Notes under the pieces: model-generated
Database searches by the model: none
Told to the model about the DNA's origin: nothing
What the model saw: only the letters and a program-made list of their open reading frames with translations
NCBI GenBank assembly: GCA_018819225.1
Contig: JAHJQN010000005.1
Span: 32,001 to 96,000, forward strand
DNA from: Candidatus Micrarchaeota archaeon
GTDB lineage: Archaea > Micrarchaeota > Micrarchaeia > Norongarragalinales > SBBD01
DNA: 64,000 nt
Reading direction: 5' to 3'
Program-made: the position numbers and the translations under genes
Shown here: piece by piece, positions 1-64,000 of the stretch
Numbering within the stretch: position 1 is the first letter of the stretch
How the letters are laid out: every line of letters begins with the position of its first letter

Positions 1-2746
1 TGAAACAGCCTTGACCGTTCAACGTATCATAAACGCCCCACCATTGCTGGGCCGCTCCGTCCAAATGGAGGTAGAACAGGTCTTGAGGCGTCAACAGGCC
101 TTGTTCCTCGTTGTGATAACCCCGCAAATTCAGGATTTCGTTGAGCTGCGCCACATCGGCTTTTTCCCCCAACCCGTACAACAAACTTGAGACGTTCAGG
201 CTCTTGAAGTTCTTGAGCGGGTCCAACTTGTCCTTGATGCTTCCGGACACGAGTCCCGGTGAAATCTTCTGGTACGCCATGATCTTGTAAGACGTGTCCT
301 TGCACGTGGTCGCGTACTCCATGGCTTGGCTTCCCACAACGGTCTTGCCCATTTGCACGGGATCGATGAGCAGCAATCCCTTATACACTCTCCCGAGCGC
401 TTTCTCGAACATGCCATAGCCCGGTTGCGACGGATTGATGAGCTTTCCATATTCTGTACGCAAGTTTGTTTTTTCCTGGACTGCCTTCCCGACTCTTGCA
501 ATGTCTATGTTTAATTTATCCAATTGCGAGAAAGAGCCGGTCAGTGAAGGATGAAGTGTAGCATCTCGAAGAATGTCGCTTTGACCGGGAGCGATTCGAT
601 TCGCATCGGCATAGGATTGAATCTGGTGGGAAATATCGAGTTGTTCACGACGTACGGTACCGGCCTGTTGCATCAATTTCGGAATCTCTTCATCCAAATC
701 GGCATGGCGTTGCGAGGCATACACTTGTGACTGGATTTTTTCCCACGATTTCAGACCGGATATAGGCGTGCCACCGGCTTCGGCGGCTTTAATGGCAGGA
801 GGCAAGCTTTTCTCCATACTTTTTGCGAGTAACAACTTGGCTTTACTCCCCAAAAAGGGAAGCAAATTACTGCTGGGATTCATGGTCAGGAAAACGGATT
901 GACCAATGGATAGCCCAGTCCAAAACTTGTACCAGTTCAAGAAATCGTCCATATCCTCATCGTTGCACAGTTCATCTTGAGAAAACTGCGTGGGGTCCAC
1001 GAATCCGGTAATCACAAGATCAGCAATACCCAAACGACCGAGGGTCGCGACGGAGACCGGAAGATATTCAGCGGAAGCCCGGAAAATCGCCATATTCAAG
1101 AATGCGGCAGCAATCGTGAGAGCGCGATAGTATTTCGCCATGTCCTCGCGGTTCTTCAACGTGGTTCCTAGAGCTAAGTTGTTGCTGTAAAGCGCGAGAC
1201 TCGTATAATCCCGTTGCGCGCGAATGTCTTCGAACACCGTATTTTCCGAGCGGCCAGTCCACGCGACGCGAATATTCCAACCCTCATCCCCGCGACTGAA
1301 ACTCGTCACGCTTCCTGAGCTCAATTGCTCAGGAGTCACGTCGCGGTTGATGAAGAACATTTTGCCGGCACGAAATGCCTTCCGGGGAGCGCCCCCTTCG
1401 ATGAAATCGGAAATAAAGTCGGTTGCTAGACCGGTCCCGAATACGTCGGTTCGCGTGCGGAATTCCTCCGCGAATTGATCATTGTTAACGTATAATTGCA
1501 AGTAATTGTCATTCCATTTAGGATCGGATGATATCGATGACAGAATGATTTGGTTGCTGGCAGATAACCCGAAGCGCGCAGGTCCGAGCCAACCAACACC
1601 GTACAAGAAGATGAAAATAGGTCGGTTGAAGTTCACGGCAGAAGCGAAATTGATTTTTCGGAGGTCACGCTCCATGCGTAATATTTCCGCATCGTAGTCC
1701 AGTTCTCTTAATCGAATCGCTTCAGTACTGGGACCTTGCCCGAAGCTTCCTGATGATTTCGCGAGACGTTCGTGCGATTCCTTCAATTCCTTGATCTCTT
1801 GCTTGAGACCAGTGGGACTGGTTTTGGCGAGCGCAATGCTGGCTGCACCTAAAATGGAGGCCCACATTTCGTACGAGTTCCATTGTCCAATCGTATTTAC
1901 CGCTTTTTCGTAGTTGCGCGGCAGAATCATGGTTCCGGCATAATTGTTTAGAGCAACCGTTGTGGATTGGGAAGTCAAGTGCTGATTGCTTTTCATGGCC
2001 GTAGGCGATTGATCGAATCCGACGAACAAGTCTTTGTCCAGCAAGGCCATGAACGTGGTTTTTCCTTGAATGTGCGTTCGATCCAACAAACAATTGTTGT
2101 CCTTGTTTTGCGGAACCAGGTTCATGATCTCAAAAAGCGGAACTTCTTCTCCGGAAGGAAGCAAGACCTTGAATTGCTCGTAAGGCTGGGAATCCACCTT
2201 GGGTTTTCCGGAAATGCCGGATACTCCGGATAGAATTTGGCCGATGGTATCCGCGCGAGCCGGGTCTTGCGAGGCAATCGCCCTCATCTGTTCGAAGGTG
2301 AGAACGCCGTATTCTGGGTCTACATTGAACTCTTTTGCAAGCTTTTCACGGTCTTCATCCGAATATCCGAGAGCGTCCGTAATGGTTTTTATCGGGTAAA
2401 TGGCTTGCTGGGCGACGTTGACGTTGATGTTCAGGACTTGATCGGTCTGCGTCTTGTTCGCGGGATTGTATTCACGCAGTTTTTCTTCGGGAACCGACGA
2501 GATTTCCTGGGTCTGAAAGTCCTTGAGCAAGTCCAGGAAACGATTGTATTCGTTCACGTCCATTTGCTTGAGGTTGCAAGAGTACGAACGGGGAATCGTC
2601 GTGACGATGGGCGCGGTGGTCGGAGGAGTCGTGGGAGTAGGAGAAGCGAACGACAGCGACTCCGCGTACACGAATGGGGCGTTCATCTGGAGGACGAGAA
2701 ACAAGGAAATGACGAAGGTGAATACCTTGCTGACTGCGGGCCGCAT
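1..2746 (-). CDS. Large exported/membrane protein, >915 aa, C-terminus beyond the window edge (not in ORF track)
   Basis: Manual translation: open from ATG at 2746 (MRPAVSKVFTFVISLFLVLQMNAPFVYA, signal-peptide-like, then SPTPTTPPTT) to base 1 with no stop; several internal hydrophobic segments. Confidence 0.85.
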   Translation of the reverse strand, partial: MRPAVSKVFTFVISLFLVLQMNAPFVYAESLSFASPTPTTPPTTAPIVTTIPRSYSCNLKQMDVNEYNRFLDLLKDFQTQEISSVPEEKLREYNPANKTQTDQVLNINVNVAQQAIYPIKTITDALGYSDEDREKLAKEFNVDPEYGVLTFEQMRAIASQDPARADTIGQILSGVSGISGKPKVDSQPYEQFKVLLPSGEEVPLFEIMNLVPQNKDNNCLLDRTHIQGKTTFMALLDKDLFVGFDQSPTAMKSNQHLTSQSTTVALNNYAGTMILPRNYEKAVNTIGQWNSYEMWASILGAASIALAKTSPTGLKQEIKELKESHERLAKSSGSFGQGPSTEAIRLRELDYDAEILRMERDLRKINFASAVNFNRPIFIFLYGVGWLGPARFGLSASNQIILSSISSDPKWNDNYLQLYVNNDQFAEEFRTRTDVFGTGLATDFISDFIEGGAPRKAFRAGKMFFINRDVTPEQLSSGSVTSFSRGDEGWNIRVAWTGRSENTVFEDIRAQRDYTSLALYSNNLALGTTLKNREDMAKYYRALTIAAAFLNMAIFRASAEYLPVSVATLGRLGIADLVITGFVDPTQFSQDELCNDEDMDDFLNWYKFWTGLSIGQSVFLTMNPSSNLLPFLGSKAKLLLAKSMEKSLPPAIKAAEAGGTPISGLKSWEKIQSQVYASQRHADLDEEIPKLMQQAGTVRREQLDISHQIQSYADANRIAPGQSDILRDATLHPSLTGSFSQLDKLNIDIARVGKAVQEKTNLRTEYGKLINPSQPGYGMFEKALGRVYKGLLLIDPVQMGKTVVGSQAMEYATTCKDTSYKIMAYQKISPGLVSGSIKDKLDPLKNFKSLNVSSLLYGLGEKADVAQLNEILNLRGYHNEEQGLLTPQDLFYLHLDGAAQQWWGVYDTLNGQGCF

Positions 2747-2937
2747 AAACCAACCAACGATTTGAAGCAAGGGTTAATATAAAATGGTTACTGCCTTTGA
2801 AGCGGAAAAACGGCTGAAATAGCGGAAAATAGGGGGGTCGAAGTGGCAATATTTAAAAATTCACTGTTCCTGTAACTAATTCGCTCTGTAAAACAGCGAA
2901 TGAAGAAAGGGTTGAAACTTATTCTTGGGTGAGTAGA

Positions 2938-4029
2938 ATGGAGGGAATCGTATCAGATGCTTTGAAGCACGCGCAAACGGGTAAAATCGAAAACGAAGAG
3001 TACTTCGAAACCCCGCGCATTATGGTGATTGGTAGCGGGGGCGCCGGATGCAATTCGGTTAACCGGTTGGCTAAAGCCGGTATTAAGGGCGCGGAACTCG
3101 TGTCCATTAACACGGACCGCATGCATTTGACCATGATCTCGGAATCCGTCAAGAAAATTCTTATTGGCGCGAGCATCACCCGAGGACTCGGAGCAGGCGG
3201 TTACCCGGAAGTGGGAGCCAAATGCGCGGACGTCAGCCGCGATGCGCTTGAAAAACTCTTGAATGGTGCGGACCTCGTCTTCCTCACGTGCGGAATGGGC
3301 GGAGGAACCGGAACGGGAAGCGCGCCCATCATCGCGGAAATCGCTAAAAATCAAGGCGCGATCGTCATAGCCATTGTGACGTATCCGTTCGCGTTGGAAC
3401 GCGCGCGATTAGAGAAAGCGGATGCGGGTATTGAAGCATTGAAGGCGCAAGCCGATACCATTATCGTGATTGATAACAACCGGCTCGTGCAAATTGTTCC
3501 GAACCTGCCGATCGACCAGGCGTTCAACGTGGCGGACGAGATCATCGCCCGCGCCGTACGCGGCATCACGGAAACCATCACCACGCCGTCACTCATCAAC
3601 CTCGACTTCGCGGACGTGCGCGCCATCATGAGCAACGGAGGCGTCAGCATGATCGCCGTCGGCGAATCCAAGGGAACCGGGCGCGCGGAAGAAGTCGTCA
3701 GCAACACCCTCAACCACTCGCTATTGGACGTGGACTACTCGGGGGCGACGGGCGTGCTCTTGCACATTACGGGAGGCCCGGACATGACGCTCGGAGAATG
3801 CAATCAAATCGGGGAATCGTTAACGGAGCGAGTGGATCCGAACGCGACCGTCATCTGGGGTTCGCGGTTGGACCCGAACTTTGAAGGAAAAATTGAAGCG
3901 ATTGCCATCTTTACGGGCATTCAGAGCCCGTACGTGCTCGGAAAAGCGGGCAAGCCCGCATCGTTTTCTGCCACGGCTTCCAGAGGAAAATCGGGAAGCA
4001 TGGGCATGGACGACGTCGAATTCATCTAG
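2938..4029 (+). CDS. ftsZ: Cell division GTPase FtsZ
   Basis: GGAGCN, GAGG, GGGTGTG tubulin signature, NLDFADV. Confidence 0.98.
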
Positions 4030-4066
4030 AATCCGGCGCCTTTGTTTTTAGAACGAGTAGCGCGAG

Positions 4067-4708
4067 CTATTTCGATGCGGAAAGAACGCGAGACGCGAAT
4101 TCCTCGAGAGTAAAGAGCACGTGCTCTCCTTTTTTTTCCTTCTTTCGGTCCAGATAAAACGCATGCACGCCCACTTTCCTCGGAATTTGATAATCAAATT
4201 CCCAGTGATCCCCGACGTGAACGAGTTCGTGAGGTTGAATGTTAAGTTGATCCAACACGCACTGAAATCCCTGATGCTTCAATGCCTTGAAATCCGTTGG
4301 AAGCGAGTACACGTGCTGGAAATGCGCCTGCAGACCATCCACGCGAATCTTGAATTGAATGAAATCGCGCGTCGCATTCGAGATCACGATCAACGGAAAT
4401 TGTTTTCCGAGCTTTTCGAGAGCCGGAAGCGTGTCCGGATACAGGCGAATCACGTGGCTCACGTCCCGAAGGGCCTCTAAAGGATCGGCTTTAAGTTTAA
4501 AACGTCGGAACCAGTGCCGAATGTCGTACCATTCCACGCGCTCATCTCCAACCGCCGCGAATTCCCGGTTCACGAATTGCAACGCCTCATTGAATGACAA
4601 ACCGTATTGCTCGGCATACAAACGCGGGATCTCTTTCCGCCAGACCAGCGTTTCGAAATTGAGGTCTGCGAGCGTACCGTCTAAATCAAACGAAACGTAT
4701 CGGATCAT
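4067..4708 (-). CDS. HAD-family hydrolase
   Basis: FDLDGTL motif I, ISN motif II, HVGDHWEFD motif IV. Confidence 0.9.
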   Translation of the reverse strand: MIRYVSFDLDGTLADLNFETLVWRKEIPRLYAEQYGLSFNEALQFVNREFAAVGDERVEWYDIRHWFRRFKLKADPLEALRDVSHVIRLYPDTLPALEKLGKQFPLIVISNATRDFIQFKIRVDGLQAHFQHVYSLPTDFKALKHQGFQCVLDQLNIQPHELVHVGDHWEFDYQIPRKVGVHAFYLDRKKEKKGEHVLFTLEEFASRVLSASK

Positions 4709-4754
4709 AAATTCTTCCTCAATTCTCGTCAATCATTCATTTCCAGTTCAAGTC

Positions 4755-5222
4755 CTAGAACGAGAACTCGTCTTCGGAATAGACTTTCTCACAGTAATCG
4801 CATTGAAGCTTCAACGGCGAGTGCTCCCGTATGTGCAGGCGCGGCCGGCCTTCCTTGTTCGAGATACACGTCGGATTCGGGCACGGCACCACGTCCTCCA
4901 CCACCTCCGGTAATTTCGCCTTGAATTTCTGAGCCACCACGTACCCCCGGATCACGTTCAACGTGGCACTGGGGGCCACTAAGGCAATGCGCTCTAATTC
5001 GCGTTCGGATAGCTCGCGGCCTTCGATCTTGATGATGTCCTTCAAACCCGTGCTGGAGCTGGGCACGTTCATCAGCAAACTGACCGTGGCTTGATTCGAT
5101 TCATCCAACCCGAGAATGCGGGCAACGCGCAAGCTGTTTCCTTGCGGAATATGATCGATAACGATGCCGCTCTCGATTTTTCGGACGCGCAAGAATTCGT
5201 CTTTTTGAGTATCAGGGGTCAT
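4755..5222 (-). CDS. pyrI: Aspartate carbamoyltransferase regulatory subunit
   Basis: GIVIDHI, KDIIKIEG, CPNPTCIS...CDYCEK zinc site; follows pyrB. Confidence 0.97.
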   Translation of the reverse strand: MTPDTQKDEFLRVRKIESGIVIDHIPQGNSLRVARILGLDESNQATVSLLMNVPSSSTGLKDIIKIEGRELSERELERIALVAPSATLNVIRGYVVAQKFKAKLPEVVEDVVPCPNPTCISNKEGRPRLHIREHSPLKLQCDYCEKVYSEDEFSF

Positions 5223-6139
5223 GAACGATCGCCTAGAATCATGGATAAAACAGCCATGCGCACCGGAACCCCGTTCGATTCCTGCTCCAAGTATTTCGCT
5301 CGGGGATCGCGATCCACTTCAACGGCAATTTCGTCGACGCGAGGCAGGGGATGCATGAGAATCGCATCCTCTTTAGCGTGCTTCATGACCTCCAAATCGA
5401 TGCGGTAAGAGGCTTTACGGTATTCTTCGGGATCCGAAATGCGCTCTTTCTGTATGCGGGTCGCATAGATGACGTCCGCGTCCGCTAAGTTCATGGAATC
5501 CAGCTCTTGCACCTTCACGAACTCCCGCAAGTCTTTCAACATGAATGAGGGCATGCGGAGCGTGGACGGCGAGTAAAACTGGAGCGTGATGCCGTCGAAT
5601 TTGGATAAGGCATAGGCAAGGGAGTGAACGGTTCGTCCGTATTTCAAATCACCGGCCAGCAATACGGTGAGGCCATCCAGTTTTTTCTTGTTTTGTTGAA
5701 TCGTGAATAAATCGAGCAGAGCCTGCGTAGGATGCTGATTGTTGCCATCGCCCGCGTTGATGACCGGCACGTCCGTGTTGGCAGCCGCCCATGCGGCAGC
5801 CCCTTCGTTCGGGTGCCGTATAACAAATACATCGACTTGCGTTTCAAGCGCCTTGACGGTGTCGTACAGGCTTTCCCCTTTCGCGGATGAAGAGGTTTTG
5901 GGATCGCCGAACGCCGTTTCTTCCCCGCCTAATAATCGCATCGCGGACTTGAAAGAGACGCGCGTGCGCGTCGAAGGCTCGAAAAACAAAGAGGCCATGA
6001 CCGTGCCATTTAACGTCGTCGAGCGTTGTTTCTTGCGGAACGCCACATTCATTTTTTCTGCCGTGGCGAGAACGGATTCCATGGCTTCGCGCTCCCAGTT
6101 CATCGTCGAAATGACGTCCTGACCTTTCCACGCATTCAT
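5219..6139 (-). CDS. pyrB: Aspartate carbamoyltransferase catalytic subunit
   Basis: FFEPSTRTRVSF, HPTQALLD, GDLKYGRTVHSL, MHPLPR. Confidence 0.98.
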   Translation of the reverse strand: MNAWKGQDVISTMNWEREAMESVLATAEKMNVAFRKKQRSTTLNGTVMASLFFEPSTRTRVSFKSAMRLLGGEETAFGDPKTSSSAKGESLYDTVKALETQVDVFVIRHPNEGAAAWAAANTDVPVINAGDGNNQHPTQALLDLFTIQQNKKKLDGLTVLLAGDLKYGRTVHSLAYALSKFDGITLQFYSPSTLRMPSFMLKDLREFVKVQELDSMNLADADVIYATRIQKERISDPEEYRKASYRIDLEVMKHAKEDAILMHPLPRVDEIAVEVDRDPRAKYLEQESNGVPVRMAVLSMILGDRS

Positions 6140-6219
6140 GAATAGCCCCCTCAAGATTCGTTCAAGAGCACTAGAACATAACAAGGCAAGACAATGCTTT
6201 TAATCCTTCGGTGGACCCG

Positions 6220-7524
6220 TCAAAGCAAATCTTTCGCCACGATGCTCAGCACCTCGACTTCCCTGCGAAATTGGTGGGCGTGACGTAATGCAATGGCTTG
6301 CGCCACACTCGGCGCGAGTTCCTCGCCTTCCCGGAATCCGCGCTTGCGGGCGTACGCCAGAATCTCGTCCGATATGGTTTTTCCTGAAGACAGCATTTCG
6401 CGGAAGGGCTGCGCAAACATCGCTGAACCGTGATCTTTTTGGAAAGAGTATGCGAGCTTATGGAATGCCGTACAATACGCGCGCACGCGTGCATCCTCTA
6501 ATCCGTTCAGAGCCACCGCGGGAAGCAGCGTATTGGTGATATAGGAATGAGGAGGCACCAAGAGCACGTGGCCATCGAACTTGAACGGTTTCCGGATGCC
6601 GTCGTCGCTGGGACGCACCACAATCTCTTTCGCGTAAATGCGCTTGAGCACGGCGTTCAAGGCCGAAGAGGCGCCTAGCAAGACGCGCGGATGATTCGCG
6701 TCCATGCCGCGTTGTTCAATGGTTCCGAGTTTGTTGATGCGAACGGGACCCCAGAAAAAATTAAAGGGATTCGCGTTGCGGACGGATAAGGGCACTTTGC
6801 CCATCACCTCCCTAACGTTCGAAATGAATCGTTTTTTTCGGGTAGCCGTTAAATGATTCAAATCCGTCAACGTGGACGCGTAACGAGGCAAGCGGCCGAA
6901 TTCCGTCAATTCGTGGTAGACTCCCGCCAAATGCGAATGCTTCAAATCGCGGTATAAGAGCATGCGCGCATCCTTTCCAACATGTCGTCCTTCATAAAAG
7001 GGCGAGGATTGCAGGAAACAACTGACTGCAGGATCCGCGGCAATCAAGAAATTGTATTGCGAGATGACGGTGCGACGCGTCTCAGGTCCCTTGTAAATGC
7101 GCAGTAGCTTATCCTTATACAACATGGCGCCTTTCGGGAGATCGATGTGAAAATGAAAACCGCATACGCGTGACGCATACTGGCGAAACGCGGGTCCTAA
7201 TACCGCGTCTTGCACGCGGTACCACGGCTTGTTGACCATGAACGGCTCGGAACGACCGGGGTACGTGCCCAAAGGAAGCAGGTAGCCATCGCCTTTCAAC
7301 ATTTTCTCCACGCGGTTTACGTGGTAAAATAAATTGCGAATGGAACCCAGGGAACGCGCGTGGGGCATGGAATTGAATTCGAGCATGGAGTCCCCGACTT
7401 CCATAACAAACGGTTTTCGGGACTTGAAGCGTTTATGAATCCGACGCGCCCCGTTCATGAGGTTTCCGTCATCATCAATCAGGAATACTTCGAGTTCGAA
7501 ACCTACGGTGTGTCGTTTCATCAA
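6220..7524 (-). CDS. Glutamate-cysteine ligase family 2 (GCS2/YbdK-like) carboxylate-amine ligase
   Basis: VGFELEVFLID, MLEFNS, CGFHFH, SSPFYEG, WGPVR...GTIEQRGMD. Confidence 0.75.
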   Translation of the reverse strand: MMKRHTVGFELEVFLIDDDGNLMNGARRIHKRFKSRKPFVMEVGDSMLEFNSMPHARSLGSIRNLFYHVNRVEKMLKGDGYLLPLGTYPGRSEPFMVNKPWYRVQDAVLGPAFRQYASRVCGFHFHIDLPKGAMLYKDKLLRIYKGPETRRTVISQYNFLIAADPAVSCFLQSSPFYEGRHVGKDARMLLYRDLKHSHLAGVYHELTEFGRLPRYASTLTDLNHLTATRKKRFISNVREVMGKVPLSVRNANPFNFFWGPVRINKLGTIEQRGMDANHPRVLLGASSALNAVLKRIYAKEIVVRPSDDGIRKPFKFDGHVLLVPPHSYITNTLLPAVALNGLEDARVRAYCTAFHKLAYSFQKDHGSAMFAQPFREMLSSGKTISDEILAYARKRGFREGEELAPSVAQAIALRHAHQFRREVEVLSIVAKDLL

Positions 7525-7590
7525 TGCCCCTCTTTTACAAAAATTGCGCGAAGGAGTATAATAAGGGAATCGGCCATCAGAAAAAAAGAC

Positions 7591-9024
7591 TCATCCTTTG
7601 ACGACGCCGAGAGGCACCAATCGAGCCACGGGTTTGCTGATTCCCGCCATGTGCACGGCTTTAACGACTTCGTCCACGTCCTTGTACGCGCCGCCCGCCT
7701 CCTCCGCCAGTGAACGCCAGGAAGTGGCGCGAACCGCCTGCCCTTTTTCCTCCATTTCTTTTTGCAATTGTTCTCCGCGGAAGCTTCGCAATGCTTGCTT
7801 ACGGGACATGACCCGCCCGGCTCCATGACACGAACTCCCAAAACTTTCTTTCGCACCAGGAAGGCCGACTAAAACGTAGGAAGCGGTATTCATGCTTCCG
7901 GGAATGATCACGGGTTGGCCGACGTTCCGGTAAGCAGTGGGAATTTCTTTGCGTCCTTTCCAGAACGCACGGGTCGCCCCCTTGCGGTGGATGCACACTT
8001 CCTGCATTTTTCCGTTGACTTCGTGTTCCTCGAATTTGGCGATGTTGTGGCAAACGTCGTACACGAGCTCCATGCCCAAGGACTCCCACGACTGCTTGAA
8101 GACGGATGCAAAGGTTTCGCGGGCCCAATGCGCCATGTAATGGCGATTACAGAATGCATAGTTGATGGCCGCGCGCATTTGTTTCAAATAATTTTGGGCT
8201 TCCGGAGAGGAAACGGGCGCGCAGCATAACTCGGGATCCGGCAAAGAAATGCCGTACTTTTTAGCGGCTTGCAACATGACGCGCAAGTTGTCGTCGCAAA
8301 CTTGGTGCCCGAAACCCCGCGAACCCGAGTGAATCATCATGGTAATCTGTCCTTCATGCGTCAAGCCGAACGCCTTCGCGGTTTCCGCATCATAGATGCG
8401 GTCGATTTTCTGCACTTCCGCGAAGTGGTTTCCGCTGCCGAGCGTACCGAACTGGGGTTTGCCGCGCTTGCGCGCCTTATCGGAAAGCAAGGAAAAATCC
8501 GCGCCTTCAAACACGCCGTTTTCCTCGCAATGCTCGGCATCCGCGGGCACCCCAAAACCCTGTTCGATGGGATACTGAACACCGGCCGTCACCGCCTCCT
8601 CAAGTTCTTGTTCCGTTAAGCGGACGCGTCCTTTCGTGCCGACTCCGCACGGAATGTTTTGAAAAAGCCCGTTCACGATTTCCTTGAGCCTGGGCTTCAC
8701 ATCCTCTTCAGAAAGACTCGTGCGCAGCAAACGCACGCCGCAATTAATGTCGTAACCCACGCCGCCCGGCGAAATCACGCCGTCCTCCATCGAAAACGCA
8801 GCCACGCCTCCAATGGGAAATCCGTATCCTTCATGGCCGTCGGGCATGACTTGAGCGGCCTCTAAAATTCCGGGCAGCTTCGCCACATTGGATGCTTGCC
8901 AGAGCGTGCGATCCGAATGCAATTTGTTCAGCATTTGAGGCGTGGAATAAACGCGCACGGGAACGCGCATGCCGTCCACTGCAGGCGCTTCGTATACTCC
9001 GTTTCGAATGAGTTTCAAATCCAT
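7591..9024 (-). CDS. rtcB: tRNA-splicing RNA ligase RtcB
   Basis: MPDGHEGYGFPIGGV, GYDINCGVR, GTLGSGNHF, HSGSRG, HNIAK, HRKGAT, HGAGR. Confidence 0.98.
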   Translation of the reverse strand: MDLKLIRNGVYEAPAVDGMRVPVRVYSTPQMLNKLHSDRTLWQASNVAKLPGILEAAQVMPDGHEGYGFPIGGVAAFSMEDGVISPGGVGYDINCGVRLLRTSLSEEDVKPRLKEIVNGLFQNIPCGVGTKGRVRLTEQELEEAVTAGVQYPIEQGFGVPADAEHCEENGVFEGADFSLLSDKARKRGKPQFGTLGSGNHFAEVQKIDRIYDAETAKAFGLTHEGQITMMIHSGSRGFGHQVCDDNLRVMLQAAKKYGISLPDPELCCAPVSSPEAQNYLKQMRAAINYAFCNRHYMAHWARETFASVFKQSWESLGMELVYDVCHNIAKFEEHEVNGKMQEVCIHRKGATRAFWKGRKEIPTAYRNVGQPVIIPGSMNTASYVLVGLPGAKESFGSSCHGAGRVMSRKQALRSFRGEQLQKEMEEKGQAVRATSWRSLAEEAGGAYKDVDEVVKAVHMAGISKPVARLVPLGVVKG

Positions 9025-9136
9025 GAGGTATATCCACCGGTCGCCCATCATCGTTCAATAAAAAAGGAGAACAGATTTATAGAAGAGAGCGTATTTTAAT
9101 GTTGTCTTGGTTATGCGCCTTCCAAAGGAAAAACCC

Positions 9137-9658
9137 ATGTTCAGAAAACGCTTCAGTATGGTTATGGCGTTGGCGCTATTGAGTACTGGATGCCTCATTA
9201 GCTTGGAAGGGACTCAACTTGAAAGCGATAAAACGAGTTATACCACTTCGGAAAACGTGTTGTTGAGTGCGAAAGGAGACGGATCGAAGTACGCGTGGCA
9301 AGGCAGTAATATCACGGAAATCCGGTATTATAATGCGCCGTACAACAAATGGATGGTTCTGGATTTGGGCGAGATTCCGAATCCTTATCAAGTCTGTTTG
9401 CCTTCCGGGACGTTGGTCGAACGCTTTGAGATGTACACGCCCGAAAACGAGAATTCGTGCAAGCGTCTATTGAATGCCGAATTTAGTTGGAACGGACTGC
9501 AGTTAATGAAACAAGAGCTTGATTGCAATGGCCAACCGTACACGCATTACCAGAAATTCGCGAAAAAAGGGAAATTCAAAGCCGTTCTTAAAACGTACAA
9601 CGACGCCGGTTGTTCTTCGCTGAATCAAACGCTGGAAGTGGAGTTTGAGGTTCAATAG
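9137..9658 (+). CDS. Hypothetical lipoprotein
   Basis: Basic N-terminus, hydrophobic stretch, lipobox-like LLSTGC; four further Cys. Confidence 0.7.
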   Translation: MFRKRFSMVMALALLSTGCLISLEGTQLESDKTSYTTSENVLLSAKGDGSKYAWQGSNITEIRYYNAPYNKWMVLDLGEIPNPYQVCLPSGTLVERFEMYTPENENSCKRLLNAEFSWNGLQLMKQELDCNGQPYTHYQKFAKKGKFKAVLKTYNDAGCSSLNQTLEVEFEVQ

Positions 9659-9670
9659 GCGTTCAGCGCG

Positions 9671-10105
9671 CTACGCTTTCTTGAGTTTAACGCGTTCGAG
9701 GATGATGGTGGGCGAGATTTTGGTGACGCCATCCATCACCGAAATTTTCTCGTTGATGAAGCGCGTCACCTCTTCTTGGTTATGCATCCACACTTCCATT
9801 AGCACCATGTGCTCGCCCGTTGAAGTTGCCAGATACGAGATTTCATTCAAACGGGCAAGCGCCTCCACGACTTTCAAAAACTTGAGCGGTTCGATATTCA
9901 AACCAATAAACGCCACGGAATCGAAACCGATCTTGCGAGGATCTACAATGGCTTGATACTGAAGGATCACGCCTTGTTTTTCAAGGTTTCGCACGCGATT
10001 CCGAACGGTGGCTTCGCTGACATCCAATTCCTCAGCGATCTTGAGGTATCGGACGCGACCATTTGAACGCAACGCCTTGACAATGCCTTGATCGAGTTCA
10101 TCCAC
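9671..10105 (-). CDS. Lrp/AsnC regulator, LrpA/Ptr2 type (paralog 1)
   Basis: MDELD, HTH IAEELDVSEATVRNRV, IVDPRKIG, STGEHM, ISPTIILE as in LrpA/Ptr2. Confidence 0.93.
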   Translation of the reverse strand: MDELDQGIVKALRSNGRVRYLKIAEELDVSEATVRNRVRNLEKQGVILQYQAIVDPRKIGFDSVAFIGLNIEPLKFLKVVEALARLNEISYLATSTGEHMVLMEVWMHNQEEVTRFINEKISVMDGVTKISPTIILERVKLKKA

Positions 10106-10316
10106 GAAGAATACCCAAAGCCCCTACAAATTGCGAATTCCGCAGGGTTGATACTGAATAACGAAAAAATATAAGCATTATTCTGAATTTCTTCAGAATT
10201 ATTCTAATTTTCGTCCCGTTTTCCATGAAGATTTACCGGAAATCTTAAAAAAACTATAAAATAAAAAAATTAAAAATATGAAAATGGCACTAAAAAGTGC
10301 CAATTTCATACTAAAA

Positions 10317-10928
10317 CTAAGTCAAATCGTACCAAATGTCGTACGCGTTGTAGTTAGGGGTCTTGGCTACAACGATCTCGTAGTTGATCCGACCGAAGCT
10401 GCTAGTAATGAAGTTGCTGAGGTTCGTGCAGAACCCATAGTTCTCCGTTCCCGCACCAGTGGAATCGAAGATGATGGCCGTGCTGCGCGAGTCCGTTGTG
10501 TTTAACACGCGCATGTTCAACGCACTCCCGCACTGTCCGTCGGATGCGGAAGAATCGAAGTGATTCGCGGTCACGTAATATCCCGTGAGAGAGAAGTTGC
10601 CGTCCGTGGTGCTGTTCGTTGAGGCGTTCACGAACGGTTCCGATGGAGTGACGCCGGTCTCAAAGAAGTACAGTACTCCTGAAGAAACGGGTTTCGTGTA
10701 CAACACGTTGCCTACGGCGGTATTGTTCCGGACTTGCAGAGTCAAATTTCCGTAGAAACCAACGTACTGCTCCATGCGTCCTGTAACGGTCAAGTTGCTG
10801 GACGTTCCGTTATCAGTTGGTGCGGCTACGTTCGTGTTATCCGATTGCTGAATGGCAAATACCATGGTCGCAGCAATAGATATTAAAAACAGAAATACTA
10901 CGACGAATCTCTTATTTATATTCCTCAT
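10317..10928 (-). CDS. Secreted ~200-aa hypothetical protein, paralog SP1
   Basis: Signal peptide; QYVGFYGN, many N-x-S/T sequons, one Cys pair, C-terminal YDIWYDLT; paralog of 49232 and 50688. Confidence 0.88.
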   Translation of the reverse strand: MRNINKRFVVVFLFLISIAATMVFAIQQSDNTNVAAPTDNGTSSNLTVTGRMEQYVGFYGNLTLQVRNNTAVGNVLYTKPVSSGVLYFFETGVTPSEPFVNASTNSTTDGNFSLTGYYVTANHFDSSASDGQCGSALNMRVLNTTDSRSTAIIFDSTGAGTENYGFCTNLSNFITSSFGRINYEIVVAKTPNYNAYDIWYDLT

Positions 10929-10984
10929 TTCCCAACAACACCCCTCGATTTATTGATTTAGATTTAGCATATTCAAAAAAAATA

Positions 10985-11017
10985 TACGAAAATCGTAATA
11001 ATATAGACATATATAAA
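10985..11017 (-). promoter_or_regulatory. TATA box (11017-11010) plus palindromic operator TACGATTTTCGTA (10997-10985) of SP1
   Basis: TTTATATA, 12 nt, perfect TACGA-TTT-TCGTA palindrome; the upstream region is conserved with 50591-50687. Confidence 0.75.
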
Positions 11018-11206
11018 TCTTTCCATTGAGTAAATTAGCTATTATAATAAGAATAAACTAAATCAAATGTGGTTATTACGTTAAAATAGGATAAGAATTG
11101 GATGTAAAGGGGATTAATGACGCGATGGAATAAATTGAAAGCAAGGACTCAAACGATAAGCTAAAAAGTAATCAAAGGCAATAAGGAAAGGAGGTGTAAA
11201 TCGTTC

Positions 11207-11857
11207 ATGAAACTATTTATCGATACCGCTGATCTCAAGGAAATACAGGAGGCTGCACAATGGGGCGTCATTGATGGCGTCACCACCAATCCGTCCCTGG
11301 TAGCGAAAACCGGGAACAAGGATTTCAAACAAGTCGTGCAAGAAATCACGAAGCTCATTGACGGGCCTATTTCAGCTGAAACCATCAGTTCCGATGCCAA
11401 AGGCATGGTTGAAGAAGGACAAAAATACGCGAAGTGGCATAAGAATATCGTCATCAAGGTGCCGATGACGGAGGACGGCATTCAAGCGTGCAAGAAGCTC
11501 GCTGACGAAGGCATTCGAGTCAACGTGACCCTTGTTTTCTCAGCGAACCAAGCTTTGTTGGCAGCCAAGGCCGGAGCGTATTTCGTTAGCCCGTTTGTAG
11601 GCCGAATCGATGACGCAGGAGCTGACGGCATGCAGCTCGTTCGGGACATCGTGCAGATCTACAAGAATTACGGGTTCAAGACGCAGGTTCTCGCAGCCAG
11701 CATTCGCCACCCCGTGCACGTGCTCGATACGGCTAAGGCAGGAGCCGATGTGGCGACGTGCCCGTATAAGGTATTGAAGCAGCTGTTTCGACATCCCCTG
11801 ACGGATAAGGGAGTACGCCAGTTCCTGGATGACTGGAAGAAGCTGCAGAGCGGATAG
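11207..11857 (+). CDS. tal: Transaldolase (TalC/FSA family)
   Basis: [20 protein letters not shown] Schiff-base Lys, NVTLVFS; SPFVGR (Phe) favours transaldolase over FSA; GGAGGTG SD. Confidence 0.92.
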
Positions 11858-12048
11858 TACAAGCAAGCGCGTTTTAGGAAAATGGCTTAAATATCGTTTC
11901 CAGAACGTGAGATCTGAAACACCCATATTTTTATGGATTTCGAAGCCCATTAAGGCAAATGACGGGTAAAACGTTAAATACTTTGAAATCAAGAATAGGT
12001 TGGGAAGAGAAAACGCAAGAAGGGTTTCGCCTCTTTTAATAAGAGGTG

Positions 12049-12180
12049 ATGAAGATGACGATGGAAGAACTAGTGTTACTTCTAGTCCTCTTGCTCGCCG
12101 CCGTGGTCCTGATTCCGAGATTCTTCGAAAAACAAGGGTCCAGCTCGGCTTTCAAAAAAGGTGAATTACCGCGCTTCTAG
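12049..12180 (+). CDS. Small single-TM peptide (43 aa) MKMTMEELVLLLVLLLAAVVLIPRFFEKQGSSSAFKKGELPRF
   Basis: GAGGTG SD, TATA-like sequence near 11974, one hydrophobic helix; C-terminus shared with the 12416-12534 paralog. Confidence 0.6.
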   Translation: MKMTMEELVLLLVLLLAAVVLIPRFFEKQGSSSAFKKGELPRF

Positions 12181-12204
12181 TGTTCGCGCTATAAAAGGGA
12201 TTGC

Positions 12205-12288
12205 ATGGAAGGAACATTGTTTTTGGGACTGCTCGTCGCCGGATGGATTATTAGCAGCTCGGACTTTGGAGACGCTGCAGTCATATAA
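12205..12288 (+). CDS. Small hydrophobic peptide (27 aa) MEGTLFLGLLVAGWIISSSDFGDAAVI
   Basis: AAGGGA upstream, hydrophobic N-half; short, weak support. Confidence 0.35.
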   Translation: MEGTLFLGLLVAGWIISSSDFGDAAVI

Positions 12289-12415
12289 CCGCCCATCGGA
12301 TGAAAAGGAGCGTTAGTTGCAGCATGACCGGGACCAATAAAACATCACCGCGCATCCGCGGAGAATAGTTGAATATTAGTTACCATATATTAGTAGTAAC
12401 AATCAAGGTAGGAGT

Positions 12416-12534
12416 ATGATCTTTGAACTGATGGCCGTTGGATTCTTGGGCGTTATTCTATACTCCCCGGTCTGACCGATGACCACGCCGGAAAAGAGAG
12501 TCCGCTCATGAAAAGCGAACTCCCGCGATACTAA
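12416..12534 (+). pseudogene. Frameshifted paralog of the 12049 peptide (MIFELMAVGFLGVIL/ILPGLTDDHAGKESPLMKSELPRY)
   Basis: AGGAG SD; adding one base near 12460 gives a 39-aa TM peptide ending KSELPRY, versus KGELPRF in the paralog. Confidence 0.5.
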
Positions 12535-12567
12535 CGACCTTTTTCAAACAAGGTCGATAAAAAAATC
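12535..12567 (-). repeat. Short palindromic element downstream of tRNA-Pro(GGG)
   Basis: TTTTTTTATCGACCTTGTTTGAAAAAGGTCG on minus strand; similar to 14373 and 55842. Confidence 0.65.
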
Positions 12568-12585
12568 TAGGAGCATTAAAAAAAG

Positions 12586-12705
12586 TGGGGCCGCCGAGAT
12601 TTGAACTCGGATCGCTGCCACTCCGGCCTTCACGCGCCTTGCAGCTTTTGGCAGAGCGAGGGAAGGTCCCCAAGGCAGTAGGATGCCAGGTTACCCCACG
12701 GCCCC
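12586..12705 (-). tRNA. tRNA-Pro(GGG) with 47-nt intron at 37/38 (12621-12667)
   Basis: Acceptor GGGGCCG/CGGCCCC, anticodon stem CTGCC/GGCAG, TTCAAAT T-loop; BHB with TTGG:CCGG helix and two 3-nt bulges. Confidence 0.93.
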
Positions 12706-12717
12706 CCCAAAAAAAAC

Positions 12718-12930
12718 TTAGAAGCGCGGATAATGAATGATTTCGTCCACAAGGTCTTCCTGCGAAAGCAGCATTCGGCGGCAGCAATAACGATCAAAAC
12801 CAAACCGGTCCATTGTCTTGCCCGCATCCGCTTCCTTACCCAGTTCCTTGGCACGCTCCAAATCCTCGCGGTACTCGTAATACTTGTCTGCCACGACCTT
12901 ACCGCACGTAAAACAACGAACCGGACACAT
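12718..12930 (-). CDS. rpoN: RNA polymerase subunit N (Rpo10)
   Basis: PVRCFTCGK, RYCCRRMLL. Confidence 0.97.
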   Translation of the reverse strand: MCPVRCFTCGKVVADKYYEYREDLERAKELGKEADAGKTMDRFGFDRYCCRRMLLSQEDLVDEIIHYPRF

Positions 12931-13124
12931 CATCGTTTCTTTCGCCTCTTTTTAAGAAAATCCTTCAACCCCTTTTCTTCAACATTCAATGGAACACCTC
13001 TCCAAAGACATTCATCGCACTCATAAACGCCCATGTGTTCGACGACGCCTGGTACAGCCACGTCGCTGAACGAAGGCGTGCGGAGTTTCGTACTCCAACA
13101 TTCCGGGCAGACATTGATTCTCAT
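12930..13124 (-). CDS. Small zinc-ribbon protein
   Basis: CPEC...CDEC, basic tail; lies within the ribosomal operon. Confidence 0.7.
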   Translation of the reverse strand: MRINVCPECWSTKLRTPSFSDVAVPGVVEHMGVYECDECLWRGVPLNVEEKGLKDFLKKRRKKR

Positions 13125-13127
13125 GGT

Positions 13128-13553
13128 TTAACGGTACGACTTTGTAAATCTCGCGCGCGCTTTCGGTCCCTTGAACTTTTTGGGTTCCACGCGTCGCGGG
13201 TCCTCGACGAGCAGTGACCGATCGTAAGTCATGAACTGCTCTCGCAACGAATCATTCTTCGAGTATTGAACGATTGCGCGGGCTACCGCGGTTCGGGCGG
13301 CTTGCGCCTGACCTGAAAATCCTCCGCCGCGCACGTTCACATGCACGTCGAAATCAGGATGGTCAATAAACTGCAACGGCTCGCTGACGACCTCACGCAT
13401 GAACGGCGAATCGTGGGCGGTCAGCAACAATCCATTGATGTAAATTTTTCCGCTTCCGGGTTGAATGGATGCACGCGCAATGGCTTCCTTTCGCTTGCCG
13501 CGCGTCACCAGGGACTTCTTCTTTTTTCGTTTCTTTTTCTCTTCATCGGTCAT
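13128..13553 (-). CDS. rps9: 30S ribosomal protein S9 (uS9)
   Basis: GKRKEAIARA, GGGFSGQA, DRSLLVEDPRRVEPKKFKGPKARARFTKSYR. Confidence 0.97.
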   Translation of the reverse strand: MTDEEKKKRKKKKSLVTRGKRKEAIARASIQPGSGKIYINGLLLTAHDSPFMREVVSEPLQFIDHPDFDVHVNVRGGGFSGQAQAARTAVARAIVQYSKNDSLREQFMTYDRSLLVEDPRRVEPKKFKGPKARARFTKSYR

Positions 13554-13567
13554 AATCGTTCCATCCT

Positions 13568-13972
13568 CTAAATGCGTGTGCACAATTCCTCCAAAGAAAT
13601 AAATCGACAGGTTAGGGAATCCGATACGGCCTTAAATCGTTTCGCCTTTCCCGCATACTCCGAAGGCGCGCCACGGTAAGCCATGACGCGCTTGAGGGCC
13701 TGCGTTCCACGTTCGGAATGCTTGGGGAGCATGCCCCTCACGATTCGCTTGAACAAATAGTCTTCACGCTTCGGCCACTTCGTGCTCTGATCCGGGTTGG
13801 CCTTGTTTTGAATGCGACGGCGCTTCATGTAGCGTTCAACGATCGCCTTGGGATCACCGGATAAAACGGCTTTCTCAATATGAATGATGATCACGTCTTC
13901 GCCTTCCAGCGCGGCCTTGGCCGCAGTGGCCGCCAAGCGTCCGACAATGGCTTGAGAAGCATCAATAATCAT
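13568..13972 (-). CDS. rpl13: 50S ribosomal protein L13 (uL13)
   Basis: IIDA...GRLA, KRIVRGMLP. Confidence 0.95.
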   Translation of the reverse strand: MIIDASQAIVGRLAATAAKAALEGEDVIIIHIEKAVLSGDPKAIVERYMKRRRIQNKANPDQSTKWPKREDYLFKRIVRGMLPKHSERGTQALKRVMAYRGAPSEYAGKAKRFKAVSDSLTCRFISLEELCTRI

Positions 13973-14335
13973 TTATATCACGATGATAACGCGGGATCCC
14001 TTCGGATCTTTTTTTACGAGTTCGGGAATGGACATAACCGTACAGGACGCTTTCCGCAGTTTTTCTGCTGCGGGTTTCGCGATTTGATACGCGGCGACCG
14101 TGAATTTTTTCCGCAGGGTTCCATTGCCCAATACTTTTCCGGGAACCAATAATATTTTGTCATCATGCGCAAGAAGGTTCAGTTTGACGAGGTTGACTTC
14201 CACGCGGCGACGGCGCGGTCGGTTGAGTAATTCCACGGCGCGGTACCAGATGCCCGCCTTTTGCGCACTAGACGCTTTCGTCAACAAGCGTATCAACCGC
14301 CTGAGTTCCGGAATTTCCGTACCGCGTTTTACCAT
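13973..14335 (-). CDS. rpl18e: 50S ribosomal protein L18e
   Basis: RPRRRRVEVNLVKLN, VPGKVLGNG; the track's upstream extension overlaps the tRNA and repeats. Confidence 0.95.
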   Translation of the reverse strand: MVKRGTEIPELRRLIRLLTKASSAQKAGIWYRAVELLNRPRRRRVEVNLVKLNLLAHDDKILLVPGKVLGNGTLRKKFTVAAYQIAKPAAEKLRKASCTVMSIPELVKKDPKGSRVIIVI

Positions 14336-14372
14336 TTTATTCACTTTTACAAATATTATTTTTGAATGCGAC

Positions 14373-14444
14373 TTTTTGATCGACCTTTTTTGAAAAACAT
14401 CATTTTCTTTTGGTGAAGCTTTTCTTTTCGAAAGAAAAGGTTCG
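14373..14444 (+). repeat. Two tandem short palindromic elements next to the tRNA-Leu 3' end
   Basis: TTTTTGATCGACCTTTTTTGAAAA (partial) and TTTTGGTGAAGCTTTTCTTTTCGAAAGAAAAGGTTCG. Confidence 0.6.
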
Positions 14445-14446
14445 TA

Positions 14447-14566
14447 TGCAGGGGCGGGGATTTTCATCGTTTTTCTCGAACGGAAAAAAACGGTTTTGAA
14501 CCCCGGCATCCTCTACGGAACAGAGACCTCAACCCTGCGCATTTGACCAGACTCTGCCACCCCTGC
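14447..14566 (-). tRNA. tRNA-Leu(GAG) with 34-nt T-loop intron at 59/60 (14461-14494)
   Basis: GCAGGGG/CCCCTGC acceptor, CAGGG-TTGAGGT-CTCTG anticodon arm, long variable arm; TTCA:TGAA BHB helix. Confidence 0.92.
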
Positions 14567-14569
14567 ATC

Positions 14570-14818
14570 TCAGGTTATCATGATGCGTTGGATCGCGTCT
14601 TCGTCGGACATGCCCTCGAACTGAACCGCTTTCTTGCGGGTTTGAGCGCCTCGGATGAGACGCACGCGCGCTCCCGATCGCTTCTCCAGCTCGTGAAGAA
14701 GTTCCCGGTTGGCGCGTTCGTTGGTGGGCGGGCTTCGAAGCCAGACCTTCAAACCATTTTCGAAGGCGGCGACGGAAAACCGCTTGGCATTGGGCACGAC
14801 GCGAATGTTCATGATCAT
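14570..14818 (-). CDS. DUF167/YggU family protein
   Basis: IRVVPNAK, LRSPPTNERANRELL, LIRGAQTRKK. Confidence 0.88.
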   Translation of the reverse strand: MIMNIRVVPNAKRFSVAAFENGLKVWLRSPPTNERANRELLHELEKRSGARVRLIRGAQTRKKAVQFEGMSDEDAIQRIMIT

Positions 14819-14860
14819 TTCCTTTCGATAAATTTTCACCAATTAATATTCTCAATTATT

Positions 14861-15517
14861 TTATTTGAGTTCTTTGACGGCTTCCAATGCGTCGAGTTTG
14901 GCTTGCAATAACGTGAGGGCGCGTTTGAGGTGATCCGCGGCACGCACATTGTTGTAACTTTCCACGAAGAAAATGTACTCGTCCTCCCGGAATTCTTCCG
15001 GAATGCCTTTCGAGTCGCTCTTATCCACTTCCGCCAATTCTTTGACGCTGCGTTTGAGGGGGACGAGGCTGTAGGACGCCAGCACGCTCTGAAATTTGGC
15101 ATGCTGTTTTCCCTTGCCTTTAATGGCGAATCCCTCAAAGCGCAAGCGCTGGTCGGCCGCCAATTTGATGATCGGAATGTTTTCGTTGAACACGCGAATT
15201 TTTTCGTCGTTGCTGCGCATATCCCGCGAGTACACCATGCACGGGCCTTCCGCGTTCATGGAAAACGTGACTTCAGCGTCGTCGGCAACGGATTCCTCCC
15301 AAGTCAGGGGAACGAGTCCGATGCGATTCGCCAAGTATTCGTTGAACATGGCGGAATTGTTTTCATAGAAATCCACGCGATCAATCGCATAGCTCTCGAG
15401 CTCGGATAGCATCGTGCGACGCAATGCGTTCATCAAGCCGACGCGGGTCTTCTTGACGTGAAGCTGCAGCTTAAAACCATCCTCTTTCAATACGTCCAAC
15501 TGCATTTTCATATCCAC
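14861..15517 (-). CDS. rpoD: RNA polymerase subunit D (Rpo3)
   Basis: NALRRTML, NNSAMFNEYLANRIGLVPL, GKGKQHAKFQ; no Cys-rich Fe-S domain. Confidence 0.95.
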   Translation of the reverse strand: MDMKMQLDVLKEDGFKLQLHVKKTRVGLMNALRRTMLSELESYAIDRVDFYENNSAMFNEYLANRIGLVPLTWEESVADDAEVTFSMNAEGPCMVYSRDMRSNDEKIRVFNENIPIIKLAADQRLRFEGFAIKGKGKQHAKFQSVLASYSLVPLKRSVKELAEVDKSDSKGIPEEFREDEYIFFVESYNNVRAADHLKRALTLLQAKLDALEAVKELK

Positions 15518-15526
15518 CCATGCGTT

Positions 15527-16069
15527 TTAAACTCGGCGACCCCTCTTTCCGCCGCGTCGTTTCGTGCTGTCGGTTGGAACCGGAGTCACGTCTTCAATTT
15601 TTCCGATGCGTAGCCCGCTTCGCGCCAACGCTCGAATCGCGGCTTGGGCACCGCTTCCCGGCGTCTTGGTTCGGTGTCCGCCGGGGGCGCGAACGCGAAT
15701 ATTTATGCCCACGAGTCCCCGTTCCTTGGCTTTCTCGGCGCACTTGAATGAGGCTTGCATCGCCGCGTACGGAGAACCTTCTTCGCGGTCGTTCTTGACG
15801 ACCATTCCTCCGCTCGCCACGGCAATGGTTTCGGCCCCGCTTAAGTCCGTGACCGTGATAATCGTGTCGTTCTTGCTGCTGAAAATGTGGGCAACGCCCC
15901 ACCGGCCTTCTTTCTGAATGTACTTGCGATCGAATCGGTCGCGAGAACTACCTGAACGACCGGAAAAGCTTCGGCTCGATGCACTGGCGGGTCGCGTCGG
16001 CAGCGACGCACGCGAAGGGGCCGCGGTTTCCGGTTTAATGGGTTCTTTGATTGAATCGTCTTCGGCCAT
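15527..16069 (-). CDS. rps11: 30S ribosomal protein S11 (uS11) with N-terminal extension
   Basis: [47 protein letters not shown]. Confidence 0.97.
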
Positions 16070-16074
16070 GAGGT

Positions 16075-16635
16075 TCACGCTGCAGTCTTTTCAAGTTGCT
16101 TCACGTCCGAAATGTCGGGAGTGAGAGGTTCGTCTTCTGGTTTCGGGACCGGTTCCACGTTGATTTTGTGTCCGTGCCAATTGATTTCATCTTCCTCCAC
16201 GTATTTCACGAGGTAGGAAGGAGAAGAAATGCGCTTTCCTTTAACGGTCAAATGCCCGTGCGAAATGAATTGACGGCTTTGTTTGATGGTTTTCGCGAAA
16301 TGTTTCTTGTGCGCAATGGTTTGCAATCTCCGATCGAGCACGTCTCGAACCGTCAATGAAAGCACGTCATCGAGCGTGGGGGTTTCTTTGCGAATCAGGA
16401 AGCCCTTCATGCGTTTGATCAACTGTTCTTTTCGGCGCTCCACATCCTTACCGCGCGCGGAAAGCAATCGGCGGGCTTCACGGCGGATCTTTCGAAGTAA
16501 CGTCTGCATTTTCCACAATTCTTTTGCGTTCTTTAAACCGTATTCCTCGCGCAGTTTGCTCTCGCTCTCGATTCGCTGCTTGTCCCACAGCCTACGCGGC
16601 TTCTCATATTGTTTTCGCAAGCGCTTGGCTCCCAT
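16075..16635 (-). CDS. rps4: 30S ribosomal protein S4 (uS4)
   Basis: [28 protein letters not shown]. Confidence 0.96.
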
Positions 16636-16640
16636 TCAAC

Positions 16641-17225
16641 TCACTTCTTTTCCTTCTTCTCTTCGCCACCCGCTGCGGCAGCCGCCTTTTGTTCCTTAAT
16701 GGATTTGCGCAGGACGCCGACGGTCATTCCGCTTCGGCCGGTGGTCCGCGTGTGCTGGCCGCGCACTTTTTGGCCGAGGGAGTGTCTCCAGCCTCTCCAC
16801 GAACGCATGTCCTTTTCTTTCTGCACATCGGTTCGGACGGCAAACACTAAATCGTTCATGAGCACGTGTTGGGCCCTGCCGGTTTCGGCCGATTTGCTTC
16901 GGTTCAACGAGAACTCGGGAATCCCGTGCTGGGAAGGCATTCTCAACATTTCATCAATTTTATCGATCTGTTCGTCCGTCAAGTCCCCGCAACGCATTTG
17001 GAGCGGTAACTTCAATTCGTTTCGGATGACGCGTTCCATGGCATAAGCGAGATTGGATCCCACGCCGCGTACGCGCAATAGTCCTCGGTACAACAGCATG
17101 TGGCCGTCAACGTCCTTTCCGGCGATACGAATGACGCCTCGAAAATTCTCGTCCTCTGCCTTTTCGGGCTTCGCTTGCACGGAAGGCGCGCGCGGGCCTT
17201 TTTTCTTAAATTCTTTCTTCGCCAT
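16641..17225 (-). CDS. rps13: 30S ribosomal protein S13 (uS13)
   Basis: RGVG, WRGWRHSLGQKVRGQHTRTTGR. Confidence 0.97.
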   Translation of the reverse strand: MAKKEFKKKGPRAPSVQAKPEKAEDENFRGVIRIAGKDVDGHMLLYRGLLRVRGVGSNLAYAMERVIRNELKLPLQMRCGDLTDEQIDKIDEMLRMPSQHGIPEFSLNRSKSAETGRAQHVLMNDLVFAVRTDVQKEKDMRSWRGWRHSLGQKVRGQHTRTTGRSGMTVGVLRKSIKEQKAAAAAGGEEKKEKK

Positions 17226-17244
17226 ACTTCATCAAAACATCAAG

Positions 17245-17464
17245 CGCCGGGACTGGGATTTACGCCCCTCTCTCTATTGGCGCGATCAACGCAATGGCTT
17301 TCTTCAGGGAATATACCATTCCCGGAAACAGCGTTTGAGGCAACCTCTTGAGTCAGAGGATTCGAACCCAGGAGTCCTTGCGGACACCAGCTCTCCCACG
17401 TTTTCTGCCTGCTCGGGAGAAATACGTTTCCAGGCTGGCGCTTTAACCACTCAGCCATCCCGGC
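17245..17464 (-). tRNA. tRNA-Ser(GGA) with two introns: 35 nt at 37/38 (17393-17427) and 102 nt at 59/60 (17259-17360)
   Basis: GCCGGGA/TCCCGGC acceptor, G73, CCAGC/GCTGG anticodon stem, variable arm GTCC-GCAA-GGAC; removing both introns gives an 83-nt cloverleaf. Confidence 0.9.
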
Positions 17465-17517
17465 ACGTGAACTAACATTCTTCCAACCTACCTTTATAAG
17501 GTTATCGACTCCCGGGC

Positions 17518-17961
17518 ATGAAAAAGCGATTTAAAGCCTGCGTCCGTTATTTTGACGTGGACCTCAAGGAAAAGGATATCCGGCTGAAAAAGCTGTGGAA
17601 AAAGTTGAACGACGCCCTATTAGTCGTGGAAGGAAAGCATGACGTAGCGGCTTTGAGGGAAGTGGGCGTGTACGCACCCGTGATCACCGCGAATGGAAAA
17701 CCCGAGCGCATCGTCCAAAAAGTGATTGCGCAGGCGCGAGGTAAGCCCGTCGTATTATTGTTTGATTACGATCGGGAAGGCACGCGCAAGACGCTGTTTT
17801 ACAACGAATTATTTTTCGCGGAGGACTGCAACGCGGACCTGCAGCCGCACAAGCAGTTGAAACAACTGCTGCCGTTAAACACGATCGAGGATTTGCCGAC
17901 GGCGTACTACGACGTGATGGAAGAGATTGCTCTCGAGAAACGCGTCCGAAAAAACGTTTAG
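17518..17961 (+). CDS. Small TOPRIM-domain protein
   Basis: LVVEGKHD...LFDYDREG; start may be GTG 17557. Confidence 0.85.
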   Translation: MKKRFKACVRYFDVDLKEKDIRLKKLWKKLNDALLVVEGKHDVAALREVGVYAPVITANGKPERIVQKVIAQARGKPVVLLFDYDREGTRKTLFYNELFFAEDCNADLQPHKQLKQLLPLNTIEDLPTAYYDVMEEIALEKRVRKNV

Positions 17962-18437
17962 AGAATGCGAATGACGCGACGCGCTTGCTCTCTGGAAAGC
18001 CCGAAAAACGTGACGGCAACGGATTCCCATTCCCGCGCACTGCGCTCGTCTTCCTTCGCCTGCGGTTCCGATACGAGAACGAACGCCGCATTCAAGCGCA
18101 AGCACAGCGAAAGAAATCGACGGTATTTATAGAGGCGGCGCGCGCGCGGACCGATAGGCAAATGCAACAATGAAGTCAACGGTAATTCTATGGAAACCCG
18201 TGCTTCCTTGGCGAGTTGAACGAAACCGTTTTCCCGGTGAAATGAAGGCACGCGCGTTGGATTGACGGAGGCCGGATGGCGGCGTAGGGCTTCTTTCAGC
18301 CATTCGATGTGCTCGCTTTCCACGCGCGCGTGAGGGGGTAAGCGATGCACGTCCGCCCGCGATGTTAGAAATATTACACTATTTTTTTGGTGCACGCCAA
18401 CCCCTTTTTTTCGCAGCGTCTTCGATGAGTCGCTCAA
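17958..18437 (-). CDS. RNase P protein subunit Rpp30, divergent and short; start uncertain
   Basis: QLAKEARVSIELPLTSLL...RARRL...FVLVSE...RSARE...FGLSREQA pattern; near L15e as is usual in archaea. Confidence 0.7.
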   Translation of the reverse strand: MSDSSKTLRKKGVGVHQKNSVIFLTSRADVHRLPPHARVESEHIEWLKEALRRHPASVNPTRVPSFHRENGFVQLAKEARVSIELPLTSLLHLPIGPRARRLYKYRRFLSLCLRLNAAFVLVSEPQAKEDERSAREWESVAVTFFGLSREQARRVIRIL

Positions 18438-19008
18438 AGGCGCCGTGCCTCATGGATTCAAGCGTATGATGAATTTCGGGATAAAACCGCCAATGGTTAT
18501 GATGCGCCAGCGTTCCCAAAACAGCATTGAAGAAATCGTGAGAGTGCTTTGGACCCATATTCGAAATGATGCTCAATGCTCGCTTTTTTTGAATAAGAGA
18601 CCTTTGAGGTTCAAGCAGGGTTCGAAGAGCGGTTCCCGCGAATCGTGCGTCGGGTCCAAAACGTTTTAATGCCCTTTCCGCTTCGTGCTGCACCTGTTCA
18701 TTGCCATATAATAAAATCCATCCAGCGCTGAGTGCGAGTCGTTGGTCTCCTAATGCTCGAATGGTGCGCGCTATTCGAACCACTTCCTCATGCTGGTGGT
18801 TGCGAATCATGGGAGCCATTAACCGATTAATCCTTTCATTGACTTGAAGAATACCGTGTTGTTCGATTTCTCCACTCAGAAATTCTCGTGCATCCGCCAG
18901 TATTCTTCCAGTAATCCGGCGGGAATGCAATCGAGAATAGGATGCTTGAAGTCTCTCGGGAAGCTTCCGAATCCCGCTTAACGGTAAGTCAACAATACGG
19001 TCGTCCAT
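18379..19008 (-). CDS. Basic helical hypothetical protein (HEAT-like repeats possible)
   Basis: 209-aa ORF co-oriented between L15e and Rpp30. Confidence 0.65.
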   Translation of the reverse strand: MDDRIVDLPLSGIRKLPERLQASYSRLHSRRITGRILADAREFLSGEIEQHGILQVNERINRLMAPMIRNHQHEEVVRIARTIRALGDQRLALSAGWILLYGNEQVQHEAERALKRFGPDARFAGTALRTLLEPQRSLIQKKRALSIISNMGPKHSHDFFNAVLGTLAHHNHWRFYPEIHHTLESMRHGAFERLIEDAAKKRGWRAPKK

Positions 19009-19014
19009 AACGCG

Positions 19015-19422
19015 TTATGCGTTGGGGATCTTTAAAATGACTTCGAAATACGCGTGCACGCCGTCCGACCCCACTAAATAGGAATTGATGGGCACCATGT
19101 TTCGAAAACGTTTCCGCGCCTTTTGTTCCGCGTAATACGACATGGTTCGTCCCGGGTTCTGGAACTTGACGTTGCGGCCCGGCTTGCGTCCGAGGTCCGC
19201 CTTTCTTCGAGCGCGCTTGCCGCGGTGAATTTTCACGCGGGCAATGGCATAGCCCTTCTTCGCCTTGTAGCCTAAACTGCGCGCGCGGTAGGGGTTGGAA
19301 GGCTTTTCCGCCCGCTCAACGGTTTTCTCTTTCCGCCATTTCGCGAGTCGTTTTCGGAACGAGGGAAGGCGTTCGCCGTAGCTCTTAGAAAAAGAGTCCT
19401 GAACATGTCGATAAGCTCCCAT
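19015..19422 (-). CDS. rpl15e: 50S ribosomal protein L15e, short form (135 aa)
   Basis: MGAY, RARSLGYKAKKG, NSYLVGSDG...YFEVIL. Confidence 0.93.
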   Translation of the reverse strand: MGAYRHVQDSFSKSYGERLPSFRKRLAKWRKEKTVERAEKPSNPYRARSLGYKAKKGYAIARVKIHRGKRARRKADLGRKPGRNVKFQNPGRTMSYYAEQKARKRFRNMVPINSYLVGSDGVHAYFEVILKIPNA

Positions 19423-19531
19423 TCTTCATCACCGTATTCTGGTCCCTGCGGATGGCAGGGAAATCCAACATCCATCTACTAGTACGCAGGAAGCCATTTT
19501 TAACGCTTTTGGGATTGGATGAAGCCCTGCA

Positions 19532-20329
19532 TTAACGCCGGAGCACGCGGCGGAAGATGCGCCACACGCGGCCGAAGAATCCTTCACGGGCATGCATGGG
19601 TTCCGTGCTCCCCGTAATAATGCCCACGCCTTCCTTGAGAACGCGCGCCGCAGGCGAAGAACCCTTGTAGAGTACGATGGGCGTTCGGGCGGCAATGCTT
19701 TCCGGAATCAAGTGATCTTCCGGAATCGAGAAAATAACAGGGACTTCCGCCATCGTCTCAATTTCCTTATTGGATAACTCGAACGGGGAACCCGTCGAGC
19801 GATTGACGACGATGCCGCGCACGCGCGTCTTCTTGTCCTGGCACAACGAAACCACTTTCGCTGCCGATGTGGAGGAAGGCACATCCGGCGTCGTGATCAC
19901 GATGACTTCATCGCACGTCTCCAGAATATATTCGACGTCGGACGTGATACCCGGAGGGGAGTCGACGATGATGTAGTCGTAAGCCGTCATGCTCCACAAC
20001 ACGTTTTTCAAATTTTTCAAGCTCACGTCCGGATGGTACTTGAGACTCGCCGGAAGCACGCGGATGCCCGTTTGCGGTTGGACGACGACGGCTTCCGAAA
20101 CCTTGTTCTTGCCCTGAAGGACTTCTTGAATTCCAACGGCGCCGTAAGATAACCCGAGGTGGAGTCCAGTCGACGGATTGCTCAAATCGCAATCGACGAT
20201 AATGGAATTGCGGCCCATGCGCTTGAGAATCGCCGTCGTATTGACGGCTACAACGCTTTTTCCAACGCCTCCTTTACCGGATACGACCCCGATAATCTTA
20301 TTCTTACGATTAGTGTTTGCAGCTGGCAT
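19532..20329 (-). CDS. minD: MinD/ParA-family ATPase
   Basis: SGKGGVGKS deviant Walker A, VDCDL, IIVDSPPG, IPED, C-terminal amphipathic FFGRVWRIF. Confidence 0.9.
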   Translation of the reverse strand: MPAANTNRKNKIIGVVSGKGGVGKSVVAVNTTAILKRMGRNSIIVDCDLSNPSTGLHLGLSYGAVGIQEVLQGKNKVSEAVVVQPQTGIRVLPASLKYHPDVSLKNLKNVLWSMTAYDYIIVDSPPGITSDVEYILETCDEVIVITTPDVPSSTSAAKVVSLCQDKKTRVRGIVVNRSTGSPFELSNKEIETMAEVPVIFSIPEDHLIPESIAARTPIVLYKGSSPAARVLKEGVGIITGSTEPMHAREGFFGRVWRIFRRVLRR

Positions 20330-20390
20330 ACCTCATTCTCCAAACACTAGACAACAAGCCCTTTTAAATGAGTTTGGGCAAGTGGTTAAA

Positions 20391-22118
20391 CTACTCCATC
20401 ATTTGCTTGAGTTGCCCCAAATAATCGGAGCGGTCTTGCCGGAACTGTTTGCGGGCATGCGCATCATCGCGTTTTTTGCGGAAGGAAACGAACATGGCGG
20501 CCGCCGCCACAATCGAAACACCGATGATGGCCGCGACCTCCGGTGGAAAACGCGCGATCAACGTGCTCACGGAATCGTCTTCGCGTTTGCGCACTTGAAC
20601 GGGCGTGCTTTTCGCATTCAAACCGTCTTCGGTAAACAAACGGAACGTGAACAAGTGCGACCCCGCGCTTCCAACGGGCGGGGTGACCCGGAAACCAAAC
20701 CGCGTAATGCCTCTCGGGAGCAATGGTTTTTGGATTTCCAAGGGCTGTAATTCAAAATCAACGGGCACTTCCAGCGCGGCTTGCACGTGCAGCGGTTGAA
20801 TCCCGGAATAAAACACGTCAACCGCCACTTCCCCTTCTTCCCCCTCGAATAATTCGGGGGCGAACAATCCTTTGACTTCCACGAATTCCAAGAGGCGCAA
20901 CTTTTCCTGCGTGACCGCTACCTGGTCGGTCTGCCAATCCACGTACGTGGAATACGTGGGGAGGACAAGGGGAAGGACGTACGTGGCGTACGCGATTTCG
21001 TTGGGATTCAAATTCAAAAACTCCCATCGAACCTTTAACGGCCGTTCTTGAATGATTTCTCCGGGTTTATCGAGAAAACGAATGTCTTGCGAGGTCACAT
21101 CCATGAGAGTGGGAATGGATTCGTAGACGTTGACGACGGGTATGGCTTTCGTGCCCAGATTGCGCACGTTGAGCGCGACCGTGGTTTCGCGCGCGAGCCG
21201 ATCAATGCGGATGTGTCGCAATACGACGGGGTAGGGGTATTCGCGCGGAAAGCTCTTGACGCGCAATACCATGTATTCAATCGTAGGGCGCGTGCTATGA
21301 ACCTCTAATTTCAGTAAATAATCGCCGGCCAACGCGTAATTCGGAACGGATAAACCGAAATTGATGATGCGTTCTTCTCCGGGGCGTAACGTCGTTTCCT
21401 TGGGCTGGAACGATACCCAGGATTCGGAAGTCCCGGTCACGAGCAAGCGAATGGTTTTCTCGGTTCCGCCGTCGTTGCGAATCGTAAAGGATTCGAATGC
21501 GCTCGTGCCCGCCAAGAGCTCTCTGAGAACCGTGTGGCGCAAGAACTTGATGTCCCCTTCAACGGGAATGATTTCATCCGGCAGGGGTTTCGGGGGCGTG
21601 AAATTATCGGTGGGCGGAATGAAAAATCCTCCGGACGAGCCACCCCCTCCCGGGGATTGCGGAGGAGGAGTCACCGGCGGATTCACGACGGAAAAGCATT
21701 CAGAAAACACTTCGCTTTGGTTCGCGTAATCGTCGTAATACGCGGTGGCGTTCGCGCAGTATATGCCGATGGGAAGCGTGCCCGTGCTCCAGCTCTTGAT
21801 GAGAATCACTTGCGAAAAACGCGAGATGAGCGTCGGCGAGTAATTGAACGAGTCCACGAGGTCATCCGTCGTGTTGAAGATGAGGACTTCCGCGGTCGCG
21901 TTCGCTTGAACGGTTCCGTTGTTGTAAAGCGTGAGAACGAAGTCGCCGCTGGCCCCTGAATAAATGGGATCGGGAGCTACGGTCAGGTTTTGGATCGTGA
22001 CGTTCGTGTAATTAGGCAAGTCGGACCGGAACCACGTCAGCGTGTCCGCGTAATCGGCGTGAGCGAGACTACTCAATAAGAAAAGAATAAAAAATAAAAA
22101 AAAGGTTTCATGGCTCAC
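20391..22118 (-). CDS. Exported multi-Ig-like (CARDB-like) protein with C-terminal TM anchor
   Basis: GTG start overlapping the upstream TGA; signal peptide, LYNNGTV and IRNDGG beta-sandwich motifs, PGGGGSSGG linker, TM followed by RKKR. Confidence 0.85.
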   Translation of the reverse strand: MSHETFFLFFILFLLSSLAHADYADTLTWFRSDLPNYTNVTIQNLTVAPDPIYSGASGDFVLTLYNNGTVQANATAEVLIFNTTDDLVDSFNYSPTLISRFSQVILIKSWSTGTLPIGIYCANATAYYDDYANQSEVFSECFSVVNPPVTPPPQSPGGGGSSGGFFIPPTDNFTPPKPLPDEIIPVEGDIKFLRHTVLRELLAGTSAFESFTIRNDGGTEKTIRLLVTGTSESWVSFQPKETTLRPGEERIINFGLSVPNYALAGDYLLKLEVHSTRPTIEYMVLRVKSFPREYPYPVVLRHIRIDRLARETTVALNVRNLGTKAIPVVNVYESIPTLMDVTSQDIRFLDKPGEIIQERPLKVRWEFLNLNPNEIAYATYVLPLVLPTYSTYVDWQTDQVAVTQEKLRLLEFVEVKGLFAPELFEGEEGEVAVDVFYSGIQPLHVQAALEVPVDFELQPLEIQKPLLPRGITRFGFRVTPPVGSAGSHLFTFRLFTEDGLNAKSTPVQVRKREDDSVSTLIARFPPEVAAIIGVSIVAAAAMFVSFRKKRDDAHARKQFRQDRSDYLGQLKQMME

Positions 22119-23074
22119 GTGACCTCGAAGAACATCGTGTACCATGTTTGTCCGATGCTTCCGCCTCCCGTGCCGATGTAGTCCAGTTTGTACTTGTAGA
22201 ACCATTCATCGTTCTTCGCCCCGGACGGCGGCGTGATGTTGATTCCGACGATGTATCGGCCGGGTTTCACGTCCTTAGCCCTTACTTTAACCGTAATCTT
22301 TTGGGTCCAACCCGATTGGAAGACGGGAAATGCCGGTTCCAGCAAGACGTCTACCGGATCCACTGAAACGTCAAAGTACTTTTTGGTTTCCTCGGGGTCG
22401 ACGTCGACGGTACGCGTGCCATCCGCGAACTCGCTTAACTTGAGCTCGCCGTGCGGCGGGTATTCAACCGAGAAGGCCATGCCCTGATAGGTCTGCACGA
22501 GCCACGTGGAATGGATGAAGAAATGCGTTTCGTATTCGTCGTTTCGTCTGGATAGCACGATGACTTCGCTCGGGAACGTTCCGTAACCGACTGCGGCCCA
22601 GCGGTCCGTCGGAGGATACTGGTACAATTTGCACCCGCTTTCATCGAACATGGGATACCATTCGGGCTGTTTCCAATAATTTTCCCCGAAATAGTTGGTG
22701 TCCGAAATTTTTCCGAGGTGGAACAACAGCTTTTGGACGTAGAAATCTTCAGGGAACGGAGGGACCTCGGCATACACTTGGGGAGGCAAGTCGCATCGCC
22801 GCTTGGCGATCTCGAACGGATCTTCCTGGTATTGCTGCAGGCGAACCATCAAGTCCGGGTACTTGGTCCAGAACGGATCCTCGGTCGGCGTCGGGGTTGT
22901 GGCCACTGTTATGGCCGTTGGAATGATTGTAGGCACCGGAGCCGGAGGAGCAAACGCGTCCTGCAACGGTCCCAAGAAATACAGTGCGAGCACCGCGATC
23001 ACGGCCAATCCAATCCACACTTCCTTGCCCATTTTCTTTCCGTGATGCGACGTGCTATGAGGCTTCTTCTTCAT
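22115..23074 (-). CDS. Membrane-tethered exported hypothetical protein
   Basis: N-terminal TM, PT linker, YWKQPEWYP, C-terminal Ig-like PGRYIVGINIT. Confidence 0.85.
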   Translation of the reverse strand: MKKKPHSTSHHGKKMGKEVWIGLAVIAVLALYFLGPLQDAFAPPAPVPTIIPTAITVATTPTPTEDPFWTKYPDLMVRLQQYQEDPFEIAKRRCDLPPQVYAEVPPFPEDFYVQKLLFHLGKISDTNYFGENYWKQPEWYPMFDESGCKLYQYPPTDRWAAVGYGTFPSEVIVLSRRNDEYETHFFIHSTWLVQTYQGMAFSVEYPPHGELKLSEFADGTRTVDVDPEETKKYFDVSVDPVDVLLEPAFPVFQSGWTQKITVKVRAKDVKPGRYIVGINITPPSGAKNDEWFYKYKLDYIGTGGGSIGQTWYTMFFEVT

Positions 23075-23094
23075 GATCTTTCCCCCTCTTATGC

Positions 23095-23703
23095 TTAGTT
23101 CGCGTTCGTGCTGTTGTGCGTGATCAAACGCTGTTCCACGAGACCGGATACGGACGTGAAGTTCGCGTACAACGTCACGTTAATCGAACAACATGCGGGT
23201 GAAGCCGTGGTATTGAGTTCCTGGAAAATCATTGCTTCCATGGAATTGTTCAACGGAATCTCTGGACCAATAGTTACCGCGTTGTTACCCACTCCACTTG
23301 CAGAACTGTTCACGCCCACCGTAATACCCGATGGAAGCGATGAATTGAATATGAGCGTCATGCTGAGATTCACGTTTCCGGCATTCGTGTACTGGAAAAT
23401 AGGTACCGCTGCTCCGGCTTGACACGAACCGCCGAATGCGGTGGTCAAACACGGTTCGACTCGCGTGCACGTTCCGGTGACGCAGGTAAAGTTAATGTCT
23501 GCAGTTGCGGGGCCGGGATCGGATGCACTCGAAGCATTCGCTTCACCGGCTCCCAACGGTAATGTAATCGTGAAACCCGTGTCCACCGGGACATTGAAGA
23601 TGACGGCGGTATTCGCCCATTCCGCTAACGGCATGGCAGCCAACGCAATAAATGCGGCAACAAAAACAATCAAGCGAAAGTGTTTCCAAACCATTGCGTC
23701 CAC
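23095..23703 (-). CDS. Secreted pilin-like subunit (hypothetical)
   Basis: Signal peptide; TNAGNVNL; homologous to the C-terminus of 23782-28341; own TATA-like sequence near 23751-23758. Confidence 0.8.
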   Translation of the reverse strand: MDAMVWKHFRLIVFVAAFIALAAMPLAEWANTAVIFNVPVDTGFTITLPLGAGEANASSASDPGPATADINFTCVTGTCTRVEPCLTTAFGGSCQAGAAVPIFQYTNAGNVNLSMTLIFNSSLPSGITVGVNSSASGVGNNAVTIGPEIPLNNSMEAMIFQELNTTASPACCSINVTLYANFTSVSGLVEQRLITHNSTNAN

Positions 23704-23781
23704 CTTTTAATTATACGAAGCGGGGATATGAATCCGTGACGTTTAAGGCCTATATAAAGCTTTCTGCGAGGGAAAAAATAA

Positions 23782-26700
23782 CTATTGTGATGCGGTGGCG
23801 TTGTGAGTAATTTCCACCCACTCGGCCATGCCTCCGCTGACGCCGCTGAAATCAGCCCAGCACCATAACTGTTCCCCTTCGCCCGTTGGAACCGTCGTAT
23901 TCACGAGGAACGGATCCGCCGCACTCGTATTGGTATTAATGGTGTGAGAGCTTCCGTAACCTGCGCCGGAATTGTGACATTTGAGGGTCACCCCCGTTGG
24001 AGGCGTTGCATTCAAGTAAATACTCCAATTGAGATTTGCATCCCCCGTATTATTGAAAATAAAGAACGGATTATCATTGTTTTGACAATTCGCGGTATAT
24101 CCGACGCATGGATGCACCTCCGTTTGATCGCCCGTCAAACTCGTGAAGTTCATGTCCAAGGTAAATGCAGGCGTGTAGTTGATGTGCAAGGCTGGTTTAT
24201 TATTTAGTGAGTGGTTTGCAGAAGAGATCACAAAACGTTCTGTTCCTGAATCGGGCACAGATACCGCACCGAAGATGGAAATCCATTCCGGGTGATTCAA
24301 TATTTGGGCATGGGCGATCGCTGGATCCAACGTGAAGTTCTTGTAACCGGTACTCTCGAATAATGCGGCAGTGGAATTCCAGGTATTCGAAGCATCATTA
24401 GAATGCATGGCTTTACAAGATATTAACTGCACGCGACTGACAACATGACCACCCAAAAGTCCATTGTTTTCTCCTGGATTGGTAGCAGTGGAAACATATA
24501 ATTCTGCTAGAATTTCATTGAAAATAATTCCGGATCCATTCGTTAATCCGGTTTCAAAATCCATATGCCATTTTCCGGATGCCCCTATCCCAAGGGTTTG
24601 GTTGGCTTCAATCAATTCATCTCCTTCCGGCGTACAAGCCGCATTTCCTGCATTTCCATACTCTGCAATATCAAAACTGGGGTAAACCGCTATAGTTCGA
24701 GAATAGTTCGCAGTAGAACCAACGGCTCCCCTTCCGGGAATCGTTAACGTAAACGATGTGACGGCTGGCACGGTCCAAGGCATACGGATGTGCACCTCGC
24801 GGTTCGTGCTCAACGTGATGTTTCGAATCGATGAATTGTCGGTATAACCCGGCGAACTGGCATTGAAGTAATGAGGCGTGTAATCCGTTTGCGTGTTCGT
24901 TCCGTCCGGCGCGTTGACGATCGTAAAAGCAGTGAGGGTCTGCCAAGGAGTCATTCCGTTCGAGTCCGTGGTGATTCCCGTGAGCATTTCCGTGCCAGAC
25001 GTGTAATTGGTGATCGAAACCGTGGCGCCGTTCATGGGATCGTCGGTCACGTTGGTGACATTCACCAACAAAAACCATTGCCGCGTGTAATTGTTTTCAT
25101 TTCCCCCGAACGTGACCAGGAGGTCATCAAACGAACTGTTGCGGAACACGTGGCCTTGCGAACCGCTGGAGAGGAATAAATCCTTGTTCTGCGTGTCACG
25201 GATGGTGTTGTTGATCCACAGGCTGTTGTTGGAGGCCACGATATGGATGCTGTTGTTGGAATGGTTTTGAATCGTGTTGTTCGTGAAATTGTTGAAATCG
25301 GAGTTGATGATCCTCACGCCCCGCGGTCCTCCCGTAAAGTTGTTGTTCTCGACGACGTGGTCGGTACGCGTTCCCGCAGAAACGGACCAAATACCTAATG
25401 CTTCCCCGTAACCGTCGCCATTATCTTTCATTTCCTCCACTGTATTGTTCCGAACGACGCACCACGCATTGTCGCCGGTCCCCTCGTAACCCAGCGCCAT
25501 GCCGTACGGAGACTGGTTGACGTAATTGTTTTCTATCGTGCAGTTATCGGAGTGGCCGTAGAAGAGGACGGAAAAATCAGCTCCTGACGGCGTGTGAACC
25601 GTGTTGTTTCGGAAAATGGTGTTGTTGGACGAGTCCTTGATTTGGATGGCTCCATAACCCTGCGTGCTGAAATTGTTGTTTCGGATGGTCGTATCGTATG
25701 CGAACGAAGCCAATACGCCATGCCGATATCCGTAAAAGGAACAGTTCGCGACGTCGGTTTCGTTAAAGTTTGTAATCGATACATGCGTTCCAACGCGTCC
25801 TACTCGGCTGATCGTATGGCCGTCGCAGTCGAGCGTCAACGTATTTGCCGCGATGGTGAAACAGGATCCGGGGGGGGCCGTCAGGTCGTTGTTCAACAAG
25901 ACGCTTTGTTTAATGGTTCCGCAACTCCCGTTTACAATCGCCGTAAAATTGTTTTTGTCAGTATCCGTTAAACCCCACTCGTCGGATCCGATGCAATTCC
26001 AGATGTATTTATTCGGAGGCAACCCAAAAACATTAAACGCGGTATTCGTCGCATTCTGTAAACCCGTAGCGCTCGTATTCGAGAAGTTGGCGGCCCAAAC
26101 TCCGGAAAAGTTGCCCCATAACGTTAGATTTTGAGGAGTTCCGGTGTCCACATCGATACTGCAGTTGAACGTAACCATCGCTTGGGCACTGCTGGAAACC
26201 GTGGTATTATCGGTCGCAGGACTAATCAATACCACGTCAGGGGGCTCGGAGTAATTGACATATAGATAAACCTGCGATAACGCATCTTGGGAAGAGATGG
26301 GATCCCGATCCTTACGATCTTCATCCTTGATGCCAAATCCGAAGAAATTAGTTCCAAGTCCATTTTCCATGTCCGTATGAGCTGCGTCTATAAGGGTATA
26401 ATTCGTCCACTGTAACCCTGGAACCGAAGCCACTCCGGTATGATAAATAGTCGAAGAATTCACGTAATCCCACGGCGAATCCGAACTACCGCAGGAAAAA
26501 CTGGATAACGGTTTGTTGATCGCGCGAATGGTATGGTTACTCGCATGAACAGTATTCCAGTACAACGAAGCCGTGATGTTGAAAATTTGTGCAGTACCTG
26601 GAATGCTGGTGGTGTCCCAGTCAATTGCAGGCCGGTAATCAATATCGTTATAATAGGTTGCAGTCGCATTCGTGCACGAAGTACTCGTAAGATTTCCTAC

Positions 26701-28341
26701 GATAAGAGAAAAAGCGCTGTCGACAGCACAACCGTAATAATTGTCGACAGTCGTACAACCAATACCCGAATAATTTATGGTGCGCCAGAACGTGGTATCG
26801 TTATTGTTTTCAGCAGCGGCATATCGCACAAACGGATCCAAGAATAACTGTTTGCCTTGCAAATTGGAGATGCGCAGCTCCGTTTGATTCGTCATCGAGA
26901 GCGAAAAGCCTTCCTCAATCAAGTCGTTGAAATCCAAAACGATATCGCCCGGTAACATGATGGAATGATCCTCGACGTAAACCGTGCTCCAATCCATTTC
27001 ATCCGATGAGAGCCGTAATCCGATGGACTGAATCTTGTCGTGAATGGGTTGCGGCGAATCCCGGAAATCCAAAGCGAACTTCGGATGTTTTTCGTTGCGC
27101 ACCTGACCGCGGAAGTTAACCCCTAATCCCTGCTTGATTTCGTGAACGCTTTGATCGCGATTCTCGAATACGATGAAGGGATCCAGTTTCACCGTGTAAT
27201 TGGGGGCTTGCAGTTGGAAGTGCGGGTTTTCCCACGTAAACGAAATGTATTCGTTGAAGCCCATCCACTTTCCGAAGAAGAACACGTTGACGGGTTTCTG
27301 ATACAAAATCGCGGTCTTGTATCCGTTGCCGCTTTCGATCACGTCCGCTTTCGCGCCAACGGCTTTCCCCGTCACCGGCAAGTCGGATTCGAATAATTTG
27401 ACTCCGCGCGGTTCAATTAATGCGGGAACAAGTGTGGGCATAGGAGTGGCATTTGCGGTGGGCGACGCGCTAACAGATGGCGTGGGGGTCATCGTGGCGT
27501 TCGGGGTTGGAGTCATGGTCGCGTTTGGAGTCGGCGTGGGAGCCGGTGTGGAAAACGAATACCCGTCTTCCCGCGAGCAGTTTTCAGAATTACAGCTTTC
27601 AACTGAGAAGAAATACTGCGTGGATGCCAGGAGACTGGAAAGGGTTAGCGAATGCGTTTGCACGAGCGAGGAATCCGATTCAATGAGACTGAGATCGATG
27701 TCTTGACCGTAATAGACCGTGGAATTCGCGGGCTGGTCGGTATCCCAGGAGATGAGCGCGCTGCTGGTTTGGGGTTCTGCAGTCACATTATCGATGATGG
27801 GAAAATCAGGGTAAGGCGTTGCCGTAGGCGTTGGAGTCGGAGTCGCTTCCAATTCGCAGGCGGTAGCGCAACACGTGCCGGAGTCGGAAGCATTGAGCCA
27901 TTGATCGCCAGGACAAATTTCTCCCTCTAAACAAATCGTTCCGTTTTGTTCCGCGCAAGTCGGTTCAGGGGTCGGAGTCGGTTCTTCCGTGGGAGTAGGT
28001 GTCGGGGATTCGCAGGCAACCGCACAACACAAACCGGTATCCGAAGCGTTGAGCCATTGATCGCCAGGACAAATTTCTTCCTCAGAACAAACGAACCCTC
28101 CTTGTTCCGCGCACGTGGGATCGGGAGTGGGCGTGGGCGCTTCAGTTGCAGTAGGAGTAGGGGTTTCCGTTGGAGTCGGCGTAGGAGTAGCAGTAGGAGT
28201 AGGCGTTTCCGTTGGAGAAGGAGTAGGGGTGGGCGTAGGATCGTCGGCCCCGGCAACCGCAGCCAGTAAAAAGACAATAACCACTAACAATCCAATGTTC
28301 GCGAGCAGGAAACTCCCACGGAAACGGGAGGGAAACGGCAT
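23782..28341 (-). CDS. Giant multidomain surface adhesin-like protein (1519 aa)
   Basis: Signal peptide, PT repeats, two 6-Cys modules, FN3-like (ISWDTDQPANSTVYYG), DNRLRE-like domains, NosD-like beta-helix (CFTIAANTLTLDCDGHTI), C-terminal pilin-like domain; no TM anchor. Confidence 0.9.
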   Translation of the reverse strand: MPFPSRFRGSFLLANIGLLVVIVFLLAAVAGADDPTPTPTPSPTETPTPTATPTPTPTETPTPTATEAPTPTPDPTCAEQGGFVCSEEEICPGDQWLNASDTGLCCAVACESPTPTPTEEPTPTPEPTCAEQNGTICLEGEICPGDQWLNASDSGTCCATACELEATPTPTPTATPYPDFPIIDNVTAEPQTSSALISWDTDQPANSTVYYGQDIDLSLIESDSSLVQTHSLTLSSLLASTQYFFSVESCNSENCSREDGYSFSTPAPTPTPNATMTPTPNATMTPTPSVSASPTANATPMPTLVPALIEPRGVKLFESDLPVTGKAVGAKADVIESGNGYKTAILYQKPVNVFFFGKWMGFNEYISFTWENPHFQLQAPNYTVKLDPFIVFENRDQSVHEIKQGLGVNFRGQVRNEKHPKFALDFRDSPQPIHDKIQSIGLRLSSDEMDWSTVYVEDHSIMLPGDIVLDFNDLIEEGFSLSMTNQTELRISNLQGKQLFLDPFVRYAAAENNNDTTFWRTINYSGIGCTTVDNYYGCAVDSAFSLIVGNLTSTSCTNATATYYNDIDYRPAIDWDTTSIPGTAQIFNITASLYWNTVHASNHTIRAINKPLSSFSCGSSDSPWDYVNSSTIYHTGVASVPGLQWTNYTLIDAAHTDMENGLGTNFFGFGIKDEDRKDRDPISSQDALSQVYLYVNYSEPPDVVLISPATDNTTVSSSAQAMVTFNCSIDVDTGTPQNLTLWGNFSGVWAANFSNTSATGLQNATNTAFNVFGLPPNKYIWNCIGSDEWGLTDTDKNNFTAIVNGSCGTIKQSVLLNNDLTAPPGSCFTIAANTLTLDCDGHTISRVGRVGTHVSITNFNETDVANCSFYGYRHGVLASFAYDTTIRNNNFSTQGYGAIQIKDSSNNTIFRNNTVHTPSGADFSVLFYGHSDNCTIENNYVNQSPYGMALGYEGTGDNAWCVVRNNTVEEMKDNGDGYGEALGIWSVSAGTRTDHVVENNNFTGGPRGVRIINSDFNNFTNNTIQNHSNNSIHIVASNNSLWINNTIRDTQNKDLFLSSGSQGHVFRNSSFDDLLVTFGGNENNYTRQWFLLVNVTNVTDDPMNGATVSITNYTSGTEMLTGITTDSNGMTPWQTLTAFTIVNAPDGTNTQTDYTPHYFNASSPGYTDNSSIRNITLSTNREVHIRMPWTVPAVTSFTLTIPGRGAVGSTANYSRTIAVYPSFDIAEYGNAGNAACTPEGDELIEANQTLGIGASGKWHMDFETGLTNGSGIIFNEILAELYVSTATNPGENNGLLGGHVVSRVQLISCKAMHSNDASNTWNSTAALFESTGYKNFTLDPAIAHAQILNHPEWISIFGAVSVPDSGTERFVISSANHSLNNKPALHINYTPAFTLDMNFTSLTGDQTEVHPCVGYTANCQNNDNPFFIFNNTGDANLNWSIYLNATPPTGVTLKCHNSGAGYGSSHTINTNTSAADPFLVNTTVPTGEGEQLWCWADFSGVSGGMAEWVEITHNATASQ

Positions 28342-28527
28342 GCGCGTATTACAGCGAAGTCATATTAAACCTTTTACAGAACCGGCGGGAAAAGAAACGC
28401 AAGTCTTTTAAAGCAGAAAGCGCATTGAAAGTGTTCCTTTGGGGAGTAAGCCGGTGCGGCTTGAGAACCAATTCAACTTGTTCTTGATTTCCTCATCGAT
28501 TGCGCATTCATTATCAGGTCATAGTTT

Positions 28528-28833
28528 ATGGACGTCAACAAATCCCTTCGATTGGTCGTGGATACGGGCAAAGTCGTGCTGGGCACGGACCGCGCCATGA
28601 AAACGGCGTTGCTGGGAAACGCGAAATTGATCGTGATTGCAAGTAATATGGCGAGGGATTCGCGACGCGATCTCGAGCAATACTGTAGGCTCGCCGGCAT
28701 TCCGACCATGGAATTCAATGGGACGAGCATCGAACTCGGAACCGTTTGCGGGAAACCGTTCCCGATTTCTGCATTGACGGTTCTCGAGGAAGGGGAATCC
28801 GGTATCTTGAAGGAGAGAGGCGACGCGTCATGA
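28528..28833 (+). CDS. rpl30e: 50S ribosomal protein L30e
   Basis: TGKVVLG, ELGTVCGKPF, GESGIL. Confidence 0.96.
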   Translation: MDVNKSLRLVVDTGKVVLGTDRAMKTALLGNAKLIVIASNMARDSRRDLEQYCRLAGIPTMEFNGTSIELGTVCGKPFPISALTVLEEGESGILKERGDAS

Positions 28834-29258
28834 CGAAGCTCAGCATGGAAGACATTCAGAAAATGAACGCGATGGAGCAGATAACGGGAGCGAAAGCGCA
28901 AGACGTCGTGGACTTGCCGGACCGCATCATATTCATTGTTCCCAAGCAGGATTTGGGCAAGGCCATAGGAAAAGGCGGAAGTAACGTGTCTCGTTTGAAG
29001 CAAGGCCTCGGCAAACCCGTGGAAATCGTGGAAGCCGCCGACGAAGAAAAAGCGTTTTTTGCCGCGTTGTTTAAACCCGCGGTGGTTGATGATTATAGCG
29101 TGAATGAAAACGATGGCAAGCGTTCGTTGGACGTGCGCGTTCAGAACAAGGAGAGGGGCATTGCCATAGGACGAAATGGGGAAAAAATCAAGCGAGCGAA
29201 ATTGCTTGGAAAACGTTACTACGGATATGAAGACGTGCGCATCGTGACGCGAGGGTGA
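28830..29258 (+). CDS. nusA: Archaeal NusA (two KH domains)
   Basis: [24 protein letters not shown]. Confidence 0.95.
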
Positions 29259-29262
29259 AAGC

Positions 29263-29691
29263 ATGGCAAGAGGAGAATTTGCTGGAAGGATTCTGAAATC
29301 GCGCCGCAAGCAAGCGCGGTGGTTGCGAAAGAAGTGGAAGCGCAAGGCATTGGGCTTGAAATTCAAGTTCGATCCGTTGGAAGGCGCGCCCCTCGCTAAA
29401 GGAATTGTTTTGAAAAAGGAAGGCAAGGAGCAGAAGCAACCGCACTCGGGAATCGTGAAAACCGTTAAAGTTCAATTGATCAAGAACGGAAAGAAAGTGG
29501 GCGCGCATTGTCCGCGCGACAAAGCCATTAATTTCATCGACGAGCACGACGAAGTGACGATTGCGGGGCTCGGCGGATCGCAGAGAGGTCAGATGGGTTC
29601 GATTCCGGGCATTCGGTATAAAGTCGTCGCCGTAAACGGGATTTCGCTCGACGAACTGCGCAAGGGCAAGAAAGAGAAGCCGAAGAGGTAG
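29263..29691 (+). CDS. rps12: 30S ribosomal protein S12 (uS12)
   Basis: [29 protein letters not shown]. Confidence 0.97.
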
Positions 29692-29697
29692 AGAGGC

Positions 29698-30306
29698 ATG
29701 AACCCAGACGTCAAACTGTTCGGAAAATACGATTTCAACGTGCAAGTGCAGGACGTGAGTCTCGCGAAGTACATTAGCCTGAAGCCGGTGCGCTACCCGC
29801 ATACGTTCGCCCGTCACGGAAACAAGCAATTCGCGAAAGGAAAAGTCAATCTCGTGGAACGCTTGGTGAACAAGCTGATGCGCGGCGGAACCGGAGAAAA
29901 AATGGGGGGGAAAATCATTCGCACGCACGGTAAATTGCAGGGCAAGAAGACGCGCATGATCAAAACCGTGGAGAAAGCGTTCGCGGAAGTGCAAAAGCGC
30001 ACGAAACAGAATCCCGTGCAAGTGCTCGTTCAAGCCGTCGAAAACTCGGCACCGCGGGAAGATATTACGCGCGTGCGGTTCGGAGGAATTAGTTACCAGC
30101 TCGCCGTCGACATTTCAGCCCAACGCCGGTTGGATTTATCGCTTCGAAATATTGCGTTAGCGGCGATCATCAGCTCGTTCAAGAACCCGTTGACGCTCAC
30201 CGAAGCGCTTACGAACGAAATCGTGTTGGCAGCCACCAATGATCCCAACTCGTTCTCGATCAAGCGCAAGAACGAAGTCGAACGGGTCTCGCGAAGCGCG
30301 CGTTAA
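29698..30306 (+). CDS. rps7: 30S ribosomal protein S7 (uS7)
   Basis: KLFGKY, VERLVNKLM, AVENSAPRED, KNEVERVSRSAR. Confidence 0.97.
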   Translation: MNPDVKLFGKYDFNVQVQDVSLAKYISLKPVRYPHTFARHGNKQFAKGKVNLVERLVNKLMRGGTGEKMGGKIIRTHGKLQGKKTRMIKTVEKAFAEVQKRTKQNPVQVLVQAVENSAPREDITRVRFGGISYQLAVDISAQRRLDLSLRNIALAAIISSFKNPLTLTEALTNEIVLAATNDPNSFSIKRKNEVERVSRSAR

Positions 30307-30917
30307 TTGGCCTGCGCCCGCACCACGTAGCGCCCGCGGCGCTCAATTTCATCGAGGCGACCGAGCACCAGCCTGCACTTCTTTCGCGTCTTGCAATAAC
30401 CCGTTCGAAGGGCCGCGAACTGAAGAGGGGTTGAAGACTTTTTGAAGAGCAGTAAATCCGTGGCTTGATCCTCCAAACTCGCGGAAAAACGGCCTAACCC
30501 GAAATCAATGAACGCCATTTCCGATGAATACAATACGATCACGTTCGAGGTCGTGAAATCACCGTGCACGATTCCGTGGTCATGCAATAAAGCCAACGAT
30601 TGCCCTAGCTGTTCCAGCCGTTTTCGAGGAAGGGCGTGCGTTTTCAAATACGGGGCCAGCAAGGTTCCCCGGAGTTCTTCGAGAACGAGTTCGTGTTTCC
30701 CGCGACGCGCGCCTAATATCAAGGGACAGCGCACCCCCGCTTGCTTCGCGGCGGACAGGAGACGGGCTTCGTTTCGCGTGCGCGACGTCCGAATGGCTTG
30801 GTCGAGAGCCGGGACGCGGTAGTGTTTCCTCACACGGCGTTTGCAGAGCGCCTGCCGAGAGTGGAAACGAATCCGATACAATTCCGCTTCCGCGCCTTTA
30901 GCGACCCATTTCATCAA
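30303..30917 (-). CDS. bud32: KEOPS kinase Bud32
   Basis: KGAEAEL, KRRVRKHYR, HGDFTTSN, IDFGLG, ERRGRY. Confidence 0.93.
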   Translation of the reverse strand: MMKWVAKGAEAELYRIRFHSRQALCKRRVRKHYRVPALDQAIRTSRTRNEARLLSAAKQAGVRCPLILGARRGKHELVLEELRGTLLAPYLKTHALPRKRLEQLGQSLALLHDHGIVHGDFTTSNVIVLYSSEMAFIDFGLGRFSASLEDQATDLLLFKKSSTPLQFAALRTGYCKTRKKCRLVLGRLDEIERRGRYVVRAQAN

Positions 30918-30925
30918 ATCACGAA

Positions 30926-31363
30926 TTAAATGTCGAGAAGGATGCGAATGCGCCAGCGTCCGTTGGCTTGATGTTCGACGAGGGTTTGGTGGTGCGTCAC
31001 CGCTTTCACGTGCATTTCTCCTTTTTCCGGCGAATACGGTTCGCCGCGGGCCTCGCCAACGAGACGAAAACCGTGTTCCGTTTTCTGGAATTGTCGGACG
31101 TGAAAGCTCTTGAAAAACAGTTCGGAGGAATCGCTCTCGGATAAGACATCCGACAGAACGAAATTAGTGAGTTCTTCCAGCGATTCGGCTTCCGCCCGCA
31201 CCTCGAAACGATGGGATTCCTGCAAATCGTCGACGTGAGCGATCGTGGAAAACAAGGCGAGCGCGGCATGAGAAAGCGTTTCCTCGTACGTGGAACCGAA
31301 CGCCTCGAACAGGACATCCGCCGTATGATCCAAAAAACGGTATTTATCTCCGAGGACCAGCAT
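30926..31363 (-). CDS. Archease (RtcB cofactor)
   Basis: YRFLDHTADV, VKAVTHH, ILLDI; the track's upstream extension is antisense to hjc. Confidence 0.94.
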   Translation of the reverse strand: MLVLGDKYRFLDHTADVLFEAFGSTYEETLSHAALALFSTIAHVDDLQESHRFEVRAEAESLEELTNFVLSDVLSESDSSELFFKSFHVRQFQKTEHGFRLVGEARGEPYSPEKGEMHVKAVTHHQTLVEHQANGRWRIRILLDI

Positions 31364-31417
31364 TTCCGAACACCATACCCATACGCTATAATAACTGCAA
31401 GGAACTAAAGCATTAAA

Positions 31418-31798
31418 ATGGTGTCTTCGAAAGGCGCTGCATACGAAAGGCAGCTCAAAAAAATGTTGGAAGGGAAAGGCTTTTTCGTGATTCGATCCGC
31501 AGGAAGCGGCGTGGACTCGACGTCGCCTGACTTGCTCGCGCTTTCTTCCGCGAAACGAATGGCGATCGAGTGCAAGGCCCGGAATTCCGGGTACGTTTGG
31601 ATTGAAGCCACTCGCATGCGGCGCATGAACGCCTTCGAGGAAAAAACCGCGATTCCGTACTATGTTGCGTGGAAGGTGGCGCGGGAGGAATGGCGGTTCT
31701 TTCCGCTGATCGCCCTCCGAGAAACGGCGAAAGCCTTCGTGATAGAGGAAAAGGACTTGCACAGCGGACTTTCTCTCGAGCAATTACTGAACCGCTAA
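31418..31798 (+). CDS. hjc: Holliday junction resolvase Hjc
   Basis: KGAAYERQL, VIRSAGSG, PDLLA, AIECK. Confidence 0.94.
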   Translation: MVSSKGAAYERQLKKMLEGKGFFVIRSAGSGVDSTSPDLLALSSAKRMAIECKARNSGYVWIEATRMRRMNAFEEKTAIPYYVAWKVAREEWRFFPLIALRETAKAFVIEEKDLHSGLSLEQLLNR

Positions 31799-32589
31799 TG
31801 GATGTAGCTTAACACGTCTTTCTTAGGGGTTTCCGGAATCGCGAAGCCTGCCTGTTCTTCTTTGCGGGCCTGCAATTCGATTTTCTTGAGAAAGTGCTCC
31901 GCTTTCTCGGCCTTTCCGCGAAGCGTCTTCGTATCGATGCGGTCGCCGAGCATCTTGGAGATCAAATCCAGGAGAACCGAAGCGCCGGTGGCGTCAATGG
32001 CTTGACCCGGAGTTTCCACCAACAAACACGTGCCCCTCATGTGATACAAGCGGGAAATCGCTGGAACGAGTCCGGCCATTCCCACAATCGGGATCACGGC
32101 CTGATTCGGTTTCGCGCCGAGTTTATAAAAATATTCGAGATACGATTTGGAGGTCGCCGAACAGAATACGTCCGGCTTTTCTTTGGTTCGGTTGAGCGCA
32201 TACCCCGCCATCGCCACGACTTCCGAGCCTCCCAGACGTTGGAAGAATTCGAGAATCTTTCCCGTGACTTCATACTGGCCTTCAACGGTCAAGGGTTGGA
32301 CGTCTCCCTTCAATATCACGACGTCCCGTTTCTTAAACTTCTTGTAATAAAAACGCATGGAAAACGGGCGCAGCGCCCCATTCTTCATTGCAATCACTTG
32401 ATTCGGGAAATTCGGAGAGTACAGCGTAGCGAAATGTTCGGCCTGACTGGTTTTAATTAAATGATCGGCCGCCAGTTTGCTCACAAAACCGACGCCCGGT
32501 AGACCCATAATCAATATGGGATTTTTCGGTTTCACGGATTTCTTGACGCGGATCATGCTCTCGAGAAAACGCGGATTCATGGAGTTCAA
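31795..32589 (-). CDS. PAC2-family proteasome assembly chaperone-like protein
   Basis: GLPGVGFVSKLAADHL, GDVQP, IVGMAGL, C-terminal SYIH. Confidence 0.9.
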   Translation of the reverse strand: MNSMNPRFLESMIRVKKSVKPKNPILIMGLPGVGFVSKLAADHLIKTSQAEHFATLYSPNFPNQVIAMKNGALRPFSMRFYYKKFKKRDVVILKGDVQPLTVEGQYEVTGKILEFFQRLGGSEVVAMAGYALNRTKEKPDVFCSATSKSYLEYFYKLGAKPNQAVIPIVGMAGLVPAISRLYHMRGTCLLVETPGQAIDATGASVLLDLISKMLGDRIDTKTLRGKAEKAEHFLKKIELQARKEEQAGFAIPETPKKDVLSYIH

Positions 32590-32644
32590 CCCAATGTAAA
32601 GTTAAGACGCGTATAATAAAAACGTATGGTTATGCTTCGCGGCG

Positions 32645-32800
32645 TCACGCGCGGTATAACGCGTTTCGGCGATAGGAACGGAACGGGTCTTCCTTCGAGT
32701 ATTTGGCGGGGTGCGCGGAACGTGTCTTCTTCCCGCACGAAGGACACGCTTTTTTTAACGTGTACGTCGCGCACGCGGAACAGCAATGCAAGACGTTCAT
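32645..32800 (-). CDS. nop10: H/ACA RNP protein Nop10 (51 aa; not in ORF track)
   Basis: MNVLHCCSACATYTLKKACPSCGKKTRSAHPAKYSKEDPFRSYRR; canonical position after aIF2a. Confidence 0.93.
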   Translation of the reverse strand: MNVLHCCSACATYTLKKACPSCGKKTRSAHPAKYSKEDPFRSYRRNALYRA

Positions 32801-32801
32801 G

Positions 32802-33554
32802 CTAAACCTTCACTTTTTGCATCGAATACTGAATGCGCGATTCTTTTTCCAGCAAGTGCTCGATGCGCAACAACGATTTTTCCGCGCGCTTGTAATCCGT
32901 GTCGGGAATGTCAATAAAGTATTTGGGGGCGCCCAAGTACTTCAAGGAAATGCGGGGAGTGGATTTGGAAATACGCAGAAGAATTTTTTTCACGTGTTCC
33001 ACGCCTTCGCTGTCGAACGATTGCAACGTCAGATTCGCGCGCACGTGAATTTCTTTCTCTTTGATCTCGACCTCCGCGATCTCCGCGAGCGCTTGCTTCC
33101 AAGGCGCCGGAATGGCGGTATCGCACGTCCCCGCTTTCAATGCCTCGAATGCGAGAAAGAGATCCCCGTATTCCTTGATGAGCAGGTCCCCGGCTTCGGT
33201 ATACGCTTCTTTCAACGTTTTCTTGAGCTTGAGGGCGCCGCGCTCCAACAGTTTTTCCGCGCGCTTGCCCAGTTGATACGCCTCCATTTTGCGCTTGCGG
33301 TCGTTGTCGCTGACGCGCTTGAGACTCAAATCAATTTGTCGTTTCTCGTGGTCGACGCGAGAAATCATGACCACGACTTTTTGGCCTTCCTTGACGTGAT
33401 CGCGAATGTTTTTGACCCAACCCGAGCTCACTTCCGAAATGTGTAGAAAGCCTTCCATAGCACTGTATTCGTCCAGGGAAAGAAACGCGCCGTACGGCAT
33501 GATCTTGATTACGGAAGCGATGACGAACTCGCCGACTTCGGGATATCCCGCCAT
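32802..33554 (-). CDS. eif2a: Translation initiation factor aIF2 alpha
   Basis: S1 domain YGAFLSLDEY, LHISEVSSGWVKNIRD, IDLSLKRV, YLGAPKY. Confidence 0.96.
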   Translation of the reverse strand: MAGYPEVGEFVIASVIKIMPYGAFLSLDEYSAMEGFLHISEVSSGWVKNIRDHVKEGQKVVVMISRVDHEKRQIDLSLKRVSDNDRKRKMEAYQLGKRAEKLLERGALKLKKTLKEAYTEAGDLLIKEYGDLFLAFEALKAGTCDTAIPAPWKQALAEIAEVEIKEKEIHVRANLTLQSFDSEGVEHVKKILLRISKSTPRISLKYLGAPKYFIDIPDTDYKRAEKSLLRIEHLLEKESRIQYSMQKVKV

Positions 33555-33561
33555 GAATGTT

Positions 33562-33723
33562 TCAACTCAGTACTTCCACGATGCGGCAATTGATTTTCGC
33601 GCGCCCGCCACGAGGCTGAACGAGTACGGCATGGCATTTCTTGCATTCCACCGACTGCTTCGAATCTCCAAATACCGTACGGGATTCTCCGCATTCGCAA
33701 ACGACTTTTAAGAAACGACTCAA
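33562..33723 (-). CDS. rps27e: 30S ribosomal protein S27e (53 aa, TTG start; not in ORF track)
   Basis: SRFLKVVCECGESRTVFG...VECKKCHAVLVQPRGGRAKI; GAGGTG SD; between L44e and aIF2a. Confidence 0.93.
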   Translation of the reverse strand: MSRFLKVVCECGESRTVFGDSKQSVECKKCHAVLVQPRGGRAKINCRIVEVLS

Positions 33724-33733
33724 GATAAACACC

Positions 33734-34024
33734 TCATTCGCGCGCCACTTCCGCTTTTTTCTTCATGCGACCGGAAACGACGGTCTCGTGCTTTTTCTTG
33801 CACCCACTGCATTGAAGCATGATCTTGTTTCGAATGCCTTGCTTGCGCACCTTAGCCTTGCCTTTGACTTTTCCGTGGTAACCCGCGAGTTTGCGCTCGT
33901 GTTTTCGCGTACCCCATGCGAGCGAGCGGCCCGCCTTGTATTTACTGGTGCTCACTTTCACTTTGTGCAGATTATGTTTCCGACAATGGGGACAATACGT
34001 TCGAATTTCTTTTGGAACTTTCAT
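33734..34024 (-). CDS. rpl44e: 50S ribosomal protein L44e
   Basis: MKVPKEIRTYCPHCRKH, LQCSGCKK. Confidence 0.95.
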   Translation of the reverse strand: MKVPKEIRTYCPHCRKHNLHKVKVSTSKYKAGRSLAWGTRKHERKLAGYHGKVKGKAKVRKQGIRNKIMLQCSGCKKKHETVVSGRMKKKAEVARE

Positions 34025-34115
34025 AGACAACAGCCTCTAAGCGCGGAAAGCGCTATATAGAAAAAGAGACGAGAAAAGTGGGGCGGTCAAGGCTTTTAAG
34101 CCTACCGAATCCGAA

Positions 34116-34808
34116 TCAATAGACCTCGATTTCATTACCGGGTTTTTTTACGTTCGGTACCTGGTTTTCGGATTCCCCGCTGGCAATCTCCTCCACGAGG
34201 TCGCGGATTTCTTTTTTCGAGGCCTGAGTGGCCATCTCGGCAATTTCCTTTTTGACGAAAATAGCGGCCATTTCCTTTTGAACGGATACGATTTGCCCTT
34301 CCTTGAATGGGCCGTACATGGCTCCATCCGTTCCCACGAATTGCGCCAGCGGTTTGAGCATGCGCACGGCTTCCAATAACGGTTTTTCTGGCGGCTTCGC
34401 GTCCGGAAGGGTTTCGGGAGTGATCGTGCGTTCGATCACGGTTTTCGGTTGTTCTTCTTCGTTGATCAAAACGGCTTGTTCAAAACCGCTCAACGATTTC
34501 AGGAGCTCCAAATAAAGACCTTTTTCTTCTTTCGCGAGTCCGTCCGAATCCACGGACTGGTTCTTGCGGTCTTTCAACGCCTTCAATAAAATCTTCTGCT
34601 CGCGTTTCTCGCTAATCTCGGTCAAAATGGTTTTCGCGTTCTCGAACGCCTTCAACCGCTCGAGCGAATAGTCCCCTTGCAGCGCGCGCTTTTGCTCCAA
34701 TAACCACAAATGGTGCGCTTCGTAGAAATCGTCCGATAACTTCGATAACGCGCTGAAATTGCGTTCCTGCAACTGCACCTTGCGCAATGCGTCAAAACTG
34801 AGTTCCAT
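34116..34808 (-). CDS. GINS-family replication protein (Gins15-like)
   Basis: LSKLSDDFY, REQKILLKA, EEKGLY, FVGTDGAMYGPFKEG; typical position upstream of L44e. Confidence 0.8.
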   Translation of the reverse strand: MELSFDALRKVQLQERNFSALSKLSDDFYEAHHLWLLEQKRALQGDYSLERLKAFENAKTILTEISEKREQKILLKALKDRKNQSVDSDGLAKEEKGLYLELLKSLSGFEQAVLINEEEQPKTVIERTITPETLPDAKPPEKPLLEAVRMLKPLAQFVGTDGAMYGPFKEGQIVSVQKEMAAIFVKKEIAEMATQASKKEIRDLVEEIASGESENQVPNVKKPGNEIEVY

Positions 34809-34813
34809 ACGAT

Positions 34814-35770
34814 TTAATCCTCTTTCACATCCTTGGAATTCATTCCCGCGCCTTGATCCATGACTTTCTTCTGCTCGGCGGCGTAGGCCTTCACTAGCTC
34901 CTGAATCACGTCATCGTATTTCGGAGGCGTGCCGCTGGGCGTCATTTTGGAGGACAGCAGGCTGGCCAGACGCGACAACTCCAACGGAAAAATAATTTTG
35001 TTGCTTTTTCCTTCCGAAATCTTTTTCAGCGCATCCATGTAAAGTAACGACATCGTTTTATCGCTCATCTTGGCCGCCGCCTTATCCAAAATGTCGAGGC
35101 TGACCTGACGGGCAGTGGCTTCGGTCTCCAACTTCACTTTATAATCCACGGCTGCGCGTGCCTTGTGTCTCGCTTCCAGAATCTCGGGAGGCAGTTCAAT
35201 GGTCACCACTTCCGCCTTCAATACGAGGAACCCCCAGCTTTCCTCGACTTCCTTCAGTTTCGCGAAAAGGAACGTGTTGATATCCTCCGTTTTTTCAATC
35301 AATTCCTCTAAACTCATTTTTCCGACGATGTTTCGCACTTCTCCAACCAGCATGTTCGTGAGCGCGCGGTCCAGATTCTTGACTTCGATGACGACTTTCT
35401 TCGGATCCACCACCCGAACGTACGATATCACGTCCACTTTCACGTTCACGTTATCCTTGGTTTCCGTTCGCTGGGGGGCCGTATCCAAAACACGAACCCG
35501 CAAGTCCACGGGAGTAAAACTTTCGAATAGGGGAAACAACACGACCCATCCCGGTCCAGCCACATTGGAAAATTTACCGAATCGGAACACGACGCCGCGC
35601 TCGAATTCCTTGAATTCAATGATGCGCGGGGATAGCGTAAAAAGAATGAGCAATGCGAGCGCCAAAATAATGACGGTCAGCGTATCAATCGAGCGGGCCA
35701 CGAATACGCCATAGGCTATGAAACTCACGACGGCGACGGCCGCAACAAAGACGATCATGACTTTATCCAT
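34814..35770 (-). CDS. SPFH/stomatin-family membrane protein
   Basis: ERGVVFRFGKF, GPG, VDLRVR, TKDNVNVKVD, KIIFPLE. Confidence 0.92.
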   Translation of the reverse strand: MDKVMIVFVAAVAVVSFIAYGVFVARSIDTLTVIILALALLILFTLSPRIIEFKEFERGVVFRFGKFSNVAGPGWVVLFPLFESFTPVDLRVRVLDTAPQRTETKDNVNVKVDVISYVRVVDPKKVVIEVKNLDRALTNMLVGEVRNIVGKMSLEELIEKTEDINTFLFAKLKEVEESWGFLVLKAEVVTIELPPEILEARHKARAAVDYKVKLETEATARQVSLDILDKAAAKMSDKTMSLLYMDALKKISEGKSNKIIFPLELSRLASLLSSKMTPSGTPPKYDDVIQELVKAYAAEQKKVMDQGAGMNSKDVKED

Positions 35771-35797
35771 ACGACACCCGATTCCAGTAATCCGGAT

Positions 35798-36466
35798 CTA
35801 ACGCGAAAACGTTTCTTTCCATACGATCTTGGAAATTTCGGCAATATAAAGCAATGCGTTTTGCACGATCGTATATTTTCCGCTTAAGTAACCGTCCCGG
35901 CGAGCGGTTTCCATCGACACGTCCACCTCCGCTTCCCCGTCTTTCATGGTAAGGGTTTGCTCCAAATCCAGGAATTCAAGCAACAGGGCTTGCAACTTTT
36001 CTTCCGGTTTCTGAAGTTGCGCCTCCACGTTATAATGGTATACTAATTTCTTGCCGGCCAGCTCGTGATTCAAATCCACTCGGACGCGTCCCCCGGAAAC
36101 GCTTTGAATGCGCCCTCGGTAATCATCCAAATTCACGACCATTCCCGCCACCGGATCCACTCCCCCCTCCTTGAATTTTTGAAGGGGTACGACGCGTACC
36201 AAGTCCGGCTTGCGCTCCCCAAACGCGTCCTGAACGGCAATATGCGCCGAGCCGGCTTTGCCGACGGATGCATTTAACAGAACGTCCTTGAATCCTTTCA
36301 CCAAACGGGTATCCTTCAACATGACCAGCGTGGGCCGGTAACGCAGTTTCTCGTTGTAAATGCCTTCTTTCTTCGCTTCGGCTTCGTCCGTCGTTTCCGC
36401 CAACCGTCCGCCTTCCTCGCGAACGGAAAACGAGACTTTCAAAAAATCGGTTTCAGAAAACGCCAT
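35798..36466 (-). CDS. FKBP-type peptidyl-prolyl isomerase (long SlyD type)
   Basis: ETTDEAEAKKEGIY, AFGER, SGGRVRVDLNHELAGK. Confidence 0.92.
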   Translation of the reverse strand: MAFSETDFLKVSFSVREEGGRLAETTDEAEAKKEGIYNEKLRYRPTLVMLKDTRLVKGFKDVLLNASVGKAGSAHIAVQDAFGERKPDLVRVVPLQKFKEGGVDPVAGMVVNLDDYRGRIQSVSGGRVRVDLNHELAGKKLVYHYNVEAQLQKPEEKLQALLLEFLDLEQTLTMKDGEAEVDVSMETARRDGYLSGKYTIVQNALLYIAEISKIVWKETFSR

Positions 36467-36589
36467 TGAAATCGCCTCTTGCCCCCTTCACCCGTAACCA
36501 AAACGTTTTAAATAATATCTCGGAATAAGGGGTACGCTTTTTGTGCAACTGAATGAATTTAAAGCCTTTTATTGAGGGAACGATTCGCC

Positions 36590-37987
36590 ATGAAAAAGGA
36601 AAGTCTACTGAAATGGTTCACGATCGCCATGATCGTGGTGTTCGCTTTTGAAATTGTCCTGATCGGCATTCCCAGCGGCGGTTTCGATGCCACGCCAACG
36701 CCCTCGAATATTCCGACGGCTACCCTCGCGCCCGAATTCGTCGGTTCGGCGACCACCGAAGCCGTCATAACGGGATTCGGTACCGAGTTCTTGGCTCGCT
36801 GCAACACCACGGAACCCGTCGCCGTATTACTGAGGGACGTGGAAGGGATTACCAATGCCGTGCAAGATCCGAGTACGCAACTGATAAGCATCACCATGGC
36901 CGCGGACGCCAACGTCAGCGAGAGCACGCAATCGATTCGGGAACTCCTTCAACCCTATTGCACACCGTTACTGTTGAGACAAGCACTACTCGAATTTGAA
37001 GAGGACGTGGAATTCACGTCCGGTAACGACCCGAATGAAACCAAAACGATTTCCAAACGAAGTATTGAATGTTTTTCGAATCCGTTCGCCGGATGCTATG
37101 CCTTCGTTTTCCCGCACCGAACCACGGGACAAACCATTGACGTCAACATTTTCGGCCGTTTCCAAGGATCCACGCCCGTTCAAGTGTTTGCCGAAGAGCT
37201 ACTGGGATCGACGATTCGCATTGAAACCGTTTTCGCCAACGGAACCATTTCCGCCATTGAAAACCGAGGACAAGTGAACGCCGACCTGCCGTGGGAAAAC
37301 CGGTGGATCAACATCACCATCTTCCAAGACGAGATGTTGGAACAAGGCGACTTTTCGGAAACCGTGAATTACGCGCCGAATTCCCTTGTACGCATTTCCG
37401 GTAACGTCAGCAACGACACGCTGGAGGCATTAAACAATTTGTCCATGATCGAAACCGCAAGCGTGCGACTCGATGATCCCGATCACCCCGAAGTGGTGTT
37501 AATCGTCAACGATAATTATACGCGAAAGACTCGCTTGCTGGAGTTATTGAATGCGTTGGAGATCGACGAGGATCGCGTTTCGTTCGAGGTCACCAAGTTC
37601 TCCAGCATCGTCCGATATCAAGCCTACGAAGGATTAGCGGATTTCTTGTCGGATTGGATCGGAGACGAGTTCACGTTCCAACGATTCGCATTAATGCGTT
37701 TAGATGACCCCGATGCCGTGGAAGTGAGCTTGCAAGCGATTTGGGAAGAGAAAAACGATCCGCAATTCGTGCTCGTGCCCGCAGACACCGCGTCGGATGC
37801 GGCGTTAGAGGTTCGTATTGTCACGCAAATCGAATTCGACATCGTTTCCAATGCAGACGTGTATTTCGTGCGCGCGCGGAATCCCTTGGATGAAGAGGAA
37901 ATACGCGTTGAAGACAAGGAGACCCCTGTCAACGATCCAGCCAATGGAACCGACGAAACGCCGGAACCTACGCCCCAAGAATCTTGA
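36590..37987 (+). CDS. Acidic membrane-anchored exported hypothetical protein
   Basis: N-terminal TM, PT linker, Cys pairs, 465 aa. Confidence 0.8.
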
Positions 37988-38381
37988 TGATGACGCGCTT
38001 TTTCCTTCGGCCGTCGAACTCCCCATAAAGCACGCGTTCCCAAGGCCCTAAATCCAACTGGCCCTTCGTGATCGGAAGGACGACTTGATGTCCCATCACC
38101 GTGCGTTTTAAATGCGCATCCGCGTTCGGATCCGACGTACGATTATGCATCCAATCCTCCGTTGAAGGCGCTAAACGCTCCAACCATTTCTCGAAGTCGC
38201 GGTAAATGCCGTCCTCTTCGTCATTCACGAAAACGGATGCCGTAATGTGCATGGCGGATACGAGGCACAAGCCTTCGCGAACCCCGCTTTCATTAACGGC
38301 TTGCTGAACCTCGTCGGTTATCGGGACGAACTCCCGTTGTTTTTTCGTTTGAAACCACAAATATTTCGTGAACGATTTCAT
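37968..38381 (-). CDS. yjbQ: YjbQ (UPF0047) secondary thiamine-phosphate synthase family
   Basis: [22 protein letters not shown]...EFDG. Confidence 0.92.
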
Positions 38382-40402
38382 TTCTTGAATCGCTTCTTTT
38401 TATCGAGCCAACCCCCCTTCTTTTTTCGAACCGGCGACGTTAACGGCTCAACAAGAGGAGGCTGACCGGCATCAAACTGCTTTTTCCGCTTCCGGCGTTC
38501 CTCTTCCACCAAGGCCGCATACTTGTCACGAATGCGCTCGTAATTGCGTTCGCTCAACTTGCCATCCAATAACAAGGATTCGGCGCGTTCCAGGCGGCGC
38601 GCGAAATCATTCAATGGATCTGCGGCCTTTTTCTTCAAGCGACCTCGAATCACGAGCGTCATTAAGCCTAACAATGCGAGGAGTGCGATGATGCTGAACA
38701 CGACGAGATCGCGTCCCGAACCCGGTGTCGGCGCCGTGGTCACCGACACTTCAAGCCCTTCATCCAAAGGCAGTTCAACGGATATCGATGGCTCCGAGGA
38801 TACCGGGGAAGTAAAGGCTTCCTTTGACTTGCTGTAAAGCGTTTCAATGCCCTCCGATAACTTGAACAGTTTCAACGCGCTGACTAACAGCACGAGATTG
38901 TCCGAGCGATTCGCTTCGTAAACGTAGTACCGTCCGTGATCGTAGTATAAAGAGCCCCACGCCGACGCATGAGATTGAGACGTCAAACACGAATAGGTGT
39001 CTCCGCATACCCCCTCCCAAAGCTCGGCATACGTGAGATCGCCCGCCTCCTGAAGTGCTTCCGTGTATCGAAGCACGAATTGTAAGTTGAACGCAGCCGT
39101 CAAATAGTCTCCATTCTGAAACGCGCGTCGCGAAGCCGTCAAATGATCCATTCCTTCATCATCCAGCTTGCCTTCAATGCGCAACTCCTCCGCTTCATCC
39201 AAATAATCCACGGCGATCGGCCGAATGGACAACTCGTTCACTTCCGCATCAGCGGACACGGAGACCGCGACATCATTCAAATTTTTTGAGGCCGTCAACC
39301 AACTTTTGGCGAGCGCATATTCTTCCAGCAAATAGTCCGGGGATAAAACCACGAGGCGTTCCTCCAGCGTATCCAAGCGTTCGAGCGCCCAATAATAGCG
39401 CAGTTTCGCGGAAACCACCCATTCCCAATTGGATCCAGTCGGTTCAACAAAATCAAGGGCCTCCGCTTCGTCTTGCAACGACCGCACTTTCGAACGGAAA
39501 TTCTGTCGAGTCATATTCAACGTGCCCAGCTCATCCAACGTCACCATCGCCAAGAATGCCGAGTTCGCCGAAGAATAGAAATACCCTTTTTCCAACAGCA
39601 TTTCGGATAGATTCAACGCCTTCCGCAAGTTCGTACGCACCAATGACGTGGCATCTTCGTCGGGAAGAGCGCGTAAGGCAGTCGTGGCTTCCGACAAGAT
39701 GTTTTCGCTCACGGATTTGAAAGGAAGCGTTGAAAGCGCCGGCGTCACCTCCGGTACGACCAATGGAGGCAACACTTTTTCAACAACAACGACGGGTTCT
39801 CCAGCCACGGTATTGAACGCATAATTAAACACTTCCTCAATATCTTGGACTTCGACGACCTGCATCCCCCACTGTTCTTCCCCGTACACGTTCAAATCCA
39901 CGCCGTTTTGCACGCGTTGGCCTTCCGGTACGAGAAACAAACGGTATTTATTGCTTTTTCCGACGGCAACCGCTTTTTCAAAAATGCCGCCCACGGGGCC
40001 AATGCGGCCATCCCGTTCAATGGTCCCGGAGACCACCAAGTCTTTGCGGATGGTTTGATGGGAAAATTCGGAATACGCGAGAAGCGTTAAAGCCGCGCCG
40101 GCCGACGGCCCGTCCACGACTTCCGCATCCGAATTGATCTTGAACAACACGTCGTACTGCATGCGGTCGACGTCCGCCATCTCCGCCGCGATTTTAACGG
40201 CGAGCTTTTCGGATTCTTGCGTGTCCATGCCCGTCAGCGGAGTCACGGAAACAAACGTATCCCCATCTCCGTCAATAATTTGCACTTCGATGCGCGTCAA
40301 CACCCCGTTTCCTTGCGCGTCGATGGCTGGAACGTAAGTTGACAGCGCCTGCAGCGTTTGAACAAAAAGGAATAGTAACACTAGCCCCCTAATTTTTTTC
40401 AC
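38378..40402 (-). CDS. Exported membrane-anchored S16 (Lon-protease-domain) serine protease
   Basis: Signal peptide, VDGPSAG Ser, GTI...[10 protein letters not shown] Lys, no AAA domain, C-terminal TM. Confidence 0.88.
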
Positions 40403-40418
40403 GAGCCATGACCCCTCC

Positions 40419-40712
40419 TTACTTGCCTAACGATTGCTTGAGCGCTTGAAATTCGGCATCCCGCATCGCGAACTCGAGGCTCTCGGCGTTCCCAAACAAG
40501 TCGTAGAACTTCATGCGCACGGACACCTTCCCCATGGCCGCCGTACCGAGTTTTTCCAACTCCACGACGTGCGTTCGCTGGATTTCCTTTTTTTCCGGGC
40601 CTTGCACCCGAAGCATGGAATCCGTTAACTCCAATGATCCGGACGTGCTGCCAAAATACGCGGCAAACGTTTCAGACATATTGCTCACAAACCCATTTAG
40701 ATACACGGGCAT
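40419..40712 (-). CDS. Small hypothetical protein
   Basis: Co-oriented with the protease; start may be 40680. Confidence 0.6.
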   Translation of the reverse strand: MPVYLNGFVSNMSETFAAYFGSTSGSLELTDSMLRVQGPEKKEIQRTHVVELEKLGTAAMGKVSVRMKFYDLFGNAESLEFAMRDAEFQALKQSLGK

Positions 40713-40780
40713 TTTAAAACGATATCGTTTAACTCCGACTTTTCCAAAGCATTTATATGCCTCTCGCGTTTTAGATCGGT

Positions 40781-41833
40781 ATGCGCGTGGCGTGGGTTTC
40801 CGATACCTTTGAACAGAATAACGGGGTGGCCGTCTACTTACATGAAACGCTGCCCTTGCTCGCCAAAAAAGTCTCCGTTCAATTGCTGACGGGAAGGGTG
40901 TTGCGCAAATACCCTTACCCCGTCAAATCCCTGACGTTCTTTCAAGACCCCCTCTTACCCGATTACGACATCGTATTACCGCCCACGCGTCCCCTTCCCG
41001 TGGACCTCATTCACGCCCACTCCCAATACAGTTTGGGGCTGTATGCAGCCAATTACCCCGGTAAACGCGTCGTGACCGCGCACTTCGTTCCCTACCATTT
41101 TCTTGAATTCTTTTTCGGAGCCCAACAGCCGCAAATGCTGAAGGATTCGGTTTGGCAATACGAGATCTGGCTCTTGAACCATTTCGACCGCGTGGTCTGC
41201 CAAACCAGGGCCGGCGCCAACATGTTCCGGAAACAAGGCCTCCGGAGAAAAGTGGAAGTGATTCCCAATGGCATCAACCTCGACAAATACAAGCATGTTT
41301 CCGGCGAACGCTTCAAGAAAAAATATAAGGTGAAGAAGCCGTTCGCGTTATTCATCGGCCGCCTGGACGCCAGCAAGCAACCGCACTGGATTCTGGAAAC
41401 GGCAAGAAAACTCAAAAACATTCCATTCTTGATTTCAGGATCCGGTACCCTGGAATCGCAACTCAAACGCGACGCGCCCGGGAACGTGAAATTCATGGGG
41501 CGTTTGCCCCGCGAGGATTTGCTGGACGCGTATGCCGCGAGTACGGCCTTGCTCATGCCTTCCGCCATTGAAACCGAAGGCTTGGTGGCCCAAGAGGCCA
41601 TGGCGTGCGGAACGCCCGCATTCATTTCCCCACTCGACGTGTTGAAGGAAGTCGTCGGAAAAGGCGGATTCGTGTGCAAAAATTCGAATGATATGGCGGT
41701 GAAGCTCGAGCAATACATGGATGACCGTTCGCTGCAAAACGAAATGAAGGTGCGCGCGCTCCAAGAAATCAAGAAACGGGAATTAAGTCGATCCATTGAC
41801 CAACTCGTTAAGCTCTACCTTTCGATGAAGTAG
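40781..41833 (+). CDS. Glycosyltransferase family 4
   Basis: NGVA, IPNGI, FIGRL, ETEGLVAQEAMACGTP. Confidence 0.93.
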   Translation: MRVAWVSDTFEQNNGVAVYLHETLPLLAKKVSVQLLTGRVLRKYPYPVKSLTFFQDPLLPDYDIVLPPTRPLPVDLIHAHSQYSLGLYAANYPGKRVVTAHFVPYHFLEFFFGAQQPQMLKDSVWQYEIWLLNHFDRVVCQTRAGANMFRKQGLRRKVEVIPNGINLDKYKHVSGERFKKKYKVKKPFALFIGRLDASKQPHWILETARKLKNIPFLISGSGTLESQLKRDAPGNVKFMGRLPREDLLDAYAASTALLMPSAIETEGLVAQEAMACGTPAFISPLDVLKEVVGKGGFVCKNSNDMAVKLEQYMDDRSLQNEMKVRALQEIKKRELSRSIDQLVKLYLSMK

Positions 41834-41838
41834 ATCGC

Positions 41839-42159
41839 ATGTACGCGAAAGTCCACGAACGCCGGTTCCTTCAAAATGACCGCGAGGTCGTTCGCCGCAT
41901 CACCGCGATCTGCGATGCCTCATTATTGGGTAAGATATTCGAGGAAAAAGGCATGGTGATTGACTTGAAGAAATACCGCTCGTTTTATGAAGGCGATAAA
42001 GTCGCGGCAAAAAAAGCCGAGCAATTGTTGAAAGAGGCGACGAACGCGAACCTCGTGGGGAAAAAAAGCGTGGGGTTGGCGCTAAAGGTCATGAAGGGAA
42101 ACGCATCCAGCGTGAAAACCATTCAAGGAATACCGCACCTGCAAATCTATTTCGTCTGA
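41839..42159 (+). CDS. DUF424 family protein
   Basis: AICDASLLGK, FYEG, ANLVGKKSV, IQGIPHLQI. Confidence 0.9.
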   Translation: MYAKVHERRFLQNDREVVRRITAICDASLLGKIFEEKGMVIDLKKYRSFYEGDKVAAKKAEQLLKEATNANLVGKKSVGLALKVMKGNASSVKTIQGIPHLQIYFV

Positions 42160-42304
42160 CGCCGGCGCCCAATCGACCAATATTTTTTTGAATTTCGAAT
42201 CCGCAATCCCAGACGCTCCACGGCTCGCGATAGGTCGCTATGCAAAGCAGACCCATCCATACCCGTTGCTTTTCGGGAAATATAAACAAGTACGGAAACG
42301 GGCT

Positions 42305-42673
42305 TCACTCGATTATTTCAAACGGAATCGCGTTGCCGTTCTTATCGTAAGCGCGCGTGCTCTTCGCGGTATACGGCAAGCACGAAATGAAATGATGCTG
42401 AAAATGCAAGGAAAAAAAGCGCAGGTCCGCATGGGAGGGCCGCGCGCTATACCCTGGATGCGAGTGAAACGAAGCCGTTAACGAAGGATCGGCGGCTAAA
42501 TGGTATAATTGGAAACCGGAATGATGCCTTCCGTATTCCGCCAGCGGGGCCAGAATCAATTCTTCGAGCACGTGCTGGCGTTCGCGAAACAGGCCGATGA
42601 ACTCGTTCGGGTGCACGTTGCGTGCGCCTTCCAACGCGCTCTCCAAAGCCACCCGCGTTATGCGTAACATCAT
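42305..42673 (-). CDS. JAMM/MPN+ metalloprotease
   Basis: HPNEFIGL, HSHPGYSARPSHAD JAMM motif. Confidence 0.92.
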   Translation of the reverse strand: MMLRITRVALESALEGARNVHPNEFIGLFRERQHVLEELILAPLAEYGRHHSGFQLYHLAADPSLTASFHSHPGYSARPSHADLRFFSLHFQHHFISCLPYTAKSTRAYDKNGNAIPFEIIE

Positions 42674-42705
42674 CCACCCACATTATATAGTCGAAACCAT
42701 TATGC

Positions 42706-43677
42706 ATGCTCATGCCCGCACTTTCTTTTAAGCAATTGGTTGAACGTCTGCGCAAACAGAGGGGGAGAACCGCGGTCGTCGGACACGCGCTCGCCGACGT
42801 GGATGCGGTGGCTTCCGCGGTCGTGCTCGCAAAATTGATTCATGCGGAAGCATGGGCACTGGACCGCATGCGTTCGACGGCCCAACACGTACTCCAACGC
42901 GCGCGAGTGCGACTGCCGACTCTGGAAAATGTGAATGCGTTCGAAAACGTGGTTCTGGTGGACGTCAGCAACGCGGCCTTGCTGGGAGCGCACGCACCCG
43001 CCATTGTGAAACACCCGAACGTTCTCGCTATTGATCATCACGCCCACAACCAAATGCTCCCCGTTCCGAAATACGTGGATGCCCGCAAGACCAGCTGCAG
43101 CGAAATCGTGTTTGAAATCGCGGCGTCCATGAAAAAACCCCTTTCTCCGGCGCTCGCCGCGTTATTGGCGTGCGGAATACTGGAAGATTCCGCGTTATTG
43201 AAGAGCGCCAACCAACAAACCATTCAAACGCTCGCGAAACTATTGCCTCAAACCAAGAAAGAATTGCAGGAACTCATTTCTTGGCTCGTGGAAGAACCTG
43301 CGGTCGACCAGCGTCTCGCCTCTTTAAACGCCCTCAAGAAAACCCGCCTGGAAAAACGCGGCGAAATCCTGATTGCGTGCTCGGAAACCAACGCCTACGA
43401 AAGCCGTACCTCCGCCTTATTAATTCAAATGGGCGCCGATGTCGCCATTACGAGTAATGTGAAAAGAGGAAGAATCAGCATCATCAAAAGCCGGCATGCC
43501 GCCATTAAGAAATTAAATGTCGGAATTCTCGCGAAACAAATTGCGCTTGCGTTCAATGGAAGCGGAGGCGGCCATCCGTTCATCGGAGGAATACGAGTCT
43601 CCGGCGCGCGTTCAAGCGCGGCCGTGGCGCGTACGATCGACGCGGTACGTTCTCAGGTAACGGGGTCTCGCCCATAG
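42706..43677 (+). CDS. DHH/DHHA1 phosphoesterase
   Basis: HALADVDAVAS, LVD, IDHH, GILEDS, GGGHP. Confidence 0.9.
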   Translation: MLMPALSFKQLVERLRKQRGRTAVVGHALADVDAVASAVVLAKLIHAEAWALDRMRSTAQHVLQRARVRLPTLENVNAFENVVLVDVSNAALLGAHAPAIVKHPNVLAIDHHAHNQMLPVPKYVDARKTSCSEIVFEIAASMKKPLSPALAALLACGILEDSALLKSANQQTIQTLAKLLPQTKKELQELISWLVEEPAVDQRLASLNALKKTRLEKRGEILIACSETNAYESRTSALLIQMGADVAITSNVKRGRISIIKSRHAAIKKLNVGILAKQIALAFNGSGGGHPFIGGIRVSGARSSAAVARTIDAVRSQVTGSRP

Positions 43678-43997
43678 AACCCGCGCTGCGCGATAATGCG
43701 CGCTTCAGTTCGGCAGTTCGCGCGTCACGAGCAAACGTTTCGTACTCGAGCGTATACACCACTAGAATCGCAAAAAACACGATGAGCGCGGGCACCAACA
43801 TGACCCCGCGGGCCACGACATCCTCTTGAAACACCATGCTCCCGATAATGAGAAAGAGAACAATAGACAAGAACAGGTGCGGCCTAAGCAGTAATATCTG
43901 GCTTCCAATCATTAAAGCAAACCCAAACGAGAGAAACGAATAAACCGCGATATATGGCTATGGCCAATACATTGCGCGGTAGAAAGCACGCGTTCAT
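43580..43997 (-). CDS. Small multi-pass membrane protein, apparently frameshifted at ATATAT 43950-43955
   Basis: Track ORF 43580-43912 is hydrophobic; the upstream frame MNACFLPRNVLAIAI joins ...YIAVYSFLSFGFALMIG if one AT unit is added. Confidence 0.5.
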
Positions 43998-44103
43998 ACC
44001 CGCATATACTTTCAAGAACGCTCACCCCCAACACTCCAACACGTATAAAAAGGATTAATGAGATGAACTGTCTGGGAAACGACGAACGGAATGGGTTTAG
44101 CCG

Positions 44104-45099
44104 ATGTTGCAACGAAAGGTCCAATTGACAGGTTCCTCGACGCTAGCCGTCAGTTTGCCGAAAGCCTGGACCAAGCGATACGATGTCAGGCCCCAAACCC
44201 CCCTATTCATTTGGGAGGGCCCGGACGGAAATCTCACGGTATCCAGAAACCACGACGTGCAACCAACCGAGGAAGCCCGGTTCGATGTCTCCCAGTTCGG
44301 AAACCGACCCGAGAACCTACGACGCGCATTCATAGCAAAATACTTGGCGGGTTCCACGAGCTTCCGCTTCACGTCCGCAAAACCCATCTCCAAAGTTTTC
44401 CGAAAAACGATTCTCGAGGAAAGTCACTTGCTCATCGGACTCGAAGTCGTCGACGAATCCGAACACGAGATTCACGTGCAAGACTTCTTTTCCCCCCGAT
44501 CCCTTTCGCTCGAAAAAGCCATGAAACGAACGCACGATATCCTCTGCCACATGCAGGAATCCATTTCCTTGTTCTTGGAAACCGGAGACGAAAATCTCCT
44601 CATTCAAACGCGGAATAAAGACGATGAAGTGGATCGCCTCATGTTCCTCGTATTGCGTTTATTGAATGCGTCGCTCAACAGCTCGCTCATGCTCGCCGAA
44701 CTCAAGCTCAGCACCAACGAATGCATTTACTATTCGTTCGTGATCCGCGTCCTCGAAAGCATGGCCGACAGTCTGGACAGTATTGCCGAACACTTGCAAC
44801 GAGCGCCCAACGGAAAAAAATTCATTCCAACGCGTCAAACCATTCGCGCATTAAACGACGAAGTGCTAGTACTTCAACGCAGCGCCATGAAGTCATTCTT
44901 TGAACGCGACGTGAAAAAAGCGAACGAAACGCTGGACGCGTACGAAAAACTGCTCCCGAAATTTGCGTCCATGAGCGATCGGTTGCACGAAAAAGAACTG
45001 TCGTTCGAGTACCGGCAAACCAAAAACTCGATGATGTGGGTCGCCCGCAAAGCCATGGACATTGCGGATACCGCGGTCGACGTCAGCTATCTTCACTGA
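44104..45099 (+). CDS. AbrB-PhoU phosphate uptake regulator
   Basis: RKVQLTGSSTLAVSLPKAW, IAKYLAG, DDEVDRL, LESMAD. Confidence 0.92.
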   Translation: MLQRKVQLTGSSTLAVSLPKAWTKRYDVRPQTPLFIWEGPDGNLTVSRNHDVQPTEEARFDVSQFGNRPENLRRAFIAKYLAGSTSFRFTSAKPISKVFRKTILEESHLLIGLEVVDESEHEIHVQDFFSPRSLSLEKAMKRTHDILCHMQESISLFLETGDENLLIQTRNKDDEVDRLMFLVLRLLNASLNSSLMLAELKLSTNECIYYSFVIRVLESMADSLDSIAEHLQRAPNGKKFIPTRQTIRALNDEVLVLQRSAMKSFFERDVKKANETLDAYEKLLPKFASMSDRLHEKELSFEYRQTKNSMMWVARKAMDIADTAVDVSYLH

Positions 45100-45380
45100 C
45101 CCGCTTCTTTTTGCTGCTGCCAGTACGGTTTCCGACGCTCCGCGTCATGCTCGAGAGCCTCGAACGCGTAGTGCTGCAATACGGTCGACATCTTCAACGC
45201 GTCCGCCGGCTTGAAGTACACGGATTCCGATCCCTCGATTCCATCGCGCCGCATGCGCATTGAAACGCTGGAGGAAAGCGGCTTGCCGTCCTTTTCCCGA
45301 CCTTCCCAAAAACTCACGTCCACGCTGCGCTTCGCGTAAGGAAACGCGAACTGCAGGCTCTTCCTCGGCCTCATTTTCAA
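45093..45380 (-). CDS. Small hypothetical protein downstream of radA
   Basis: 95-aa beta-rich ORF with C-terminal helix, co-oriented with radA. Confidence 0.65.
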   Translation of the reverse strand: MKMRPRKSLQFAFPYAKRSVDVSFWEGREKDGKPLSSSVSMRMRRDGIEGSESVYFKPADALKMSTVLQHYAFEALEHDAERRKPYWQQQKEAGQ

Positions 45381-45417
45381 CCACCCGCTTATTCAAAGAG
45401 CCTCCCATCAAAAAAAA

Positions 45418-46383
45418 TCAAAGGTCTCCGATGCCGTCCGTGCTCACCGTAAATACGCATTCGCCGTCTGGAAGACTCGGAGAGTCCACGAGCTTGGAAA
45501 TGCGGCGATCCTCTTTGCTTCGGCGAAAGTACATGCGGTACGTGCTCTGATGCGCCACAATGTTTCCTCCCACGGGCGTCGTGGGATCCCCGAACAAAAT
45601 GTCGGGCCGGTCCATGACTTGGTTCGTCACGTAAATCGCTAGATTGAATTGCTCCGCCAAACGCTGCAAGTCATGCAAGTGATTGTTCAATCGCCCCTGC
45701 CGCACTTGAAGCGTTCCTCTCCCAATGTAATCGTTTCGAAACGCGCTCATCAGCGAGTCCACGACAATAATTTTGATGTTCTTCTCCTTGATGAGCTCGC
45801 TCGCCTTTTGAACGAGCAAAATTTGGTGGTCCGAGTTTTTAGCGCGCGCCACAAACACTCGCTTCAGCGTCTCATCCGCATCCAAGCCCTTGGCCTGCGC
45901 CATCTGAGCCAAGCGCTCGGGACGGAACGTGTTCTCGCTGTCAATTAAAAGTGCGGCGCCATCCAATCCGCCCTTGTCCTTCGGGAGTTGCACGTTCACG
46001 CACAACTGGAAGCCCAGCTGCGATTTTCCGCTCCCGAATCGACCAAAAGCTTCCGTGATCGCCTGCGTCTCAATACCCCCGCCCAACAATTGATTCAATT
46101 CCTCGCTTCCCGTAGAAATTTTTTCAATCAACTTCCGGCGATCAAGCAACACCGCTCCGTCTTCGTAAGAAGGCTCGACGGCTTGCTTGGCTGCTGCAAT
46201 GACCTTGACCGCCGTATTCAATCCGATTCCAGTTGCTTCAACGAGCTCGGCCGGCATGCTCGCTGCCACGGATTCAATGTCGTAACCGGCTTCCTTGATC
46301 TTCGAGAGAATGTTTTCGCTGATTCCCTGAAGATCCTCGATGGTTTCCACTCGCTTTTCCTTTTGCGTCTCTTCATCTGCCAT
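45418..46383 (-). CDS. radA: DNA repair recombinase RadA
   Basis: GGGIETQAITEAFGRFGSGKSQ, ENTFRPER, VTNQV, VDSPSLP. Confidence 0.97.
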   Translation of the reverse strand: MADEETQKEKRVETIEDLQGISENILSKIKEAGYDIESVAASMPAELVEATGIGLNTAVKVIAAAKQAVEPSYEDGAVLLDRRKLIEKISTGSEELNQLLGGGIETQAITEAFGRFGSGKSQLGFQLCVNVQLPKDKGGLDGAALLIDSENTFRPERLAQMAQAKGLDADETLKRVFVARAKNSDHQILLVQKASELIKEKNIKIIVVDSLMSAFRNDYIGRGTLQVRQGRLNNHLHDLQRLAEQFNLAIYVTNQVMDRPDILFGDPTTPVGGNIVAHQSTYRMYFRRSKEDRRISKLVDSPSLPDGECVFTVSTDGIGDL

Positions 46384-46580
46384 GTTTCTCACCTTTATGC
46401 CAAGAGCCTTTATGAAAAAGGCATTTTCGGCCTCAATAACAGTAAACAACTCAAGATGACGCGCGTATTTAAAGAGAAGTGCCTACCCCATTTCCACTGT
46501 GGCACAACCGTTCAACCTAAACCTTTTATTGAGGACTGCAAGATCAAGTTGATCAACTGAATCGGAAAGGTGGACGCCCT

Positions 46581-47141
46581 ATGGAAAATCCTATCGTGAA
46601 CGGTTTACTGCTCGTATCCCTGCTATTGTTAGGGTGTTTAGGCGGATCCGCCAATACAGCGGCTACTCATACTCCCCAAACGGATGAAACGCATCAAGTC
46701 ATGGAGGGGGACGTGATGGATCAAGAAGAAGGAAATGCCATGCAAGACAACGGGCATGCGGACGACGGCGCGGTGATGGAAAAAGCGACGTATACGCCTT
46801 TTACGCAAGCGGCATTCGATCAAGCGAAAACCGAAGGCAAAGTGATTTTCTTGGAGTTTTACGCGAACTGGTGTCCCACGTGTCAAGTACAAAAACCGAA
46901 ACTCGAGCAAGGATTCACGGATCTTAATAATCCGAAAGTGGTTGGTTTCCAAGTAAACTACAAAGACTCGGAAACCGATGGAGACGAACAGGCATTAGCA
47001 CAACAATACGGCATTACGTACCAGCATACGCACGTTATTATTGATAGCAACGAGAACCTATTATTGAAGGAGTTGACGGACTGGAGCGCACAGGAGACGG
47101 TTGAAAAACTGAACGCAGCAACCGCTCAAGCCGGAGCCTAA
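46581..47141 (+). CDS. Thioredoxin-like lipoprotein
   Basis: LLLGC lipobox, FYANWCPTC. Confidence 0.9.
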   Translation: MENPIVNGLLLVSLLLLGCLGGSANTAATHTPQTDETHQVMEGDVMDQEEGNAMQDNGHADDGAVMEKATYTPFTQAAFDQAKTEGKVIFLEFYANWCPTCQVQKPKLEQGFTDLNNPKVVGFQVNYKDSETDGDEQALAQQYGITYQHTHVIIDSNENLLLKELTDWSAQETVEKLNAATAQAGA

Positions 47142-47164
47142 AAAACAAAGCAAGGGATAAAATA

Positions 47165-47902
47165 ATGGTAGAGATCACACTGGCGCTGGCGTTTCTGGCC
47201 GGACTTATTTCGTTTCTGAGTCCGTGCGTCATGCCGTTAATTCCGGCATACTTGACGTTCTTGGCTGGAACCACGGCTAAAGATGTGCAAGATAAAGTCG
47301 AGGGAGTACGCAAGCGCATTTTTCTAAGCAGCGTTTTCTTCGTCCTCGGATTCGGCGTCGTGTTCTCGCTTATTGGCGTGTTGCTGCAAAGCGTGTTAAG
47401 CAGCATCGCATTCGATGTCCAACGCTATCTCGGATACGTCGGAGGCGCCGTCATCATACTATTTGGATTGATTCTCATCGGAGTGCTCAAAATCCCGTTT
47501 CTGCAAGCCGAACACAAACTATCCGTTAAGAAAACGCGTTTCCAGTACCTTACCTCATTCATTTTTGGAGCGGCTTTCGCCGTCGGATGGACGCCTTGCG
47601 TCGGAGCCGTGCTCGGAGGGGTTCTGACCCTCGCGGCGACTCAACCGGGAGTGGCATTCCCGCTTATGCTCGCGTACTCGCTGGGGCTCGGACTACCGTT
47701 CCTGCTCGCCGGCGCATTCTTCTCGCGCACCACGGGAATCATTCAATGGCTGGGGCCGTACTTGAAAATCATTAACGTGTTCTTTGGAATTGTGCTGGTG
47801 ATTCTCGGCATCCTCGTGTTCACGGATTCCTTGAGCCAAATCGCTAACCTCTTGATTCCCGCGCAACTATTGGGTGCGGAACAAGCAATACTCGGAGAGT
47901 GA
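47165..47902 (+). CDS. ccdA: CcdA/DsbD transmembrane electron transporter
   Basis: SFLSPCVMPLIPAY, GWTPCVG, YSLGLGLPF. Confidence 0.94.
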   Translation: MVEITLALAFLAGLISFLSPCVMPLIPAYLTFLAGTTAKDVQDKVEGVRKRIFLSSVFFVLGFGVVFSLIGVLLQSVLSSIAFDVQRYLGYVGGAVIILFGLILIGVLKIPFLQAEHKLSVKKTRFQYLTSFIFGAAFAVGWTPCVGAVLGGVLTLAATQPGVAFPLMLAYSLGLGLPFLLAGAFFSRTTGIIQWLGPYLKIINVFFGIVLVILGILVFTDSLSQIANLLIPAQLLGAEQAILGE

Positions 47903-49065
47903 AAGAAAACATGAAATGGCAGAATAATCCGTTACTTATTGGGGCCTCGATCGTGTTAATTGCGAGTGCGATCTGGTTTATTCAGACCGCCAAAAGCCCG
48001 ATTGAAAGCGCGAGCCATTTGCTTCCCAATGTTCAAACCGCAGGCTCGATCCAGCCGTTTGCCAACAATGAAAACGATGACTACGATCCACAACGCGAGA
48101 TTCCCGTTAAGCCATTTCCGTTAGCGCCCGAATTCCAGCAAATTCACGGATACATCAACGCGCCCGAAGGACTGTCGCTCAAGAAAGATTTGCAGGGGAA
48201 AGTCGTTCTAGTGGATTTTTGGACGTACAGCTGCATTAACTGCATCCGCACCCTTCCGCATTTGAAGGAATGGCACCGCAAGTACGCGGATAAAGGCTTG
48301 GTCATTGTCGGGGTCCATTCGCCGGAATTTGCGTTTGAAAAAGAATTCAAAAACGTTCTTGCAGCCGTGGAGAATAACGGGATTGAATACCCCGTTATTC
48401 TCGATAACGATTTTGTGACGTGGAGATTTTACGAGAATCGGTTCTGGCCGCACAAATATCTCGTGGACGCGGACGGATACATCCGGTATGATCACATCGG
48501 GGAAGGCGGATACGATGAAACCGAGCAACAAATCATTGAATTATTAATGGAACGCGATCGCAACCTGCAATGGTCTCAACAAACGAGCAGCGTGACCCCT
48601 GCACCTCCGGATTTCTCGCTCATCGAAACCCCTGAAATATATTTGGGTTATGGATTCGCGCGCCAGCCCCTCGGAAACCCGGAGAATTTCCAACCAGGAG
48701 AAATCGTCTCGTACCAGCTCCCTGAATCATTCGAATCCAACCTCGCTTACCTTGAAGGAGATTGGGAAAATGAAAACGATTTCGTGCGCCTTATCTCCAA
48801 TACCGGAAAAGTCGCATTGAAATACAAGGCATCCAAACTGAACATCGTCGCCGGTTCTCCCTCGGAATCAACGCTCTTCATTGAACTTGACGACCGGCCA
48901 TTAGGAGAAAATGCAGGGGATGATGTATCGAAAACCGATGGACGCGCTATGGTGAAAGAACAAAAGCTGTACAATCTCGTTTCCTCGGCCGACTACCAAT
49001 CCCGAACCATCGTGTTTGAAGTGAACGGGAAGGGGTTTGAGCTTTACACGTTCACGTTCGGATAA
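47899..49065 (+). CDS. TlpA-like redoxin with DipZ-like C-terminal domain
   Basis: VDFWTYSCINC, GVHSPEF, HIGEGGY, TPEIYLG, YTFTFG. Confidence 0.92.
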   Translation: MKENMKWQNNPLLIGASIVLIASAIWFIQTAKSPIESASHLLPNVQTAGSIQPFANNENDDYDPQREIPVKPFPLAPEFQQIHGYINAPEGLSLKKDLQGKVVLVDFWTYSCINCIRTLPHLKEWHRKYADKGLVIVGVHSPEFAFEKEFKNVLAAVENNGIEYPVILDNDFVTWRFYENRFWPHKYLVDADGYIRYDHIGEGGYDETEQQIIELLMERDRNLQWSQQTSSVTPAPPDFSLIETPEIYLGYGFARQPLGNPENFQPGEIVSYQLPESFESNLAYLEGDWENENDFVRLISNTGKVALKYKASKLNIVAGSPSESTLFIELDDRPLGENAGDDVSKTDGRAMVKEQKLYNLVSSADYQSRTIVFEVNGKGFELYTFTFG

Positions 49066-49161
49066 TTGAAAAAAGACGAAATACCGTAGCCCCTAGAGGA
49101 TATTTCGTACTAAAGAATCCGAAATTTTGGCTAGTTAATGCAAATTTCAGTCACCGAAATG

Positions 49162-49194
49162 CTTATATATCACCTATAATCTACGATAAACGTA
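49162..49194 (+). promoter_or_regulatory. TATA box (49162-49169) plus operator-like TACGATAAACGTA (49182-49194) of SP2
   Basis: Same 12-nt TATA-to-palindrome spacing as the other two paralogs. Confidence 0.65.
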
Positions 49195-49231
49195 TCAGGA
49201 TTTTGTTTATTCGAACAGAATCAGCAAAGAG

Positions 49232-49855
49232 GTGATTGAGTTGCGTCCCACCCGCATACTCGCATTAGGTTTAATAGTCGCTGGCGTCATGTCGGTAATT
49301 GTCTACGCGGCAGTCGAACAATCGGATAACACGAATGTTGCGGTGCCAACAAATAACGGAACTTCCACCAACCTATCGGTTGCCGGACGAATGCAGCAAT
49401 ACGTTGGCTTCTACGGAAACATGAGCTACCAGGTCCGTAATGATACGACGGTAGGCAACATTCTGTACCAGAAAACCGTTACTCAAGGAGTGCTCTATTT
49501 CTTCAAAAATGGCGCTACTCCAACGGAACCGTTCGTGAACGCCTCGACGAACAGCACCACGGATACCAATTTCTCGCTCACGGGGTATTATGTGACCGGA
49601 AACCATTTCGATACGAACGCGTCTGATGGACAATGCGCGTCCAATCTGGATCTGAAGGTATTGAATACCACAGATGGCCGAAGCACGGCCATTCTATTTG
49701 ATTCATCAACAGCTGGCACGGAGAATTACCTCTTCTGCACCAACATCAGTTCGTTCACGTCAACAAACGGATTCGGTACCATCAACTACGAGATCGTGGT
49801 GGCCAAGACGCCAACGTATATGGCGTATGACATCTGGCACGACTTAACCACCTGA
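49232..49855 (+). CDS. Secreted ~200-aa hypothetical protein, paralog SP2
   Basis: Signal peptide, QYVGFYGN, Cys pair, YDIWHDLT. Confidence 0.88.
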   Translation: MIELRPTRILALGLIVAGVMSVIVYAAVEQSDNTNVAVPTNNGTSTNLSVAGRMQQYVGFYGNMSYQVRNDTTVGNILYQKTVTQGVLYFFKNGATPTEPFVNASTNSTTDTNFSLTGYYVTGNHFDTNASDGQCASNLDLKVLNTTDGRSTAILFDSSTAGTENYLFCTNISSFTSTNGFGTINYEIVVAKTPTYMAYDIWHDLTT

Positions 49856-49876
49856 TGCGAAAAATATGAAAATCAA

Positions 49877-49889
49877 TACGATTTTCGTA
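49877..49889 (+). promoter_or_regulatory. Palindrome TACGATTTTCGTA upstream of Lrp paralog 2
   Basis: Identical to the palindromes at 10985 and 50618. Confidence 0.65.
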
Positions 49890-50002
49890 TTTTTTACTAA
49901 CCTTTTTCGTTTTTATTTTTTTAGGATTCGCAAAGAAGAGCTTGTGAAGCCCGTTGTTTGGAAGGCTCGCCGGAAAAAACCCACGTGAGGAGGAAAGGAA
50001 TA

Positions 50003-50437
50003 GTGGATGAGCTTGACCTCAAAATTGTTCGGCGCCTGCAGGCCGATGGAAGGATTCGCTTCCTCAAGCTAGCGAAAGAGCTGGACGTCAGTGAAGGGAC
50101 CATTCGCAAGCGCGTTCAAATCCTCGAGGACAAGAAAGTCGTTATTCAATACTCCGCAATCGTGGATCCCCGCAAGATCGGTTTTGATTCCGTGGCGTTT
50201 ATTGGTTTGAATATTGAACCGCTCAAGTTTCTGAAGGTCGTGGAAGCGCTCTCGCGATTGGAGGAACTCTCGTACTTGGCAACGGCAACAGGAGAGCACA
50301 TGGTGCTTATGGAGGTGTGGATGCGTAACCAAGAAGAGATCACGCGCTTCATCAATGAAAAAATTTCGGTCATGGACGGCGTAAATAAAATTTCGCCCAC
50401 CATCATCCTCGAACGCGTCAAGCTTAAGCATAAATAA
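50003..50437 (+). CDS. Lrp/AsnC regulator, LrpA/Ptr2 type (paralog 2)
   Basis: GTG start after GAGGAGG gives 144 aa, the same length as paralog 1; LAKELDVSEGTIRKRV, ATGEHM. Confidence 0.93.
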   Translation: MDELDLKIVRRLQADGRIRFLKLAKELDVSEGTIRKRVQILEDKKVVIQYSAIVDPRKIGFDSVAFIGLNIEPLKFLKVVEALSRLEELSYLATATGEHMVLMEVWMRNQEEITRFINEKISVMDGVNKISPTIILERVKLKHK

Positions 50438-50597
50438 TGCGCATCGGCCGGCCCCTTGCTCCAAAACCCCTCTTCTTCTTTTGAGGGGCCGCTTGAACTG
50501 ATAGGCGAAGCCCCCTTCAAAATCAAGAGCTTCTTCGAATACACTACAATGCATTTCACTAAGTCTAATAGCAATTATGGTATTCATAACCAAAAGC

Positions 50598-50630
50598 TTT
50601 AAATATATCAATATTATTACGATTTTCGTA
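50598..50630 (+). promoter_or_regulatory. TATA box (50598-50605) plus palindromic operator TACGATTTTCGTA (50618-50630) of SP3
   Basis: AAAAGC BRE-like, TTTAAATA, 12 nt, perfect palindrome. Confidence 0.75.
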
Positions 50631-50687
50631 TATTTTTCTTGAATATACTAAATTAAATTCAATAAATATAGGGGTGCTTGTAAATAA

Positions 50688-51290
50688 ATGAAAAACAATC
50701 GAGTATTTTTCGTCGCCATATTACTAATAACCGGATCATTTATGGTTTATGCGGTTCAACAGTCCGATAATACGAATGTAGCCGCACCAACTGATAACGG
50801 AACGTCCAGCAACTTGACCGTTACAGGACGCATGGAGCAGTACGTTGGATTCTACGGCAATTTGACGATGCAAGTCCGGAACAATACCGCCGTAGGCAAC
50901 GTGTTGTACACGAAACCCGTTTCTCAAGGCGTACTGTACTTCTTTGAGACCGGCGTCACTCCATCGGAACCGTTCGTGAACGCCTCGACGAACAGCACCA
51001 CGGACGGCAACTTCTCTCTCACGGGATATTACGTGACCGCGAATCACTTCGATTCTTCCGCATCCGACGGACAGTGCGGGAGTGCGTTGAACATGCGCGT
51101 GTTAAACACAACGGACTCGCGCAGTACGGCTATTATCTATGATTCAACGGGCGCGGGAACGGAGAAGTACGGATTCTGCACGAACCTCAGCAACTTCGCC
51201 ACTACCAGCTTCGGTCGGATCAACTACCAAGTCGTTGTGGCAAAAACAGCAGGCTACAATGCATATGACATATGGTTCGATTTGACATAG
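50688..51290 (+). CDS. Secreted ~200-aa hypothetical protein, paralog SP3
   Basis: Core near-identical to SP1 at the DNA level. Confidence 0.88.
   Translation: MKNNRVFFVAILLITGSFMVYAVQQSDNTNVAAPTDNGTSSNLTVTGRMEQYVGFYGNLTMQVRNNTAVGNVLYTKPVSQGVLYFFETGVTPSEPFVNASTNSTTDGNFSLTGYYVTANHFDSSASDGQCGSALNMRVLNTTDSRSTAIIYDSTGAGTEKYGFCTNLSNFATTSFGRINYQVVVAKTAGYNAYDIWFDLT
50778..51124 (+). repeat. Inverted repeat of 10483-10829 (SP1/SP3 core)
   Basis: About 350 bp with few mismatches; 50988-51124 is identical to the reverse complement of 10483-10619 (137 bp, manual comparison). Confidence 0.9.
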
Positions 51291-51489
51291 AACTAGGAAG
51301 AAAATAGCGCATATTTCTTTTGTTTTTTATATTTTTTATTTTATTTTTCTTATTTAAATACTAACTATTCGTATCAATAAATACATTACTGGTAAAATAT
51401 ATCTTATAATATATTAATAATATTACGAAATTCGCATAAATAAGTACGAATATAGTAAATAGTATGTAATGAATTCTGCATAAATCGCG

Positions 51490-52419
51490 TTAGTGAACCA
51501 ATTCCTTCTTCAGAAGCGACTCCAGCTCGGCAATCAACTCGCGATTCCCCACATATACCGGGGTCCGCGCGTCCACGTCATCCGCGGAAACATCCAATAA
51601 CGAAATGCGGCCGTTGCTGCTTCGACCTCCGGCCTGCTCAACAATCATGCCCATGGGATGGCCTTCAAAGAACAAGCGGAACTTGCCTTGAGGCGCTTTC
51701 TTGGTGCCCGGGTACGCAAAAAATCCCCCGTAGTGCAGGACTTGGGAGAAATCGGCCACGAATGCTCCGCTATACCGGTTCTTAAGTTTTTTCACGCTCA
51801 CCAAGTCCTCCACAAATTTTTTGAACGAGTCATACCATTGCAAGGGATCGCCTCCGACTCCGTATACCGATCCGGGTTCGGGAAGCTGCATATCCTCATT
51901 CAAGAGAAAGAATGCGTTTTTGCCTTCCCCTTTACGGTGTTTGACAAACTCGTGGACGCCTCGTCCCGCCGTATAAACAAGCGTGGTTAACGGACCGTAT
52001 AGCTTGTACAAGGAAGCCACCTGTTCGCGGCCCTTGCAGGGAAGCGGCTGGCGGTAAATGCCTACAATCGTACCGAACGCGTTATTGGATACAATGTTGC
52101 TGCTACCGTCCAGCGGGTCCATGGAAACGTGAAACGGAGCATCCGCATTGCATTGAAGGGGTTTCGAGAGCTCTTCACTGTGAATCGTGTTCACCAACCC
52201 CGTTTCCCCCAAACGTTTGACGATGAAATCGTTCGCCCATACATCCAATTCAGCCGTAATTTCACCGTACTTGTTCTTGTTTTCTTTTCCGAGTTTCAAT
52301 CGATGGGGGAACTCCTGACGCACATCCGGAGACAGCGCAGCGATTGTTTTCAGTAACTCGGCCAGCTCGGAATCCTCGAGCGAATCCGCGTGCGAACGAA
52401 ATGAAAGCGATGAAGACAT
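51490..52419 (-). CDS. fbp: Fructose-1,6-bisphosphatase class I
   Basis: SEE, DPLDGSSN, LYGP, RYSGAFVAD, GGFFAYP, GKFRLFFEG. Confidence 0.94.
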   Translation of the reverse strand: MSSSLSFRSHADSLEDSELAELLKTIAALSPDVRQEFPHRLKLGKENKNKYGEITAELDVWANDFIVKRLGETGLVNTIHSEELSKPLQCNADAPFHVSMDPLDGSSNIVSNNAFGTIVGIYRQPLPCKGREQVASLYKLYGPLTTLVYTAGRGVHEFVKHRKGEGKNAFFLLNEDMQLPEPGSVYGVGGDPLQWYDSFKKFVEDLVSVKKLKNRYSGAFVADFSQVLHYGGFFAYPGTKKAPQGKFRLFFEGHPMGMIVEQAGGRSSNGRISLLDVSADDVDARTPVYVGNRELIAELESLLKKELVH

Positions 52420-52423
52420 GGGA

Positions 52424-53335
52424 TCACTCGCCCTTTCCGGCCTTCCAAACCCGTACGAATTCCGCGTATTTGTCCGCGATCATTTGAACGGCTTGCTCGC
52501 TGGAATGTTTCTGTTCCTTGAATCCGTTTAATGCGTCCCAGAAAATCGTTCTTCCAACGGCAAATCCGATCACGCCCGCTATACCGGAACTCGCTTTCAA
52601 CCACTGCCTGACTTTCTCGTCATTCGCCCCCCGTCCCAGAGTCACGATCCCAGCATTCGTGAGGTTCGATCGCGCTTGACGCACGACCGCTTGCACATCC
52701 GACTCGTTAACCAGGCCCTCCAGTTTCCAAACGTCCGGTTGCACGCCGGCTTGCTGCAATTCGCTCATGCACTGGATCATTAGCTTGGGCCGGATGTGCT
52801 CATCGAACGTCTCCGTATTACCACCAGCTTCCCGCAACTGCTTTTCCGATGCAGGAACCAGTAATTCGAAAAGAAACAAGCGCCCCTGATCATGCAAATA
52901 ACGAGTCAACTGTTTCAAACGGGCTTGCTGCCTTTTTTTCAGCTCGGAATCGTCTTCGGGATTGTAGCGCACCAAAACTTTCGCAAACGAGGGATTAAAG
53001 TGTTCGATGTGTTTCGCGTAATCCGTTCCGTACTCAAAATCGAATTCGTTTTGACCGCTTTTCTCGATCGGCATGGCAAACGTATAGCCCTTGCGTTTCG
53101 CGTCTTCCAAAATAGGGGATCCGAACTGTTCGTCAATGAGAATGCCGGCGGATGCTTTGGGAACGCCTTGCTGTATGGCGCGCTCGAAACCCGCATAAAT
53201 GATTCGCTTGTAGGCCGAAATTTCGATCGTTTGCTCGGGAGTCGGCACGCCTTCAATTCCGAATAGTTTTTTCTGAAAACTGCCTCGGTGATCGAAGGCG
53301 AGAATCAGGAGCTCTTTGGAATAACCCACTAGCAT
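52424..53335 (-). CDS. Stand-alone DUF2090 (LacD/DeoC-like class I aldolase fold)
   Basis: ILAFDHRGSF, GILIDEQFG, KVLVRYNP, PDVWKLEG, LGRG, GFAVGRTIF. Confidence 0.88.
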   Translation of the reverse strand: MLVGYSKELLILAFDHRGSFQKKLFGIEGVPTPEQTIEISAYKRIIYAGFERAIQQGVPKASAGILIDEQFGSPILEDAKRKGYTFAMPIEKSGQNEFDFEYGTDYAKHIEHFNPSFAKVLVRYNPEDDSELKKRQQARLKQLTRYLHDQGRLFLFELLVPASEKQLREAGGNTETFDEHIRPKLMIQCMSELQQAGVQPDVWKLEGLVNESDVQAVVRQARSNLTNAGIVTLGRGANDEKVRQWLKASSGIAGVIGFAVGRTIFWDALNGFKEQKHSSEQAVQMIADKYAEFVRVWKAGKGE

Positions 53336-53442
53336 ACATCCATCCCCCCTTAAAACGAATACTGAACGATGCGCGGAAAACGGGCGCGATTATTAAAATA
53401 AAGGGTCTCCTATAAATGGGTTTTGTTGCAGGCGTTAACGAT

Positions 53443-54243
53443 ATGAAAAAATCGGTGCGGAAAGTATTGAGTATTGCCGGCTCGGATTCCGGAGGCGGGG
53501 CAGGCATTCAAGCGGACTTGAAAACGTTTTCGGCTCTCGGGGTCTATGGAACGACGGTGGTTACCGCGGTCACCGCTCAAAATACGCGGGAAGTCGCCGC
53601 CATTCACAATATTCCCGTTTCCATCATTGAAGCGCAACTGCATGCCGTACTCTCGGATATAGGAGCGGACGCCATCAAAATCGGCATGCTATCGAACGCG
53701 GAAACCATTGAAACCGTCGGGCGAGTGCTCAAACAATACGAAGTGAAAAGTGTTGTGCTCGATCCCGTAATGGTTTCCGCGACGGGAGCGCCGCTTCTTG
53801 AAGAAACAGCGGTGGACGCGTTGAAAAAGCATTTGATTCCCGCCGCAAGCGTGTTGACCCCAAACAAAGCGGAAGCGGAAATCCTCGTACAAAAACGCAT
53901 GACGACGAGGGATGAAGCAATTCAAGCGGCTAAAGAAATCCGGGGATTAGGATGCGAAAGCGTGTTGTTGAAAACGGCGTTTGAGGAAAACGCGCGCGTA
54001 TTTGACCTGTATTTTGATGGACAAACGTTTAGGGAAATAAGCCATCCCCGTTTGGGTATTGTAGGTCACGGAGCGGGTTGCACGCTTTCATCAGCTATCG
54101 CGGCATTTCTCGCGGCCGGAGAATCAAAGGAGTCCGCAGTAGAAAAATCAGTGGCGTTCGTTCAAAAAGCTCTTAAAAGCGCGTATCGCGTGGGATCAAC
54201 CCATTACGTACTCGGCCATTTTCAAGCCGAGCCGAAAGACTAA
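53443..54243 (+). CDS. thiD: HMP/HMP-P kinase
   Basis: IAGSDSGGGAGIQADLKT, TAQNT, KIGML, LDPVM, LTPN, HGAGCTLSSAIAA. Confidence 0.93.
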   Translation: MKKSVRKVLSIAGSDSGGGAGIQADLKTFSALGVYGTTVVTAVTAQNTREVAAIHNIPVSIIEAQLHAVLSDIGADAIKIGMLSNAETIETVGRVLKQYEVKSVVLDPVMVSATGAPLLEETAVDALKKHLIPAASVLTPNKAEAEILVQKRMTTRDEAIQAAKEIRGLGCESVLLKTAFEENARVFDLYFDGQTFREISHPRLGIVGHGAGCTLSSAIAAFLAAGESKESAVEKSVAFVQKALKSAYRVGSTHYVLGHFQAEPKD

Positions 54244-55655
54244 TCCAGCGAAACAATGAGCTTCTTGAGAATCTTGAAATCAAAAGGCTTGTTGAACGGA
54301 ATGAATATAAGAGATACTCCGATGGGAACCAAGAGCGCCGCTAAAAACGCGTGCAACAAGTTACCTCCCTGAAACGCCGCATCCGGGAAGAAAAACGAGC
54401 CGGCGATCATGCCAGTAACGGATGCCAGAAATGCGGCGTTCCCCGAGTATTTCGATAGAAATAACCCCGCTACGGTTGGGAAAAACGCCGCCGCGCAAAC
54501 CAAGTCCGCTACGAGGAACAAATAGAGCACGCTATGGCCTTGCGTGGCAACCATAATGGCCATAAAGGAGATGATGACGGTCAGCCATTTCGCAAATAAT
54601 AGTAAGCGTGGCTGCTGGCTTTGGGGACGCCAGCGCATCAAATCCACGGTGAACAAACTGACTAAACCGTTGAGCAACGTGTCCATGCTGCTCATGACTA
54701 ATGCCACGGCCAGCATCATGACTAACCACACCATCCATATGGGCAATTGCAGGAAATACGCGAATAATGCGACCGACGCATTTTCAGCCGTGCCGGCACT
54801 CAACGATAGAATGCCGAATGTTCCCGTGATGAGTACGATGGGAATAACGATGAGTCCCGCTATCGTAAAGGCACGAAAGACATTCGATTTCGTTCGGGGC
54901 AAGAAGACGCGTTGCCAATACCCTTGATGAAACCAGTTCGCGGCGACGATGGCGATCAAGAACGCGAACGCGGCCTCGATTCCCGGAAGAAAATTCCCGT
55001 TAAACATTTGCGGGGATACGGAAGCGGATTCGGACAGGGATTCGAATCCATTGAAGAGAAACAGGCTCGCCAGGAACAATAGGAGTAGTAACGGAATGAT
55101 GAGCAGGCTTTGAAGAGTATCCGTGAATACGGACGCGCGAATCCCGCCCAACGAGGTATACGCGAGCGTTCCCACTCCGACAATAACCGCGGTATACAGC
55201 AAGGGAATATTGAAAACCAATTGGGCGGCCAACGCAATGCCCGTTAATTCAGCGGTCAGGAAAACGGACATGTAGAAGACGCTGATGATCACGACGAGGA
55301 GGTACATGGCCGTACCGAATCGGTGGTAAACGTATTCCGTGATGGAATGACCGTTGGGCATGAGGTCGCGCAAGCGTTGTCCAACGAAAGCAAAAAGAAA
55401 CAAGGCCGCCGCACTTCCAAGAGCGTAGCCGATTAACGCAATGACGTTGTTGCGAATCGTGGCTTCCGCGGGACTGAACAGAATCCACGCCCCCATGCTG
55501 GACGCGACCAGCGTCGCCACCGTGGTCCATAACGCGGAACTTCCGCGGGCGGAAATGAAATCCTCTAAAGTAAATCGTTTGCCTCGCGCATACCAAATGC
55601 CCGCTAGCGAAAATATTAAGGCGGTTGCCAGAATCACGTACAATCCTTCCGACAC
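54240..55655 (-). CDS. Sodium:solute symporter family transporter
   Basis: About 13 TM segments, YTSLGGIRASVFTD, HQGYWQR, MSSMDT. Confidence 0.9.
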   Translation of the reverse strand: MSEGLYVILATALIFSLAGIWYARGKRFTLEDFISARGSSALWTTVATLVASSMGAWILFSPAEATIRNNVIALIGYALGSAAALFLFAFVGQRLRDLMPNGHSITEYVYHRFGTAMYLLVVIISVFYMSVFLTAELTGIALAAQLVFNIPLLYTAVIVGVGTLAYTSLGGIRASVFTDTLQSLLIIPLLLLLFLASLFLFNGFESLSESASVSPQMFNGNFLPGIEAAFAFLIAIVAANWFHQGYWQRVFLPRTKSNVFRAFTIAGLIVIPIVLITGTFGILSLSAGTAENASVALFAYFLQLPIWMVWLVMMLAVALVMSSMDTLLNGLVSLFTVDLMRWRPQSQQPRLLLFAKWLTVIISFMAIMVATQGHSVLYLFLVADLVCAAAFFPTVAGLFLSKYSGNAAFLASVTGMIAGSFFFPDAAFQGGNLLHAFLAALLVPIGVSLIFIPFNKPFDFKILKKLIVSLD

Positions 55656-55759
55656 GTTGGAGAAACCCCGCGAGTAACTAACGAATCAACGTTTAATAAT
55701 CGTTGGATTGACATCGCAACAATTTAAAATCGCTGGAAGCATAACTGGTTTTCCCGCGC

Positions 55760-55832
55760 GGGGCTGTGGGGTAACCTGGTATCCTGCTAGCTTCGGGAGC
55801 TAGTGATCTGAGTTCAAATCTCAGCAGCCCCA
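55760..55832 (+). tRNA. tRNA-Pro(CGG), intronless
   Basis: GGGGCTG/CAGCCCC acceptor, CTAGC-TTCGGGA-GCTAG, TTCAAAT. Confidence 0.95.
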
Positions 55833-55894
55833 CTCTCACGATTTTTGATCGACCTTTTTGAAAAGGTCGGTTGCCAAAACTCAGCAGCCCCACT
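55820..55894 (+). repeat. 15-bp direct repeat of the tRNA 3' end (55820-55834, 55880-55894) flanking a palindromic element (55842-55869)
   Basis: CTCAGCAGCCCCACT twice; TTTTTGATCGACCTTTTTGAAAAGGTCG in between. Confidence 0.85.
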
Positions 55895-55941
55895 ACTTCT
55901 TTGGTCGACCCTCACAATATAAAAAAGCAGTATGAATTACG

Positions 55942-56952
55942 ATGGATATGGTTCGGAAATCTATTTGGATTTTTCTCTTGTTTTCAATCGCAGTTTTTGG
56001 ATCCGTCAATGCCATCAACGAAACGTGTTCAAATTTGCATGGCACCCCCAACCCCGCAGAAAGCGCTCAATCCGTCGCCATCTCTTTCTTTTTTACAGGA
56101 AACGCTACGGGAACCATAACCTGCAACGGTGCTATAGACTCGAATCCACCGGTGAGCTGCTACGGTAATTCCTCTTCATGTACCGCGAACTGTGTTTGGG
56201 GGTCCGGAGGCACGTATCCAGTGGAAGCGGATTATGGATCGGCTGCGTGCAATCCATTTAATCAAACCATTAACGCGGAGGCAACGCCGACACCGACTCC
56301 CACTCCTTCCCCCACGCCTTGGCCCACTTGTTCGAACATGAATGGAACCGTTTGTGCATTAGAAGAAATTTGTCCTGCAGATCAATGGCTTAACGCATCG
56401 GATTCCGAGCGTTGTTGCGCGGTGGATTGTGAAGCGAATGCGACGCCAACCCCTTCCCCTACCGTGACGCCGACGCCTACGCCTCCAGGGAACGCAACCG
56501 AGTCCCCGACACCCTCGCTTACGCCCACTCCCACACTAACGCCGATTCCAACGAACACGCCGACACCGAGTCCGACGAATACGCCGGTGCCCACCGAACC
56601 CCATGTCGTTCCTTCGACGGCCACACCGTCAAGCCCAGTGCCTCCAGCTTTAGAGGAAGAAATTGAGGAATTGAGGGATCAAGTGGATGCGTTACCGGAA
56701 GGCAACGATAAGCAAGAGCTGTTCATCCTGCTTAATGAAGCGGAAGAAAACATGCAAGCCCAACAAACCAGCAAGGCGCGCGCCCTGATTCTTCAAGCGC
56801 GACTAAAAATTGCGGAAGCCGGTACGTACAAAACGGATCGCTCGACACCCATTTCATATGCGGAAATTGCGTTTGTCGGCGTGCTCGTGGCAGGAGTCGT
56901 GTGGGCGGTATCCGGGCTCATTATCCGCCGAGGAAAAATCAAACAAGCCTAG
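55942..56952 (+). CDS. Exported Cys-rich, PT-repeat protein with C-terminal TM anchor
   Basis: Signal peptide, Cys-rich N-domain, 6-Cys module shared with the 1519-aa protein, coiled segment, TM followed by RRGK. Confidence 0.87.
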   Translation: MDMVRKSIWIFLLFSIAVFGSVNAINETCSNLHGTPNPAESAQSVAISFFFTGNATGTITCNGAIDSNPPVSCYGNSSSCTANCVWGSGGTYPVEADYGSAACNPFNQTINAEATPTPTPTPSPTPWPTCSNMNGTVCALEEICPADQWLNASDSERCCAVDCEANATPTPSPTVTPTPTPPGNATESPTPSLTPTPTLTPIPTNTPTPSPTNTPVPTEPHVVPSTATPSSPVPPALEEEIEELRDQVDALPEGNDKQELFILLNEAEENMQAQQTSKARALILQARLKIAEAGTYKTDRSTPISYAEIAFVGVLVAGVVWAVSGLIIRRGKIKQA

Positions 56953-56997
56953 GAGAGCAAGGCGCTGACCCGCAAAAGCTATTTATAGAATCGATTC

Positions 56998-57372
56998 GTG
57001 AGACAGGATATGGTCAAACATTTTGAACTCCGCGTGCTCGTCATACTATTTCTAATGATCGGGATCGCGAATCTGGTGGTCTGGCGTTCGCAGGTCTTAG
57101 CGCACGAGCTCACGCACAAAGCCATTTTTTCTGCATACGGCGTCGAGTCCGAAATCGTCATGCACGACTTCGGTTTAAGTGCGGAAACCATTCCGAACAA
57201 CAATTTCACGAGCGCGGAAGACGCGAAAGTAGCGAACTTGTTGAATACGCAGACGGAGCTCATCAGCTATCATTTCTTCCCCGCGTACATTTCGAACATC
57301 ATTCTTCAACTCATCTTAATTTTTGCGATTTACCGAGTAGGCCACCGCATGCAGCCTGAACCGGGGCTATAG
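56998..57372 (+). CDS. Small membrane protein with HExxH motif
   Basis: TM, AHELTHK, C-terminal TM. Confidence 0.7.
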   Translation: MRQDMVKHFELRVLVILFLMIGIANLVVWRSQVLAHELTHKAIFSAYGVESEIVMHDFGLSAETIPNNNFTSAEDAKVANLLNTQTELISYHFFPAYISNIILQLILIFAIYRVGHRMQPEPGL

Positions 57373-57440
57373 CACTTGACGCGCCGTTCTTGCGACGACT
57401 CAAAGCGTTAAAAACAGTTGTTTTCATAAGATGTGAACGT

Positions 57441-57570
57441 GCGGCCGTGGTCTAGCTGCTTTTCTTCCTTTGAAGGAGAGCAAGACAATGGTTAGGATTT
57501 GGGCCTTCCAAGCCTACGGCCCGGGTTCGAATGCGCAAGCGATGACGAGCCGAAATTCCCGGCGGCCGCA
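57441..57570 (+). tRNA. tRNA-Gly(TCC) with two non-canonical introns: 33 nt in the D-loop at 15/16 (57456-57488) and 25 nt in the T-loop at 59/60 (57532-57556)
   Basis: GCGGCCG/CGGCCGC acceptor, TGGGC-CTTCCAA-GCCTA; BHB helices GTCT:AGAC and TTCG:CGAA with 3-nt bulges; mature length 72 nt. Confidence 0.92.
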
Positions 57571-57598
57571 CTTCCTATTCGCGATGTTTATGGAGGAG

Positions 57599-58078
57599 AT
57601 GCAAAGGAATCAAAACAAGTTTGTAGCTCGTTTATTGGCAATGGGTATTCACTCAGAGGGTTTTCGGCATGCCATTCCAAATAGCGTCGGGTTAGAGCAC
57701 AAGCGTTTTCGACCCGCTACGGTTAAGCGAATCGTGCGCAATCTTGCCGCGCATCATTTCGGGAAAGACGCGCCGCGTTTCCAATGGACTCGGGTAACAA
57801 GAGAACCCATAGTCCCCCGTTTTCATCCACTGAACTGGTCCCGTCGAATTAGGAGTTCGCTTTATTCGCGAAAAGTCAAAGACATTCGCTTTGGAAGAAA
57901 TCAACGGGTCATGTCCGTAGCGTTATCTCATAAGTATTTGGATCCCCTCACTATTCGCCTGATGGTGCGCGACGTGTTGGAGAACCACTTGCATGGGGGC
58001 GGGATTTCTTACGAATTCGCCATTCAACCCAAACCAAAACGGTTGTTGGTCCGGTTTTATGAAAAGGCGCGAGGTTGA
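57599..58078 (+). CDS. Arg-rich hypothetical protein (159 aa)
   Basis: ATG after GGAGGAG; the track's earlier start lies inside tRNA-Gly. Confidence 0.6.
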   Translation: MQRNQNKFVARLLAMGIHSEGFRHAIPNSVGLEHKRFRPATVKRIVRNLAAHHFGKDAPRFQWTRVTREPIVPRFHPLNWSRRIRSSLYSRKVKDIRFGRNQRVMSVALSHKYLDPLTIRLMVRDVLENHLHGGGISYEFAIQPKPKRLLVRFYEKARG

Positions 58079-58083
58079 TGGCG

Positions 58084-58482
58084 TCAACGCGTAACGTAAA
58101 ACCGCACGCGAACCCATTCGACGCCGTTCCAGATCGTGCGCGTGGTAGAAAATTGTTCCGACTCTTTCGATGAATCACACGCACTTCGAACACGGTGCTC
58201 GTTCGCGTCAATTTCCATGCAATAGGTGCCCGTGGATTCCGCAAACGAATTTAATGGGTTCCGTAAAGACGCGTATCCATCTGAAACTCCGAGCGATAAA
58301 AGCGCCAGATCCGATTCGTGATTTCGAAACGAGAGTTCCGCCACGTCCTGCACGAGTTCGTAGGAATAGATATCAACGTATCGAGGAGAATAACCGGTTC
58401 CCGAAAACAGAATGAGAAGCGACGTGGCCGCCAGTAACGTAGCCAATGCCTCGATGGTAAAAAACAGGCCTTTAGTCTTCAT
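58084..58482 (-). CDS. Type IV pilin-like protein with class III signal peptide
   Basis: MKTKG|LFFTIEALATLL: basic-Gly followed by a hydrophobic helix with an early acidic residue. Confidence 0.6.
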   Translation of the reverse strand: MKTKGLFFTIEALATLLAATSLLILFSGTGYSPRYVDIYSYELVQDVAELSFRNHESDLALLSLGVSDGYASLRNPLNSFAESTGTYCMEIDANEHRVRSACDSSKESEQFSTTRTIWNGVEWVRVRFYVTR

Positions 58483-59188
58483 ATCCGAAACGCGAGGAGC
58501 TCGGCGGGAGCCGGTAGCGCTGGCGCAGTGAAATAAATTCTCGGTTCAACCGTTCGTAAGCGACCGACGCGTCTTTTTCGCTAAACAGGAAGGAAATCAT
58601 TCTCCACGTGGAGAAGAAGGAAACGATGTTGATGCCTTCCAGTTTTTGTAAGAAATAAAGGTATACGCCCGGCGTGTGGATGACGCCTTCATCGTAAGCG
58701 ACGGAGAACAGCGTCAGGTTTTCCACGAATTCCATGACCTGTTTTTCGGGAGCCAGCTTTAACAAGTCCGGAAGGAACTTCTTGCTGACAATCACGAGAA
58801 TTTCCTCCGAACGCTGGATCACGTACATTTTTTCGCCCATCTCCCAACGCACTTTCGTCGACGCAAATTCCGCCAATTTTTTGTACAATTGCGAGGTGCG
58901 AACGAAGTAAATGTTCGCCATCTGCTCGCGCACCAAAAGCGTGCAATGGGATAGCAATTCCTCCAATTTCTTGGACTCCCTGGAATCCAGCGAGTGCGCC
59001 ACGAATCGGCGCGACGCCATGACGATGGCATCCTCGCTCACCGGATTGTTTCCGAGTTTTTGTTGCACGTACGGCTTGAGGTAACGCGCCAAAGCGGAAT
59101 AGTTGATGAGGCCTTCCCTCATCGCGGGATGCATCGAGTGCAAGCCTTCTAATATCTCGTATACGGCATCGGATACGCTCGTCTTCAT
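58472..59188 (-). CDS. ACT-domain-containing regulator-like protein
   Basis: EGLINYSALAR, AIVMASRR, TPGVY, INIVSFFST. Confidence 0.8.
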   Translation of the reverse strand: MKTSVSDAVYEILEGLHSMHPAMREGLINYSALARYLKPYVQQKLGNNPVSEDAIVMASRRFVAHSLDSRESKKLEELLSHCTLLVREQMANIYFVRTSQLYKKLAEFASTKVRWEMGEKMYVIQRSEEILVIVSKKFLPDLLKLAPEKQVMEFVENLTLFSVAYDEGVIHTPGVYLYFLQKLEGINIVSFFSTWRMISFLFSEKDASVAYERLNREFISLRQRYRLPPSSSRFGYED

Positions 59189-59477
59189 ACTGGCAAACCC
59201 CCCTTAAATCCAACACGGATTAGTAAATGAGACAAAAGTGTAGGATTTTCAGGTAGATTAAGGTTTTTATAACTATTGTTGGGATTGTTTTGAATAGCTA
59301 AGGGATAATACGCGTTTAATCCGAGGAGGGAGAAGGGCTTAAAAAAAAGTCTTCCTCACCTTCAATGGATGGCCGTCATGTCATGATACGCGATCCACGG
59401 GTATCGGCAACTTAATATTCGTTATCCGTTTAAAATGGAAAACGGGAATCCGTTTTCCCTTGGGAGTGATAAGCGCG

Positions 59478-60233
59478 ATGTTAATAACCGGTGCGAGCGG
59501 GGTTCTGGGGCAGGAGGTGGCCAAGCGGTTTCCGGACGCATTGAAACCCCCTCATTCCGAGCTCGACGTGACGAACCGTGCGGAAGTGGAGGCGTGCATT
59601 GAAAAAAATCGCCCGGATGTCGTCATCCATTTGGCGGCTGCAGTAAGCCCCGTCAAGTGTCATACAAACAAGGAATGGGCGTGGAAGACGAACGTGCTAG
59701 GAACGCAGCATCTAGTGGATGCACTACTCAAACATCACCCTAACACATTCCTGGCCCTCATGAGCACGCCCTGCATTTTTGACGGGGAGGATGAAAACCC
59801 CAAGGACGAGTTCGCGTTCCCGTTTCCGGATAATTTCTATGGATTATCAAAAGCGATGCAAGAGCTCATCGTATCCCGAAGCGGGTTGAATCACGTCATT
59901 ATTCGTTCGAATTTTGTCGCGTTCACGCGGTGGCGGTATCCAAAGGCGTTCACGGATAGAAGAAGCAACTACTTGTTCGCTCCCACGGTTGCCGATGGCA
60001 TCGCGGACGTGTTGAAAGAAGGGATAACGGGCGTCGTGCACGTGTTGGGCGACCGAATCATATCCATGTATGAATTGGCTCGATTGTGTCCGGATTCGGA
60101 GGATGTTAAGCCCATGACGCTCGACGAATATTATTCAAAGAACGCGGGAGGTTGCCGTTTAACGAAGAACATGATCTTGGCGTCCACGCGCTGGAAGCGT
60201 TACGCCATAACAAGCGCGATGACCCAAACCTAG
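59478..60233 (+). CDS. RmlD-like sugar-nucleotide reductase (SDR)
   Basis: ITGASGVLG, LDVT, IHLAA, STPCIFDG, YGLSK. Confidence 0.85.
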   Translation: MLITGASGVLGQEVAKRFPDALKPPHSELDVTNRAEVEACIEKNRPDVVIHLAAAVSPVKCHTNKEWAWKTNVLGTQHLVDALLKHHPNTFLALMSTPCIFDGEDENPKDEFAFPFPDNFYGLSKAMQELIVSRSGLNHVIIRSNFVAFTRWRYPKAFTDRRSNYLFAPTVADGIADVLKEGITGVVHVLGDRIISMYELARLCPDSEDVKPMTLDEYYSKNAGGCRLTKNMILASTRWKRYAITSAMTQT

Positions 60234-60249
60234 CAACGGAGGATCTCAC

Positions 60250-60762
60250 ATGAAATTAAACTTAGGTTGTGGAAACGTTCACAAAGAAGGGTTCATCAAC
60301 ATCGACTCGGAAAAAACGTCCGCAGCAGACCAAATCGTTGATTTGAACCGCTACCCGTGGCCATTCCCTTCGAACTCGATCGACGTCGTCTATTGCAGCC
60401 ACTTCCTCGAGCATGTGGACGAGCCCGTCAAAGCCATCGAGGAAATCTATCGGATCCTGAAGAAAAACGGGGGATTGGAGGTCATCGCACCGTATTACGC
60501 ATCCCCCGGCGCTTTCTACGATTTAACGCACCGTTCCTTCTTTGGCTATAAGACCTTTGACCCGTTCTCGGACAACCGGGAATACAACTACATCTCCAAG
60601 GCCCGTTTTCGAATCGGAAAACGCAAACTGGTTTTTTCCAAAACCCACCACGTACTCGGAGTACAAGCATTTGCCAACGCGTTTCCCCGAATTTATGAGG
60701 ATTTCATGGCGATGGTCTTTCCGGCAAGGGAAATCCACTTTTTCATGGAGGCCGTGAAATGA
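60250..60762 (+). CDS. SAM-dependent methyltransferase (type 11)
   Basis: LNLGCG, SHFLEH, EIYRILKKNG, DLTH. Confidence 0.88.
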   Translation: MKLNLGCGNVHKEGFINIDSEKTSAADQIVDLNRYPWPFPSNSIDVVYCSHFLEHVDEPVKAIEEIYRILKKNGGLEVIAPYYASPGAFYDLTHRSFFGYKTFDPFSDNREYNYISKARFRIGKRKLVFSKTHHVLGVQAFANAFPRIYEDFMAMVFPAREIHFFMEAVK

Positions 60763-61697
60763 CCGGAATCAGCTTCATTGTACTAAATTACAATGGGGAA
60801 AACGTCCTTTCCGGAACGCTTCGGTCGATAGAGGCCGAAAGGCGTCCTGGAGATGAATGCATTGTCGTAGACAACCACTCGACCGATCAGTCCAGAAGCG
60901 TTTGCCAACGATTTCCGGGGGTCCGTTTCCTTTCGCTTGCCGAAAACCGGGTGTTGGGCGCCTACAATGCAGGAGTGCAAGCGGCGGTTCATCCGTGGGT
61001 ATGTTTGCTAAACAACGACATCCACATCGAAAAGGGGTTTCGTGACGCGGCAATAAGACACGTAGGGGACAAGCGCTTATTCGCGGCAACCGCCAAGATC
61101 CTGTATCCCGACAAAAAAACGATGGAAACCGGGTATTGTCGGCCGTCCTTCAACAATTTCCATTTCAAATACGACATCGTGGGCCGCGGGGAGCTGGCGA
61201 GCCAATACGAACAAGAAATGGAGAACTTTTCCGCACCGATGGCGGGAATCTTCCATCGCGAAAAGTATCTGGAACTGGGGGGAATCGATTGCCTCTATTT
61301 TCCAGCGTATTGGGAGGAAATTGATTTGGCGTACAATGCATGGAAGCGCGGGTGGTGCGTACTCTTCGACCCCAAAATGGTTGCCGTGCACCACCATGAG
61401 GACCGGATCGTGAAAACGCACGGCGCGGGAAAAACAGTGGCCGCGGGAGCGAGGAATAAGATCCTGTTTGTCGCGAAAAACATTGCGGACAGGGGTTTGT
61501 TGTTCCGCTTTTTCATCGGTTGGCCGGCGGTTTTTCTTGCTGGGACGCTGCGCCGCGGGCCATGGTTCGCCTATGGCTTTTTTCAAGCGATTCCTCGGCT
61601 GACGAACGCTTGGAAGCGGAAAAAAGAAATGGAAAAAAAACGCGTGCTATCCGACCGGGAGATTTTCCATCGGACGCACGGAATGATCCGCCCTTAG
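60759..61697 (+). CDS. Glycosyltransferase family 2
   Basis: IVLNYNG, VVDNHSTD, LLNND, YWEEIDL. Confidence 0.92.
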   Translation: MTGISFIVLNYNGENVLSGTLRSIEAERRPGDECIVVDNHSTDQSRSVCQRFPGVRFLSLAENRVLGAYNAGVQAAVHPWVCLLNNDIHIEKGFRDAAIRHVGDKRLFAATAKILYPDKKTMETGYCRPSFNNFHFKYDIVGRGELASQYEQEMENFSAPMAGIFHREKYLELGGIDCLYFPAYWEEIDLAYNAWKRGWCVLFDPKMVAVHHHEDRIVKTHGAGKTVAAGARNKILFVAKNIADRGLLFRFFIGWPAVFLAGTLRRGPWFAYGFFQAIPRLTNAWKRKKEMEKKRVLSDREIFHRTHGMIRP

Positions 61698-61735
61698 TTT
61701 GTGACGCCGAATCGAACACGGTCACACGGAATGCG

Positions 61736-63151
61736 TTACAACGACCGGGGGTTTTCCGGTTTACCCAAACCCCGATAATAAAAACCTGCAGCGATCGCTT
61801 CGCGTTGATCGTAAAAATTGCGGGCGTCGAGGAGGATCGGGGTTCGCATCACCCTCTTCAAATCGGCCAACGAGATGCTCCGGAATATATCGTGATCCGT
61901 TGCGAGGATGACGGCATCGGATTGACGGATCTCCGTATCGAGACATCCATCGACTCGAATGTCCGTGGTCTGACCGGTCGCTTGCCGGATGACGGGATCG
62001 CAGAGCACGACTTGGACCCCGAGATTTCTCACCTTTTGGGCAATGGTGTTGGATAAGCTGACGCGCGCATCGGGAATGTTCTTCTTGTAAGCAATGCCCA
62101 TGATGCATACCTTCGACTCGTTGATGGGGACGTTCCGTTCTTCGAAAGCCTTCTGCAGCAGTGAAACGAAATAATCGGCCACGCCGTCGTTAACCTCTCG
62201 AGTCACGCGCATCATCTTCGTGTCGACCCCCATTTTTTCAGCCTGTTTGATGAGATACCACGTGTCGACTGGAATGCATTCGCCCCCCACCAAACCAGGG
62301 AAATGGGGAAGGAAAGCGAATGGCTTGGTTTCAGCGGCTTGGATGACGTCGTAGGTATCCAGTCCGAGCTTCGAGAAAATGACGGCAAACTCGTTCACAA
62401 GCGCGATGTTCACGTCGCGAAATATGTTTTCCATCAACTTGGAGGCTTCCGCCGTTTCGATATCTGCTACGGGAGTGACCCCCGCCAGAATGAATTCGGA
62501 ATAAAAGAGACGGGCCAGCTTGAGACTTTTTTCGTCGACTCCGCCCACCACGCGCGGAATCTGATCCAAGGTCATCATCAGTGCGCTGGTTTTTTTATCG
62601 TATATCACGTGCGCATGCGTTTCCGTGGGGAGTCCGGGATTGTAACGCTCGGGGCAGTATGCGAGACCCCAATCGGATCCGATGCGCAATCCGGATTTTT
62701 CCTCGATGAGCTTTCCGAATGAACGCGTCGTACCAATGGTAATGGAGCTTTCAAGTACCACCAAGCTGCCCTTGGTCAGATGGGGCGCCAATTCGCGTGC
62801 GGCCCGCTGAAGGAATGATAAATTGATTTCCCGGTCATCGCCTACGGGTGTTGGCACGCAGACCACAATGATTTTGGAATGGGGTATCGCTTCGGAAAAG
62901 TCCGTAGTGGCTTTGATCGTTCCCGACGAAACCAGTGGGCGCAACATCTGCGGATATTCCGATTCGAGGACGTTACCATTCAGTTTTTTTACTCGCTCCC
63001 GGTTCACATCAATTCCAATGGTTGGAAAGCCGGCGTGAGCGATGTGTATGGCCGTCGGCAAGCCGATCGTGCCGATTCCCACAACAGATACTCCAACGGA
63101 ATGCTCGCGCATCCTTTTTTCAGCAACGGCCATTGATTCCGTATAAACCAT
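61736..63151 (-). CDS. UDP-N-acetylhexosamine dehydrogenase (WecC/WbpA family)
   Basis: GIGTIGLP, CVPTP, YCPERYNPG, KLMENIFRDVNIALVNE, GGECIPVD, GIAYK. Confidence 0.92.
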   Translation of the reverse strand: MVYTESMAVAEKRMREHSVGVSVVGIGTIGLPTAIHIAHAGFPTIGIDVNRERVKKLNGNVLESEYPQMLRPLVSSGTIKATTDFSEAIPHSKIIVVCVPTPVGDDREINLSFLQRAARELAPHLTKGSLVVLESSITIGTTRSFGKLIEEKSGLRIGSDWGLAYCPERYNPGLPTETHAHVIYDKKTSALMMTLDQIPRVVGGVDEKSLKLARLFYSEFILAGVTPVADIETAEASKLMENIFRDVNIALVNEFAVIFSKLGLDTYDVIQAAETKPFAFLPHFPGLVGGECIPVDTWYLIKQAEKMGVDTKMMRVTREVNDGVADYFVSLLQKAFEERNVPINESKVCIMGIAYKKNIPDARVSLSNTIAQKVRNLGVQVVLCDPVIRQATGQTTDIRVDGCLDTEIRQSDAVILATDHDIFRSISLADLKRVMRTPILLDARNFYDQREAIAAGFYYRGLGKPENPRSL

Positions 63152-63186
63152 GCGTATTCACCTTAAAAACAAAAACGGGTTTCATC

Positions 63187-64000
63187 TCATTGAGCGGAAG
63201 GGACCAAATGGCGTTTTTTATACTCGGCCACTCGCCGGATTCCTTCGGCGAGACGAACGTGCGGCTCGTACCCCAATCGTTTCGCTTTGGAGATGTCTGG
63301 TATCCGGCGGAATATCTCCCGCTGTTCGCTTCGGTCGCTTTGATCGAACGGAATCAGTTCAATACGTTCCTTCTTATCAAGTGCCGAGAACGCCGTCCGA
63401 GCCAAGTCCTTCACGGAAACGGGTTCGGACGGATTCCCGATGTTGAAGATCTCATTTTGCTGCTTGAACGTGGTCATCGTCCCGTTGGCGACGTCGTCGA
63501 CATAGCAGTACGCTCGCACTTGATCTCCGTTTCCGTAGATGGGTACGGGTTGGTCCCTCAGAATGAGGTCCACAAATTTCGGGATAACAAAATGGTTGCT
63601 TTGAAGGGGCCCGTAAACATTAAAATACCGATAGATCACGAACGGGAGTCCGTGTTCCTTATGATATGACTTAATGTATTCTTCGGATACGACTTTGGCT
63701 ATTCCGTAACAGGATTTGGGTTTGAGGGAATGAGTTTCCGCAATCGGGACCGTATCCGGCTCGCCATAGGTTTCCGAAGTGGAAGAAAAAATGAACTTTT
63801 TAACGTCGGATTGCCGGCATGCTTCGAGCACCGACCGCGTTCCGTCAATGATCTGGTTCAATGTGTCGACGGGTTTTTTTTCCGTTTGAATAACACTCAG
63901 AGTGGAAGCGAAGTGAAAAACGGTTTCGCAATCGCGGACCGCCGAGCGCATGATGGCATGGTCGGTAACGTCCCCTTGCACGAATTCCGTGACGGCCACC
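63187..64000 (-). CDS. NAD-dependent epimerase/dehydratase (N-terminus beyond the window)
   Basis: FSSTSETYG, YGIAK, RYFNVYGP, GNGDQVR, RRIPDISKA. Confidence 0.92.
   Translation of the reverse strand, partial: VAVTEFVQGDVTDHAIMRSAVRDCETVFHFASTLSVIQTEKKPVDTLNQIIDGTRSVLEACRQSDVKKFIFSSTSETYGEPDTVPIAETHSLKPKSCYGIAKVVSEEYIKSYHKEHGLPFVIYRYFNVYGPLQSNHFVIPKFVDLILRDQPVPIYGNGDQVRAYCYVDDVANGTMTTFKQQNEIFNIGNPSEPVSVKDLARTAFSALDKKERIELIPFDQSDRSEQREIFRRIPDISKAKRLGYEPHVRLAEGIRRVAEYKKRHLVPSAQ

Follow-up and report, generated by a model that had tools for sequence, protein, structure and literature searches.

Through a 13-bp palindrome, two neighbouring Lrp-type regulators, Lrp1 and Lrp2, very probably control three members of a gene family, here termed S, as well as their own genes. 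This was read from the sequence of a 64,000-nt stretch of DNA from an uncultivated Candidatus Micrarchaeota archaeon (the window), its whole small genome of 1.37 Mb and related genomes. The circuit is likely a local Lrp/FFRP regulon, in which both regulators would bind the palindromes, repress the S genes in the fashion of LrpA and autoregulate.

Palindromic sites and promoter architecture

The features of the S and lrp loci are listed by position, followed by the S paralogs located elsewhere in the genome.

9671-10105, minus strand: lrp1, Lrp/AsnC (FFRP) regulator of 144 aa; Y24 S34 E35 A36 T37 R39 (FL11 numbering)
10132-10144, unstranded: predicted degenerate operator TGCGGAATTCGCA, flanked by a TATA-like CTTATATT (10175-10168) on one side and by the lrp1 start on the other
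10271-10301, minus strand: GGCAC/GTGCC hairpin with T-runs after S1, likely the S1 transcript end by reading of the sequence alone
10317-10928, minus strand: S1, N-glycosylation-rich exported or anchored protein of 203 aa, orphan Micrarchaeota family (ORF and paralogy)
10985-10997, unstranded: predicted operator O-S1, TACGATTTTCGTA, 12 nt past the TATA octamer, about -11 to +2
11010-11022, minus strand: BRE/TATA of S1, GAAAGATTTATATA; TATA octamer TTTATATA at 11017-11010
49162-49169, plus strand: TATA octamer of S2, CTTATATA, preceded by GAAATG
49182-49194, unstranded: predicted operator O-S2, TACGATAAACGTA, with a single deviating arm base, 12 nt past the TATA octamer
49232-49855, plus strand: S2, 207 aa, S1 paralog with 67-69% identity (ORF and paralogy)
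49877-49889, unstranded: predicted operator O-lrp2, perfect TACGATTTTCGTA, 22 nt past the S2 stop and 113 nt upstream of the lrp2 start
50003-50437, plus strand: lrp2, 144 aa from GTG 50003; F24 S34 E35 G36 T37 R39 (FL11 numbering)
50598-50605, plus strand: TATA octamer of S3, TTTAAATA, preceded by AAAAGC
50618-50630, unstranded: predicted operator O-S3, TACGATTTTCGTA, 12 nt past the TATA octamer
50688-51290, plus strand: S3, 200 aa, recent S1 duplicate at 87% identity, promoter and leader included
51424-51457, unstranded: two near-consensus sites 21 bp apart, TACGAAATTCGCA (51424-51436) and TACGAATATAGTA (51445-51457), in an AT-rich gap after S3 with no gene following
C5:117304-117900 and C8:50654-51253: two further S paralogs, without palindrome or lrp

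Four sites of the form TACGAWWWWCGTA are found in the window against 0.1 expected, and TACGANNNWCGTA is located at 10985-10997, 49182-49194, 49877-49889 and 50618-50630. Strand-matches of the palindrome number 7 (0.10 expected), a count that none of 100 shuffles reached. The whole genome contains no further exact copy. The palindromes reported in the initial annotation are present at each of their coordinates, and the exact motif is confined to the S and lrp sites. TACGA-TTT-TCGTA occurs three times and TACGA-TAA-ACGTA once, which fits the 13-bp abcdeWWWedcba form of FFRP sites, where any A:T centre is tolerated (PMC2715240). Sites with one mismatch are, over the whole genome, no more frequent than background (4 vs 7 in a local shuffle); three of the four are located inside the 2.4-kb S2-lrp2-S3 locus. 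Among sites with at most one mismatch, 6 of 7 fall within the two S-lrp loci. The degenerate copies previously reported at 10144-10132 (TGCGGAATTCGCA), 51424-51436 (TACGAAATTCGCA) and 51445-51457 (TACGAATATAGTA) are real, and the pair downstream of S3 probably represents either the remains of an lrp control region or auxiliary sites. The promoters of S1 and S3 are alike from BRE to start codon and unlike upstream of it; since they were copied in one duplication, the genome holds about three independent instances of the palindrome, not four.

Read base by base, exactly 12 nt separate the TATA octamer from TACGA at S1, S2 and S3, so that the site covers roughly -11 to +2 relative to the predicted start. 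This placement depends on choosing the conserved BRE/TATA, as the region is AT-rich and contains other TATA-like strings, e.g. CTATATTAT immediately ahead of the palindrome. Related genomes also keep the BRE/TATA block RAAAGCTTAWATA upstream of their S genes, and this conservation provides the reference point from which the 12-nt spacing is counted. The operator distance, described earlier as fixed, holds for all three S genes of this genome but not beyond it: the spacing is 11 nt in the closest genus (G001), and this geometry is found in these two genera only. In genus g4, a conserved site TGCGGTTTTCGTA is located in the leader, ~60 nt past the TATA box, and the promoter is flanked by further GC-cored sites, one of them just upstream of BRE in an activator-type position. 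The geometry thus differs between genera, and the sign of control may differ as well.

Regulators, recognition code and synteny

Lrp1 and Lrp2 are 79% identical and have the domain layout of the Lrp/AsnC (FFRP) family, i.e. an AsnC-type winged HTH followed by a RAM domain within about 140-160 aa. HTH_AsnC (PF13404/PF13412) and AsnC_trans_reg (PF01037) score above cut-off in both, and both align over their full length to 1i1g, 7fby and 2cyy. The lrp2 ORF as listed begins at TTG 49958; in view of MDELD, with which orthologues begin at GTG 50003, and of a GAGGAG 10 nt upstream, this GTG is probably the true start. The label LrpA given to these regulators in the initial annotation is too narrow: with 115.0 bits (Lrp1) and 110.1 bits (Lrp2) against a curated cut-off of 250 for the LrpA equivalog NF040820, they are LrpA-like proteins, not LrpA. 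Their RAM domain is intact, and the Asp that binds the ligand alpha-amino group in amino-acid-binding relatives is replaced by Met, as in LrpA.

The SELEX optimum of TvFL3 from Thermoplasma volcanium is TACGA[AAT/ATT]TCGTA (Yokoyama et al. 2009, PMC2715240). Its contact residues are N-S-E-G-T-R at FL11 positions 24, 34, 35, 36, 37 and 39, and the variant TvFL3[G36A] likewise selects TACGA (PMC2715240). Ptr1 of Methanocaldococcus jannaschii combines F-S-E-G-T-R with the consensus TACGC[W3]GCGTA (PMC2715240). In an ungapped alignment to FL11, Lrp2 reads F-S-E-G-T-R, with all six base-contacting residues equal to those of Ptr1, and Lrp1 reads Y-S-E-A-T-R, equal to TvFL3[G36A] at positions 34-39. 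Both sets of residues predict TACG(A/C), in agreement with the palindrome arms. The three other Lrp-like ORFs of the genome differ at positions 34-39 (S-K-Q-G-A-E, S-T-S-T-V-V and P-R-V-T-V-H). Judged by these residues, the specificity class of Lrp1 and Lrp2 is that of Ptr1/TvFL3 (T-A-C-G-A/C), and the two proteins very probably bind TACGA-W3-TCGTA sites of canonical FFRP form. Ala36 has been interpreted as T-preferring in LysM (PMC2715240). The same reading of Ala36 in Lrp1 would give a preference for T, and support for A at base b comes from TvFL3[G36A] only.

The resemblance to TvFL3 and Ptr1 concerns contact residues and site. It comprises the 13-bp abcdeWWWedcba form with arms TACGA (TvFL3, SELEX) or TACGC (Ptr1 consensus), S34-E35-G36-T37-R39 in Lrp2 and its F24, the residue of Ptr1; the targets are others, and the site centre is TTT/AAA or TAA instead of the AAT/ATT of TvFL3. 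The Ptr2-type specificity (G-A-C-G-A) assigned previously was rejected, as the outer bases are TA, not GGA, and the regulators have G or A at residue 36 and T at residue 37. Ptr2 has the inner bases ACGA-W3-TCGT and S34, E35 and R39 in common with the present system, but its consensus is GGACGA[AAA/TTT]TCGTCC, and its S36/S37 recognise G at base a, where the sites described here have T and the present regulators have Thr at residue 37. Ptr2 activates from sites upstream of BRE, in contrast to the S-promoter sites, which are located downstream of the TATA box and not just upstream of BRE. The Ptr2 consensus and the LrpA mechanism had themselves been stated correctly (PMC2715240, PMC2995911).

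LrpA of Pyrococcus furiosus (1i1g) ranks within the top three solved relatives, with E 4e-27 to 6e-27. It resembles the present regulators in a site bordering the downstream side of the TATA box, in autoregulation (predicted here) and in the Met replacing the ligand-binding Asp. It differs in having T36/A37 with FL10-type TTCGA specificity, and the predicted main targets here are the neighbouring surface-protein genes. The best-scoring solved relative is PH0140/DARP of Pyrococcus horikoshii (7fby, 9w4v; E 3e-29), an FFRP repressor that acts locally on very few adjacent genes (PMC13628549). DARP, however, senses L-Ile or D-allo-Ile via Asp111, where Lrp1 and Lrp2 have Met, and it controls a transporter and a racemase.

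lrp genes often adjoin their targets and autoregulate (PMC2995911). As the initial annotation stated, an lrp gene directly follows two of the three paralogs, lrp1 after S1 and lrp2 after S2. The linkage is conserved in related genomes: an S gene followed by lrp is found in 8 out of 10 genomes from this family (G001, G003, G005-G010) and in the metagenome loci L027 and L028, with a gap of about 60-125 nt to the orthologous lrp. Between genera, S and lrp are the only genes in common at the locus. A TRCGNWWWNCGYA-type site is present in the S promoter/leader or the S-lrp spacer of all ten Lrp-linked S loci with upstream DNA, compared to a promoter site in 1 of 18 unlinked S genes, namely S3, the fresh copy of S1; as the genomes are kin, these counts overstate independence. 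At the unlinked locus L008, a single loose site is located ~250 nt downstream of the stop codon. The proposal that the linked Lrp paralogs bind the palindromes and control the S genes and their own is supported by the residue code, the synteny and the site distribution.

Mode of regulation

Bound immediately past the TATA box, LrpA blocks the recruitment of RNA polymerase (Dahlke and Thomm 2002, reviewed in PMC2995911). By analogy, a regulator bound at the S promoters would leave TBP and TFB on BRE/TATA and keep RNA polymerase out. Autoregulation would proceed through the sites between the S gene and the downstream lrp, perfect for lrp2 and degenerate for lrp1, and Lrp1 and Lrp2 may form mixed oligomers. 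In the nearest genus, TGCGTTTTTCGTA occupies the position of O-lrp2. O-lrp2 itself may precede the true lrp2 promoter, which would be an activator-like position.

The same proteins could occupy the same sites as activators or dual switches, like Ptr2, LysM and Ss-LrpB, with oligomers wrapping several sites and helping TBP/TFB or later steps. Such a role would suit the palindrome-like site in g4 (e.g. TGCCGAAATCGCA), which precedes BRE by a few bp and thereby occupies the constrained activator position (PMC2995911), the lrp2 palindrome, which may be followed after ~22 nt by a T-rich TATA-like block, and the paired sites after S3. It is nevertheless unlikely, given that the S-promoter site here and in G001 separates the TATA box from the expected start, a location at which a bound protein is known to exclude RNA polymerase, and that S1, S2 and S3 have no site upstream of BRE.

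Binding of the palindromes by a different factor, or their retention without regulatory role as recent duplicates (S1/S3 promoters, lrp spacers), is very improbable. The near-identity of the S1 and S3 upstream regions and the similarity of the region downstream of S3 to the S1-lrp1 spacer are what such copying would leave, but the S2 promoter and the lrp2 spacer keep the arms despite unrelated flanks, and sites persist in G001, g4 and metagenome contigs, where the S proteins are 40-55% identical. The arms are, moreover, those predicted from the contact residues of exactly Lrp1 and Lrp2. The conserved leader could alternatively work as RNA, with the palindrome forming a hairpin or riboswitch-like element at the 5' end of the S mRNA instead of a DNA operator. 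The site would be transcribed if the start lies upstream of it, as the g4 geometry suggests; however, the stem has only 5 bp with a loop of 3 nt, an Rfam search of this region returned no family, the copies past the S2 stop and beyond S3 are not part of any S leader, and the sequence matches the protein-DNA code exactly, which makes this role hardly credible. Repression by Lrp1 and Lrp2 from sites next to the TATA box is the preferred reading.

S proteins and the cell surface

S1, S2 and S3 each have an N-terminal hydrophobic segment, one Cys pair (C132/C166 in S1) and 9-11 N-x-S/T sequons per protein compared to 4-5 expected from shuffles; three of the sequons are in conserved columns. The earlier description of three secreted, sequon-rich paralogs of ~200 aa with one Cys pair stands for ORFs and coordinates, but the genome encodes five S paralogs in total, and the hydrophobic segments of 18-25 residues mean that the proteins could instead be membrane-anchored at the N-terminus. 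Database searches with S1 gave no matches in Pfam, NCBIfam, PHROG or PDB; the profile search of the S protein against PDB sequences was empty, which does not exclude a fibre-subunit fold. An AF2 model of the S protein reached a pLDDT of 81.5, and structure comparison revealed no similarity to any solved fibre subunit, with Foldseek E > 0.1 (best 0.13) and VIA-align Z ≤ 3.5. The S proteins would be glycosylated, beta-rich extracellular proteins.

Genes for giant surface proteins with a C-terminal S domain are located beside the unregulated S paralogs. A giant exported protein is encoded directly downstream of a ~200-aa S protein, and its last ~150 aa are the S domain. The giants match the S profile only at positions ~51-53 to 185-198, at their C-termini, and the conserved N-terminal segment of the small S protein is absent from the giant protein. 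Since the globular S domain also ends giant surface proteins, the regulated S copies most likely serve the cell-surface apparatus as switchable partners, anchors or subunits. A small subunit and a large tip protein with one common domain are found analogously in chaperone-usher, TasA and archaeal thread-type fibres, and at the sequence level the large protein here has the subunit domain without the subunit's N-terminal extension. A role as membrane anchor fits the S proteins equally well as that of a fibre subunit.

More tentatively, and with considerable doubt, the S domain might dock with its identical counterpart at the C-terminus of giant adhesins that otherwise have no anchor, perhaps via the conserved N-terminal segment that the giants lack. 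S proteins would then be blocks or anchors of a Micrarchaeota-specific appendage, whose S subunits the Lrp pair would swap in response to a host-derived metabolite other than an amino acid. The switch itself is of textbook kind, and its target, a lineage-specific surface glycoprotein family, matches no known family. The appendage, if it exists, would be a regulated attachment organ of a DPANN archaeon with a fold not yet seen.

Genes and predicted operators

The host genome is an archaeal assembly of 1.37 Mb in 8 contigs with a G+C content of roughly 50%. The nearest named relatives of the proteins encoded in the window (C3:32001-96000) are annotated 'Candidatus Micrarchaeota archaeon'. An ORF check recovered all genes named in the initial annotation, namely three paralogous, sequon-rich surface-protein genes (S1 to S3) and the genes of two Lrp/AsnC (FFRP) regulators:

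9671-10105, minus strand: lrp1, ORF with AsnC-type HTH and RAM domain
10317-10928, minus strand: S1, ORF
49232-49855, plus strand: S2, ORF
49958-50437 (as listed), plus strand: lrp2, ORF with AsnC-type HTH and RAM domain
50688-51290, plus strand: S3, ORF

S1 is 87% identical to S3 and 67-69% identical to S2, and Lrp1 and Lrp2 share 79% of their residues. The true start of lrp2 is most likely the GTG at 50003 rather than the listed 49958, since the proteins of its orthologues open with MDELD; a GAGGAG is found 10 nt upstream of this codon.

The putative operator, a 13-bp palindrome of the form TACGANNNWCGTA, was found by a window scan at 10985, 49182, 49877 and 50618. It yields 7 strand-matches in the window against 0.10 expected, a number attained in 0 of 100 shuffles. 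A scan of the complete 1.37-Mb assembly returned these four exact copies only. With one mismatch permitted, four further sites appear genome-wide, three within the S2-lrp2-S3 locus and one inside a giant ORF elsewhere on C3, while a locally shuffled genome contains 0 exact and 7 one-mismatch sites. Two-mismatch sites were dropped because they occur at background frequency (79 found vs 86 in the local shuffle).

In all three S promoters the palindrome starts exactly 12 nt after a TATA octamer (TTTATATA in S1, CTTATATA in S2, TTTAAATA in S3) that is preceded by a purine-rich BRE. The choice of TATA box is supported by a RAAAGCTTAWATA block that is also present before S genes in related genomes. 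The TATA centre of a standard archaeal promoter is located near -26, and with this geometry the palindrome would cover about -11 to +2. Between BRE and start codon the promoters of S1 and S3 are alike, and further upstream they are unlike; they are products of a single duplication. In this genome, the duplicated promoter of S1 and S3 thus counts as one independent instance, next to the S2 promoter and the lrp2 spacer. An additional, weaker instance is the degenerate site of lrp1, TGCGGAATTCGCA (10144-10132). The lrp2 palindrome lies 22 nt past the S2 stop and 113 nt ahead of the lrp2 start, with a weak TATA (AAAAATAT) 9 nt away and a T-rich block near 49912; it may sit either downstream of the former or upstream of the latter. 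Base-by-base reading together with the window and genome scans confirmed the genes, the palindromes and their spacing from the TATA octamers in this genome.

Several neighboring features were recorded. In the AT-rich stretch of 200 nt that separates S3 from the convergent fbp gene (51291-51489), two near-consensus Lrp sites are spaced 21 bp apart, and there is no gene for them to control. The first part of this stretch aligns with the S1-lrp1 spacer, so that a former lrp copy may have disappeared from this place. The ORF convergent with lrp1 (9107-9658, plus strand; the two ORFs end 13 nt apart) encodes a Cys-rich protein of 183 aa whose N-terminus carries a lipobox-like LLSTGC; the protein has no family match and its gene no operator. 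An Rfam search of the whole window returned one tRNA only and hence no leader RNA family.

Recognition code and conservation of the S-lrp pair

Target preferences of FFRP proteins have been derived together with the residues that read them. The T. volcanium protein TvFL3 prefers TACGA[AAT/ATT]TCGTA (SELEX, Yokoyama et al. 2009, PMC2715240), and the consensus sequences of Ptr1 and Ptr2 are TACGC[AAT/ATT]GCGTA and GGACGA[AAA/TTT]TCGTCC, respectively (PMC2715240). The arm positions, bases a-e, are read by residues 24, 34, 35, 36, 37 and 39 in FL11 numbering; the A:T triplet in the centre is uncontacted, and all A:T combinations are tolerated (PMC2715240). Residues were mapped by phmmer alignment of Lrp1 with FL11 (2cyy), which is ungapped over the first 103 residues, query residue 1 corresponding to FL11 residue 5. 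The contact residues (24, 34, 35, 36, 37, 39) are:

Lrp1: Y-S-E-A-T-R, equal to the variant TvFL3[G36A] at 34-39
Lrp2: F-S-E-G-T-R, equal to Ptr1 in 6/6 and to TvFL3 in 5/6 positions (N24 differs)

The best site of TvFL3[G36A] is still TACGAWWWTCGTA (PMC2715240). The three other Lrp-like ORFs of the genome (C1, C6, C7) carry unrelated residues at these positions. The initial annotation had compared the system with Ptr2; the inner bases do agree, but contact residues and arms place the specificity in the Ptr1/TvFL3 class (PMC2715240).

Eight of the family's ten other genomes (G001, G003 and G005-G010) contain an S paralog followed on the same strand, within about 60-125 nt, by an orthologous lrp gene (E 1e-40 to 1e-65); the two exceptions are assemblies that are 68-70% complete. 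The pair is also present on two metagenome contigs. Between genera, the compared neighborhoods have nothing in common besides S and lrp. A tree of the S proteins groups the Lrp-linked copies into one clade inside g4, another genus of the family, but does not unite those of different genera. It would fit one origin of the linkage as well as more than one.

Sites in relatives were counted with the relaxed pattern TRCGNWWWNCGYA. A related site is present at the S promoter or leader, or in the S-lrp spacer, in all ten Lrp-linked S loci that include upstream DNA; among unlinked S genes, a promoter site occurs in 1 of 18, namely S3, a fresh copy of S1. As the genomes are kin, these counts are descriptive only. 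In G001 the pattern matches the spacer only, and the promoter site, one base off, was read by eye: TTTAAATA is followed by 11 nt and then TACGAAAATCGGA. The G001 spacer carries TGCGTTTTTCGTA where the perfect lrp2 site is located in the present genome, and TGCGATTTTCGTA 19 nt before the lrp start. In genus g4 the TATA box is separated by about 60 nt from the conserved element TGCGGTTTTCGTA, which is followed immediately by a likewise conserved CCCACC...CAGAGCGTGATG leader. Two more GC-cored sites are present, one about 20 nt upstream of this element and one a few bp ahead of the BRE. The proposed fixed distance of 12 nt from the TATA box is therefore exact at S1, S2 and S3, but amounts to 11 nt in G001 and about 60 nt in g4, and is a property of the genus studied here and its nearest neighbour only. 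The family overall has multi-site arrangements of the kind typical for oligomeric Lrp proteins (PMC2995911).

Published specificity, synteny and site distribution point the same way, namely to the palindrome as the predicted site of Lrp1 and Lrp2. They support the core of the original interpretation, control by the linked Lrp proteins, with class and spacing corrected.

Two relaxed sites were observed elsewhere. An unlinked S paralog of g4 (locus L008, G010:C32) has one, TGCGCTTTGCGTA, at 1238-1250, about 250 nt past its stop codon, and is the sole such unlinked locus. In the present genome, the leader that precedes the 16S rRNA gene contains TGCGATTTGCGTA (C3:96557-96569, 557 nt past the window end), about 35 nt after a good BRE/TATA (AAACGTTTATATA); this site may be due to chance, as the genome holds 15 relaxed sites.

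The S family and giant surface proteins

The S proteins have no match in Pfam, NCBIfam or PHROGs; sub-threshold Pfam matches of S2 to FixH and ABC2_membrane_3 were dismissed. PDB sequences, searched with a profile, yielded no match, and no ESM Atlas hit exceeded 0.85. The family is narrow, with only 20 clusters among 1.84 billion representative proteins, and all named relatives are hypothetical proteins from Micrarchaeota MAGs or groundwater metagenomes; loci L025-L027 and L030 stem from the Hainich groundwater sites. The N-terminus is a hydrophobic segment of 18-25 residues, predicted to be either a cleaved signal peptide or a signal anchor. It is followed by the strongly conserved stretch (Q/E)Q(S/T)DNTNVAVPxDNGTS and a beta-rich globular domain with one near-invariant Cys pair and conserved sequons. 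The AF2 model (mean pLDDT 81.5) retrieved no convincing fold from the PDB by Foldseek or from VIA-align wide, the best rows being lectin/jelly-roll-like with E above 0.1 and Z at most 3.5. In P0012, a 590-aa protein of the representative library, profile segment 93-127 (the NFSLTGYY region) is matched ten times in tandem, and this stretch may thus be an autonomous repeat unit.

The S globular part alone (profile positions about 51-53 to 185-198) also recurs as the C-terminal end of giant proteins, 738-2860 aa long; five of these were searched against Pfam and gave no match. Two further paralogs, S4 and S5 (C8), lack both palindrome and lrp at their loci. The former lies beside a giant gene:

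C5:117304-117900, same strand as the giant gene: S4, fourth paralog, 208 aa

S4 is directly upstream of a 2390-aa exported protein (C5:110118-117326) ending in an S-like domain (domain E about 1e-11). The same order of S and giant protein recurs in G001:C44, G016:C1 and G030:C2. The S4 cluster also codes for a membrane-associated HerA/DUF87-like ATPase. Since the S domain ends giant proteins, one of them encoded beside the unregulated S4, the regulated S genes look like switchable versions of a protein whose ancestral role was linked to giant surface proteins, be it as their partner, as an anchor or as a polymer subunit.

The entire S4 cluster (locus L023, C5:110118-125000, outside the window) is encoded on one strand and comprises the TM-bearing ATPase (1023 aa), 269-aa and 1030-aa proteins, S4 and the 2390-aa protein, which has a weak H-type lectin match near its N-terminus. 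It may be a surface-appendage or adhesin assembly locus. Another candidate filament cluster is located in the window (19532-28341), where a 202-aa protein (23095-23703) adjoins a 1519-aa protein; a relationship of the former to S was rejected (hhalign probability 1%).

Proposed control and significance

P. furiosus LrpA represses from a site bordering the TATA box downstream, where it binds alongside TBP/TFB and keeps RNA polymerase out (PMC2995911). By analogy, S1, S2 and S3 would most likely be subject to LrpA-like repression through the site just past the TATA box, and lrp1 and lrp2 would both be autoregulated. The best-scoring solved relative of Lrp1 and Lrp2 is PH0140/DARP, which likewise acts locally and represses only a tiny set of genes (PMC13628549). 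Asp111 of DARP holds the alpha-amino group of the ligand (PMC13628549). The aligned residue is Met in Lrp1 and Lrp2 ('GEHM') and likewise in LrpA ('GDHM'), which is predicted not to bind amino acids (PMC2995911). Because of this shared Met, the effector of Lrp1 and Lrp2 is probably no standard amino acid, or there is none at all.

The proposed device is a local Lrp/FFRP regulon of the canonical archaeal type, and its logic is ordinary for archaeal Lrp proteins. What is new is that it occurs in a DPANN genome with a surface protein as its predicted target, together with the orphan S family and the connection of this family to giant proteins. Regulators are very scarce in DPANN archaea, and to our knowledge almost nothing is known about the control of their cell surface, the interface with their hosts. 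The locus offers a small testable system of two regulators, four near-identical predicted operators and a target family tied to giant surface proteins. A published protein-DNA code predicts the operator sequence, and the locus also serves as a natural and independent test case for this FFRP recognition code in a phylum far from the organisms where it was derived.

Follow-up and report, generated by a model that had tools for sequence, protein, structure and literature searches.

Do the co-oriented genes for exported proteins in Candidatus Micrarchaeota archaeon (contig JAHJQN010000005.1) build a surface fibre, and which part does each protein play in it? The window analysed is a stretch of 64,000 nucleotides, in which the open reading frames bore out the four genes of the initial annotation, all in the same orientation on the minus strand, whereas the complete set was found to contain a fifth conserved gene (MinD-like, 19532-20329) that had been overlooked. 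The features of the locus are as follows.

23782..28341, minus strand: adhesin-like protein, 1519 aa, secreted; predicted acceptor-only tip subunit
24721..24777, minus strand: first core strand of the tip pilin domain (aa 1189-1207), with no donor strand before it
24163..24720, minus strand: domain of ~185 aa lying within a variable loop of the tip pilin domain
23785..24162, minus strand: core of the tip pilin domain (aa 1394-1519), acceptor-groove residues conserved
23751..23758, minus strand: TATA-like box 5′ of the small-subunit gene, past the T-run behind the adhesin stop (consensus match only)
23095..23694, minus strand: major subunit, secreted, 199 aa (202 aa from GTG 23703)
23581..23622, minus strand: predicted donor strand of the small subunit (mature residues 1-14)
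22115..23074, minus strand: 319-aa protein, membrane-anchored at its N-terminus, with a helical region and a PapD-like Ig domain; probable assembly chaperone
20391..22118, minus strand: 575-aa protein, probable donor-only terminator and membrane anchor
22020..22055, minus strand: donor-like strand of the 575-aa anchor, at its mature N-terminus
19532..20329, minus strand: MinD/ParA-family ATPase, 265 aa

The 1519-aa protein was found to contain a signal peptide, Pro/Thr linkers with two Cys-rich modules, an FN3-like domain and Ig-like domains, followed by a beta-helix (aa ~843-1069) and the C-terminal pilin domain, with 66 N-glycosylation sequons in all. The small subunit contained a signal peptide followed by the predicted N-terminal donor strand and an incomplete beta-sandwich; its gene probably starts at ATG 23694, giving 199 aa as in the database record. 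In both the 202-aa and the 1519-aa protein the hydrophobic segments were N-terminal only and the FlaFind-type pattern was unmatched, which bears out the absence of a TM anchor and of a class III (type IV pilin) signal stated in the initial annotation. With its start at GTG 22118, the 575-aa gene overlaps the stop of the upstream gene and encodes a signal peptide, the donor-like strand, Ig-like domains, a C-terminal membrane helix and a conserved cytoplasmic tail. The description of the downstream pair as membrane-tethered and Ig-rich holds for this protein, whereas the 319-aa protein contained one PapD-like Ig domain behind the helical region, its sole membrane helix being N-terminal. The 265-aa ATPase contained an intact deviant Walker A motif and an amphipathic helix at the C-terminus. 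The TATA-like sequence noted earlier before the small gene was found as TTTATATA at 23758-23751, preceded by a stretch that is purine-rich and BRE-like; a sigma-70 promoter scan, with a model ill-suited to archaea, gave nothing above chance.

Homology was found between the small protein and the C-terminal part of the 1519-aa protein (32% identity over 134 aa, pairwise E 5e-14), the sole paralogue of the former among all six-frame ORFs of the genome (E 1.6e-10). The match was not continuous along the whole mature length, as first described: the ~185-aa insert parts the first shared motif (aa 1189-1202) from the remainder (aa 1394-1519), and the large protein had no counterpart to the small one's first ~8 mature residues, which belong to the donor strand. 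The insert had no Pfam or NCBIfam match and may resemble CBM96/DNRLRE carbohydrate-binding modules (feature score 0.91), which is a lead only. The pilin family consisted of stand-alone proteins of ~190 aa and of long proteins with the domain 0-9 residues from the C-terminus, and an alternating strand right after the signal peptide was conserved in 70 small members. The small protein could be placed in no family by sequence searches of Pfam, NCBIfam and PDB. Its model is a beta-sandwich that is incomplete and leaves the N-terminal strand free, the AF2 monomer (pLDDT 87.8) being all-beta with residues 1-16 off the sheet. Foldseek of this model against the PDB gave no match at E<=0.001; the full-length structural neighbours were donor-strand filaments at middling Z, and all fold matches stayed below Z 8, level with integrin and MSP domains.

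Multi-copy modelling of the mature protein, as the initial annotation had proposed, gave a predicted polymer interface. The four copies were arranged head-to-tail by donor-strand insertion, with residues 1-14 of one copy within the groove of another, at a score of 0.62 against 0.00 for the best of three controls, and the runs reached a contact agreement of at least 87% and a pLDDT of at least 76. Of proteins solved as pairs, 20 of 30 attained the score mark, as did 1 of 23 solved as single chains, counts that are only roughly valid here, as an own alignment and four copies were used; the pass may in part mirror resemblance to solved donor-strand filaments.

The donor strand was traced across related loci, which are kin and not independent in the counts, with a position-specific scoring matrix (PSSM). 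The pilins gave a median of 23.2 bits, and the 95th percentile of two controls was exceeded by 20 of 30 anchors and by 3 of 44 adhesins, the strand being absent on 41/44 of the latter. In the studied genome the tip pilin domain of the 1519-aa protein scored -5.2 bits, the level of chance, and the anchor strand only 1.8 bits. The acceptor-groove residues were retained in the adhesins. The anchor strand was found to be closer to the pilin strand of its own locus than to those of other loci (19.9 vs 9.7 +/- 1.1), a co-variation that includes an F-to-W switch in Iainarchaeota. An acceptor-only tip, a donor-and-acceptor shaft and a donor-only terminator are thus patterned at the level of sequence and models only.

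The operon was found to be conserved across several Micrarchaeota families and in Iainarchaeota, in the loci of which the MinD gene was not adjacent. Among 201 genomes of the class, the set was patchy and not universal; the 319-aa and 575-aa genes were present in 24 of 25 pilin-positive genomes, and 37 of 38 carriers of the MinD orthologue contained the anchor, the ATPase being a dedicated paralogue that travels with it. Records titled Chloroflexi and Thaumarchaeota were not counted as a range extension, because they group with Iainarchaeota and have archaeal neighbours.

Taken together, the five-gene set probably builds an adhesive surface fibre in which tip, shaft and membrane anchor are joined by donor-strand exchange with the help of a chaperone. 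The shaft, tip, assembly factor and anchor of the earlier proposal are backed by the structure model, the oligomer model, the pattern of donor-strand presence and synteny; its parts list included neither the MinD-like gene nor the anchor's donor strand. Neither dissimilar domains, nor a closed monomer fold, nor a lack of co-occurrence of the genes, any of which it had named as grounds for giving up the proposal, was found. All subunits would be exported by Sec and lose their signal peptides, after which the freed N-terminal strand of the small subunit would, as modelled, slot into the next copy's groove, antiparallel to its last strand. The giant protein has a groove and no donor strand and therefore accepts only; it would sit as a single copy at the distal tip with a variable adhesive payload. 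The 319-aa protein would act as chaperone for the subunits, and the 575-aa protein, with its N-terminal strand and C-terminal helix, is the probable terminator and anchor. The MinD-like ATPase probably places or spaces the anchors through their cytoplasmic tail, which is the weakest step. Polymerisation, chaperone action, a MinD role and host binding are what we infer. The reversed polarity, with the adhesin as N-terminally anchored base, was considered since some adhesins start with an RG-aromatic motif, and was rejected because the signal peptides of most adhesins are of the ordinary cleavable kind and there is a separate anchor that bears a donor.

A short tether, in which one or a few small subunits link the giant adhesin to the membrane anchor by donor strands and no long filament is made, is unlikely. 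The strand-pairing evidence is equally compatible with it, and it fits a single operon whose adhesins, of up to 3752 aa across loci, give reach already. Against it, the small subunit pairs with itself in the four-copy model, its gene is tandemly duplicated in several loci, and a TATA-like box was found before 24 of 38 small-subunit genes vs 8 of 27 anchor genes among related loci; 292 of 869 long ORFs in the genome studied have a similar motif upstream, and taken alone the box is weak evidence.

A chaperone-free, self-assembling fibre or matrix like TasA, AbpA or cannulae, in which the 319-aa protein is a nucleator or second membrane base (TapA/AbpB-like) and not a cycling chaperone, is quite improbable. 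The whole-length alignments of the pilin model to archaeal donor-strand filaments and TasA (Z 5.4-7.1) speak for it, with Hyper2/CanA at Z 6.3-7.1 (Hyper2 Z 7.1, rmsd 3.4/124), AbpA at Z 6.7 (rmsd 6.0/135) and TasA at Z 5.9 (rmsd 3.5/132), values that unrelated Ig folds equal; Atlas neighbours carrying PF12389 and DUF1102 were found at a TM of about 0.5. The 319-aa protein also shows strong conservation, and many of its invariant residues lie outside the Ig domain. However, no TasA, DUF1102 or signal-peptidase family was matched, the strand is left free in the monomer model, and the 319-aa domain is PapD-like in fold (EcpB Z 7.8; WxLIP Z 7.5, rmsd 3.6, 113 aligned; YadV Z 7.2; FimC Z 6.9). Two 319-aa paralogues were present in 17 loci, one of them directly behind the adhesin in about 11, so the gene is often duplicated with one copy per pilin-domain gene (by a quick version of the chaperone tree), which suits subunit-specific chaperones. 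The 319-aa protein is probably an assembly chaperone. No family was found for it in Pfam, NCBIfam and PDB sequence searches, nor a Pfam family in 26 members. Among the Atlas neighbours of its model are CPR clusters, with a TM of just 0.37-0.39. Viral clusters had come up as Atlas feature neighbours, but a relationship was not borne out, since the scans of viral contigs with the 319-aa alignment and of plasmids gave no relative.

The weakest account, a surface lattice or S-layer accessory complex with the shared domain as docking module only and the strand pairing as modelling artefact, is very improbable: archaeal envelopes typically hold heavily glycosylated, Ig-rich secreted proteins, sequons were found here and the fold matches are middling, yet it leaves unexplained the strand on subunit and anchor, its absence on most adhesins, the within-locus co-variation, the oligomer controls at zero and the patchiness of the gene set.

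Beyond the donor-strand fibre itself, a wider claim is put forward tentatively and is rather doubtful as a whole: that the operon encodes the first chaperone-assisted donor-strand pilus of archaea, from a family specific to DPANN with a pilin and a chaperone of its own, whose anchor-plus-MinD platform carries, in different lineages, at least three unrelated-looking pilin/helper pairs through a retuned anchor donor strand, with MinD placing the fibres and fast-changing tips choosing the host. Profile comparison of this pilin with a second pilin type, of three sequences only, gave a probability of 3% and E 0.015. No published description of the operon was found in literature searches, which leave out most subscription papers.

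The donor-strand tip, shaft and anchor design has so far been shown only in bacteria, and the operon is a concrete candidate for the grip of DPANN cells on hosts or surfaces, which bears on how these symbionts recognise and hold their hosts. With tip, shaft, helper, terminator and ATPase it specifies a whole machine open to testing, which could be rebuilt in E. coli or Haloferax without symbiont culture; the variable tip adhesins are candidate host-specificity determinants, and the subunits can serve as models when DPANN tomograms are searched for the identity of thin filaments seen there.

Among known systems, type IV pili and archaella, marked by a class III signal peptide and by an assembly ATPase that works with a TadC platform, are set apart by the missing FlaFind-type motif and the MinD/ParA type of the ATPase. 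Chaperone-usher pili (type 1 Fim, P, CFA/I, archaic Csu/CupE) are alike in the acceptor-only tip adhesin, the N-terminal donor strand, the PapD-like chaperone fold and the pilin fold (Csu Z 6.6, CfaB Z 6.2, PapA Z 6.3), and an incomplete Ig-like pilin completed by a donor strand is present here in models. They differ in their usher and outer membrane: no usher gene was found in the window or related loci, no chaperone-usher family was matched in Pfam, and in place of a two-domain soluble PapD-family chaperone the helper is membrane-bound with one Ig domain, without a PapD Pfam match though PapD-like in fold (Z 6-8).

AbpA bundling pili (PMC9245690), CanA cannulae, the Sulfolobus thread Saci0406, Tafi/DUF1102 fimbriae (PMC11821415) and Bacillus TasA share a secreted beta subunit of ~180 aa whose donor strand is N-terminal, and are described as chaperone-free, whereas the present set contains a conserved PapD-like helper and MinD and has no sequence match to them, nor was a PF12389 or DUF1102 signature found in the pilin family. 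Tafi has tip and membrane-anchor subunits with Tat export, an own signal peptidase and an N-terminal pilin domain in the tip (PMC11821415); no twin-arginine motif was found in the subunit and no peptidase gene (TafD) in the operon.

TasA and AbpA, named initially for comparison, are less near than the Elr/WxL pili of Enterococcus and the Pam pili of CPR bacteria, which the operon resembles in working while their family markers are missing. The Pam pilus, likened and set apart here by description (PMC13278184), belongs to a small-genome symbiont; its Ig-like pilins are exported by Sec and linked through donor-strand exchange, and it has two PapD-like chaperones anchored in the membrane as well as PamR as terminator/anchor with an N-terminal strand and a C-terminal helix. 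It differs in its two-domain pilins, whose internal linker is the donor (here a single domain with an N-terminal strand), in its tip PamT, a bare pilin domain (here a giant adhesin), and in its chaperones of two beta-domains with C-terminal helices; no ATPase is named and it is reported from CPR only.

In the Elr pilus the same tip, shaft and terminator logic has been demonstrated experimentally, polymers depend on a chaperone that primes the pilin through parallel strand complementation, and WxL systems are reported only in Bacillota (bioRxiv 10.64898/2026.10.17.759780). Those of Enterococcus faecalis and other Bacilli differ in their DUF916/DUF3324 chaperone with a C-terminal helix, neither family being matched here, where the helix is N-terminal and the N-domain helical, and in their LPxTG/sortase-anchored terminator, here a multi-Ig membrane protein of 575 aa without LPxTG, ending in a membrane helix and a long conserved cytoplasmic tail. 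The WxL domain (PF13731) was found neither in the genome at E<=1, with controls detected, nor in 71 family members, and the DPANN set is archaeal with a dedicated MinD-like ATPase. The predicted parts correspond one by one to those of the Elr pilus: an acceptor-only adhesin with a C-terminal pilin domain and variable payload including a beta-helix, a single-domain pilin whose N-terminal donor strand of ~14 residues runs antiparallel to the last strand, a membrane-tethered PapD-like chaperone and a donor-only terminator, with no usher. A pilus plan without usher, as in Enterococcus and CPR bacteria, would occur in archaea too, by descent or convergence.

The operon was found to contain five genes on the minus strand, in the order given here:

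28341 to 19532, minus strand: whole five-gene set
23782 to 28341, minus strand: large protein, 1519 aa, putative tip adhesin
23095 to 23694, minus strand: small protein, 199 aa (202 aa from an upstream GTG), putative shaft subunit
22115 to 23074, minus strand: 319-aa protein, putative helper
20391 to 22118, minus strand: 575-aa protein, putative anchor
19532 to 20329, minus strand: MinD-like ATPase, 265 aa

The surrounding genome is archaeal (1.37 Mb, 90% complete), ribosomal and RNA polymerase genes surround the operon, and the closest named relatives of the operon proteins were from Ca. Micrarchaeota and Norongarragalinales. The operon is real, conserved and undescribed, and no paper describing it was found in a literature search. 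It probably encodes a chaperone-assisted adhesive pilus, in which the N-terminal strand of each mature subunit would fill the groove of the next.

Of the 201 genomes searched within the class, 25 encoded the small protein, 31 the 319-aa protein, 43 the 575-aa protein and 38 a MinD orthologue; these and the other distribution counts are descriptive, related genomes and loci not being independent. The co-occurrence that the initial annotation had set as a test was found, the small, 319-aa and 575-aa proteins being present together in 24 of the 25 small-protein-positive genomes and the order large-small-319-575-MinD being repeated between differing flanking genes. The anchor was present in 37 of the 38 genomes with a MinD orthologue. 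Several families of the same order contained none of these genes in the genomes searched and distant families contained them. In a GTDB genome scan 42 loci turned up, belonging to Micrarchaeota, Iainarchaeota and further archaea, and a library-wide search gave 98 relatives of two classes, stand-alone proteins of about 190 aa and long proteins (250 to more than 2000 aa) that end in the domain. Two operon-bearing records, titled Chloroflexi and Thaumarchaeota (L100, L115), are probably mislabelled; they group with Iainarchaeota and their neighbour genes are archaeal. The subunit gene was in tandem duplicate at L118:9228-10618 (two 205-aa copies, apparently identical at both ends), L021 and L039, and the adhesin gene was apart from, or divergent to, the remaining genes at L033, L035 and L036.

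The large protein was the sole paralogue of the small protein in the source genome (E 1.6e-10). Their whole-length alignment, proposed by eye in the initial annotation, held as homology (aa 1394-1516 against the small protein, 32% identity across 134 residues in pairwise comparison) and failed as a continuous match, the first motif lying about 190 residues upstream of the rest. The intervening segment was CBM96/DNRLRE-like (0.91 by language-model features, a lead only), located at the variable loop position of the pilin-domain family and missing from relatives. Both proteins lacked a second hydrophobic segment and a class III motif, as had been claimed. The TATA-like box of the small gene was present, but similar motifs are common, preceding 34% of long ORFs; in related loci the motif was found at 24 of 38 small-subunit genes versus 8 of 27 anchors.

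A conserved alternating strand was found immediately behind the signal peptide in 70 stand-alone members. The AF2 monomer model was an all-beta sandwich (pLDDT 87.8, pTM 0.83) with residues 1-16 outside the sheet. In the multi-copy modelling suggested earlier, four copies joined by residues 1-14 at a score of 0.62 versus 0.00 for the best control. Of 30 proteins with a solved paired structure 20 passed the score mark, as did 1 of 23 with a solved single-chain structure, counts that are only a rough guide for a four-copy job. At least 87% of contacts agreed between runs (pLDDT at least 76). Residues 1-14 of one copy faced 43-57, 96-102 and 153-171 of a second copy, V7, F9 and V11 being buried. 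The donor strand ran antiparallel to the final strand, the orientation known from chaperone-usher and Elr pili. This pass may be partly due to likeness to solved donor-strand filaments. Such filaments were among the best whole-length structure matches (Hyper2 Z 7.1, AbpA 6.7, Csu 6.6, CanA 6.3-6.5, TasA 5.9, Tafi 5.6). The comparison with TasA, AbpA and CsuA/B proposed at the outset thus pointed to no single family, since every match was below Z 8 and level with generic Ig folds.

In the long proteins, the pilin domain stopped 0-9 residues before the C-terminus and acceptor-groove residues were retained, including in the source-genome adhesin. The donor strand was lacking: its score exceeded the 95th percentile of the null in 3 of 44, the chance rate; small subunits had a leave-one-out median of 23.2 bits. 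The adhesin would accept a strand and could not donate one, so it would be placed only at the distal end. Its payload differed between loci and in the source genome contained FN3-like, Ig-like and beta-helix domains among others. The signal peptide start of these adhesins contained a shared, conserved short motif (RG, aromatic pair, then N) at window 28270-28341 and in four related loci (L024, L033, L077, L079). A 956-aa ORF outside the window (contig C3 of the source genome, 9251-12118, minus strand) was a paralogue of the middle and beta-helix parts, terminating exactly where the pilin domain would start. A Cys-rich module of about 37 aa, present twice in the adhesin, recurred at 60-75% identity in six source-genome secreted proteins that differ in their other parts:

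55936 to 56949, plus strand, in the window: protein with Cys-rich module
contigs C5, C6 and C7: five other ORFs with Cys-rich module

Members of the 575-aa family had a signal peptide, a strand of 12-20 residues and Ig-like domains, and closed with a membrane helix and a conserved tail. In 20 of 30 homologues the strand outscored the 95th percentile of both controls; that of the source genome reached only 1.8 bits, the best of 41 windows in its protein and level with the top score among 104 other proteins secreted by this genome. Anchor strands scored 19.9 against the pilin donor strand of their own locus versus 9.7 +/- 1.1 against other pilins (38 loci, related loci included). In Iainarchaeota, where anchor bodies gave no match to the anchor profile, the key pilin Phe was replaced by Trp, matched by Trp in the anchor. 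In five genomes anchor and MinD were present but neither a pilin nor a helper of this family was detected, and their anchors contained the lowest-scoring strands of the set; on contigs of sufficient length, that place was taken by different small secreted proteins and helpers, and in one type the anchor repeated the N-terminal motif of the small protein. These loci may be read as a natural swap experiment favouring a donor-only terminator role. A second module, in which a giant protein is combined with small secreted proteins of a different C-terminal motif, preceded the anchor and MinD cassette at:

L121:9345-19998: second module type
L125:7437-12122: second module type
L122, L123, L124 and L126: second module type

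Its motif gave faint SCPU/WxLIP-type matches, its helper had a C-terminal membrane helix, and one small protein matched the source pilin profile (E 3e-5). A third module (L127:3953-11378, L128) combined a secreted protein of 233 aa, carrying a GGNIT motif, with a protein of 593 aa and an anchor followed by MinD; the anchor N-terminus repeated the motif.

The 319-aa protein, the most conserved operon part, carried a membrane helix at its N-terminus, then a helical region and, at the C-terminus, an Ig domain. Structural neighbours of this domain included EcpB (Z 7.8), WxLIP (7.5), YadV, FimC, CupB2, SafB and CsuC as well as protease and ciliary Ig domains. Two paralogues were found in 17 loci; in about 11 of these one copy came immediately after the adhesin gene and the other after the small-subunit gene. 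This pairing recurred in divergent or convergent cassettes, and adhesin-linked copies grouped into separate clades when a quick tree was built. The paired positions and separate clades fit putative subunit-specific chaperones. Of 30 loci, 26 had MinD behind the anchor and three of the others stopped at a contig edge; these orthologues were nearer to the operon MinD than were the three other MinD paralogues of the source genome. The anchor tail motif and adjacent MinD were both present in 16 loci, both absent in 16 and discordant in 7, duplicates and kin included. MinD/ParA ATPases elsewhere act in positioning; on that model MinD would position the anchors through their tail, the least supported step. 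One contig (L074, L075) contained two subunit genes, a helper and a short anchor without a tail, lacked MinD and continued with many small ORFs with HTH/TrmB domains; it possibly represents a virus or mobile element in which the module travels. Two mostly viral (Uroviricota) Atlas clusters resembled the small subunit by features (0.92-0.94), with no sequence link found.

The main rivals to the pilus reading are a short tether in place of a pilus, which is unlikely, and a chaperone-free fibre, which is improbable to a slightly greater degree. The four roles assigned to the archaeal operon from sequence and models are those established by cryo-EM and genetics for the Elr/WxL pilus of Enterococcus, reported from Bacillota only (10.64898/2026.10.17.759780). 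The Pam pilus of CPR bacteria shares membrane-anchored chaperones and a donor-plus-helix anchor and differs in its two-domain pilins (PMC13278184). The archaeal AbpA and Tafi filaments share strand donation and lack a PapD-like helper of this kind (PMC9245690, PMC11821415). The operon system is not placed as a member of any of these families, because the family markers tested for each were not found, but it would work like Elr/WxL, Pam and AbpA/Tafi.
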